In this document: positions 1-38,280 of the stretch, piece after piece
How the letters are laid out: every line of letters begins with the position of its first letter
How positions within the stretch are numbered: position 1 is the stretch's first letter
NCBI GenBank assembly: GCA_947462995.1
Contig: CANHUG010000002.1
Location: 1 to 38,280 of the forward strand
DNA: 38,280 nt
From: Verrucomicrobiales bacterium
GTDB lineage: Bacteria > Verrucomicrobiota > Verrucomicrobiia > Verrucomicrobiales > V1-33
Direction: 5' to 3'
The notes under the pieces: model-generated
The model's input: the letters and a program-made list of their open reading frames with translations, nothing else
What the model was told of the DNA's origin: nothing
Databases searched by the model: none
Translations under genes and position numbers: made by a program

Positions 1-106
1 TGGCGCGGTGGAACCACCCGTTCCCATCCCGAACACGGAAGTGAAACGCCGCAGCGCCGATGGTAGTTTGACGACAGGTCATGCGAGAGTAGGACGTTGC
101 CAGGTT
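1..106 (+). rRNA. rrf: 5S ribosomal RNA, 5' end cut by the window edge
   Basis: Conserved 5S core read directly: CCCATCCCGAACACGGAAGTGAAACGCCGCAGCGCCGATGGTAG ... CATGCGAGAGTAGGACGTTGCCAGG. The pairing partner of the 3' helix-I strand GTTGCCAGG lies upstream of position 1, so the gene is truncated by the window. A strong terminator follows immediately. Confidence 0.9.
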
Positions 107-110
107 ATAA

Positions 111-150
111 CGGCCCGTTTTCCGAAAGGAAAACGGGCCGCTTGTTTTTT
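111..150 (+). terminator. Intrinsic terminator closing the rRNA operon
   Basis: Perfect 13-bp stem CGGCCCGTTTTCC / GGAAAACGGGCCG around a GAAA loop (111-140), followed by CTTGTTTTTT (141-150). Confidence 0.85.
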
Positions 151-429
151 GGGCGGAAGCGCGAGCGGGTGAGGATTCGGAAGCGGCGAAATGGGCGTGA
201 TTTCCCTGCGTCAGCCGGGATTCCTGGATGGAACTGGCGATTCCGGGCTGGAGTTGGCCGGGCTCAGCCGTCTGCTGTGCCGTGGAGGGGCGTGCTGATT
301 TTGGCTGGTAGCCGCCCTCCAAGATCCTGCTGAGGAAGGGAGAGCAGGCTGGATCCGTGCGATTGACGGCCGCGTGGCCGGGAGACGACGGTCAGACACC
401 CAGAGGGGCGCGGCTTGAGCCGGATGGTG

Positions 430-2025
430 TCATGCTTGTGACGGTGCTTCTTCGGGATGCGCAGCCTGTTGGTCTGCGGATGGGGCGGGGAGCATTTTTG
501 CGAGGCGGCTGAGTGCTGAGAGCACGGCGGATTGGCCGGGTTTGAGACCGGGCATGACGGCGAAAAGGGCCCTGCAGGCGGTTTCGTAGGAAGGAGATGG
601 GTACCCGCGGGAGACGGCGAGGTGGCGGATGTAGCGGATGGCGCGGTCGATGAGTTTGTTATTGGCTGGGCGGACCCATGTCATGACATTGTCTTCGTAG
701 CGTCCCAATCTACCCATGAGGAGAGTGCTGTGGGTGTTGAGCAGGAGTTTGAGGAGAAGGTTTGCCTGGACCCTGCCGACGGGGCCTTGTACGGCCTTGA
801 AGGAGACTGTGTGATGCAGGTGGTCGAAGTTGAAGGCGATCTTTCCGGGGCCGCCGGCGATGCGGAAGACGTGGTGTAGAGCGCCTTGGGTGCGGCGGCG
901 TCTGAGTTCCGGGAGTTGAGCGGAGAAGTTGTATCCGAGGATGACCGGCAGGCCTGTTGTCGAGGCGACTTCGGGCCACGCGACGGGGCGGGGGGCGCGG
1001 TGGAGGAGGCGCCTCCATGCGGAGGGACTGTCGGGAGCTGCCGGGGTGAACAGGTGGCACCATGAAGCGGGGGCACGGAGGTCCTTTTGATTCTCGAAAG
1101 GAGCGAGGCTGAACGTGGGGCTGCGCTCGGTGGTATCGGTGAGGACGGTGATGGCGAAAGGCCCGGGTTCGTAGAGAGTGAATTCCTTGCGTTGGCAGAT
1201 GGCGGTTTCGTGGGCGGTGAATGCGGCGAGGAAGGACCAATCGGAGCTGGCAACGATTTCGTGGAGGAGGGCAGGGGCGGCGGCGGCGGCTTCGGGGCTG
1301 TCGCGGTGAGCGAAGGCGAAGGCGATGGCGGCGGTGAGGACGGTCGTTGATTGCATCCGGGTGCTGCCGCTGAGGGCCATGGGGCCGACGGCGAGATTGA
1401 TTTTCCGGATGGCGGGATTTTCGATGACGCGACGGGAGCGCTCTGCGGCGGCGGAGAGGATGTCATCCGGGTTGCAGTAGAGGAAGAAGGGGGCGGCTTT
1501 GGAAATCTCGGCGGCACGTTCTGTTGCGCCGATGACCCATGGGGTTTCGCCGCCTTCGGTTGAAGCGATGAGGAGATCTCCGTCGCGGAAGCCGAGGTCG
1601 TCGAGCTGGCGGGCACCGTATTCCGGGTGGTCCTCGAATTTTTCGACGGCGCGGATGAGGGCGAGGTCGCCGCCGGCCATGAAGGCGATGACGCGATCGG
1701 CGAGGTGTGGAGGGAGGAGCCCTTCGCGGCAGAACAGTTCGATGGAGAGGGAGAGACGGCCGGTGGCACCGCAGCCGCAGAGGAAGATGCGGCCACCTGA
1801 GGCGAAGCAGAGGGCGATGGCCCGGGCGAGGTCCGGGAGTTGTCCGGCGGCGGCCTTGAAGCGCTCGAGTGCGAGGAGGTCGACGGATTTGAGCGTCTCT
1901 ACGGCTGCCGGGAGGTCCTGGCAGGCGAGCGTGGAGAGGTTGAGAGTCAGCGGGTGCTGAGCTTCGGTGTCCAGCGATCCCAGTTGGAAATCGGCGGCGA
2001 TGGCGAGGAATTCGTCAGCGGTCAT
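430..2025 (-). CDS. SIS-domain sugar-phosphate etherase/regulator-like protein (MurQ / GckR family)
   Basis: 531-aa ORF with ATG at 2025. LGSLDTEAQHPLT and GGRIFLCGCGATGRLS resemble the MurNAc-6-P etherase / glucokinase-regulator signatures (TE..NP.T and GR.i..G.G.SGRL). The length suggests a two-lobed GckR-like protein rather than plain MurQ. Product assigned from motif recall only. Confidence 0.65.
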   Translation of the reverse strand: MTADEFLAIAADFQLGSLDTEAQHPLTLNLSTLACQDLPAAVETLKSVDLLALERFKAAAGQLPDLARAIALCFASGGRIFLCGCGATGRLSLSIELFCREGLLPPHLADRVIAFMAGGDLALIRAVEKFEDHPEYGARQLDDLGFRDGDLLIASTEGGETPWVIGATERAAEISKAAPFFLYCNPDDILSAAAERSRRVIENPAIRKINLAVGPMALSGSTRMQSTTVLTAAIAFAFAHRDSPEAAAAAPALLHEIVASSDWSFLAAFTAHETAICQRKEFTLYEPGPFAITVLTDTTERSPTFSLAPFENQKDLRAPASWCHLFTPAAPDSPSAWRRLLHRAPRPVAWPEVASTTGLPVILGYNFSAQLPELRRRRTQGALHHVFRIAGGPGKIAFNFDHLHHTVSFKAVQGPVGRVQANLLLKLLLNTHSTLLMGRLGRYEDNVMTWVRPANNKLIDRAIRYIRHLAVSRGYPSPSYETACRALFAVMPGLKPGQSAVLSALSRLAKMLPAPSADQQAAHPEEAPSQA

Positions 2026-2034
2026 GGTAATTGT

Positions 2035-2916
2035 TCAGGTGTGGCCGGGAGCGGAGACGCGGGAGTCTTCGATTTCGTCGCGGCGGTTGCGGAGGATGCG
2101 GTCGGCGGTTTCGGCGATCATTTCCTCGAGGATGAGGCGGAGATGGGAGCCGGCGCGGAAGTCGCTAGGGGCGATGTGCTTGACGCGATTGGCGTGAGCC
2201 GCGAGTTGGTAGCATTTGCGGAAGCTGTTGCGCGACTTGTCCTCGTTGTTGTAGACGGCGATGGCGTTGCCGCCGTACTGTTTCATGATGGTGAAGCAGG
2301 GGACGTCGGTGGGGCCGTCACCGAGGTAGATCATGTTAGAAAATGGGATGGGCCGCATGTCGGCGGGCATGTGGTCGTTGACGTCCTGGCTGAGGTCGAG
2401 GAGCCCTTTGTTGATGCGGAAGAGGTACTGGGTTTTCTGGGTGTGCGAGATGACGCGCTTTGGGAAGGAGATGCGGCCCTCGCTGTCGGTGGCGAATTCG
2501 CAGCCGAAGACTTCTTTGATGAACGGGCGGAGTCGGGAGCCGTCGATGAGCGCCTTCATGCCGCTGCTGACGATGTAGTGTTCGAGGCGGATGCCGATGC
2601 CGCGGTGGGCTGGGCTGAGGGTTTCCTCGAGTTCGCCGAACATTTCGGGCAGGCCTTTGTAGAAGCCGAGATTGGATCCTAGCTTTTCGAGTTCCCTGTT
2701 CGTGGGGGGATCCATCTGGAGGTAATCGAGGAGCGTCTTGAGGTAGGCGAGTTCGCTTTCCCAGCCGTCCTGCCTGACGAGAGTCTGGCATTTTTTCCAG
2801 AACGAGCCTGGATCGATGCCGTAGGCGGGGAACAGGACCTCGTCCTGCATGTAGGTTGGGGAGAGCGTCTGGTCGTAATCGTAGACGACGGCGATGGTGG
2901 TCTGGGGGACGGACAT
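2035..2916 (-). CDS. HAD-superfamily hydrolase
   Basis: Preferred start is ATG 2916 (MSVPQTT), 8 nt downstream of the upstream gene's stop at 2925; the longer ORF to 2976 would overlap that gene. HAD motif I is VVYDYDQTL (DxDxT), motif II is IVSSG, and motif IV is IYLGDGPTDVP (GDGxxD). Confidence 0.75.
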   Translation of the reverse strand: MSVPQTTIAVVYDYDQTLSPTYMQDEVLFPAYGIDPGSFWKKCQTLVRQDGWESELAYLKTLLDYLQMDPPTNRELEKLGSNLGFYKGLPEMFGELEETLSPAHRGIGIRLEHYIVSSGMKALIDGSRLRPFIKEVFGCEFATDSEGRISFPKRVISHTQKTQYLFRINKGLLDLSQDVNDHMPADMRPIPFSNMIYLGDGPTDVPCFTIMKQYGGNAIAVYNNEDKSRNSFRKCYQLAAHANRVKHIAPSDFRAGSHLRLILEEMIAETADRILRNRRDEIEDSRVSAPGHT

Positions 2917-2924
2917 TGTTTTGG

Positions 2925-3704
2925 TCAGAGGCCGCGGGCGTAGGAATCGCAGCGATTGAACCAGCCCTCGCGCCACTGAGTTTCCTTTTTCGGGGCGAGT
3001 TCGATGCGGCGGCCGAGGGTGCGTTTGGCTGCGGCGGCGAAGGCGGCGGGTGCCTGTTGAGGGGATGGCTGGCCGGGGATGGCCTGGAGGACCTGGAGGA
3101 GTCCCCAGCCATGGCCCTTGTAACGTTCGGCGGGATTGGTGCCCTCGCCTTTGAAATTGACGTAATCCATGAGGCAGTAGAGGCCGCTGCCTGTCTGGGT
3201 CAGGGCGAGGAACCGTGCGCGGATGGCGTCGCGTTCATTGGGTGGTGCGGCCGCGAGGATTTTTGGCAGGGATGCGGTGCTGCGCTGTGCGGCGAATTCG
3301 GCCTGAAGGGGTACGGTGGCGGCGAGAAGGCTGCGGATTTCTTTCAGTTTAGGAGAGTCCTTGGCGGCGATGAAGGCGCTGCGGTCTGGCCACGGGCAGT
3401 GACTGGCTTTGGAGAGCCATGGGGGCACTGGAGCGCCGCGGGCTGCGAGGTGGCGGACGAGGCCCGGGAAGCTTTCCTCGTAAGGGCCGCGCGGGCCCTT
3501 GGGGTACCAGATGAAGTGTCCGATTCCGAGGGAAGCGAAGTCCTCGCCTGCGTTCCAGCTGGTGAGGCCGGAGACGGTGCCGCCGCATTCGTTTTTCCAG
3601 AGCCGCTGACCGATTTTTGCGGCTGTGGCTGGGGGAATGGCAAATGGGCTGTCGGCTGCGGCTCCGAGGGGCAGAAGGAAGCAGAGAAGGAGGAGACGGA
3701 GCAT
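2925..3704 (-). CDS. Exported hypothetical protein
   Basis: Preferred start is ATG 3704, giving MLRLLLLCFLLPLGAAADS (Sec-type signal peptide). The longer ORF to 3800 would overlap the upstream gene. No family recognised (contains WKNECGG and GIGHFIW). Confidence 0.6.
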   Translation of the reverse strand: MLRLLLLCFLLPLGAAADSPFAIPPATAAKIGQRLWKNECGGTVSGLTSWNAGEDFASLGIGHFIWYPKGPRGPYEESFPGLVRHLAARGAPVPPWLSKASHCPWPDRSAFIAAKDSPKLKEIRSLLAATVPLQAEFAAQRSTASLPKILAAAPPNERDAIRARFLALTQTGSGLYCLMDYVNFKGEGTNPAERYKGHGWGLLQVLQAIPGQPSPQQAPAAFAAAAKRTLGRRIELAPKKETQWREGWFNRCDSYARGL

Positions 3705-3765
3705 GGGGGGATGGGGCCACGGGCGATCCAGCGCGCGAACGCTGGATGCCCGTGGGGACGTGGGA

Positions 3766-4134
3766 TCACTGGACGAAGCGAACGGCAGCTCCGGGGACAT
3801 CGCCGCGGGCCATGGCTGCGTGCTGTTCGTCGCTGCAGGCTGAGTTGGTCGGAGCGTCGGCGGGGCGATCGACGGAGGCGACGAGACCGTGCGAGAGAAG
3901 GAAGGCTTCGACTTCTTCGCCGCTGATGTCTGCGAGCATGGTGTCGTTGACGAGGACGCAGGGGCTGAGTGGCTGCCCGCTTTTCTGTTCCATTTCCCAG
4001 CGGAAGGCGGGGTTTTTGATGATGTCCTTTTCTTCGAACGGGAGGTCGTATTTGCGCATGATGGCGCGGACGCCTTCGCTCCAGCCGCAAAATGTTTTGA
4101 GGTAGGCGGTGATTTGGGGTTTTGGTTGGCTCAT
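3766..4134 (-). CDS. Glutaredoxin/thioredoxin-fold protein (CGWS motif)
   Basis: Preferred start is ATG 4134 (MSQPKPQITAYLKTFCGWSEGVRAIM...). The beta-alpha-beta start has a CxxS site in the glutaredoxin position, then PFEEKDI...SPCVLVND. It heads a four-gene minus-strand run (3766-4134, 2925-3704, 2035-2916, 430-2025). Confidence 0.6.
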   Translation of the reverse strand: MSQPKPQITAYLKTFCGWSEGVRAIMRKYDLPFEEKDIIKNPAFRWEMEQKSGQPLSPCVLVNDTMLADISGEEVEAFLLSHGLVASVDRPADAPTNSACSDEQHAAMARGDVPGAAVRFVQ

Positions 4135-4182
4135 GGGGAGTGGTGTTGGTTTGGTGGCTGAAGGTATGGAGGGTGAGGCGGG

Positions 4183-5148
4183 ATGCAAGGCGGCAGGGAA
4201 AAAGCCTTTGCCGATGGCGTTATCTGCCCGCACGGAAGCGGGGTGACCGCCGTTCCGAATGATCGACCGAAAGTACGTGCCGTCCTGCTTGGTGGAAGCG
4301 GACTTCTTGGCGGGGCGCTGCGTCAGGTATGGGCTGCGCGGCCTGAGATTGAATTGGTGCCGCTTTCACGGGCTGAGTTGAATCTGACGCAGCCGGACCG
4401 GATTGAAGCTGCGCTTGAGGGACTGGAGTTCGATTTGCTGGTGAATGCGGCGGCGTACACGCGTGTGGATGATGCCGAGACGGCCGGGGGGCGGGAGTTG
4501 GCGATGACGGTGAACGGGGAGGCGGCGGGGCGGTTGGCGGTTTGTGCGGCGGCGCGCGGGGCGAAGCTGCTGCATTTCAGCACGGATTATGTTTTCGATG
4601 GGCGCAAGGACAGCCCGTACACAGAGACGGACCCGACGAATCCGCTGGGGGCGTACGGGGAATCAAAGCGGGTTGGGGAGGAGCGGGTGCTGGAGGCATC
4701 GGGGCGGCATCTGGTGGTGAGGCTTTCGTGGCTGTGCGGGCCGGCGCGGCCTGCGTTTCCGGAGTGGGTGCTGGCGCAGGCGGCTGTCCGTCCGGAGGTG
4801 CGGGTGGTGGCGGACAAGTGGGCGTGTCCGACATGGGCGCCGGATGCGGCGGAGCGCCTGCTGCCGTTGGTTGCGGGGCCGACCGAAGCGAGCGGGCTGC
4901 TGCATTTCTGCAATCCACCCGGGTGTTCGTGGCTGGAGTGGGGGCAGAGGATTCTGGATGTGGCGACGGCGTCCGGCGTGGAATTGCAGACGAGGAGATT
5001 GACCCCGGTGGCAATTGCCGATTTGCATGGGATGGCGGCTCCACGGCCGGCTTACTCGGTGATGGACACGGGGAGGTTTGCGGCGATCAGCGGACGAGCT
5101 GCTGCGGATTGGACCGAGTGGCTTCCTCAGATGGCGGGGAAGGTGTGA
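4183..5148 (+). CDS. rfbD: dTDP-4-dehydrorhamnose reductase
   Basis: Rossmann motif VLLGGSGLLGG, then HFSTDYVFDG and PYTETDPTNPLGAYGESKRVGE (YxxxK), typical of RmlD/RfbD. The start is uncertain: ATG 4183 or in-frame GTG 4243, the latter lying closer to the Rossmann motif. Confidence 0.85.
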   Translation: MQGGREKAFADGVICPHGSGVTAVPNDRPKVRAVLLGGSGLLGGALRQVWAARPEIELVPLSRAELNLTQPDRIEAALEGLEFDLLVNAAAYTRVDDAETAGGRELAMTVNGEAAGRLAVCAAARGAKLLHFSTDYVFDGRKDSPYTETDPTNPLGAYGESKRVGEERVLEASGRHLVVRLSWLCGPARPAFPEWVLAQAAVRPEVRVVADKWACPTWAPDAAERLLPLVAGPTEASGLLHFCNPPGCSWLEWGQRILDVATASGVELQTRRLTPVAIADLHGMAAPRPAYSVMDTGRFAAISGRAAADWTEWLPQMAGKV

Positions 5149-5166
5149 TGAGGGAAGGGAACCGGC

Positions 5167-5187
5167 CCCGGACGGAAGTCGTCCGGG
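5167..5187. terminator. Hairpin between convergent rfbD and hsp20 (possible bidirectional terminator)
   Basis: CCCGGACG-GAAGT-CGTCCGGG forms an 8-bp GC-rich stem in the 64-nt gap between two convergent stop codons. No clear U-tract on either side. Confidence 0.35.
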
Positions 5188-5212
5188 ACCGGCGAGGGGT
5201 GTTGACGTGCGG

Positions 5213-5638
5213 TCAGTTGACCTTCACTTCGATTTCGCGCGGCTGAATTTCGACGCGTTTTGGTACGGTGACGGTGAGAACGCCGTTTTTGAATTCTGCG
5301 GCGACGCGATCGCCATCGGAGTCTTTGGGGAGAGTGAAGCTGCGGGAGAATTGGCCGTAGCTGCGTTCGACGAGGTGGTATCGGGTGGCGTCGGATTTCT
5401 TTTCGAGCTTCCGTTCGCCTTTGAGGGTGAGGACCCCGTCGCGGACGGTGACTTTAACGTCCGAGGGGGTGACGTCCGGCAATTCTGCGCTGACGTGGTA
5501 GCCGGATTCATCTTCGAAGATGTTCACCGACGGCGTCCAATTGCGGTTTTCGCCGTGGTTGTCGCGGAGGAGTGCGTCGGCGATGGTGAGGAGGCGGCTG
5601 GGGATGCCGAGTTCACGGAGCGGGTGGTAGGTGTTCAT
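5213..5638 (-). CDS. hsp20: Small heat-shock protein, Hsp20/alpha-crystallin family
   Basis: Preferred start is ATG 5638 (MNTYHPLREL...), giving 141 aa. The alpha-crystallin domain reads WTPSVNIFEDESGYHVSAELPDVTPSDVKVTVRDGVLTLKGERK...ERSYGQFSRSFTLP...AEFKNGVLTVTVPK. The 109 codons upstream in the ORF track are Pro/His-rich and look non-coding. Confidence 0.9.
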   Translation of the reverse strand: MNTYHPLRELGIPSRLLTIADALLRDNHGENRNWTPSVNIFEDESGYHVSAELPDVTPSDVKVTVRDGVLTLKGERKLEKKSDATRYHLVERSYGQFSRSFTLPKDSDGDRVAAEFKNGVLTVTVPKRVEIQPREIEVKVN

Positions 5639-5698
5639 GGCAATGGTGGGTTGGATTTGGGTGGTGGACCAGGCTGTTGGGCTGGCTGGGGAGGAATA

Positions 5699-5716
5699 AT
5701 GCGCCAATCGTGCCAA
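5699..5716 (-). promoter_or_regulatory. Candidate sigma-54 (-24/-12) promoter for hsp20
   Basis: The minus strand reads TTGGCACGATTGGCGCAT, i.e. TGGCACG-N4-gcGCA against the consensus TGGCACG-N4-TTGCW. The invariant GG and GC have the correct spacing, and the site lies about 60-78 nt upstream of the hsp20 ATG. Confidence 0.35.
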
Positions 5717-6013
5717 GGGGTCTGCGTGGGTTGTAAGGTGTTGAGGATGAGTTGTTTGTGTGAAATTGGCGACGTGGTGGGCGCGGTTTTGGGAAGTGAC
5801 GACGGGCCGAGGTGGCGCGTCGGTGTGGACAAAAGTGTCATGGTTTCGCGTCATGCTGACGCACCCGCGGGGGAGTGGGGTGAAGGGGAGTGGGGCGTGC
5901 CGAGGATGCCCCGGGGTGCGAATTAGGGGAATCCCTGAGTTCATACAAGTTGCGACCCAACTCATGGCGGATTAACTCAGAGGTGAGAGAATCGCCCACG
6001 AACCCCTGCTTAC

Positions 6014-8062
6014 ATGATGACCCTGCGTTATATTTTTCCTGCGGCTGCGATTGTTGCCAGTGTGCTCGCGCCGGTTCGCGCTGATCAGGTCAGCGAGAAG
6101 ATTGATGAGTTGGTGGAGGCGAACTACAAGGCGAAGAAGATCCAGCCGAACGCGCCGGTGAGTGATGAGGTTTTTGTGCGGCGGGCGTACTTGGACATTG
6201 TCGGCCGGATTCCATCGATGGAGGAGGCGCGGGCTTTTCTGGAGTCTGGAGAAGCTGGGAAGCGGACGAAGCTGATTGACACGCTGCTGGGGTCCGAGGG
6301 GTACGTGTCGCACTGGTACAACTGGTGGGCGGACATTCTGCGGGTGCAGACGGGGATGCGGGACGAGGCTGGTACTGCGTATGCGGAATGGGTGAAGGAT
6401 TCATTGAGGAAGAACGTGCCGTATGACCAGTTTGTGAAGACGCTGGTGACGGCGGAGGGATTTGTGTGGGACAATGGGGCGGTGGGGTATTATCTGCGGG
6501 ATGCGGGGATGCCGCTCGATAACATGTCGAACACGGCGCAGATATTTCTGGGGACGCGACTGGTGTGTGCGCAGTGTCACAATCATCCGTTCGACCGATG
6601 GACGCAGAAGGATTACTATCAGATGGCGGCGTACACGTACAATGTATCGACGGAGTTGAATCCGATGGATTTTGTGCGTGGGCTGGATGAGAAGGCGCTG
6701 GCGAGCAAGACGAAGCGGTCTGGCGAGCGTCAGAGGCAGGCGATGCGGCGTATCATTGATGGGATGCTGGAGCCATTGAAGAATGGTGTGGGTGAGAATG
6801 AGGGATCGAAGCTGAACCTGCCGGGCGATTACAAGTACGACGATGCCAAGCCGGGTGAGATGGTGGAAGCGCGGACGATTTTCGGTGAGAAAGTGTCGAG
6901 TCGGCGGGAGGCGCGCAAGCATTATGCGGACTGGATGGCATCGACGGAGAATCCCCGGTTCACGCTGGTGATGGCGAACCGCCTGTGGAAGCGGGTGATG
7001 GGCATGGGGCTGATTGAGCCGGTGGATGATTTCAAGGACGGGACGGAGGCGTCGAATCCGGTGCTGATGAAGTACCTGACGAGTCAGTTGGTGAACATGC
7101 GGTATGACACGAAGAAGTTTCTGCGGGCGATTTACAATACGAAGACGTATCAGCGGGAGACGACGCGCGGGGATGTGCCCGAGGACCAACCTTATTATTT
7201 CCCCGGGCCTGTGTTGCGGCGGATGACGGCGGAGCAGATCTGGGACAGTGTGTGCACGATTGTGATTCCTGATCCGGACGGGCGGAAGCGTGGGAATGGG
7301 TATAAGGCGAAGCTGGAAGTGATGCGAACCGAGGCGGATCAGCTCAAGGCGGCGACGAAGGATGACATCATCACGGTAGCGAAGAAGTATGCGGATATGG
7401 ATGCGGAGGCGGAACTGAAGGCGATGGTGGCGAGGGAGAAGCTGAACAAGGCGCGGGAGGCTGGTGATGCCAAGGTGACTGGTGAGGCGCAGAAGGAACT
7501 GAATGCGCTGAATGCGCAGAGGGATGGGTTTGAGACTTCGGCGCGGGCTGAGTTGATCAAACTGGCCGGTGAGAAGTCGCGGAGTATATTCACGACGGCG
7601 GTGAAGAAGCCGGGGATGAGCGGCGAGGGTGGGAAGGATATGGTCACCGTGACGCCTAACGATCCCGGGCAGTGGTCGGGGTTTGGGGATGAGTTTTTCC
7701 GTGCGTCGGAGTTGCCATCGCCTGCGCCGGGCGGGCATTTTCTGCGTGAGTTTGGTCAGTCGAACCGTGAAGTGATTGAGAATGCGAGTGGTGAGGCGTC
7801 GGTGAGTCAGGCGTTGAACCTGATGAATGGCCCGGTTTTCAATGTGGTGATGGGAGAGAAGAGCCAGCTGATGCAGAGATTCACCGGGGCGAGCAACGAC
7901 GAGGGCCGGATGAATGCGATTTTCATGACATTGTATGGCCGCAAGCCGAATGAGACTGAGAAGGCGATCGTGGCGGAAGCGGTGGCGGAGAAGGGCAAGG
8001 ATGGCTGGAAGAATGTGATTTGGGCGCTTCTGAACAGCCGGGAATTCGTATTTATTCAGTAA
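6014..8062 (+). CDS. DUF1549/DUF1553 (PSCyt2/PSD1) domain protein, exported
   Basis: Signal peptide MMTLRYIFPAAAIVASVLAPVRA. The DUF1549-type N-terminus reads FVRRAYLDIVGRIPSMEEARAFL...LIDTLLGSEGYVSHWYNWWADILRV with CAQCHNHPFDRWTQKDYY. The DUF1553-type C-terminus ends ...WALLNSREFVFIQ. It sits in the usual pairing with a DUF1501 gene. Confidence 0.85.
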   Translation: MMTLRYIFPAAAIVASVLAPVRADQVSEKIDELVEANYKAKKIQPNAPVSDEVFVRRAYLDIVGRIPSMEEARAFLESGEAGKRTKLIDTLLGSEGYVSHWYNWWADILRVQTGMRDEAGTAYAEWVKDSLRKNVPYDQFVKTLVTAEGFVWDNGAVGYYLRDAGMPLDNMSNTAQIFLGTRLVCAQCHNHPFDRWTQKDYYQMAAYTYNVSTELNPMDFVRGLDEKALASKTKRSGERQRQAMRRIIDGMLEPLKNGVGENEGSKLNLPGDYKYDDAKPGEMVEARTIFGEKVSSRREARKHYADWMASTENPRFTLVMANRLWKRVMGMGLIEPVDDFKDGTEASNPVLMKYLTSQLVNMRYDTKKFLRAIYNTKTYQRETTRGDVPEDQPYYFPGPVLRRMTAEQIWDSVCTIVIPDPDGRKRGNGYKAKLEVMRTEADQLKAATKDDIITVAKKYADMDAEAELKAMVAREKLNKAREAGDAKVTGEAQKELNALNAQRDGFETSARAELIKLAGEKSRSIFTTAVKKPGMSGEGGKDMVTVTPNDPGQWSGFGDEFFRASELPSPAPGGHFLREFGQSNREVIENASGEASVSQALNLMNGPVFNVVMGEKSQLMQRFTGASNDEGRMNAIFMTLYGRKPNETEKAIVAEAVAEKGKDGWKNVIWALLNSREFVFIQ

Positions 8063-8101
8063 ACAGACAACTTACCTGCAACCATCCACCTCAAATCAGC
8101 C

Positions 8102-9427
8102 ATGGACGATTCATTCCTCCGCAAATCCGATGAACTGAGCCGCCGGCGGTTCATGGGTTACGCCAGCAAGTCACTGCTTGGTGTCAGTGTGATTCCGACG
8201 ATGCTTCCGCTAGCCGGTCGTGCTGCGGGCAAGCCTGAAGGCATTCAGGTGTCGCCTAGCCAGACGAGCGGGCGCAAGCCGACGGCGCGGAACATCATTT
8301 ATCTCTATATGTCTGGCGGGATGACGCATGTGGACACGTTTGATCCGAAGCCTGAGGCTGGGGAGAAGGTGGCTGGGCCGGTGAAGGCGATCAGCACGAA
8401 GGCGGACGGCGTGATGATTTCCGAGTATTTTCCGATGTTGGCGAAGCAGATGGACAAGGTTTGTCTGTTCCGCGGGTTGACGACGACGCAGGGTGCGCAT
8501 GAGCAGGGGAATTACTTCATGCACAGCAGCTATACGATGCGTGGTACGATTCAGCACCCGGGGATCGGGGCGTGGCTGCTGCGGATGGAAGGGAAGACGA
8601 ACCGGACGCTTCCGGGGAGCGTGTGCATTGGCGGTGGGGCCAATGGGGGCGGTGCGGGCTTCATGGAGAGCAAGTATGCGCCGCTGTACATCGGGTCGCC
8701 GAATGACGGCGTGCCGAACAGCCGTGCGCTGACGGGGACGCGTGAGTTCGACGACCGGCGCATGCTGGCGGAGAAGTTCGACATGGCGTTCCACAGCAAG
8801 TATGATGTGAAGCGGGTGCGGGCGTACAGCGACATGTATGATGACGCGGTGCGGTTGATGCGTTCGGAGGATTTGAAGGCCTTCAATCTGAATCTGGAAG
8901 ATCAGAAGGTGCGGGACGAGTATGGAACGGACGGGTTCGGGCAAGGGTGCCTGCTGGCGCGGCGCTTGATTGAGAACGACGTGCGACACGTGGAAGTGAC
9001 GCTTGGTGGTTGGGATACGCACAACAACAACTTCCAAGCGGTTCAGGGGCTTGCGGGGCGGCTTGACCAAGGGCTTTCCGCGCTGCTGAATGATTTGGAC
9101 CGGCGCGGGCTGCTGAGTGAGACGCTGGTGGTGCTGACGACCGAGTTCGGGCGGACCCCGTATGTCAACGAGAACGACGGGCGGGATCACTTCCCGAAGG
9201 CGTTTTCTGGATTGATGGCTGGCGGCGGGATTGCGGGTGGCCAGGCCCATGGGAAGACGAACGAGCATGCGACCGATGTGGTGGAGGGCAAGATGTCTCC
9301 GCCGGACTTCAATGCGACGATTGCCTATGGTTTGGGCTTGCCGCTTGATGAAACGATTTACAGCCCGTCGAAGCGGCCGTTCACGGTGGCGGACAAGGGG
9401 CAGCCGGTGACTTCGGTATTCGGTTGA
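8102..9427 (+). CDS. DUF1501 (sulfatase-fold) protein with twin-arginine signal
   Basis: Tat motif SRRRFMGYASKSLLGV. Also MSGGMTHVDTFDPKP, GGWDTHNNN and TEFGRTP...GRDH, typical of DUF1501. It starts 39 nt after the DUF1549/1553 gene. Confidence 0.85.
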   Translation: MDDSFLRKSDELSRRRFMGYASKSLLGVSVIPTMLPLAGRAAGKPEGIQVSPSQTSGRKPTARNIIYLYMSGGMTHVDTFDPKPEAGEKVAGPVKAISTKADGVMISEYFPMLAKQMDKVCLFRGLTTTQGAHEQGNYFMHSSYTMRGTIQHPGIGAWLLRMEGKTNRTLPGSVCIGGGANGGGAGFMESKYAPLYIGSPNDGVPNSRALTGTREFDDRRMLAEKFDMAFHSKYDVKRVRAYSDMYDDAVRLMRSEDLKAFNLNLEDQKVRDEYGTDGFGQGCLLARRLIENDVRHVEVTLGGWDTHNNNFQAVQGLAGRLDQGLSALLNDLDRRGLLSETLVVLTTEFGRTPYVNENDGRDHFPKAFSGLMAGGGIAGGQAHGKTNEHATDVVEGKMSPPDFNATIAYGLGLPLDETIYSPSKRPFTVADKGQPVTSVFG

Positions 9428-9445
9428 GCTGGTAGAGTTTACGTT

Positions 9446-9489
9446 GAACCCGGCGGTTTCATTTGTGGGGCCGCCGGGTTCATTGTTTT
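9446..9489 (+). terminator. Intrinsic-terminator-like hairpin after the DUF1501 gene
   Basis: An 11-bp perfect stem GAACCCGGCGG / CCGCCGGGTTC (9446-9456 / 9471-9481) around a 14-nt loop, followed by ATTGTTTT. Confidence 0.55.
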
Positions 9490-9576
9490 GGATGTGCGGC
9501 GTGGAGAAGAGTTGCCCGGAAGGTGGAGACATGCGACGATGCGGCTGTGGCTGCTGAATATTCAAACATCTCGTCC

Positions 9577-10440
9577 ATGATTTGGCGGTCGAAGGTTTAC
9601 GGGATGGTGATGGCGGCGATGATGCTGGTGGTGGCGGTGGGGGTGCGAGCTGCGAGCATGGTGGTGAATGTTTCGTGCGGTTATCTTTACGGAGCGGGCG
9701 GGACGGCGTCGGTTGACCGATTGGATCCGGGTACGTTGTGTGTGCTGGTGGCGGATATTGGGGGCGATGGGTTTGATCCACCTGCGAGGGGATGGGTGGC
9801 GGACGACGACGTAGTGCTGACGGTTTTTGATGGGGAGTATCCGCTGGTGGCGGGGGGGACGAAGGGATTTGATCTTGCGTCTGGCGGGACGGAGCCGGGA
9901 TTGTTCAGTCGTTCCCTGGGAATTGATCTGGCTCAGTTCGGGGGCCGGACGGCTCCGTTGCCGGTGGCGTTGCGGTGGTTTCCCGGGTACCGGGCGACTG
10001 GGGTGAATGTGGCGACGGATGTTCCGTTGCCGGGGACTGTGTATGGTGAGTTCCGGCGTTTGGTGCCGATGTATCCGGAGGCGGGGACGAGTGGCTGGAC
10101 ATTGCCGATGCGTGCGGGGACGAACCTGACGCTGGATCCGATTGCTACGGCGGAGTTTGGTGGGGTGGACGCTCCGGCGATGGCTGCGTGGGTGATTTCA
10201 CCGGTGATTCAGCCTTCGGGATTGGTTCTCGATGCGGGTACGGGAGCGGCGACGAAGTTGCGTTTTCTGGGAGGACCGGGGATGCGGTACCGGGTGCAGC
10301 GGTCAGGAGATCTGCGGCAGTGGAGCACGGAGGCCACGGTGGTGGCGGATGGAGGTGGACTGGGATTGTGGACCGAGTTATCGGCGCTGGCGGGAGGGCG
10401 GGCATTTTACCGTGTTGTCGGGCCGTTGCCGCAGCCATGA
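9577..10440 (+). CDS. Exported hypothetical protein, paralogue A of the 36169-36867 gene
   Basis: Preferred start is ATG 9577 (MIWRSKVYGMVMAAMMLVVAVGVRA, signal peptide). Residues ...LCVLVADIGGDGFDP...FSRSLGIDLAQFGGRT..PVALRWFP...YGEF.R.VP.YP...LDP.AT.EFGG.DA align colinearly with the 36169 protein. It carries an extra C-terminal beta-sandwich-like tail (MRYRVQRSGDLRQW...FYRVVG) in place of a PEP-CTERM. Confidence 0.7.
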   Translation: MIWRSKVYGMVMAAMMLVVAVGVRAASMVVNVSCGYLYGAGGTASVDRLDPGTLCVLVADIGGDGFDPPARGWVADDDVVLTVFDGEYPLVAGGTKGFDLASGGTEPGLFSRSLGIDLAQFGGRTAPLPVALRWFPGYRATGVNVATDVPLPGTVYGEFRRLVPMYPEAGTSGWTLPMRAGTNLTLDPIATAEFGGVDAPAMAAWVISPVIQPSGLVLDAGTGAATKLRFLGGPGMRYRVQRSGDLRQWSTEATVVADGGGLGLWTELSALAGGRAFYRVVGPLPQP

Positions 10441-10461
10441 AGTTTCCGCCAACGAATCCGA

Positions 10462-10989
10462 GTGATGCATGAAGGATTGAGAGACGATGGACTGCGGGTG
10501 GCGGTGATGGTGGCGGGATCGCTTGCGATTGGAGCCATCATTAATGCTGTCCGGACCGATGCGGTGCCATGGAGGTATGAGCCGAAGGGGCAGCGGATGG
10601 CGGGTGAGCTGGCGCGCATGGGGTCTGAGGAGGGCGAGACGAGGGAGGTGGCGGCTGGGGCGATTGAGTTGGGTGAGTTGGCGGGGATGGTGCGGGAGCG
10701 GTCGGTGCTGGTGATTGATGCGAGGGCGCCGCTGTTTTTCCGGATGGGGCATGTGCCTGGGGCGGTCAACTTGCCTAGGGAGGGGTTTGCATCGTTTTTG
10801 GAGAGGAGTGGTCTTCTTGGGGAGGGGAAGACGAGGGCAGTAGTGGTTTACTGTCAGAGTGAGACGTGCGAAGATAGTCGAATGGTAGCGGAGTCGTTGC
10901 GCCGGTTGGGGTTTGCGAGTGTGCGGGTGTTTGGTGGAGGCTGGCGGCTGTGGCTTGAGAGCGGTGAACCTATAGAGAAGTCGCCATGA
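10462..10989 (+). CDS. Membrane-anchored rhodanese-domain protein
   Basis: N-terminal TM segment VAVMVAGSLAIGAIINAV. The rhodanese domain reads VLVIDARAPLFFRMGHVPGAVNLP ... VVVYCQSETCEDSRMVAESLRRLGFASVRVFGGGWRLW, with a Cys in the active-site loop position. Confidence 0.8.
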   Translation: MMHEGLRDDGLRVAVMVAGSLAIGAIINAVRTDAVPWRYEPKGQRMAGELARMGSEEGETREVAAGAIELGELAGMVRERSVLVIDARAPLFFRMGHVPGAVNLPREGFASFLERSGLLGEGKTRAVVVYCQSETCEDSRMVAESLRRLGFASVRVFGGGWRLWLESGEPIEKSP

Positions 10990-11429
10990 GGACGATTGGA
11001 GGAGCAGGGTGGACGGTGCTGGCAAGCCGGTTGGTTTTCAGCGGGGTGTTCTTGTGGGCGGGTTGGGGGAAGTTGCGGGATCCGCTGGCGTTTGCTGATA
11101 GTGTTGCCTTATTTCGCGTGTTGCCGCACCCTGCGCTGGTGAGTCTGGTGGCTCTATGCGTGCCTGTGCTGGAATGGTTGGTTGCTGTTTTGCTATGGGT
11201 GCCGCGGTGGCACCGAGCGGCGCGGTGGGTGATGACGGCGCTTTTCGCTCTGTTCGCGGTCGCGTTGAGCGTGGCGCAGATCAGGGGGTTGGTGATTGAC
11301 TGCGGATGTTTCGGGTCGGGTGATGCGACGAAGTGGAGCGTTCCGCTGGCACTTGGGCGGGCGGTCGGGCTTTTGGGGTGGGCGGTAATGTATGGTCGGA
11401 AAATCCAGGGGCGTTCTGCGGACCAGTAG
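10986..11429 (+). CDS. MauE/DoxX-family integral membrane protein
   Basis: ATGA start/stop overlap with the rhodanese gene. It has four predicted hydrophobic helices. VFSGVFLWAGWGKLRDPLAFADSVALFRVLP and a CGCFG motif are typical of MauE-like redox-associated membrane proteins. Confidence 0.7.
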   Translation: MRTIGGAGWTVLASRLVFSGVFLWAGWGKLRDPLAFADSVALFRVLPHPALVSLVALCVPVLEWLVAVLLWVPRWHRAARWVMTALFALFAVALSVAQIRGLVIDCGCFGSGDATKWSVPLALGRAVGLLGWAVMYGRKIQGRSADQ

Positions 11430-11512
11430 TACCGAGAAATTCGACTCATTTTCGAGAGAACTCTGTACTATTGCTTAAAAGAATTGACGTGCCCCCTGAA
11501 CTCGGGTTAAAA
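11427..11512 (+). promoter_or_regulatory. Hairpin plus -35/-10-like hexamers in the only sizeable gap of the cluster
   Basis: TAGTACCGAG (11427-11436) pairs with CTCTGTACTA (11461-11470) at 9 of 10 positions, then TTGCTT follows. Downstream are TTGACG (11484-11489), a 17-nt spacer and TTAAAA (11507-11512). The region is visibly more AT-rich than its surroundings. Weak evidence. Confidence 0.2.
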
Positions 11513-11558
11513 ACCGTTCACCGCGGGCGAGGACCCGTACTGGGCCCACCCCTTACCA

Positions 11559-12833
11559 ATGAATAAACAAACATGGCAGAAAGCGTTGGTGATTGTAACG
11601 GCTCTCGGGGGAGTGTGGGCTGGGGTTCACGCGTACCGAGCGGCCTCGAACAGCGGGGTTGCTCATGAGAATGCCCGGATGGAACGGGTTGAGGTGATTG
11701 ATTTTGGGAGGGACCGGGAAGCCTTTTACGAGCTTGGGAAGGTGTCGCTGGGTTCGATCAGTCTGCTGTCATTTGGCGTGAAAGGGATAGATGGAGGTGC
11801 GATTGGGGAGGTGGCGAGTTCTTGTGCGTGTCTGCGGATGGGTTTGGCTGGTGGTAAAGGGGCTGAGCCTACTATTTCAGGGCGGTATTTTGCGGTTAAT
11901 TCCGGGAAGGTGGATGTGACGCTGGCGGTGAGCCGCGTTGACGCTGGAGGGAAAGAGGCGGTGGCGACGATCCGGGTAACTGGGGAGGTATTGCCCGGGG
12001 ATCCGGCGGTGGCGGCGAGGCTATCGGCGATCGCTCGGACGCCGCTGTTGGATTTCGGGGTGGAGGAAACTGGAGTGCAAACGGGGGCTGGGGTAGCGCA
12101 CGCTGAGGTGAAGGCGGGGCGTGGGATGGTGATTGATGTGCGAGCGGCTGAGGAATACGCCGAGTCACATGTGGTGGGGAGTTTGAACATACCGGTTTCG
12201 CAGCTGAAGGTGAGTCCGGCGTTTCGGGGGCGGGATCTGTATCTGACTGGGTCGGCGCTTTTGACCGGGCCGCTGCAGCAGGCGTGTGTGCAATTGCGGA
12301 AGCAGACGAGCGCTAAGGTGTTTGTGGTTCCGGGGGGAGTGCAGGGTTGGGAGGCGGCGGGAGCGGCCGTGTTTCATCAGCTTGATCCGAGGCCGGTGAT
12401 TGGAGCGGTTGGGTTGGCTGATGCAGTGGAGCGGGTGGCCGGGCAGGGGGCGGTGTTTGGGGCGGCTGGGGTGGACGATTTTGACCGGCAGTATTTCTTT
12501 CCGGAGAGCGAGGCCTTGCCGGAAGCGGTGGGGGAGTGGCGAGAGTGGGTTGAGGGGGCGTTGAAGAAGGCGACAGGGCCTGTGGTGCTGGTTGACGTGA
12601 TGGGTGATCGGTTTGGGGTTTTGAATCAGGGTGCGCCTGCGTCGTGGCTGGGGCGGGTGTATTATCTGAGGGCTCCGGTGTCGACGTATCGGGAGGCGGT
12701 CAGCCGCATGGCGGCGTTGGCGGCGGCGGAGCCGGGGCAGGGTACGTCGTCGGTCCATGGTTTTGCGCGGTCTGACCGGCTGCGCCGCGCTAATCTTCCA
12801 TCCGTTCCCGGCTGCGGGACATGTCCGAAATAA
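11559..12833 (+). CDS. Membrane-anchored DUF1573-like / rhodanese-like protein with C-terminal CxxC
   Basis: TM anchor ALVIVTALGGVWAGVHAY. The beta-sandwich segment ending VASSCACLRMG resembles the DUF1573 SCGCT motif. The rhodanese-like domain reads GMVIDVRAAEEYAESHVVGSLNIP ... KVFVVPGGVQGWEAAG, with no Cys in the active-site loop. The extreme C-terminus is PGCGTCPK. The stop lies 17 nt before the giant gene's preferred start. Confidence 0.7.
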   Translation: MNKQTWQKALVIVTALGGVWAGVHAYRAASNSGVAHENARMERVEVIDFGRDREAFYELGKVSLGSISLLSFGVKGIDGGAIGEVASSCACLRMGLAGGKGAEPTISGRYFAVNSGKVDVTLAVSRVDAGGKEAVATIRVTGEVLPGDPAVAARLSAIARTPLLDFGVEETGVQTGAGVAHAEVKAGRGMVIDVRAAEEYAESHVVGSLNIPVSQLKVSPAFRGRDLYLTGSALLTGPLQQACVQLRKQTSAKVFVVPGGVQGWEAAGAAVFHQLDPRPVIGAVGLADAVERVAGQGAVFGAAGVDDFDRQYFFPESEALPEAVGEWREWVEGALKKATGPVVLVDVMGDRFGVLNQGAPASWLGRVYYLRAPVSTYREAVSRMAALAAAEPGQGTSSVHGFARSDRLRRANLPSVPGCGTCPK

Positions 12834-12850
12834 TTTTCAGCAGGCACACT

Positions 12851-15800
12851 ATGAAAGCGAAGTTTCCAATTATCCAGTTCCTATCGGCATTACTGGCCGG
12901 GCATGGGCTGGCTGCCACGGTTCCGTACTCGGAGGATTTCGAGGGCGCGGTTGGGCCCGAGTGGTCCCTGTCCACGGTCAACAATGCGCATGTGGCGGCG
13001 TTTACGAAGTTTTCCGGACGGTTTACGAATCAGGCGCAGACCTTAACGATGACCGGGCTGACGGTCGGGACGAGTTACACGGTGGTGTTTGATCTGTATG
13101 TGATCGATTCTTGGGATGGGAATGCCGGGCCTGACTATTTCAAGGTGTTGGTTGATGGGACGGCGCGGTTCCGGGATACGTTCAGCAATTACAATGGGAA
13201 TCCTCCGAGTCAGCCGCAGACGTACGGGGGTTCCCCGGATGTCGGGAGGACGCACCTTGGGTTCAGCGGATCGTATGTGGATGCGATCTACCGGACGATT
13301 GAGGTGCCGTTCACGGCGACTGCGGCGACGGCGTCGATTGCGTTTCAGGGCGAGAATCTGCAGGATGTGAGTGATGAATCGTGGGGAGTGGATAATGTGG
13401 CGGTGCAGACTTCGGCAAGTCTTGCGGCGACGACGGTGGCGTCAGTTTCATTGCCGACAGAGGGCGGGGCGACGAGTGGTCCGATTGACAGGTTCAGCAT
13501 GACCGCGACGCGGGTGCTGAATTCGACGTCTGCCAATGCGGCAGGGAGCTATGAGTTGCGGAGGTCCGGGGCGGACGGTGTGTTCGGGAATGGAGATGAC
13601 ACTGTGTTGCCGTTGGTGCCTTCGTATGCGGGAGGAAAGACGGTGTCTTTTGTGGTGACGGACAATCCGCTGCAGCCAGGAACGTATCGGTTCCGGACGA
13701 TCGGGTTGCTGGACGGAGCGGGCCTGCCAGTAACGGATTTTGTGAGGGTTTTCAGTGTGACTGATCCGCTGGTGGGGCGGTTGGAGAATCTTGACAACAA
13801 CACCCTGGAGCAGGCGACGGCGCTGCCGATGACGGAAACGCCGTCGGGGTCCGGGTTTCTGACTGCGCTAGGTGCGGGGACGTTCAGCACTACGGCGGAT
13901 GTTGATTATTGGAGATTTGATGCCGAGACCGGGGATCGGGTCACGGTGCGACTGGAGGCGGATGCGCTCGGGGTTTATCCGCAGATTTACCTGCAGAACG
14001 GGGCAGGAGCGAATCTGGTAACGGCTGGGGGGGATTACAATGGGACCGTCCAGATTCAGAACTATGTGGTGACGTCACCGGGATCCCTGCTGCTGCGGGT
14101 GTTTTCTACCAATGCGATCGCGCGGTATCAGATGCGGGTGGATCAGGCGCGCGGGGCACTGCTGGAGGTGGAAGCCAACGACACTGCTGCCACTGCGAAC
14201 GTGCTGCCGGTCACCGCCACGATCAGGATTGCGGGGGCGTTTCCTGCGAGTGACAGCGAGGGGGACTTTTTCCGGCTAGGCACTCTGAATGCGGGGAATG
14301 CGATTGATCTGGATGTCTCGTTGCCATCCGGCGGCGTGCTGGTGCCGGGCGACCTGACACTGAACCTGTATGCGGACAGCAATGCGACGCCGATTGCCAC
14401 TGCGGCGGGAGGATTGCTAAGTCACACGCTTGCGGCGGACGGGGTGATCTATGCGCGCATCCGCAGCGGGACGGTGCGGGGACTGCGGGCGCAGTACGTG
14501 ATGGGGCTTGCGATCTCCGATGGCGTGCCTCCGAGGGTGACGGGTACGTCGTTTCCTGTGGAGGGCGGGAGTGCCGCAGATCTGATCGACCGGTTTACGG
14601 TTGCCTTTTCGGAGGAGATGCGGGCAGCGCCGGTGAATGATACGGCTAACTTTGAGCTCCGATCGGCTGGGCCTGACGGGGTGTTCGACAATGCTGACGA
14701 TGCCGTTTATGCGTTTGTGAGCGGAGGCTACACGAGTGGACTGAGTTCGGCGTATCGGGTTACCAATGGACCGCTTCAGGCGGGAGCCTACCGTTTCCGG
14801 GCGTCTACGGCACTGGTGGACCGGGTGGGCAATGGGATGGCTGCCCCGTTTGAGAGGAATTTTTCGGTGGTTGGGTTGCCTGGATTTCCGGGTGAGAATC
14901 GCAGCAATGGGAGTCAGGCGCTGGCGACGACGATGAGTCCTAGTCCCAGCGCCGATCCGGATGGGACGTTTGCTGTTGGCAGCAGTTATGGATCTGGTGG
15001 CAACAACTCGTATCATCTGGTGAGTGGTCGACTTGATGGCGATGCGTTTGATGATCTGGTGGTGGCGAACTACAGTTCGTCGACGATCACGGTGGTGCTG
15101 GGACGTGGTGACGGTTCGTTTGCCGCGCCGGTGACTTATCCGACAGCAGCGAACCCGCACAGTGTGGTGCTTGGGGATCTCAATGGTGACGGGAATCTGG
15201 ATGTGTTCTATTCGAATTACGGTGCTGCGTCGGTGGGCGTCCGGCTTGGGAATGGTGACGGGACACTGGGGGCGGCGGTGAATTACGCAGTCGGGTCGAA
15301 TCCTCACCGGGTGGTGATGGCGGATTTCAATGCGGACGGCCGATTGGATGCGGCGGTAGCGAATTACGGCAGCAACACCGTCAGTGTCTTTCCAGGGAAT
15401 GGGGACGGGACTCTTGGGACGCGGGTGAATGTGGCGGTAGCGGGAGGGCCCTTGGGCATTGCGGCTGGAGACGTCAATGCGGACGGCCGGATCGACCTTG
15501 TGACAGCGAACTACAATGCGCACAATCTCAGTGTGATGCTAGGGGACGGGGCGGGTGGGTTCGGACCGCCGACGGTGACTTCCGGAGTGTCCGGGAGCAA
15601 TCCGTACGCGTTGGTGCTGAGTGATTTCAACGGGGATGGTGCGCTGGATGCGGCGACGTCCCACCTGAGTACAGCGAACGTGGGATGGTTTCGAGGGAAT
15701 GGGGACGGGTCGTTTGCTGCCGGGGTGGCGGTTTCGACCGGGTTTGGCGGTAACTATCATCTGACCGCGGGTGATCTGAATGAGGATGGAAGGCCGGATC

Positions 15801-18800
15801 TGGTGGTGGCGAATTACAGCAACAGCCGTGTGATTGTGCTGGGGGGCAATGGGGACGGAACGTTCGCGGGGCCTCTTGTTTATTCGATCGGAGGCAATCC
15901 GATTGCGGCGGCGCTTGGGGACTACAACAAGGATGGGCGTGTGGACATTGCGACGGTGAACCACACCAATGCGACGGTGACGGTTCTGCTGGGCAGCAAT
16001 GTGCAGCCGCTGGTTGAAGATCCGGTGGGGTCGGGACTTACGTCTGGAGCTGGTCGAGGGCGGTTGGTGCTTGCGGACGGGACGTGGGACGAGGACTACT
16101 GGAGTTTTTCCGGAACGGCGGGGCACGTGCTGACGTTTGCGAGCGAGACGCCGGGGAATCCAGGCAGCAGCGGATTGAGATATGATCTTTACCGGCCGGA
16201 TGGGGCATTCCTGACGCGATTTTATGCGGATGGCAACGGACGGGGGCAGTCATCGCCGGTGACCCTACCGGTCAGTGGGCAGTATACGATCGGGGTGTTT
16301 GTGAACCATGGCTACGAAGGCGAGTACCGGATCCGGGTCAGTGCGGCCCGTGCGCCTTGGCAGTGGGAAGACGAGGGGAACGACAGTATTGGGGGAGCGG
16401 ATTCGCTGGTGATCAGTGCGGGGGCAGCGGGGCATCAGATTGCGAGTGTGGGCGGGTACATTGCGAACAACGACACGGCCGGTGATTATTTCCGACTCGG
16501 GACTCAGGGGGTGGGGACGACGATTGCGCTGACGCTGACGAAACCGTCGACGAGTCCACTGGTGCCGACACTGCAATTGTTCAATGCGGCGGGTACGGCG
16601 GTGGCGAGTGGGACGACGAGTCTGAGCCACACGATTGGTGCGGGTGGTGACGGCGTGTATTTTGCGAGGGTATCGGCGACGCCGGCGAGCAGCGGGCTGA
16701 TGTCGGTGTATCTGCTGGAGATGGATGCTGCAGACATCATTGCGCCGCTGGTGACCGCGTGCACGCTGCCTGCCGAGGGGACGACGAGCACGGCGCTGAC
16801 GGACAAGTTTTCGCTGAGTTTTTCGGAGGATCTGGTGGCGGGTCCGGTGAACAGCATGGCGAATTATGAATTGCGTTATGCCGGGGTGGATGGGGTTTTC
16901 GGCAATGCCGATGACTTTCTACACACGCTGATTGGGGATGGCTACAGTGGCGGGCTGACTGCGGCTTTTCGGATCACGTCTGGGCCGCTGCAGCCTGGAA
17001 GTTATCGTTTCACAGTGGCGACGGAATTGAAGGACCGGGCAGAGAACAGACTTGAGGCGCCTTTTGTCCGCTCGTTCACGGTAGCCAATATTCCGGGCTA
17101 TGTTTTCGAAGGACTGAGCAACGGCAGTCCGGCGGGTGCGACCGGCCTGAGTCTCTCGCCTGGAAGCGAGGCGGACGGTTCGTTTTCGGTGCGCTCCAGT
17201 GGCGCGATCGGGGCGCAAGCCTATCAGGTTGTGAGCGGGCTATTCAATGCCGACGCCTTCCTGGACCTCGTCATCACGAATTACGGCAGCGGGCATGTGA
17301 GCGTGCTGCTGGGGAACGGCAACGGGACCTTTGCCGCGGCGGTGAACTACCCGACGGGTGCGAATCCGTTCGGGGTGGCGGTGGGCGATCTGAATGGCGA
17401 TGGCAATGTGGATCTGGTGACTGCGAATGGAGGAAACGCCAATCTGAGTGTCCGGCTTGGGAATGGAGATGGGACATTCGGCACCAATGCGGTGTTTCCG
17501 GTCGGGAGTTCTCCGCGTCGGGTGGTGCTGGGGGATTTCAACGGAGACAGCCGGCTTGATGCGGCGGTTGCGAACGAGGGCAGCGCGAATGCGAGTATTC
17601 TAGCGGGCAATGGAGACGGGACGTTTGCGGCGCAGACGACGGTGGCGGTGGGTGGATCGCCGGTCGGGATAGCAAGCGGCGATGTCAATGGTGACGGGCG
17701 ACTGGATCTGGTTGTGGCGAATTACGGCAGTGACACGATCAGTGTGCTGGCTGGCAACGGGGCGGGAGGGTTTGCGCCGCAGGCGGTGTTTCCGTGTCAT
17801 CCGTCGTGCGATCCGTATGCGGTGGTGCTGCGGGACTTTGACGGCGACGGGCGGTTGGATGCGGCGACGTCGAACCTGAGTGCAGCGACGGTGAGTCTTC
17901 TGCGAGGCAATGGTGATGGGACATTTGGAGCGCCGGCGGCGGTATCGACCGGGTTTTCCGGGAACTACCATCTGCAGGCAGGTGATCTGGACGGTGACGC
18001 GATCGTCGATCTGGCGGTCGCCAACTACAGCAACAGCCGGTTGATTGTGGTGCGGGGCCGGGGCGACGGGAGTTTCGATGCGCCGGCGGCCTATCAGCTG
18101 GGAGGCAATCCGATTGCGGCGGAGATCGGGGATTTCAACCAGGATGGACGCCCTGACATTGCGACGGCGAATCATGGAAACGGGACGTATGCGATTCTGA
18201 TTGGGAACGGAGTGCAGCCGCTGGCTGAGGATCCTGTGGGAAGCGGGTTCCGTTTCGGGACGGCGCGCGGGAATCTTTCGCTGACGGCGGGGGTCTGGGA
18301 CGAGGATTACTGGGGTTTCAGCGGGAACGCTGGTGATGTGGTGACCTTTGCGAGCGAGACTCCAGGCAACCTTGGAAGCAGCGGGTTGCGTTATGATCTC
18401 TACCGTCCGGACGGGACGTTCCTGACGAGGTTCTATGCGGACGGCAACGGTCGAGGGCAGTCGTCGCCGGTGACACTGCCTCTGAGCGGGCGTTACACGA
18501 TTGGTGTTTTTGTGAATCATGGGTATGAAGGCGAGTATCGGTTCCGGGTGACTACTGCGCCGCCGCCGTGGCAGTGGGAGACCGAGGGGAACGATTCGAC
18601 CGGGGCTGCGAACGGGCTTGCGATGACGGCGGGTGCATCTGGAACGCAGGAGGCGAAAGTTGGCGGGTATATTGCGAACAATGACACGGCAGGGGATTTC
18701 TTCCGCCTTGGCACTCAGGGGGCGGGCACGACGATTGCGCTGGCCCTGACGAAGCCTGACTCGAGTCCGCTGGTGCCGACGGTACAGATTGTGAATGCTG

Positions 18801-21800
18801 CCGGGGCGGCGGTGGCGACGGGTGCGACGGGTGCCGAGTATGAGATTCCGGCCGGGGCGGACGGGGTGTATTACGCGAGGGTAACCGGTGCGGCGGGCAG
18901 CATCGGGCTGATGTCGGTGTATCGATTGGAGATTCTGGCGGAAGACAGTGTTGCGCCGCAGATCACGGCGTGCACGCTTCCTGCGGAGGGGACTGTGAGC
19001 ACGGGGATTCTGGATCGGTTCTCGCTAACGTTCTCTGAGGATCTCGTGGCGGCGCCGGTGAACACGCTGGCGAACTTCGAGCTTCGTCATGCGGGTGTGG
19101 ACAATGAGTTCGGAAACGCCGACGATGTGGTTTACGCGCTGAGCAGCGACGGCTACAGCGGAGGGCTAGGGGTGTCGTACCGGGTGACGAACGGGCCGCT
19201 TCAGCCGGGATTGTTCCGCTATACGGTGGCTGCGGTGCTGGTTGACCGAGCAGGGAATCCGCTGGCTGCGCCGTTTGTCCGGAATTTCAGCGTGGCGAAC
19301 ATTCCCGGGTTTGTTTTTGAGAACCTGAGCAATGGCAGTCCGGCGCTGGCGACGTCACTGAGCCTTGCGCTTGGTGCTGCGTTTGACGGGTCTTTTTCGA
19401 CGACAGCGCAGGTTGGGGTTGGTGCCAATCCTTACAATCTTGCTTCCGGGGATCTGAATGCGGATGGCCGACTTGATGTTGTCACTGCCAACTATGGCGG
19501 CGGGAACATCACTGTGCTGCTGGGGAACGGGAATGGGACCTTTGCGCCGGCGGTGAATTACGCTGCGGGATCCAATCCGTTCGGGGTGGCGCTGGGCGAC
19601 CTGAATGGGGATGGACGACTTGATGTGGTGGTGGCGAACAGCAGCAGTCACAACTTGATGGTACGGCTCGGGAATGCGGACGGCACCTTTGGCGCTTCCA
19701 CGGCATTTGCGGTGGGTACGACGCCACGGCGCGTGGTGCTGGCGGATTTCAATGGTGATGCGCGGCTTGATGCCGCGGTGGCGAACGAATCGAGCGACAA
19801 CATCAGCGTCCTTCTTGGCAACGGGAACGGGACGTTTGCGACGCAGACACCGTTTGCGTCTGGCGATGCGCCTGTTGGCATAGACGCCAGTGATTTGAAC
19901 GGGGACGGGCGGCCTGACATTGTGGCGGCGAGTTACGGGAGCGACAACCTGAGTGTGTATCTGAACAATGGTTCGGGTGGTTTTTCGGCGCAGACGGTCT
20001 TTGCGAGCACGGTGAACTCCGATCCATATTCGGTGGTGGTGCGGGACTTCAATGGGGATGGCCGTCCTGACGCGGTCACATCGAATCTGAGCACTGCGAA
20101 TGTGTCCTACCTGCCGGGGACGGGCCCGGGAACGTTCGGGGCTGCGGTAACGGTGGGCACTGGATTCAGCGGGAACTATCATGTCGGGGCCGTGGATTTC
20201 GATGGCGATGCCCGGTTGGATCTAGCGGTATCGAACTACAACAACAGCCGGTTCATCGTGCTTTCCGGGAATGGGAACGGGACATTCGGGAGTCCTTCTG
20301 TGTATTCAATTCCGGGGAATCCGATTGCGTCGGCGGCGGGGGATTACAACGGGGACGGGCGGATGGATCTGGCGACGTGCCAGTATGGGAATTCGACGGT
20401 GGGGGTGTTTCTGGGCAATGGAGTGCTGCCGCTGGCGGAGGATCCGGTGGGTTCAGGAATGGCATCGGGGACTGGTCGGGGGAATCTGCCATTGATTGCG
20501 GGCACTTGGGATGAGGATTACTGGAGCTTCAGCGGGACGGCGGGTGACATCATCACGTTCGCCAGTGAGACGCCGGGGAGTCCTGGGAGCAGTGGATTGC
20601 GGTATGACCTTTACCGTCCGGACGGTGCTTTCCTGACGAGGTTCTATGCGGACAGCAATGGCCGCGGCCAGTCTGATCCTGTTCGACTGCCGGTGAGTGG
20701 CCGTTATTCCATCGGGGTGTTTGTGAACCATGGGTATGAGGGTGAATATCGTTTCCGGGTGACGACGGCTAAGCCTCCGGTGCAGTGGGAAACGGAGGCG
20801 AACAATTCGATCGCTAGTGCGAACGTCCTTGTGCTGGCGGCGGGGGAACCCGGGCATCAGGTGGCGGCGGTTGGCGGACATATTGCGATCAACGATACCG
20901 GGGGTGATTATTTCCGGCTAGGTGTCCAGGGCGCGGGGACGGTGCTGACGCTGCAACTGACGCAACCGGCTTCGAGTCCGCTGGTGCCGACGCTGCAGGT
21001 TTACAATTCTGCGGGAGTTCTTGTAGCGAGCGGGGCGAGTGAGCTGACGCATACGGTGGCGGCTGGGGCGGATGATGCATATTTTGCGCGAGTCACTGGA
21101 GCGGCGGGGAGTCTTGGGCTGATGTCTGTTTACCAGCTGGACATTGATGCGGCGGACATTATTGCGCCGCAGATTCTAGGTTCGACGCTGCCGGCCGAAG
21201 GGACGAGTGGTGCGGGACTGGTTGATCGGTTCACCTTGAGTTTTTCCGAAGAGCTGGTGGCGGCACCGGTGGTCAACACTGGCAACTTCGAGTTGCGGCA
21301 TGCCGGCGTTGACGGTGCGTTCGACAATGCGGACGACGTGGTGTACGCGATTTCGAGTGATGGATACAGCGGCGGGTTGAGTGCATCGTACCGTGTGACT
21401 TCGGCGCCGCTGCAGCCGGGTTCCTATCGATTCAAGGTGTCGACGGCCCTTGTTGATCGTGCGGGCAATCCACTGGCGAGCGAGTATGTGCAGCGTTTTG
21501 CGATCGCGACGACGGTTGGGTATGTGATGGAGAACCGGGACAACAACACGCGTGCCACGGCGACGGGATTGGTGTTGGAAGAGGATCCGGCGGGGCATCG
21601 GTCGGCGGGGGCGCGCGGGTTTCTGCCCAACCTTCCGGTGACTGGCTGGGATGTCGATCATTGGAAGTTCGATGCGGTTGCCGGGGATCTGCTGACGATT
21701 GTGGCTGGCAATGTCGGCAATCCGGGGAGTTCGGGGCGGCGGTTTGATGTGTATAAACCGGACGGGTCCCTGCTGCAGGGATTCTATACCGAAACGAACG

Positions 21801-24800
21801 GGCTTGGGCAGATGGTGCCGACGGCGGTGCCGGTGAGCGGGACGTATACGGTGGCGATTTCGATCTGGTACGGGCATGAAGGGGAGTACCGGTTCCGCGT
21901 GAGTACGGTGACGCCTCCGTTGCAGCTTGAGAGTGAGCCGAACGGGACGGTTGGGGCTGCGAGTGCGATGAGTCTGGCGACGAGTGGAGATTCCCGGTTT
22001 GGGAGTGTGGCGGGGACGATCCAGTCTGCGGGTGAGTTGGATTACTTCAATCTGGGGTCGATTGCGGCTGGGCAGACGATTTATCTGACGGCGCGGCGTC
22101 CGGGATTGAGCCCGGTGACACCGGTTGTCAGCATTTACACGGCGGCGAATGCGTATGTGCCGGAGTCGGGCGGTGGGCGACCATTTGATGGAGTTGCCGA
22201 GGTGCGGATCACGACTGCGGGGACGTATTTTGCGGCGATTCGGAACGGGAACCCTTCCAGCACGTCGTTGGATCAGTATGTGCTGGACGTTCAGGTGGTG
22301 CCGACTGGGTCGCTGGATTTCCCGAACCTGATTGTGTCTGAGATTGTGCCGCCGTCGGGTGGCGGGATTCTGAGTGGTCAGACGATTCCGCTGGCGTTCA
22401 CGGTGCGGAATGGTGGGGCCTTGGCGACGCCGGTGCCGTCGTGGTTTGACCGTGTGGCGCTGTCGAAGAACAACGTGCTGGGAGACGGGGACGACATTCC
22501 GGTTGGGACGATTGCGCGGATTGGTTCTCTGGACCCCGGAGGGGCGTACACGGTGAACCGGACGTTCCAGCTTCCGGATGGAGTGAGCGGAGATTATTAT
22601 GTGATTACGGAGACGGACTCTGGCAATGCGGTGAACGAGTTTGTGCTGGAGGCGGACAACATAGCGGTGTCGGAGACGACATTCCGGGTGACGCTGGCTC
22701 CCTATCCGGATTTGAGGATTGAGGGTATGGCGGCGTCTGGGCCGAATGCGGCGGGATTGATCGGGTTGTCGTGGAATTCGGCGAATCGAGGCAACCGGGC
22801 GGCGGCTGCGTGGAAGCAGCGGCTGACGGTGACCCGCGCCGGGGTGGCTGGGGTGGTGTCAGAAGTGGAGAGTGACGTGACTGGACCGCTGAATGTGGGG
22901 GACGTGCTGGGGCACAGTGATTCGTTCACGCCTGCGGTGGCGGGGCGTTACACGTTCTCGCTGCTAGCGGATTCCAGGAATGAGGTGTTTGAGCATGACG
23001 GGACGAGCAATGCGAGTGCCGAGAGCAACAACACGGCTACGGTGTCGGTGGATGCGACCCGAGATCTTTCGGTGCCATTAATCGAGGTGACGCCTGATGC
23101 TGGATTGCAGTCGGGCAATCGATTGACGATCCGGTGGACGGACCGGAACAACGGGAATCTGCCGCTGGGGACGCCGTTTTACGATCGGGTGACGGTACGG
23201 AATCTGACGACTGGTGAGAACCTGCTGGTGGAGGATCGGTATTATGATCCGGCTGCGGCTGGGAACGGGGTGATTGGCGCTGGTGAGAACCGGGTGCGTC
23301 AGACGGCGGTGAATCTGCCGGATGGACTGCGCGGGGTGGGCGTGATGCAGGTTGAGGTGATTGCGGATTTCCACGGGCAGGTTGCGGAGTATCTGGCTAG
23401 TGGAGGGGCGGAAGGGAACAACGGGGCGCAATTGAGCATTACTTCTGTGATTGCGCCGTATCCTGACCTGCAGGTGACGGGGTTGGCGCTGGCACCGGCG
23501 ACGGTTTCGCCTGGGACGGTGGTCACGGTTTCGTGGATTGACCGGAATGAGGGGAATGCGCCGGTGCGGGGCAGTTGGTATGACCGGGTGGTGGCGGTGA
23601 ATACGACGACGGGGAGCACGATCTCGGATCAGGTGCTCTACTACGATGTGGCGGCACCGGGTAACGGGGAACTGGCGGCGGCGTCCGGCAGATCGCGATC
23701 TGCGCAATTCACGGTGCCTAACGGGGCAGCGGGGCTTGGTCAGATCCGGGTGACGGTGACGGCTGACACTTATAACGGGGTGTTTGAGTTCAATGCGGGC
23801 GGTACTGGGGAGGCGAACAACGGAGCGGAGCGGACGGTGGCGAGCGCCAACGTGGATTTCACGGGGCCGGTGGTGAGCAATACGCAGTATAACGGAGCAG
23901 GTATCGCCGACGGCAGTGTGCTGACCGGTTCAGGCCGCATCAGTGCTGCGGTGGCTGATCCGGCTGGAATCGGTCGGGTCGAGTTCCATCTGCGCCCGCA
24001 GGGTGGGGCTGATGTGCTGCTGGGCACGGACAGCAATGGGAGTGACGGGTATTCGGCGGTATGGAACGCGGAAGCGGCCGCCAATGGGAACTATGTGTTT
24101 ACGATCCGGGCGTTCGATACATTCAGCAACGAGACGGTACTAAGTCGGACGGTTTCGCTGGCTCTTGCAGCTCCGCCGGCGCCGGTGATCACGGTGCCGG
24201 TCAACGGATTTGAGACGAACCAGAGTCTGCTGACGGTGCGGGGGACGGCGGTGCCGTCCACGCAGGTGGTGGTGCGGCTCAACGGGGTGGATGCGGGGTC
24301 GGGGGTAACGGTTGGGGCGGACGGTGCGTGGCAGATTCCGGTGACGCTCGTGAATGGAGCGAACCAGATCGCGGCGCGGGCGAGCAATGCGGCAGGTGCG
24401 GGTCCGGTGTCCAACACGGTGACGGCGACACTGGATCTGACGGTTCCTAGCCCTCCTGGATCGGTGGCTGCGGTGTCCCGGGAAGACGGGCGCATCCGGG
24501 TGACGTGGACTGCTTCGGGCGGTCCGGGGATTTCCGGGTATCACGTTTACCGTTCGGCGGCACCGTTCAGTGATCCGGCTGGTCCGGGCGTGGTGCGGCT
24601 GACTTCCGCGCTGTTGGCGGCGCAGCAGTATGACGATACGCCAGCGACGGACGGCACGTGGTACTACCGGCTGACGGCGACGAGTGTTGCGGGCAATGTG
24701 AGTGTCCTGTCGGAGTCGGTGTCAGCGGTGAGTGACCGTTTGGCACCGGCGCTTGGAGCGGTTGTCTTTACGCCTAGGAATGCGGCGCACCTGATTGGCG

Positions 24801-27800
24801 GGCGATTCGGCACGGGGATTGTGGATGTTGATGTGCGTGTGAGCGAACCACTCAATGGCTTGCCGTTCTTCAGTCTGGTTCCTGCGAGTGGAGGATTCCC
24901 AGTGCCGGTGACGCTGCGTGAGGGTGCGGATCCGCTGCAGTATGGCGGGAGCTTCACGATCACTGAGGACACTGCGGCGGGCAGCTATCAGGTTTCGTAT
25001 TCGATGCGGGATGCGAACAGCAACCGTGGTGCGGGAACCTCCCCGACGGCTGGGTTGGTGATCGATACGAAGGGGCCGGCGGTGGACGGATTGACGCTGA
25101 GTGCGACGGCACCGATTTTGAATGACCCGGCGAGTCCGGCGAGCATTGAGGTGACGCTGCATCTGGATGAGGTGTCGGCCGGGGTGCCGGAACTGCAGTG
25201 GAGTCTGACGAGACTGCCGGCCAATCTGACGGGGACGCTGGTGGATCTGGTTCCGGGGGTTGATGCGCGGTCGTGGAGTGGATTGATCACGCTGCCGGCG
25301 GGGGCGGGTGCGCCGGAGCCGGAGGATCTCCGGTTTTCGTTCCGTGGGTCTGACGACCTTGGGAATGAGGGGCGCGAGATCAAGGTGACCTCATCGTTCG
25401 AGGTGTATCAAGGGACGCTGCCGGCGCTGGATGCGCCATCCGGTTTCTCGGCGGTGGCGCGTGCTGGCGGTGTCGTGGACCTTGGGTGGAGCCGACGTAA
25501 TGGTGCGTCGGGTTATCAGATTTATCGGTCTGCGGTCAATGGTGGGCCGGAGGCGCTGGTGTCACTTACGGTGATCAGCGACCCGGCGGTCCTGTCATTC
25601 AGTGACGTTCCTCGGGAGGATGGGGAATATCATTATGCGATCGCGGCGCTGCGGACGGCGAACGGGGTGACAGTGGCTGGGACGGCGTCTGCGCCGCCGG
25701 TGCATGCGACGGCGGACGAAGTTCCGCCTGCTGCGCCGCACGACATGGGGCTGACGCTCGCGAGCAACGGAATCCTATCGCAATGGCTGGCGGGCAGTCC
25801 GGCTGAGGTGGGGGTTCGCTATCGTGTGTATCGGGCTGGTGCGCCGATTGATTCGTCGGCGGGGCTGACGCCACTGACGACGACGCTGACTGCGACGCGT
25901 TATCTTGATCCGAGTCCGGTTCCGGCGCTGCGGTATTACGCAGTTGCTGCGGTGGATGCGGCGGGCAACGAGTCGGAGCTATCCAACAGTGCCTATCTGA
26001 ACGCCACCCTGTGGGCGGTGAGTTCGATTACGGTGGAGAAGCCGGAGAGTGGCCCGCTGGCGTTGTCATGGGCGAATGCGTCGCCGGACATCAAAGGGTA
26101 CAAGTTGTTTCTGGGGCCAGCCCTTGGAGGGACGCCGATGTCGCCGACGCTGCTGCCATCGCCGGCATTTACCGATCATGGGTATGTATCGGGCGATCGG
26201 CGGTACAGCATTGTGACCGTTGACAGTGCGGATGCGGAGAGTCCGTCGCGTTCGATTGTGCTTCCGGGGATTGAGTACTCGCTGATGCCGGATCAGACGG
26301 TGCGGCGTGGGTTGGTGAGTCGGCTGCGGGTGAGTGTGCGGAATCTTTCCGAGACTGAGACGCTGGCGAATGCGCTGGCGAAGATCACGCTGGCTGGGCA
26401 GGTGCACCAGTCGGAAGCGTTCAGCCTTGCTCCATTGGAGACTCGGGAGATCGGGGTAGTGGTGGGAGGATATGCGAGTCTGACGGATGCGACGGCCCCG
26501 GTGGCGTTGCGGATTGAATCGCGTCCGGAGGAAGGTGCGCTGCTGCGTTATCTGGGGAGCGGGACGGTGGCGGTTGCTGATGGTGGACTTTCCGCGGAGG
26601 TGATTCCCGGTAGGTTCACGCGCGGAGGGAATGGGAGTTTTCAGTTCAGGGTGCGCAATACGTCGACCGAGACGGTGGAAGTGGTGTCTGCGAAGAGCAG
26701 CGGCGGGGCTGATTCGCCGGATTTGCGTGTGAGGCTGATTGATCCTAACGGGAACGTGCTTTCGGGCAGGCAGTTGCGGATCAATGTCGGGCCGAGTGTG
26801 GTGACGGTGGCGGACGGGACGAGTGTGTTGCGGATGGCGCCGGGCGGGGAGTTTGTGTCTGATGCGATCGAGATTCCGGTGCCTGAGACTGGCGCGGCGC
26901 AGTTGACCGTGCAGATTGAGGTGGACCGCGCCTACTATCGGTACGGAAGGCCGGAGCAAGTGACTTCTCCGGGAACGACGGCGCGGGAGACGGCATCGCT
27001 GACGGACGTGAGTTACGAGGGTGTTATTGTGAGTGCGCTTCCTGCGGTTTCGAATGGAGATCAACCGGTGGTGATCACGGGGAGGGCGGTGGCGAGTCCG
27101 GGTGGGACGGTGCCGGTTCCGAATGTACCGCTGCGCCTGGGGATATCGTCGAGTGGGTTTGAGCGGGTGAATCAGGTGACGACGGATGATGCGGGGAACT
27201 TCAGTTTCCGGTTTCAGCCATTGGCGACGGAATCCGGGCGTTACAGTGTCTGGGTTTCGCATCCGGACCTGTTGCTCAAGACGGCGCAGGCGTCGTTTGT
27301 GATCAGCCGGGTGACGATGGAGCCTGGGTCAGCGTCGATCCGGGTACCGCGGAACTACACACAGCGGATCGTGCCGGTGATTCGGACGGGAGATGGAACG
27401 ACTGCGACGAATTTGAGGCTTGAGCCGGACGGGGCGGTGCCTGCGGGGATTGCGCTATCGCTGGATGCCCGGGCATCGCTTGGGGGCGGAGAGAGCACCT
27501 CTCTGCCATTTACATTCATTGGTGACAGCACTGCTGCGGCGACGGGGAGCTTCCGGCTGCGGCTGGTCAGTGACGAGAACGCGGCTGGATGGGCCTCGCT
27601 GGTTGTTGAGTATGGACTGACGGCGGCGACGGCAGCGGCCACGTTCACGCCGAATGTGATCGATACCGGGGTGAATCCGGGAGGAGCGGAGTCGGAGACC
27701 TTCCGGATCCACAGTGTCGGGTTGGTGCCACTTCGGAATGTGCAGTTGGCCCTTGTGAGGATTGATGGCGGGGCGGAGCTGCCACCGCCGGCGTGGGCGA

Positions 27801-30800
27801 CGCTTGCTGTGGCGCCGCTGACGGCGGAGATTCCTGTGGGTGATGAATTGCCGGTGACCTTGAATGTTCAGCCTCCTGGCGACACAGCGCCTGGCGATTA
27901 CTTCTTTGATATCCGGTTCAAGGCTGCGAATTACAGTGATGTGAGCATTCCGGTGCGGGTGGTGATTACTGCATCGGGGACGGGCAATGCGATTTTCAAG
28001 GTGGTCGATCTGCTGACGCTGACACCTAATCCGAAGTATGTGGGTCCGGGGAATGCGCAGCATCCGGATCCGCTTTATCAGGGTGTGCTTGGTGCGACGA
28101 TTCAGCTGCAGAGCGAGGATGTGGCAAGTTTTGTGCGCAGCGCGACGACGGACGGGTATGGTGAGGCGGACTTCCGGGTGGGTGGCGAGCCAGCGTTGCC
28201 GGCCGGCCGGTACAAATACCGAGTCACGGCTGACGGGCACGACAGCCGGACGGGAAGGTTGCTGATCCGTCCGGGAGTGACGCTTAGTGAGACGGTGCTC
28301 ATTCCGAACCGTTTTGTGACGATTGAGTGGGACGTGGTGCCGATCACGATCGAGGATCGGTATGAGATTCTGCTGGAGGCGACTTTTGAGACGAACGTTC
28401 CGGCTCCTGTGGTGACGGTGAATCCGCCGATTCTGAATCTACCGGCGATGTGTGCGGGGAGTGTGTTCTACGGGGAGTTTGCGTTTACGAACCACGGCCT
28501 GATCCGGGCGAACAGCTTCACGTTTGTGCCTCCGGTGAGCGATGAGTACAACCAGTTTGAGTTGCTGGACGCGATCCCGACTAGCATTGATGCGAGGACG
28601 ACGATTGTGGTGCCGTACAAGGTTACTAGCAAGAAGTCGTTCCCGGGGATTTTGTGCGGACCTGTAAGCAGTGTCGGCGATGGTAGCGGAGCTGGTACGG
28701 GCGGTGGTGCTGGTGGTGCTGGCTCCGGCTCTGGATCAGGGGCAGGCGGCGGAGCGGGAGCGGGTGGAGGCTCGGGCTCGGGATCTGGCGCGGGCGGCGG
28801 ATTGGGTGCCGGGAGTGGATCTGGCTCAGGGAGTGGGTCTGGAACTGGGACAGGAACGGGAACAGGAACAGGAACAGGAACAGGAACAGGATCGGGCAGT
28901 GGATCCGGGTCCGGATCCGGCTCTGGAAGCGGGAGTGGTTCCGGGAGCGGGAGCGGCTCTGGAAGCGGTTCCAGTTCGGGGGATTGCATTCGCTATACGG
29001 CGTGTTTCAACTACACGTACAAGCACAAGTGTCCGTGGGGTGATGAAGTGACGAGCAGCGGAACGGTTTGCGCGAACTATGCGTATGGGAACTGCGGAGG
29101 AACGAGCGGGAGCTCTTCCGGGGGGTACTACTATTCCGGCGGGCCAGGATTTGGTGGCAGCGGTGGCAGTGGTGGCTGGGGCGGCTGGGGCGGTTCGATC
29201 AAGGGGAGCTCGGACGGTTGTTTCCCTGACTTCTTCGACTGCAAGAACCGCAATCCGATCGGCTGCTGGGTCAACTATGTGACGCGGCAATTCGAGGATG
29301 AAGCGCTTGACCTTGAGACGCTGGTGCCGGGGAGCGGCAATGTGGTGAACCGAGTGCGGCGTTTCTATCGGGACAACCGCTGGAACTTCGAGCATGTGGA
29401 TGCGGCGCTGGTGATCAAGACTGACGGCAGTGGTCCGTCGGAGTTGAGTCACCTTGGGAGCAAGTTTTCTCCGGTCGACACGACGCGCCTTGAGTTCACG
29501 AACGGGCGTGACCGGATCCGCCGTGTGTCGGAAGGGTGGAAGCTCAATGCGGCGAATGGCAACTGGCGGGAGTTCGATGAGAACGGGCGGCTGCAGAAGT
29601 CCGGCCGTGATGCGGCGACCCTGCTTGTATACAATTACGACGGTGACGGGAACGTCAGCGGTCTGGGAGGGGCGGACGGCACGCCATTCCTGACATTCAC
29701 CTGGTCTGGCGGCCGCCTTACCGGCGTGACGGACGTGCACGGCCGGACGGTCGGTTACGAGTACAACGGCAATCTGCTTTCGACAGTCACGGACAGTGAA
29801 GGGTTTGTGACCCGCTATTTCTACGACGGGGCCGGTCGGATGGACCGATACATTGATGCCACGGGGCTGACGCACCGGCTTGCCTATGATGGTGCCGGAC
29901 ATGCACTCTCGCTGCTGGACGAGGAGGGGAATGGCCGGTTGTTCAGTTATGATTACGACAAGCTGCGGCGCGAGTATTACCTTGGCGAGCAGTTCACGAG
30001 CGGGTTCCTGCGCGAGCGCTGGTACGACAGCGACGGGAACATCCGTCTCGGCAAGATCAACGGGCAGCTGGTCCGCGAGGTGACGCTTGTGGACCGGACG
30101 GAGACGCTGAAGTACGGTGATGGATCGGAAGTCGTGCAGGAGTACGACGAGAACGGTGCGATCCGCAAAGTCAGCATGCCTGACGGATCTGTACAATCGT
30201 ACGAGTATGATCCGGTGACGCGGGCGGTGAGCAAGGCTGTGGATCCTGCGGGAGTCGTCACGCTCTACCAGAGGGATGCGCAGGGCAATCTGCTGCAGAT
30301 GACCGAGGCGGCCGGATTGCCCGAGCAGCGCAGGACGGTTTTTGCGTACAATGCGGCCGGCAAGCTTGCGTCCGAGACCGTTACGATGAATGACGGACTT
30401 GGTGCGACTGCGAGCAGCTATACATATGATGCCGAGGGGCGGATTGAGACGCGGACGGACGAGATGGGCCAAGTGACCCGCTATCAGGAGCACGATGCGA
30501 ACGGGTATGCGACGCGGGTGATCGATCCTGACGACCATGCGATGCGGTTTGTGTACGATGCGAGCGGTCGGATGAAGAGCCGGCAGGACGCGTTGGGCAA
30601 CCGCTGGCAGTTTGAGTACGACGCGTTCAATAATGTGACGGCGACGATTGATGCGGCGGGGGGGCGTTCGGAGTCCTACTACAACATCGAGAACCTTCCG
30701 TCGCGCACGGTGGACGCTCTCGGGACGGTGACGAGCCTGATCAAGTACGGGCCTGATGGTCGGGTTGCGGAACAGCGGGATGCGGCAGGCCGCGTTTCGA

Positions 30801-33061: not shown

Positions 33062-35077
33062 ATGAAAGCGATTCAGCGACTGCTGCTTCCCGCCATAGCC
33101 CTCTTTGCCGGACCGCTTCCGCGGTTGAGCGCACAGGATGTCTGCGCGCGGGTGAAGATTCAGATTGAGCAGGAGCTCACCTTCGAGCGTGAGGCTTTTG
33201 AGGCACGGATGACGATCACGAATGGATTGCCGGAGACTGGTCTGACGGATCTGACGGTCACGGTGAACTTTGCCGATGAGGCGGGGGAGCCGGTGATTGC
33301 GACCAGTGATCCGAACAATCTGGCGGCTCAGTTTTTCATCCGACTGCAGGATGGGAGCAGCATTCCGTCGTCGATAGCGTCCGGGGCTGCGGCATCGATC
33401 AAGTGGTTGATCATTCCGAGTGCCGGGGCGGGTGGTTCGCTGCCTGGGGGTGTGCGATATCTGGTGGGGGCGGAGGTGAACTACAAGGTGGGTGGGAGTC
33501 CTGAGAAGGTGACGGTGGCTCCGGATACGATTTCGGTGAAGCCGATGCCGCGGCTGACGCTGGATTATTTTCTGCCGTCGGAGGTGAATGGAGATGATCC
33601 ATTTACTGCGTTCATTGAAGAACCGGAGCCGTTTTCGCTGGGAGTCCGGATCAAGAACACCGGGTTCGGGCCGGCGACGAAGTTGAAGATTGATTCGAGC
33701 CAGCCGAAGATTGTGGAGAATACGCAGGGGCTGCTGATAGCGTTCCGGCTGCATGGTTGTTCGATTGATGATCTGCCTGCTGCGCCGACGCTGCTGGCGG
33801 ATTTCGGGACGATTCCTGGTGGGACTACGAAGACGGGGCGCTGGCTGATGACGAGCAGCCTTTATGGGCGGTTTATTGAGTTCAACGCGAGTTTTTCGCA
33901 TGCTGATGATCTTGGCGGGCGGCTGACGTCATTGATCGAGAAGGTGAATGCGCGATTGATGGTGAACGACGTGCTGGTTGATCTTGCTGGCCGGGATACG
34001 GTTCGAGATTTTCTGGCGTACACGACTTCAGCGAGGACGGAATTGAAGGTGTGGGAGTCCAGCGGGGTGGAGACGGAGGTCAGTGATGTTTCCGCAGGTT
34101 CGGCGGTGAGTGGGTCGGGCAGTACCCATGTGGTGACGAATCCTGGTGCAGCGGGGTCGCTTTATCTGAAGAAGACAGATCCGAACAATGGGAGGCGGAA
34201 GATTGTGTCGGTCACGAGGGCTGACGGGAAGAGTCTGTCTCCTGTGAATTCGTGGCTGTCGAAGACGTACATTCCCGGTGCGCAGCGCTACAATTACTTT
34301 TTGAATGTCTTTGATACGGGCAATGCGGCTGGGCATGCCTATACGGTGGTGTTTGAGGATGTGGTGCTGGCGAACCGCAAGCCGCGGATGATTGATCCGG
34401 GGAACCGGATTTTTTCGGCTGGCGCGACGTTTGAGATGCTGGTGCTGGCAGACGATCCTGATGCGGATCCGCTGACGATTTCTGCGTCATCGCTGCCGCA
34501 GGGGGCGACGTTCACGAAGGTGAATGAAGGGGTGAGTGCGCTCCGGTGGGCGCCGACGGCGGCGCAGGTGGGTGATTACACGGTTGGGTTCACCGTTTCC
34601 GACGGGTTGCTGGAGGACCGGAAGAACATTACGATCACGGTGACGAGCGATCCGATTTCGATCGCATGGCGGTCGAGGATTTTCGGGCCGGATGGGAGGC
34701 CGTTTGAGATTTTCTTTACGGCTGACGACGATGGCGACGGGATGGACAACGGATTGGAGTATGCGCTGAACAAGGATCCGCGGAATGGTGACGAGAGTGC
34801 GATTGTGATGCGGATTGAGTTGAATGCGGCGGATGAGATGGTGACGACCCTGACATACATTCGGCGGACGGACGATCCGAACCTTGAGGTGGAGGTGGTG
34901 GGATCGGATTCGAGCCGGGATGCGGGGCCATGGGTGGTGCAGCCGCAGGCACCGGATCCGGATCAGGGGGGAGTGCCTGACGGGATGCAGCGGTGGAAGG
35001 CCGTGGACAGTGTGCCGATTTCTGCGAGCCATCCGCGGAGGTTTCTGCGGGTCCGGGCGAAGGTTGGGGCTCCTTGA
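33062..35077 (+). CDS. Exported multidomain hypothetical protein (beta-sandwich domains, Ig/cadherin-like domain, Ca-binding-like DxDxD motif)
   Basis: ATG lies 21 nt after the giant gene's stop. Signal peptide MKAIQRLLLPAIALFAGPLPRLSAQ. The Ig-like segment reads DPDADPLTISASSLPQGATFT...LRWAPTAAQVGDYTVGFTVSDG, followed by TADDDGDGMDNGLEYALNKDP. The C-terminal ...HPRRFLRVRA resembles beta-sandwich tails seen elsewhere in the window. No catalytic motif recognised. Confidence 0.8.
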   Translation: MKAIQRLLLPAIALFAGPLPRLSAQDVCARVKIQIEQELTFEREAFEARMTITNGLPETGLTDLTVTVNFADEAGEPVIATSDPNNLAAQFFIRLQDGSSIPSSIASGAAASIKWLIIPSAGAGGSLPGGVRYLVGAEVNYKVGGSPEKVTVAPDTISVKPMPRLTLDYFLPSEVNGDDPFTAFIEEPEPFSLGVRIKNTGFGPATKLKIDSSQPKIVENTQGLLIAFRLHGCSIDDLPAAPTLLADFGTIPGGTTKTGRWLMTSSLYGRFIEFNASFSHADDLGGRLTSLIEKVNARLMVNDVLVDLAGRDTVRDFLAYTTSARTELKVWESSGVETEVSDVSAGSAVSGSGSTHVVTNPGAAGSLYLKKTDPNNGRRKIVSVTRADGKSLSPVNSWLSKTYIPGAQRYNYFLNVFDTGNAAGHAYTVVFEDVVLANRKPRMIDPGNRIFSAGATFEMLVLADDPDADPLTISASSLPQGATFTKVNEGVSALRWAPTAAQVGDYTVGFTVSDGLLEDRKNITITVTSDPISIAWRSRIFGPDGRPFEIFFTADDDGDGMDNGLEYALNKDPRNGDESAIVMRIELNAADEMVTTLTYIRRTDDPNLEVEVVGSDSSRDAGPWVVQPQAPDPDQGGVPDGMQRWKAVDSVPISASHPRRFLRVRAKVGAP

Positions 35078-35104
35078 TGACTGAAAATTCAAAAGATCTG
35101 ACTT

Positions 35105-36163
35105 ATGAAAACGATTCCGCTACTGCCACGGCTGATTGCGATAGCGGCGGCAGCCGCTCCGGTTGGTGCCCAGACGACAGGGGGTGCGACGGCGCTCGCG
35201 ATCAAGGGGGCCTCTGATTCCCGGCTTTCGCTACCATATCAGCAACCGAGAGTTGATGGGGGGACGGTGGCCGGCGTGACGGCGACGAGTCTTGTGCTAG
35301 CGGGGGAGACGTGGATTCCCGGGCAGTTCACGCGACAGGCGGATGGTACCGGGAAGGTGTGCTATGCGTTGTTTCTGGATGGGCCGCTTGAGGGGGTGTT
35401 TTACAAAGTGCTGAGCAACAATGAGGACACGCTGGTACTGGACACTGAGGGCGACAAGCTGAACGAGCACCCGCTGGGAGCGATTCCGTTCGGGACGCGG
35501 GTGGATATTGTTCCTTACTGGACGGTGGCGGAGGTGTTTGGGGCGGATGAGGCGTCGGTGCTGCTGGAGCCACGGGTTTCTCCGCTGTTTCCGACGGATG
35601 ATCTGCTGTTGTATGACAACGGGCGGTCGGGAATCAACAAGGCGCCGGTGACGACGATTTACTATCGGAAGAACCAGGGGTGGCGGAGTGTGGCTGCGCC
35701 GTCTGACAGCAGTGCGGAGACGATACTTCCGCCTGGAGCGGTGTTCACGGTGCGGCGGCGGGGAGCCACGGATCTGGAGTTGATTAATTTCGGGGTGTAC
35801 TACCGGCAGCGGCGAGCGGTGTTTGTGGCCGGGGGTGCGACGGAGGGGAACGATCAGTATGTGTCGCTGCTGCTGCCGGAGCCAGTGACGCTTGATGAGT
35901 CGAATCTATCCAACGGGGTTGTCCGGCCTTCTGCGAGTCCATTGCTGCGGGCGGATGAGGTCCTTGTGTGGCGTTCTGCGAATCCCGGGTTCAATCAGGC
36001 GCCTGACACGGTGCTTTACTACCGGCCTGCGATCGGGTGGCTCAAGGTAGGAGACAATACGCCGCTGGGCAGTTCGTTTTCGCTCGCTCCAGGCGAAGCG
36101 ATCATCATCCGCAAAAAGCCTTCCAGTCCACCGGCTGACTGGCTGCAAATTCCACCTCCTTGA
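35105..36163 (+). CDS. Exported hypothetical protein with an internal ~60-aa duplication
   Basis: Signal peptide MKTIPLLPRLIAIAAAAAPVGAQ. Repeat A (SPLFPTDDLLLYDNGRSGINKAPVTTIYYRKNQGWRSV...ILPPGAVFTVRRRG) aligns with repeat B (SPLLRADEVLVWRSANPGFNQAPDTVLYYRPAIGWLKV...SLAPGEAIIIRKKP). Confidence 0.8.
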   Translation: MKTIPLLPRLIAIAAAAAPVGAQTTGGATALAIKGASDSRLSLPYQQPRVDGGTVAGVTATSLVLAGETWIPGQFTRQADGTGKVCYALFLDGPLEGVFYKVLSNNEDTLVLDTEGDKLNEHPLGAIPFGTRVDIVPYWTVAEVFGADEASVLLEPRVSPLFPTDDLLLYDNGRSGINKAPVTTIYYRKNQGWRSVAAPSDSSAETILPPGAVFTVRRRGATDLELINFGVYYRQRRAVFVAGGATEGNDQYVSLLLPEPVTLDESNLSNGVVRPSASPLLRADEVLVWRSANPGFNQAPDTVLYYRPAIGWLKVGDNTPLGSSFSLAPGEAIIIRKKPSSPPADWLQIPPP

Positions 36164-36168
36164 AGTTC

Positions 36169-36867
36169 ATGATTCCGGCTTTGCGTTCATTTTTTGTTGT
36201 TCCTTCGGTGCTTGCTGCGGGTGCGGTGTCGCTTGAGGCGGCCAGTATATCCCTGAATATCTCGAGCGGGTTTCTGTTTGGGTCTGCGGGTCTGACGGTA
36301 GCGGACCGGCTACCGGTTTCGACGCTTTGTGTGCTGGTTGCCGATATGGATGGGAATGGATTTGATCCGGTTCCTGCCGGTGCGTTTGTGGGTGGGGGCG
36401 ATCAACTGATCACGATCACGGATTTGGAGCATGATGTTTCGCTGGGGGGGACGCGTGCTTTTGACCTGAGTGCGGGGGGGGGCGGGACGCCGGGATTTTT
36501 CTCCCGGACGCTCAACATTGATCTGGCGCAGTTTGGCGGACGGACGGAAGCGGTGCCGGTGGCGTTGCGGTGGTTTCCGACGCTGTCTGCTGTCTCTGAT
36601 TTTACTCCACTGATGTCCTTGCAGGGGACGCCGTATGGTGAGTTCAGCCGTGTGGTGCCTGCGTATCCGAATACTGATTCATGGATACTGCAGCTCAATG
36701 GCGGGGCGATTTTCGATCTGGATCCGCTGGCGACGTCTGAGTTTGGAGGGATTGATGCGGAGGCGTCGGCGATGGCGACGTACGTTGTGGTGCCGGAACC
36801 GGGAGTGGCAGGCCTTGCGGCGCTTGGGGTGGTGGCGGGGTGGCGGCGGCGAGTCAGGTGTGGCTGA
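36169..36867 (+). CDS. PEP-CTERM-anchored exported protein, paralogue B of the 9577-10440 gene
   Basis: Preferred start is ATG 36169 (MIPALRSFFVVPSVLAAGAVSLEA); the track's 36160 start is TTG. The C-terminus VVPEPGVAGLAALGVVAGWRRRVRCG has PEP, a hydrophobic helix and an Arg cluster. It shares an identical 23-mer CCGGTGGCGTTGCGGTGGTTTCC (36556-36578) with paralogue A (9961-9983). Confidence 0.8.
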   Translation: MIPALRSFFVVPSVLAAGAVSLEAASISLNISSGFLFGSAGLTVADRLPVSTLCVLVADMDGNGFDPVPAGAFVGGGDQLITITDLEHDVSLGGTRAFDLSAGGGGTPGFFSRTLNIDLAQFGGRTEAVPVALRWFPTLSAVSDFTPLMSLQGTPYGEFSRVVPAYPNTDSWILQLNGGAIFDLDPLATSEFGGIDAEASAMATYVVVPEPGVAGLAALGVVAGWRRRVRCG

Positions 36868-37174
36868 GGAGGGGGCGGTGAGTTGGGGTGTTCCTGAGTG
36901 AGATTCAGGGACGTTCCAAATGGAGCGACGGGGTGTTCACTGGGATCTGGTCCGCGGATCCGGGTGACGGTGTGCTGTTGGTGAGGTTGTTTCCGGTGGG
37001 GATGGCGCTGAGTGCCGTTGTGTGGAGGGAGCTAGCTGCTGCGGGCGGGATGTGTGAGGGGTTGGTGCGTGGTTTTGGGGTCGAGTGTTAGGCGCGGCGG
37101 CGGGCTTTGGCTCGATCAGTCAGCTGCGTTCGGGTTCCTGCTTGATTTCAATCTGCAGCTGGCGCGGGACGAAG

Positions 37175-38280
37175 GTAAGCGTCACGCCCAGGATTGAGAT
37201 CATCGCTCGCTTCATACAGGCCATAGCGGGACAGCTATGGTCTATATGAATGCATCTGACCGGATCCTTGACCTGGAGGTGGATGGCCGGGTCTTCGTGC
37301 CGGTGCGGCGGCAGATCGGGCGGGCACGGCGAAAGTCACGCACAGCGCCGCAGCGGGGGACTTCCGCTTTGCGCGGTAGCTATCCCTGTTTCGGTCACCT
37401 TCCGCTCCGCTGCCCACGCCCTGGGTGTCAGCTTCGCATATTCAGCGGCTCGCATTCCGGGCATTCTGGTGAACACGTCCCGGAGATACTCAAACGGATT
37501 GATCCCGTACCTCCGGCAGGCTTCTACCACCGTGAAGAGGATCGCGCTCCGCTCCCCGGCCTCGGCGGCACCAATGAAGAGCCAGTTCTTCTTGCCGACC
37601 GCAGTCGGCCGGATCGAGTTCTCCACTTCATTGTTATCGATCTCAATGCGGCCGTCCTCAAGATAGACCAGCAGGTCGTCCCACAAGTTGAGTGCATAAG
37701 CGCACGCCTTACCCATGGTGCTGCTTGGAAAATGGCGGCGTCTGGCCTTCCAGTTCTCAAGGATCTTCCCGATCCGGAGAACGATGGCCCGGCATTCCGA
37801 GGCCCGACTAGCAGCGCGCAGAGCTGGGCCTGCTCCCTTCTCCCTCAGCCTCGCCTCGATCTCATAGAGGCGGCCCATCAGCCTGACCATGAGTCCGGCA
37901 TCTGCGCGCCATGCTCCTGTCTGGCTGGCTTTGAAGAAGTCGCGGCGCACGTGCGCCCAGCAGGCGGCAAGCCGGATGCGTTCCGCACGGGGGCGGGCAT
38001 ATGCCCGGTATGCCGAATACCCGTCACACTGGATCACACCCTTGAAGCTCTCCGGAACGATTTGTTCCAGCACGGCAGCCGCACGCTCCGTGCTCCAGTG
38101 AAACACGGTGTCGCCGTCCGGACGCTTGACCGTCCAGAAGTAGCCCTGCCGGGCTTTCCCTGTTCCGGGAGCCAGATATTTGATAACCGTCTCGTCGATC
38201 TGCACATATCCATCTCCCCACATTCCGCCGAGTATCCGCTGATAGATTGGCCTGAGCCAGAGTGCCGCAAGGTCAAGCCA
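37175..38280 (-). mobile_element. IS66-family insertion sequence, one end; continues beyond the window
   Basis: The terminal sequence GTAAGCGTCACGCCC at 37175 matches the GTAAGCG start characteristic of IS66-family inverted repeats. It lies ~160 nt beyond the stop of a TnpC-type transposase reading toward it. Confidence 0.75.
37336..38280 (-). CDS. tnpC: IS66-family transposase (TnpC), N-terminus outside the window
   Basis: The frame stays open to the window edge (WLDLAALWLRPIYQRILGGMWGDGYVQIDETVIKYL...). Typical IS66 blocks are present: DET.I, QGYFWT, IQCDGYSAYR, ACWAHVRRDF, IEIDNNEVENSIRPTAVGKKNWLF and INPFEYLRDVF. Confidence 0.9.
   Translation of the reverse strand, partial: WLDLAALWLRPIYQRILGGMWGDGYVQIDETVIKYLAPGTGKARQGYFWTVKRPDGDTVFHWSTERAAAVLEQIVPESFKGVIQCDGYSAYRAYARPRAERIRLAACWAHVRRDFFKASQTGAWRADAGLMVRLMGRLYEIEARLREKGAGPALRAASRASECRAIVLRIGKILENWKARRRHFPSSTMGKACAYALNLWDDLLVYLEDGRIEIDNNEVENSIRPTAVGKKNWLFIGAAEAGERSAILFTVVEACRRYGINPFEYLRDVFTRMPGMRAAEYAKLTPRAWAAERKVTETGIATAQSGSPPLRRCA

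Follow-up and report, generated by a model that had tools for sequence, protein, structure and literature searches.

An eight-gene block, probably an operon, around a giant Rhs protein with a Sec-type signal peptide in a freshwater Verrucomicrobiaceae-type bacterium

The window under study, that is the whole stretch of 38,280 nucleotides that was analysed, derives from a freshwater bacterium of the Verrucomicrobiaceae type. Between positions 9577 and 36867 eight co-directional open reading frames are recovered on the plus strand when the start codons proposed in an earlier note on this DNA are used, in the order A-B-C-D-G-E-F-H, G being the giant gene. The features that delimit and compose this block are the following:

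9445..9482, plus strand: intrinsic-terminator-like hairpin, 17-bp stem followed by TTGTTTT
9577..10440, plus strand: gene A, exported protein of 287 aa, no Pfam or NCBIfam match
10462..10989, plus strand: gene B, rhodanese-domain protein of 175 aa, N-terminal hydrophobic segment as a putative membrane anchor
10986..11429, plus strand: gene C, MauE-family membrane protein of 147 aa, ATGA overlap with B
11559..12833, plus strand: gene D, protein of 424 aa, N-terminal hydrophobic segment as a putative membrane anchor
12851..33040, plus strand: gene G, protein of 6,729 aa with a Sec-type signal peptide
33062..35077, plus strand: gene E, exported protein of 671 aa
35105..36163, plus strand: gene F, exported protein of 352 aa, TIGR02597 family
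36169..36867, plus strand: gene H, exported protein of 232 aa, H-type domain plus PEP-CTERM
~37176: IS66-type end (GTAAGCG), roughly 308 nt after H
37336-38223, minus strand: IS66 transposase gene

The junctions that had been claimed (21, -4, 129, 17, 21, 27 and 5 nt) are all reproduced from the ORF coordinates: they measure 5-27 nt or overlap, with the single exception of the 129-nt gap before D. The hairpin reported ahead of the first gene is present and strong, closing the upstream DUF1549/DUF1553-DUF1501 unit and marking the 5' limit of the block, and the IS66-type end likewise lies where about 300 bp of non-coding DNA had been described past the last gene.

The full order is kept in Verrucomicrobiaceae/Akkermansiaceae relatives down to ~40-55% identity, with both flanks different. 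The 5' half A-B-C-D-G is found at L004/L005/L006, L083/L084, L007/L008, L163 and L164, with A opening the conserved block in L004, L005, L083, L084, L163 and L164; its upstream neighbour is GlnD in L163 and a MazG-like gene in L164, and L084 is without the upstream genes of the window. L001-L003, L009-L012 and L015 share the 3' half G-E-F-H, the downstream gene being different each time, and G-E-F is present in L013/L014 with H missing, so that E orthologues lie directly 3' of the giant gene throughout L001-L003 and L009-L015. Both flanks are exchanged around the conserved genes in at least four lineages. This recurrence with different flanks shows that the ORFs are not lined up by accident; common descent nevertheless accounts for part of the synteny, since all complete examples come from one family-level clade. 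In the Opitutaceae locus L016, the only distant case, a giant gene once more lies beside E, F and a D-like gene, in a reshuffled order but with the D-like gene directly upstream of it as before; no MauE is found within 10 kb of these two genes, and the giant protein has 3 Cys in its visible 2,956 aa. Altogether, the eight genes appear as one conserved block, and probably as an operon, as judged from spacing, strand and synteny.

Three modules can be distinguished in the block: the cysteine-pair proteins, the giant, and E, F and A/H. Regarding the first, the rhodanese and MauE identities assigned earlier are matched in Pfam (Rhodanese, 57.7 bits, for B; MauE, 90.4 bits, for C). B has a CX4C loop, YCQSETC, whose Cys131 and Cys136 are retained in 40%-identical orthologues, and its NCBIfam matches to rhodanese selenoprotein families are all sub-threshold. 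C carries DCGCFG (Cys106, Cys108), a motif that is kept in orthologues together with Lys and Glu positions. D comprises a DUF1573-like domain with an invariant SSCxCL, a rhodanese domain devoid of the catalytic Cys and an extension, and it ends in an invariant GCxxCPK. Its description as DUF1573-like/rhodanese-like is borne out by a weak Rhodanese match (27.7 bits) for the second part and only indirectly for the first, as D itself has no match to DUF1573 in the profile search and the likeness is seen through a 27%-identical homologue that does match. SSCxCL and the terminal GCxxCPK are also kept in the 27%-identical Opitutaceae homologue directly 5' of a giant gene, and among the 165 loci examined the terminal motif occurs only in D genes that adjoin giant genes. 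The conserved paired cysteines in all three proteins make it plausible that B-C-D is a maturation module, and the block probably carries disulfide-forming genes. In MauE the CGC-FG active site has been experimentally defined, and the protein, recently shown to complement E. coli dsbB via its CXC site, is presented as a DsbB-like oxidase of generalist character (bioRxiv 10.64898/2026.03.05.709764); for this reason B-C-D may act on the envelope at large and not on G in particular.

The second module, G, is a predicted Sec-exported Rhs/YD-shell surface protein whose C-terminal part is organised as follows:

28673..28975, plus strand: Gly/Ser/Thr low-complexity linker (~aa 5275-5375), tandem DNA repeats
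28985..29266, plus strand: conserved 8-Cys module (aa 5379-5472), immediately before the Rhs region
29267..32632, plus strand: Rhs/YD-repeat cocoon, ending in the Rhs-associated core with DPDGL (aa 6590-6594)
32633..33037, plus strand: C-terminal tail, 135 aa after DPDGL, 11 Cys, Gly/Lys-rich

Profile searches identify FG-GAP, Big_5, CARDB, RHS repeats and Rhs_assc_core families in this protein. Besides an N-terminal region of no recognised type it has Big_5, FG-GAP blocks (~aa 830-2750) and an Ig-like stalk with CARDB, Big_7, Glucodextran_B and Big_1, about 5,000 residues being FG-GAP propellers and Ig-like domains, and the linker lies between the stalk and the C-terminal Rhs unit. There are 26 Cys in the 6,729 aa, and nearly all the conserved ones are held in two clusters flanking the cocoon. 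The cluster at aa 5201-5472 has 10 Cys, the last 8 of which constitute the 8-Cys module and are invariant (8/8 in 6 aligned orthologues); in the tail 9/11 Cys are invariant in 6 aligned orthologues, the remaining two being each replaced in one of them.

The cocoon scores 226 bits on RHS_repeat and 88 bits on TIGR03696, also matching TEN_YD-shell, and its PDB matches, which comprise the Rhs cocoons 8h8a (3.6e-48) and 8qjc (7e-45) and the bacterial teneurin-like protein 9pt5 (7e-32), all stop at DPDGL. At its C-terminal end G has a complete Rhs cocoon that includes a DPxGL cleavage core, and the tail behind it is the presumed cargo. The tail has no PDB or Pfam match, and its identity among orthologues (46-85%) matches the conservation of the Rhs region. 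A search of 1.84 billion representatives yielded 3 matches only, the two long ones being the extreme C-terminus of 938- and 1,247-aa proteins: as far as sequence searches of this breadth tell, the tail is restricted to the clade and is in no other protein architecture. The toxin reading contained in the earlier note is weakened by a post-Rhs tail that is conserved among orthologues, not polymorphic, and clade-restricted. The tail may be a disulfide-rich extracellular or periplasm-acting toxin, or an adhesion ligand, and we lean towards G being a contact-dependent effector or adhesin without classical polymorphism. Cargo in Rhs cocoons is usually unfolded, which makes an uneasy fit with disulfide formation before release.

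In respect to the third module, A consists of a ~190-aa beta-rich domain of the H type and of a ~75-aa C-terminal domain ('YxVQRSxDLxxW...FYRV'). The view of H as a PEP-CTERM paralogue of the first gene stands, with 50% identity to A over ~200 aa and a clear VPEP-hydrophobic-RRR end, the PEP-CTERM match itself being borderline (18.8 bits against a cut-off of 20.7). In E, a 450-aa N-terminal part of no recognised type precedes a Big_9/He_PIG Ig-like domain at aa 453-526, a TSP3-like Ca-binding motif lies at aa 555, and the C-terminal domain has ~100 aa; in Opitutaceae L016 a 40%-identical homologue sits 5' of F. F had been called motif-less, which is amended by its match to NCBIfam TIGR02597 (127 bits against a cut-off of 50), a family that no paper found in our literature search mentions. 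It is all-beta, and reading its sequence by eye reveals an internal repeat. Fold comparison of the AF2 models was uninformative for both F and H, the F model having a pLDDT of 72 and no PDB match at E<1e-3.

All but one of the 74 F-related loci are labelled as Verrucomicrobiota lineages. An H-like gene lies directly 3' of F in 53/69 loci, and PEP-CTERM ends 42 of 66 H-like proteins: F-H is, on the evidence of these neighbourhoods, a Verrucomicrobiota-wide gene pair whose H-like member is mostly PEP-CTERM. Most of the pairs are away from giant genes, e.g. beside threonine and leucine biosynthesis genes in Opitutales, and the pair, spread across the phylum and often beside housekeeping genes, is not specific to the giant gene. 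Some proteins with FG-GAP/cadherin, Calx-beta/M11 or subtilase domains also end in the F domain, and in 11/47 distant loci F is fused to, or lies beside, a protein of 900 aa or more, versus 10/364 background genes (p = 2e-6). To our knowledge, neither the F-H pairing nor the F-domain fusions have been described. E plus F is collinear with the C-terminal [cargo-TSP3-domain-F] end of other single large secreted proteins; therefore E-F-H may be a unit of its own, and E, rather than G, may be the partner of F. A surface-anchoring module made of F (TIGR02597) and H (PEP-CTERM) is plausible.

The absence of PAAR, VgrG, T1SS and TpsB partners was confirmed among all window proteins scanned. No outer-membrane translocon or export device was found in the block, no small immunity gene follows G in the window, and there was no match to PADLOC or toxin-immunity families. 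The block genes give no explanation for how a ~700-kDa protein crosses the outer membrane. The proposal of a self-contained maturation, export and anchoring system is therefore retained in part: maturation and anchoring are plausible, given the cysteine pairs and F plus H, export is unsupported, and "self-contained" fails because PEP-CTERM sorting requires an exosortase, which is encoded elsewhere.

The best explanation, to which we give a probability of roughly 0.45, is that of a three-module block around a giant Sec-exported surface protein. Sec would export G, and a membrane-bound thiol-disulfide relay would oxidise or isomerise its Cys-rich modules; in this relay C would be the quinone-linked oxidant and the carriers would be B, D or both, the flexible GCxxCPK end of D serving as a swinging arm. 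The Rhs core would cut at DPDGL and keep the tail within the cocoon, which the FG-GAP/Ig stalk would display on the cell surface. E, F and the PEP-CTERM protein H would be the surface-docking set, with A as a non-anchored paralogue and with reliance on an exosortase encoded elsewhere.

A somewhat less likely alternative is that three independent units (a general envelope disulfide set B-C-D, a giant adhesin gene, and a surface-protein set E-F-H) are juxtaposed in one clade by descent and do not interact. The mostly free-standing or housekeeping-associated F-H pairs, the collinearity of E plus F with the end of single large proteins, the generalist character reported for MauE and the lack of H in L013/L014 all agree with it, and the 129-nt gap 5' of D could hold a promoter. 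However, at ~40-55% identity the exact order of the eight genes (or of five plus four) is still intact, with both flanks replaced in at least four lineages, the junctions, one excepted, are tight, the reshuffled Opitutaceae locus still has E, F, the D-like gene and the giant together with the D-like gene directly 5' of the latter, and the terminal GCxxCPK is confined to D genes beside giant genes.

It is rather unlikely that G serves, without toxicity, as a giant adhesin or in cell-cell recognition, with a cocoon and tail that would be structural in the manner of teneurins and with neighbours that would only aid folding and anchoring. This would suit a conserved, non-polymorphic tail with no immunity gene, and the long stretch of FG-GAP propellers and Ig-like domains, which is typical of adhesins, and teneurins prove that the fold is re-usable for adhesion; against it, the Rhs-associated core with its DPDGL is intact, which suggests that cleavage and release are still possible. 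The adhesin reading overlaps with the three-module explanation, the sole difference being the role of the tail.

Finally, a classical polymorphic Rhs toxin, delivered by a T6SS or other machine encoded elsewhere and with immunity conferred by E, F or H, is very improbable: the complete cocoon, DPxGL core and ~15-kDa C-terminal domain do recall T6SS Rhs effectors, Tc toxins and teneurin-like proteins, and there are genes immediately 3' of G, but the tail shows the same degree of conservation as the remainder of G in orthologues that are 47-85% identical, and the search of 1.84 billion representatives places it in no other architecture, which is the reverse of what a shuffled toxin domain would show; in addition, G carries a signal peptide of the Sec type and neither PAAR nor VgrG, the downstream proteins are large or exported and belong to families found phylum-wide without Rhs neighbours, and there is no match to a PADLOC or toxin-immunity family.

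As a set the block is undescribed, though it is built from partly known parts. The bacterial teneurin-like proteins (TLPs) are Sec-exported, surface-displayed YD-shell toxins, defined by an FN-plug + NHL + YD-shell superfold and mostly having a TIP domain, whose hypervariable C-terminal domains are each paired with a small immunity gene; a survey detected them in six phyla, Verrucomicrobiota not among them (Raoelijaona et al., Nat Commun 2026, PMC13018210). Like these, G has a signal peptide instead of a T6SS adaptor, a long N-terminal adhesion-type region, and a YD/Rhs shell around a ~15-kDa C-terminal domain, the shell being matched by TLP 9pt5 (7e-32). Unlike them, it has no NHL or FN-plug match, its FG-GAP blocks lie thousands of residues upstream, its tail is conserved with the small immunity gene absent, and its length is ~3 times theirs. 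With T6SS Rhs effectors and the TcB-TcC cocoons of Tc toxins G shares RHS repeats, an Rhs-associated core ending in DPxGL and cargo C-terminal of the cleavage site, the best PDB matches being 8h8a (3.6e-48), 8qjc and Tse15 and TcdB2-TccC3 being weaker; it differs from them in its Sec signal peptide, in the absence of PAAR, VgrG and a TcA partner, in a Cys-rich, conserved and clade-restricted cargo, and in a cocoon that follows a 5,300-residue stalk and a Gly/Ser linker.

Concerning maturation of the methylamine dehydrogenase small subunit by MauE/MauD, C likewise has CGC with F-G behind it as well as the conserved Lys and Glu, and adjoins the gene of a Cys-rich exported substrate as MauE adjoins MauA. 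Unlike the Mau system, the block is without MauA, MauD or a thioredoxin-fold partner, and C, a putative oxidase, instead lies next to a rhodanese with CX4C and a DUF1573-like/rhodanese protein carrying CxxC at its terminus. The combination of a membrane redox protein and a rhodanese whose loop holds paired (seleno)cysteines is reminiscent of TsoB-type systems, the CX4C spacing of B being that of the UxxxxU of TsoB; the membrane partner is MauE in the block and DsbD or DoxX proper in the TsoB-type system. B was rejected as a TsoB member because it scores only 40 bits against the 805-bit cut-off. As for the PEP-CTERM/exosortase system, the exosortase is absent from the window, H shares the VPEP, the hydrophobic stretch and the RRR, and F reaches its 127 bits on TIGR02597.

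ORF listing and translation of the window reproduced the eight plus-strand genes that the earlier note had described, here named A, B, C, D, G, E, F and H in their order along the DNA, with junctions of 21, −4, 129, 17, 21, 27 and 5 nt. The terminator-like hairpin reported ahead of the first gene was recovered as a strong predicted terminator, no other convincing terminator being found inside the eight-gene block, and the IS66 end beyond the last gene was likewise recovered. The features are as follows.

6014-9427, plus strand: PSCyt2/PSD1 (DUF1549/DUF1553) protein and DUF1501 protein pair, ending at the strong terminator
9445-9482: hairpin with a 17-bp stem and a T-run, before A
9577-10440, plus strand: A, exported protein
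10462-10989, plus strand: B, rhodanese
10986-11429, plus strand: C, MauE protein
11559-12833, plus strand: D, DUF1573-like protein
12851-33040, plus strand: G, giant Rhs protein of 6,729 aa, read from the ATG after the D stop
33062-35077, plus strand: E, exported protein
35105-36163, plus strand: F, TIGR02597 protein
36169-36867, plus strand: H, exported protein with a PEP-CTERM-like end
~37176: IS66-type end, GTAAGCG
37336-38223, minus strand: IS66 transposase gene

The pairing of DUF1549/DUF1553 with DUF1501 proteins is typical of PVC bacteria. On the other side of the block, the IS66 region (37176-38280, minus strand) contains an IS66-family transposase ORF that matches DDE_Tnp_IS66 with 194 bits together with the IS66 C-terminal element; the former model is matched only from position 68, so that the transposase is probably N-terminally incomplete, and since other genes occupy this position in relatives the insertion is specific to the source genome. 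The plus-strand GC skew, (G−C)/(G+C), is very high over the first 37 kb of the window (+0.19 to +0.42), also at 430-3800 and 5213-5965 despite the minus-strand genes there, and is thus not simply a coding-strand effect. It drops to 0.03 across the IS66 element, which suggests that the element arrived recently from another source. Naive gene calling by ORF length picks up antisense ORFs of up to 917 aa inside G (28826-31579, 26066-27262 and 14417-15523, all minus strand), which were rejected as real genes on their codon-usage score and represent the usual high-GC artefact.

The nearest relatives of the window are Verrucomicrobiaceae MAGs from pond and lake sources. Among the loci fetched from related genomes, the 5' half of the block (A-B-C-D and the N-terminus of G) is present in L004, L005 and L006 at 75-90% identity, in L083 (95%) and L084 (40-58%), in L007 and L008, and in L163 and L164, where A is 44-51% identical. 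L004 and L083 share the upstream genes of the window and are therefore close relatives, and the 100% identity of the DUF1501 protein in L004, L005 and L083 marks these as near-identical strains, which do not constitute independent evidence of synteny. The upstream genes of the window are missing from L084, and are replaced by GlnD in L163 and a MazG-like gene in L164, from which it follows that the conserved block begins exactly at A. The 3' half (the C-terminus of G followed by E-F-H) was found in L001-L003, L009-L012 and L015, with F 52-87% identical and a different downstream gene in each locus. Two Akkermansiaceae-type MAGs (L013 and L014) keep G-E-F with no H-family gene detectable after F; past 11002 two other ORFs are found instead, of 523 and 351 aa in L014. 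At the level of sequence and gene order this amounts to operon-type conservation within one family-level clade: the co-directional order described in the earlier note is kept among relatives, the complete examples being confined to that clade. Outside it, an Opitutaceae MAG (L016) carries, in this order, an RCC1/Big_7/TSP3 protein, E (40% identical), F (33%), a DUF1573+rhodanese protein ending in GCNTCPK and a giant protein, at least 2,956 aa long, that shares 35% identity with the G stalk over 1,025 residues; there is no MauE within 10 kb. This reshuffled set, although a single case, is the best extra-clade evidence suggesting that E, F, D and a giant gene belong together.

We favour, with a rough probability of 0.45, an integrated reading of the block in which B-C-D, G and E-F-H are three modules working together. 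It is somewhat unlikely that these modules are merely neighbours, in which case the block would amount to an unremarkable giant adhesin gene beside equally unremarkable neighbours. F, which had been described as devoid of recognisable motifs, is in fact a member of the TIGR02597 family (127.3 bits, cut-off 50, over model positions 19-349 of 363), for which our literature search returned no paper. The C-terminus of H, VVVPEPGVAGLAALGVVAGWRRRVRCG, comprises VPEP, a hydrophobic stretch and RRR, and scores 18.8 bits against PF07589 (PEP-CTERM), just below the cut-off of 20.7; A and H are 50% identical over ~200 residues, and the sole domain match of E is Ig-like (Big_9/He_PIG). The AF2 models of F (pLDDT 72) and H (pLDDT 77, pTM 0.72) are all-beta, and Foldseek searches with them against the PDB yielded no match better than E = 5e-3, with generic beta-sandwich/pilin-like noise; as predicted folds, they show no more than beta-rich exported proteins. 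E and F were also considered as outer-membrane barrels, for which no support was found, both being large, exported and Ig- or beta-rich proteins that are without the OMP-type C-terminal signature and occur conserved outside Rhs contexts. A short C-terminal domain alternative to PEP-CTERM, with the pattern '...Y.V..S.DL..W ... (F/Y)(Y/L)R(V/L)', occurs in A (~aa 215-285), in E (~aa 590-671) and in the H-family proteins of L036 and L067; no Pfam or NCBIfam model matched this domain.

A scan with the F alignment, covering one genome per species, returned 74 loci, all but one labelled as Verrucomicrobiota lineages, and a giant Rhs gene lies beside F only in the clade of the window. In 53 of the 69 loci with room for it, the gene immediately after F, in the same orientation, was recognised by an iterated HMM as an H-family member, and a PEP-CTERM ending is present in 42 of 66 H-family proteins. 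In Opitutales the F-H pair adjoins threonine and leucine biosynthesis genes, which indicates that a giant neighbour is not required; in four of these loci (L057, L072, L075 and L078, ~300-12700) the TIGR02597 and H-family genes end a housekeeping run of hisS, serA, plsY, hom, an aspartate-kinase-like gene, thrC and a leuA-like gene, and the H-family proteins lack PEP-CTERM, carrying instead a C-terminal extension of ~330 aa. The F domain is also found as the extreme C-terminal domain of several large secreted proteins, of which three examples are given (further ones exist):

at least 3,672 aa: protein with FG-GAP, cadherin and beta-helix domains
2,017 aa: Calx-beta/PKD/M11 protein
1,397 aa: subtilase

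The subtilase belongs to a pair of adjacent genes (L021, 2172-10957), of 1,519 and 1,397 aa, both ending in TIGR02597 and with no H-family gene detected nearby, which look like tandem F-domain cargo proteins. Large proteins (at least 900 aa) are enriched around F in distant loci: in 11 of 47 of these F is fused to one or is the gene immediately after it, compared with 10 of 364 background genes (Fisher p = 2e-6), these counts being approximate because codon-model gene calling under-calls minus-strand genes under the strong GC skew. Several fusions have a TSP3-like calcium-binding motif ~100 residues before the F domain; in the window the same motif lies ~115 residues before the end of E and F is the next gene, so that E and F together look, from their sequences, like a split version of the fused arrangement. 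Anchoring by the F-H module, together with E and A, is plausible and has some comparative support.

As for the giant protein itself, G starts with a Sec-type signal peptide followed by ~550 residues matching no known type and a Big_5 domain, then by FG-GAP repeats (~aa 830 to 2750) and Ig-like domains (CARDB, Big_7, Glucodextran_B and Big_1) that reach ~aa 5270. A Gly/Ser/Thr linker (aa 5275-5375), where TRF detects DNA repeats too, precedes a module with eight cysteines (aa 5379-5472). The linker DNA (28720-28968) consists of imperfect tandem repeats with periods of 6, 18, 36 and 48 encoding (GS)n/(GT)n, and tracts of this kind readily vary in length and cause assembly breaks; L004 and L009 come from a single MAG as separate contigs, which fits a giant gene split by assembly. 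The remainder is an Rhs cocoon, a shell of RHS/YD repeats (PF05593, 226 bits in 11 stretches; TIGR01643, 200.9 bits) that closes with an Rhs-associated core (TIGR03696, 88 bits, cut-off 32.5). The core runs into DPDGL (aa 6590-6594), after which comes a tail of 135 residues. The sequence ...NPLTKFDPDGL includes the DPxGL autoproteolysis motif and is the predicted cleavage site. In the PDB the shell matches 8h8a (3.6e-48 over ~820 residues), 8qjc (7e-45), Tse15 and the bacterial teneurin-like protein 9pt5 (7e-32), all alignments ending at DPDGL; searches with E and with the N-terminal 700 aa of G gave nothing useful. G thus combines, as far as its sequence indicates, the two attributes of Rhs/YD-repeat cocoon proteins, namely the shell repeats and a core with a putative cargo domain. 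There are 26 cysteines in its 6,729 residues, and the conserved ones form two clusters that bracket the cocoon, one at aa 5201-5472 (10 Cys, the last eight invariant) and one in the tail (11 Cys).

The toxin label given to G in the earlier note is weakened by the properties of this tail and by the missing immunity gene. Its identity among orthologues (46-85%) tracks that of the Rhs region (47-85%), and 9 of its 11 cysteines are invariant across six aligned orthologues, the other two being each replaced in one orthologue. A phmmer search of 1.84 billion representative proteins returned three hits: the two long ones align to the very C-terminal end of proteins of 938 and 1,247 aa that are most likely orthologue fragments, and the third is a 91-residue fragment. 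The tail is therefore restricted to the clade and not shuffled among toxin scaffolds, and is not the hypervariable C-terminal domain, common to other scaffolds, of a polymorphic toxin. No small cognate immunity gene lies directly downstream of G, as E begins 21 nt on; E is an exported 671-aa Ig-domain protein, kept with F in other contexts, and its being an immunity protein is unsupported, since it is large, exported and conserved outside Rhs contexts. Delivery of G as a T6SS Rhs effector is likewise improbable: no PAAR, VgrG or DUF4123-type match was found in G or in any window protein, and G opens with a Sec-type signal peptide. A defence-system reading of the block was dropped, as a PADLOC scan of all small window proteins and of the Rhs end matched nothing.

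Upstream of G, the integrated reading draws on three proteins with cysteine pairs. B is a rhodanese (57.7 bits) whose loop YCQSETC is conserved and contains the active-site cysteine that catalytic rhodaneses have in their CX5 loop; its orthologues keep YCQ(S/T)x(T/S)C, a CX4C loop, and the likeness to the UxxxxU spacing of the selenoprotein rhodanese family TsoB is one of analogy only, B scoring far under the family cut-off. C is a MauE protein (PF07291, 90.4 bits, cut-off 27) in which DCGCFG, GWGKL and PVLEW are conserved in 48%-identical orthologues, in agreement with the family pattern of a TM3-TM4 loop carrying CXC and F-G and of a conserved Lys and Glu within TM1 and TM2. A 2026 preprint shows that MauE proteins stand in for DsbB in E. 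coli and need the CXC motif, which mostly reads CGC with F-G after it; the first two helices have a conserved Lys and Glu as well (bioRxiv 10.64898/2026.03.05.709764). C is thus plausibly a DsbB-like disulfide former, as predicted from motif conservation. D has a weak rhodanese match, with LTG or LVD (read by eye) aligned at the position of the catalytic cysteine, which is absent, and no PF07610 (DUF1573) match at E<=0.1; its N-terminal part, including an SSCxCL motif, aligns with the 27%-identical L016 homologue, which itself scores 37.9 bits on that profile (a selenoprotein form of DUF1573 carries UGC). It ends in an apparently flexible Gly/Ser/Arg-rich stretch and an invariant GCxxCPK, which among the 165 loci fetched terminates only D orthologues and one Opitutaceae homologue, in every case directly upstream of a giant gene. 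A metagenome scan with the D alignment, keyed on rhodanese-domain patterns, returned mostly generic rhodaneses, the only true orthologues being L083 and L084.

The conserved cysteine pairs of B, C and D suggest a membrane-bound thiol-disulfide relay, and gene position together with the distribution of cysteines in G makes G its putative client; no relevant paper linking MauE with rhodanese was found. The maturation role proposed for this module is thus plausible, with some comparative support. The export role is not upheld, no export component being found in the block; nor is the system self-contained, as there is no exosortase within the 38-kb window and outer-membrane passage is also unaccounted for there. 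It is rather unlikely that the block encodes both an oxidative-folding relay dedicated to G and a Verrucomicrobiota-wide surface-docking system, two undescribed mechanisms. In the relay, MauE (CGC) would pass disulfides via the CX4C rhodanese B and the membrane-anchored DUF1573-like carrier D, whose flexible C-terminal GCxxCPK would act as a swinging arm, and the two Cys-rich modules flanking the Rhs cocoon would be matured by this dedicated relay. The docking would rely on the TIGR02597 domain, free or fused to the C-terminus of large secreted proteins, binding an H-family PEP-CTERM protein, by which cargo would be attached to the cell envelope. As part of the same joint proposal, the cocoon may carry a lineage-specific disulfide-rich effector needing no immunity gene, which we regard as doubtful. 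If cocoons do present a conserved, Cys-rich cargo of this kind, on a stalk of 6,729 residues and with no immunity gene, their known uses would extend beyond polymorphic toxins, towards the role that teneurins play in animals.

The block provides leads that can be tested, both on the partners of MauE and on docking through TIGR02597/PEP-CTERM. A candidate substrate of MauE lies here together with two candidate partners, the CX4C rhodanese B and the DUF1573-like protein D with its CxxC tail. The phylum-wide TIGR02597/PEP-CTERM pair, which also occurs fused to big secreted enzymes and adhesins, is a concrete candidate for the surface docking of very large proteins at the outer membrane of PVC bacteria.

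In respect to known systems, the block is undescribed, most of its parts coming from known families and the functional links among them being inferential. G is set apart from T6SS Rhs effectors by its conserved, clade-restricted tail and by having no small gene after it. Bacterial teneurin-like proteins, described in 2026, are Sec-exported and surface-displayed; they combine an FN-plug/NHL/YD-shell superfold, usually with a TIP domain, with C-terminal domains that are hypervariable and accompanied by a small immunity gene (PMC13018210). G resembles them in its Sec export signal and YD-shell, but of the superfold it has the shell alone (TEN_YD-shell; 9pt5 matched over the shell only): no NHL match was found, nor any to FN-plug and TIP, sought through Pfam only, and its FG-GAP propellers lie far from the shell, whereas teneurin-like proteins have an NHL beta-propeller. 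G and its neighbours are best described as a Sec-exported Rhs/YD-shell surface protein in unusual gene company.

Follow-up and report, generated by a model that had tools for sequence, protein, structure and literature searches.

A giant gene of a Verrucomicrobiales bacterium and its predicted product, a putative Sec-exported Rhs/YD toxin-type protein of a phylum-spanning family

How Rhs/YD cage toxins without a T6SS, Tc or T5SS adaptor leave diderm bacteria and get to a target is unsolved according to Raoelijaona et al. 2026 (PMC13018210), where the delivery route of bacterial teneurin-like proteins (TLPs) is described as unsolved too. A locus of a Verrucomicrobiales bacterium raises the same question. 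The window, i.e. the whole stretch of DNA analysed here, comprises 38,280 nucleotides (GenBank assembly GCA_947462995.1, contig CANHUG010000002.1, positions 1 to 38,280 of the forward strand). An earlier sequence-only reading of it had asked how the product of its largest gene crosses an outer membrane; the question is legitimate, and relatives offer a lead on export because a T2SS is encoded inside their cluster (Eleftheria terrae and 6 metagenome loci). We favour, at a probability of roughly 55%, the reading that the gene encodes a giant Sec-exported Rhs/YD polymorphic-toxin-type protein, built as a ball on a chain, in a phylum-spanning family with its own accessory genes. The gene and its parts are as follows.

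12851..33040, + strand: giant ORF, 6,729 codons plus stop (open-frame reading and gene calls)
12851..12913, + strand: type-I signal-peptide-like N-terminus, aa 1-21, predicted cleavage after GLA (read from sequence)
12914..14920, + strand: distal N-terminal region, aa 22-690 (Pfam profile scan)
14948..16000, + strand: FG-GAP 7-bladed propeller 1, aa ~700-1050 (FG-GAP_3 profile, blade motif scan)
17159..18220, + strand: FG-GAP 7-bladed propeller 2, aa ~1437-1790 (profile, motif scan)
19370..20440, + strand: FG-GAP 7-bladed propeller 3, aa ~2174-2530 (profile, motif scan)
22322..23830, + strand: about four CARDB-type domains, aa 3158-3660 (Pfam)
23528..28660, + strand: conserved core stalk, aa ~3560-5270 (Pfam and cross-phylum comparison)
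28661..29218, + strand: tether made of linker, Cys knot and linker (sequence reading and family comparison)
29219..32632, + strand: Rhs/YD cage, aa 5457-6594 (RHS_repeat, Rhs_assc_core, solved-shell alignment)
32633..33037, + strand: C-terminal tail, 135 aa, 13.8 kDa, pI 9.0 (sequence, alignment A1)

The frame runs uninterrupted from the ATG at 12851 to a single terminal stop at 33038-33040, in agreement with the earlier description of 6,729 codons without a stop for 20.2 kb. An in-frame ATG at 12821 would add 10 residues; independent gene calls prefer 12851, and the start is identical in L001-L004. The mature protein has a computed mass of ~695 kDa and a pI of 4.6. Frameshifts, internal stops, and collapse or expansion during assembly had been raised as risks. 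The gene is intact in at least seven independent assemblies (sources ENA, JGI and Logan), including a 2.64-Mb contig that holds it at 6,734 aa. Strains ~5% diverged align without gaps across 2,191 aa of the protein, the same in-frame fusion is also present in MAGs 5-45% diverged, and in three other MAGs the ORF is open across the whole 10-kb upstream flank. The three 737-aa modules share just 67-69% identity at the DNA level, so collapse of internal repeats is rejected. Compared with close strains and MAGs (L001, L003, L011, L013), each segment including the tail gives a dN/dS of 0.06-0.15; compared with the distant orthologue L014 the values are higher, 0.14-0.39. The giant ORF is a real gene under purifying selection; for annotation, it shows that such 20-kb ORFs are genuine genes under selection rather than products of misassembly.

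The leader, MKAKFPIIQFLSALLAGHGLA before the predicted cut and AT after it, combines a basic n-region with a hydrophobic core of 13 residues and G-L-A at -3 to -1, shows no lipobox Cys when read directly off the sequence, and is predicted to be like a type-I signal peptide. These features fit the earlier proposal of a cleavable Sec signal rather than a PAAR or T6SS adaptor. Scanning the whole protein as 10 overlapping pieces gave no PAAR, DUF4150, VgrG or TPS domain, and no T5SS or Tc adaptor domain was found in it; the overlooked adaptor that had been a concern did not turn up.

Residues 22-200 have no Pfam match, and after aa 200 the distal region contains Big_5 and PPC-like beta-sandwiches. 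FG-GAP_3 matches the giant protein (E = 1.7e-149) in 19 stretches, which group as three blocks of seven blades with a period of ~49 aa and DxNxDGxxD loops; a relaxed scan for the Ca-loop motif finds 20 loops, the first loop of block 2 being degenerate and read by eye. Seven blades with DxDxDG-type Ca loops point to integrin-alpha-type beta-propellers, and the three integrin-like propellers proposed earlier are confirmed as such blocks. Propeller 2 sits in the second copy of the 737-aa module, which consists of a propeller, two PPC-like domains and Big_5. Other significant Pfam matches are Big_5 (three to five), CARDB (49.6 bits), Big_7 and Glucodextran_B. PPC (16-19 bits, cut-off 25.9) and CarboxypepD_reg (18 bits, cut-off 32) are sub-threshold, the PPC positions being nonetheless regularly spaced, and fn3 gives nothing at E<=0.1 in the giant protein. 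From the list of adhesin domains in the sequence-only reading, FG-GAP, Ig-like (Big) and CARDB stand, fn3 has no match, and PPC and CarboxypepD_reg stay below their cut-offs; its count of ~25 beta-sandwich domains was too low, as the length argues for an estimated ~35-40.

The core stalk, ~1,700 aa, begins with Big_7 and Glucodextran_B/Big_13 and continues for ~1,400 aa with sub-threshold Pfam matches only. Its identity to counterparts in other phyla is 35-40%, rising to 60-68% over aa 3668-5270 in L014. In the tether that follows, a 107-aa Gly/Ser/Thr linker encoded by imperfect tandem repeats precedes a ~40-aa Cys knot kept family-wide (C..Y..Y.Y.C...G.CGG) and a Gly/Trp linker. Short-read contigs break at the tether, and synonymous divergence (dS) doubles across it.

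RHS_repeat (2.1e-68, 11-13 stretches) and YD_repeat_2x (1.2e-59) match the giant protein, and ~1,130 aa of the cage align with solved Rhs shells (best 1e-48), which suggests a repeat array long enough for a closed shell. Rhs_assc_core (TIGR03696) reaches 82.8 bits against a cut-off of 32.5 at aa 6520-6594. The autoprotease triad is intact (R6556, D6569 and D6590, spaced by 13 and 21 residues) and is followed by DPDGL and then R, as expected of an Rhs-associated core with an aspartyl autoprotease motif (R, DPxx, DPxGL), with predicted cleavage after L6594. Three Cys lie at the N-terminal end of the cage, whose N-terminal segment, which has no Pfam match, we read by the DUF6531 motif as the putative plug of the shell. 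Judged by sequence, this is a standard Rhs cage. The Rhs shell read earlier (RHS_repeat, Rhs_assc_core) holds, but its placement at the extreme C-terminus does not, as a 135-aa tail comes after DPDGL.

This tail, ~14 kDa in size, agrees with the upper limit of ~15 kDa reported for the cargo of YD shells (PMC13018210). In alignment A1 (four sequences) 11 Cys are invariant and the C-terminal RDGWGY is also kept. Identity among genome orthologues is 51-85%, matching the conservation of the cage, and dN/dS against the close MAGs L011 and L013 is 0.11-0.15; across the wider family, by contrast, the tails (L015, L017, L020, E. terrae) are unrelated. No relatives were found outside the clade: a profile search of a 5.8-billion-protein index and an exhaustive HMMER scan of 1.84 billion representatives recovered clade fragments only. 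The word-index search missed the tail-bearing P0001-P0003, of which HMMER recovered P0001 and P0002, an apparent limit of the word index. P0123, the sole outside match to the tail profile, is a CCCH zinc-finger protein and spurious. Searching the PDB by sequence with the tail gave nothing; its AF2 model (6-sequence alignment) has a pLDDT of 53, and Foldseek gave nothing below E=0.67. Pfam matched none of the tails of the window protein, L015, L017 and L020, and a phospholipase A2 assignment for the L017 tail is unsupported. No small immunity gene adjoins the tail, the next gene, 21 nt downstream, encoding a conserved 671-aa secreted protein; a cognate immunity gene is not found immediately downstream. 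The surroundings of the giant gene are listed below.

9445..9482, + strand: terminator-like hairpin with a 17-bp stem, right after the DUF1501 gene
9574..10440, + strand: secreted 288-aa protein
10462..10989, + strand: rhodanese-domain protein anchored in the membrane, active-site loop YCQSETC (CxxxxC)
10986..11429, + strand: MauE/DoxX-type integral membrane protein with a CGC motif
11559..12833, + strand: 424-aa protein with N-terminal anchor, degenerate rhodanese domain and C-terminal GCGTCPK (CxxC)
33062..35077, + strand: secreted 671-aa multi-Ig protein
35105..36163, + strand: secreted 352-aa TIGR02597-family protein (127 bits, cut-off 50)
36160..36867, + strand: secreted protein of 235 aa whose end resembles a PEP-CTERM sorting tail (Pfam 18.8 bits, sub-threshold against 20.7)

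The hairpin is the likely left edge of the cluster. The 288-aa protein and the PEP-CTERM protein at the far end are paralogues (50% identity), the former having no PEP-CTERM tail. The MauE gene start overlaps the rhodanese gene end, the 424-aa gene stops 17 nt upstream of the giant ORF, and the 235-aa gene start overlaps the preceding stop by 4 nt. The conserved neighbourhood comprises rhodanese (CxxxxC), MauE, rhodanese (CxxC), giant gene, 671-aa multi-Ig, TIGR02597 and PEP-CTERM, and the TIGR02597 gene is kept downstream at every Verrucomicrobiota locus examined. The Chthoniobacteraceae cluster L020, though rearranged, retains the Verrucomicrobiota gene set: its rhodanese has the same loop (YCQNVEC), the MauE gene is kept, and the counterpart of the 424-aa protein ends GCATCPGKR. 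The AF2 model of the 671-aa protein (pLDDT 87) contains ~6 beta-sandwiches; the N-terminal ~450 aa of the protein match no Pfam family, although they keep 40-50% identity between phyla. The confident model matches generic Ig chains only and gives no ground for assigning this partner an enzymatic function. The 671-aa and 352-aa proteins are both without homology to the giant protein. We infer the roles of the 671-aa partner, rhodanese and MauE genes from linkage and Cys motifs.

Secretion-system genes are absent from the window and from within 10 kb at any Verrucomicrobiota locus. Promoter scans gave no sigma-70-like sites, a result that is uninformative for this phylum. Neighbours in the window include PSCyt2/PSD1, DUF1501 and PEP-CTERM genes; together with orthologues in Verrucomicrobiaceae MAGs, they bear out the earlier view that the organism is probably diderm. 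The source is probably freshwater, a pond being named in one MAG title.

The last ~3,200 residues (core stalk, tether and cage) form a phylum-spanning family, whose members differ in their distal domains and tails. Members in Methylomonas koyamae pLM6, Chthoniobacteraceae, E. terrae and further loci share 33-40% identity with the window protein over core stalk and cage; in L015, L017, L020, L022, L023 and L104 identity is 35-40% for the stalk and 26-34% for the cage, the Cys-knot motif is common to them, and the partner gene lies adjacent. Defined here by stalk, Cys-knot tether and cage with a partner gene nearby, this predicted core-stalk Rhs family counts at least 337 metagenome loci and the cultured strains Eleftheria terrae P9846-PB and Methylomonas koyamae LM6. 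Stalk and cage are two separate proteins in E. terrae, each with its own signal peptide. Some relatives are trailed by small ORFs that are candidate immunity genes (126 aa in L020; an ankyrin-repeat protein in E. terrae).

Among 80 metagenome loci of the 671-aa-type family, this gene stands beside Rhs or core-stalk genes in 34, a transglutaminase-like gene is present in 34 and a rhodanese in 25. Cage or core stalk is found in 17 of the 26 loci having at least 4 kb on both sides, and an Rhs or giant gene in all seven non-orthologous contexts of the partner gene sampled. The E. terrae cluster has a T2SS (GspG/F/E, pseudopilins, secretin) with the partner gene on one side and the rhodanese/transglutaminase pair on the other, and 6 metagenome loci carry T2SS genes close to the partner gene; these 7 loci, all of other lineages, suggest a link between T2SS and export of the Rhs family. 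Literature searches on TIGR02597, or on Rhs with rhodanese or transglutaminase, gave nothing relevant. A description of a family combining core stalk, Cys-knot tether, cage and partner gene was not found in the literature, and the giant-protein family is apparently not yet described.

Related architectures are known. Signal-peptide RHS toxins of a 'T2SS/Sec-dependent' class occur in diderm phyla including Verrucomicrobia and Planctomycetes, with no signature neighbour genes named (Zhang, de Souza, Anantharaman, Iyer & Aravind 2012, PMC3482391). The window protein shares with them the signal peptide, RHS repeats, C-terminal putative effector and diderm host and, at family level, differing tails, some with a candidate immunity ORF (ankyrin-repeat). 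What sets it apart from that class is its conserved core stalk of ~1,700 aa, the tether with its Cys knot and the recurrence of partner genes; it is also 3-4 times the length of the other Rhs proteins compared here (all <=2,327 aa).

TLPs, YD-shell toxins that depend on Sec and vary in their N-terminal adhesion domains, are reported from six phyla, Gram-negatives included and Verrucomicrobiota not; an immunity gene follows their hypervariable tails, and the Gram-negative signal is of lipoprotein type (PMC13018210; structures PDB 9pt5/9ifo). The window protein likewise combines a Sec leader, variable N-terminal adhesion domains, a YD shell, a DPxG...DPxG autoprotease and a putative ~15-kDa cargo inside the shell. 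The R/D/D spacing of BiTLP, 13 and 24, is close to that found here, and Cys residues cluster at both sides of the cage as in BiTLP, where a disulfide joins plug to cargo (PMC13018210). Unlike TLPs, it has a type I signal peptide, a clade-conserved tail without immunity gene and no NHL propeller, the cage starting straight after the tether, within ~15 residues of the Gly linker, so that an NHL domain would have no space. Profile scans of the giant protein found neither TcB nor NHL domains; assignment to the TLPs (FN-plug, NHL, YD-shell superfold) was rejected on the missing NHL match and on TEN_YD-shell at 25.9 bits against a cut-off of 50.

WapA of the monoderm Bacillus subtilis, one of the Gram-positive YD-repeat toxins that depend on Sec, carries wall-binding domains and a tRNase tail with WapI immunity. 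The window protein resembles it in the Sec signal, the YD/Rhs region, the tail in toxin position after the Rhs core and the absence of a T6SS; it differs in its diderm host and ~5,400-aa stalk, and wall-binding and immunity elements were not found here. The best solved-structure matches of the cage are T6SS Rhs effectors (8h8a, 8qjb, 7q97, Tse15, Tse5; 1e-48 to 1e-30), which have the same C-terminal autoprotease core. Unlike them, the protein has a Sec leader in place of PAAR, VgrG or prePAAR/TMD, with no T6SS genes nearby; a T6SS-delivered effector was rejected, as Pfam and NCBIfam gave no PAAR/DUF4150/VgrG-binding match in the protein or its neighbours. With the TcB-TcC cocoon and mosquito SGS1 (3,364 aa, an Rhs shell bearing receptor domains; PMC9935623) it shares large size, an Rhs/YD shell combined with beta-propeller and receptor-binding domains and a presumed action outside the cell. 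Its alignment with TcC is confined to the final ~100 residues of the core (E about 1e-11), and unlike Tc and SGS1 the propellers lie thousands of residues from the cage, outside the shell. A Tc BC component was rejected: TcdB_toxin_midN matches at chance level (E 0.03-0.07, 13-14 bits vs 24.8) inside FG-GAP blades, and there is no TcA. The earlier phrase 'not a described delivery architecture' was too strong, because PMC3482391, PMC13018210 and FG-GAP and RHS fusions elsewhere (P0065, P0113) show related architectures.

In the reading that we favour, the protein would be exported by Sec and its leader cut after A21. The cage would cleave itself after L6594 and retain the 13.8-kDa tail inside, and the products of the thiol-redox genes would form or shuffle disulfides in the periplasm (Cys knot, stalk-cage junction, tail). 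The outer membrane might be crossed via a T2SS-type secretin encoded elsewhere in the genome, with release by lysis as the alternative. A folded Rhs cage is possibly too wide for a secretin. The distal propellers and lectin-like modules would select the target, the core stalk and multi-Ig partner would be the invariant part that anchors or presents the cage, and the tail would be the putative effector. As this tail is clade-conserved with no small immunity gene beside it, it probably acts on something that the producer lacks, or outside the cytoplasm.

A wider proposal, which we advance tentatively, is that the protein is the fused giant form of an unnamed multi-phylum Rhs delivery system without T6SS or Tc dependence. 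A periplasmic module of thiol-redox and transglutaminase-like proteins would join or mature stalk and cage, whether fused or separate, and a dedicated T2SS-type secretin would export them; the multi-Ig partner would cooperate, the distal domains would set the target, and the tails would be exchangeable.

It is unlikely that the protein is instead a non-toxic giant adhesin or surface receptor of teneurin-like use, with a structural or signalling cage and tail, whose propellers and Ig-like domains would attach to particles, algae or kin. The clade-conserved tail (dN/dS 0.11-0.15) and three downstream genes, the mere 21 nt to the next gene in place of a small immunity gene, and the partner proteins, all secreted or surface-sorted and one PEP-CTERM-like, would suit such a role, and a communication role is left open for YD-shell proteins (PMC13018210). 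However, the autoprotease triad is intact and the tail cargo-sized, whereas metazoan teneurins, the sole purely adhesive case, have lost the motif (PMC13018210), and the unrelated tails and candidate immunity ORFs of relatives are a polymorphic-toxin signature.

Improbable as well is a toxin particle released by lysis or vesicles against eukaryotes (protists, algae, animals), in the manner of Tc BC or SGS1. It would need no secretin or immunity protein and would bind through the lectin-like domains; the missing immunity gene, the Cys-rich, basic tail, as for a disulfide-folded extracellular effector, and the probable freshwater source agree with it. SGS1 works as a free particle (PMC9935623), and Tc toxins reportedly leave by a type 10 secretion system, according to work cited in PMC13018210. 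Yet the window holds no TcA-like translocator, TcB/SpvB domain or lysis cassette, and the dedicated T2SS of relatives suggests active secretion. An assembly chimera or decaying pseudogene reading open by chance is contradicted by the data: although the Gly/Ser linker DNA is of low complexity and ends short-read contigs, the same in-frame fusion recurs across the assemblies and diverged MAGs, dN/dS is ~0.1 over the full length, and the internal repeats are too dissimilar.

The evolutionary pattern is unusual: a middle section of ~3,200 residues is fixed, whereas variation is found at the target-binding end and, across the family, in the tail, and stalk and cage can occupy one gene or two. The locus offers testable partners, namely the multi-Ig protein, rhodanese and MauE, the transglutaminase-like protease and a lineage-dependent T2SS. 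If the wider proposal is true, such partners would account both for the passage of Sec-dependent Rhs and teneurin-like toxins through the outer membrane and for their arrival at the target.

The giant ORF (12851-33040, plus strand) is genuine and not an artefact. As the sequence-only reading had stated, it runs uninterrupted for 6,729 codons, from the ATG at 12851 to a single terminal stop at 33038-33040; starting instead from the in-frame ATG at 12821, which overlaps the gene before it, would lengthen the protein by ten residues, and 12851 is the start that independent gene callers took. Collapse or expansion in the assembly, the caveat attached to that reading, is excluded because DNA identity among the three 737-aa modules is only 67-69%. 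Furthermore, the window sequence is present at 99.9% identity in two ENA and two Logan assemblies, and two JGI metagenomes contain it at 94-95% identity, in one case on a 2.64-Mb contig (Ga0621872_00014, JGI 3300071567) with a gene of 6,734 aa; the first 2,191 residues of these JGI strains show zero gaps and zero stops. Scanning species-representative genomes with the tail returned five MAGs (Verrucomicrobiaceae, Akkermansiaceae or Verrucomicrobiota), and the whole 10-kb upstream flank is open in the three that have enough sequence. dN/dS against close strains and MAGs is 0.06-0.15 in every segment, including the tail.

The N-terminus, MKAKFPIIQFLSALLAGHGLA with AT following the cleavage site, has two lysines and a hydrophobic core of 13 residues, with G-L-A occupying positions -3 to -1, and its sequence has no lipobox cysteine; it reads as a cleavable type-I Sec signal, as had been proposed. 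Profile scans of the giant protein also agree with the reported absence of a PAAR or T6SS adaptor, since they found no PAAR, DUF4150, VgrG, TPS or significant TcB domain. FG-GAP_3 matches at 1.7e-149, and a Ca-loop motif with a spacing of ~49 residues occurs seven times in each of three blocks, which therefore form the three seven-bladed integrin-type propellers expected. The list of adhesin domains was correct only in part: besides FG-GAP, the Ig-like Big_5 and Big_7 as well as CARDB are significant, as is Glucodextran_B, but PPC, though it recurs along the protein, and CarboxypepD_reg stay below threshold, and Pfam fn3 has no match. The length of the protein gives about 35-40 beta-sandwich domains instead of the ~25 first counted. 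An Rhs shell is indeed present (RHS_repeat 2.1e-68; Rhs-associated core at aa 6520-6594, 82.8 bits against a cut-off of 32.5), but not at the extreme C-terminus, as 135 residues lie beyond the cage. From the core stalk onwards, the protein comprises the following parts.

After aa ~5270, 107 residues: Gly/Ser/Thr linker, encoded by imperfect tandem repeats
3' of this linker, ~40 residues: Cys knot, followed by a Gly/Trp linker and another three Cys
aa ~5457-6594: Rhs cage, with motif HRYYDPATGRFLSRDPVRDEYNHFLYAQNNPLTKFDPDGL containing R6556, D6569 and D6590
Final 135 residues: tail, 13.8 kDa, pI 9.0, 11 Cys

The cage R/D/D residues are spaced similarly to the catalytic R/D/D in the Bacillus teneurin-like protein of solved structure, and the mass of the tail fits the ~15-kDa cargo size of YD shells (PMC13018210). 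All 11 tail cysteines are kept in each of the four sequences that make up alignment A1. Protein-database profile searches, a PDB sequence search and Pfam detected no relatives of the tail outside the clade, and structure prediction gave no confident model.

The length of the linker (28661-28981) varies between orthologues, with 84-86 gapped positions against the close MAG loci L011 and L013, and in these comparisons the gaps of the giant protein are confined to it. Four short-read contigs (L007, L008, L009 and L012) terminate in the linker, hence many of the ~1,250-aa database "Rhs proteins" of the clade are truncated giants.

The closest cage homologues, with identities of 83%, 56% and 52%, are without exception contig-end fragments broken in the linker, and further matches fall to about 32%, the generic Rhs level. 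The orthologue comparisons reveal a mosaic. With two MAGs, identity is 91-95% along the stalk and 82-87% in the cage plus tail; precisely at the linker, synonymous divergence rises twofold (0.47 to 0.97), indicating a recombination joint there. In the distant orthologue L014, aa 3668-6729 are conserved at 51-68%, and 5' of this part LamG-/PA14-like sequences, read by eye, replace the propellers. The core stalk (aa ~3560-5270) and the cage are 35-40% and 26-34% identical, respectively, in several non-clade loci, namely a Methylomonas koyamae plasmid, a Chthoniobacteraceae MAG, Eleftheria terrae and several metagenome contigs. The distal domains of these loci differ (beta-helix/NosD, cohesin/Ig, CARDB) and their tails are mutually unrelated; the Cys-knot motif is common to all family members compared. 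In E. terrae, stalk and cage are two adjacent genes, split at the tether and each with its own signal peptide. Because the two modules also occur apart, the fusion described earlier is a literal joining.

The giant gene belongs to a same-strand, short-gap gene run.

9445-9482: strong hairpin, dividing the upstream PSCyt2/PSD1-DUF1501 pair from the run
9574-10440: run gene 1, secreted 288-aa protein
Run gene 2: membrane-anchored rhodanese with a YCQSETC loop
Run gene 3: MauE/DoxX with a CGC motif
Run gene 4: 424-aa protein with the C-terminal end GCGTCPK
12851-33040, plus strand: run gene 5, giant ORF
33062-35077, plus strand: run gene 6, secreted 671-aa protein (the partner)
Run gene 7: TIGR02597-family protein, next after the 671-aa gene
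36160-36867: run gene 8, protein with a PEP-CTERM-like tail, 50% identical to the product of run gene 1

The three genes 3' of the giant gene are retained in every Verrucomicrobiota orthologue examined. In the Chthoniobacteraceae locus (L020) the gene order differs, and MauE, a rhodanese with a loop of the same kind (YCQNVEC) and a protein that ends in GCATCPGKR are found there as well.

The secreted paralogues, run genes 1 and 8 (aligned over 204 aa), bracket the cluster, and only the downstream one has the PEP-CTERM-like sorting signal; the Chthoniobacteraceae locus has two tandem copies. The upstream pair (6014-9427) consists of a PSCyt2/PSD1 (DUF1549/DUF1553) gene followed by a DUF1501 gene, an arrangement typical of Planctomycetota and Verrucomicrobiota that supports the taxonomic placement. 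Just downstream of the cluster lies a 5'-truncated IS66-family transposase ORF (37336-38223, minus strand), which matches DDE_Tnp_IS66 at 3e-57 over model positions 68-283 only; the close strains L005 and L006 end short of it. Strand bias is extreme, with a GC skew of +0.26 across the window (range 0.14-0.38). It tracks the DNA strand and not the coding strand, since the giant gene, on the plus strand, has a third-codon-position skew of +0.36, and the SIS gene, on the minus strand, one of -0.67 when read along that strand. Close relatives (L010, L011, L013) share a strong skew of 0.32-0.33, and in the more distant orthologous loci L008, L009, L012, L014 and L017 it is near 0.

The first ~450 residues of the partner have no Pfam match; between Verrucomicrobiota, Desulfobacterota, Gamma- and Betaproteobacteria and other groups, their identity is 40-50%. 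AF2 confidently models the partner as a string of about six beta-sandwich domains (pLDDT 87), for which the PDB gives no matches other than generic Ig chains. Each of the seven non-orthologous partner contexts sampled includes an Rhs or giant core-stalk gene. A metagenome scan returned at least 337 loci with partner relatives; in 34 of the best 80, the available flank includes a cage or core stalk; a transglutaminase-like gene, its Cys/His/Asp triad intact, likewise occurs in 34, and a rhodanese gene in 25. Where at least 4 kb is available on both sides, a cage or core stalk is found in 17 of 26 loci; these cage and core-stalk counts are lower bounds because the giant genes exceed the flank length.

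Partner homologues occur in cultured E. terrae (P9846-PB) and M. koyamae (LM6) and, at 33% identity, on Nostoc PCC 7120 plasmids; their annotation there goes no further than "putative Ig domain" or "Calx-beta" proteins. In one relative, locus L019 (13555-21649), partner and transglutaminase-like genes adjoin a short piece of Rhs core, with three reverse-transcriptase (RVT_1) genes interspersed.

The E. terrae locus has a complete T2SS, bordered by the partner gene on one side and a rhodanese/transglutaminase pair on the other; it consists of GspG, GspF, GspE, pseudopilins and a secretin that combines TPR, STN and cohesin domains. T2SS genes are also found near the partner in six metagenome loci (GspG, usually GspF, and GspE in two); none lie within 10 kb in Verrucomicrobiota loci. 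The cohesin domain of the E. terrae secretin (NZ_CP106952.1, 3512-41071) is C-terminal, on the Methylomonas plasmid a small cohesin-domain gene lies 5' of the giant gene, and the giant protein of locus L023 has a faint cohesin match; these domains may point to a cohesin-type docking interaction.

Signal-peptide RHS toxins of diderms were catalogued in 2012 (PMC3482391), a 2026 study characterised teneurin-like YD-shell toxins that depend on Sec and carry adhesion domains at the N-terminus (PMC13018210), and SGS1 is an Rhs shell decorated with receptor domains (PMC9935623). By membership tests, the giant protein falls outside the teneurin-like proteins, the T6SS Rhs effectors and the Tc group. 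The claim of an undescribed delivery architecture thus has to be narrowed: a Sec-dependent RHS toxin is a general kind already known, but no description of the core-stalk family and the partner genes was found in the literature searched, whose incomplete coverage makes this an absence of evidence.

Beyond the observed architecture, selection, family structure and gene linkage, we infer the following route. Sec would export the giant protein and the leader would be removed; the cage would then cleave itself after L6594 and keep the tail enclosed. The rhodanese, MauE and CxxC proteins could mature the cysteine clusters flanking the cage; mycobacterial DoxX is reported to act together with a rhodanese. 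In the bacterial teneurin-like protein BiTLP, a disulfide joins plug to cargo (PMC13018210). The outer membrane would be crossed via a T2SS-type secretin encoded elsewhere, or via lysis. Once the protein has left the cell, its variable distal modules would choose the target, and the conserved stalk with the multi-Ig partner would form an invariant presenting or anchoring unit. The tail would be the effector, to which a non-toxic adhesion or signalling role of the giant protein is a serious rival. For an effector tail, we think that its target is absent from the producer or that it acts extracytoplasmically, because the tail is conserved in the clade and has no adjacent immunity gene. This system is of interest chiefly for its partner genes, through which the question of delivery becomes testable in strains that are in culture.
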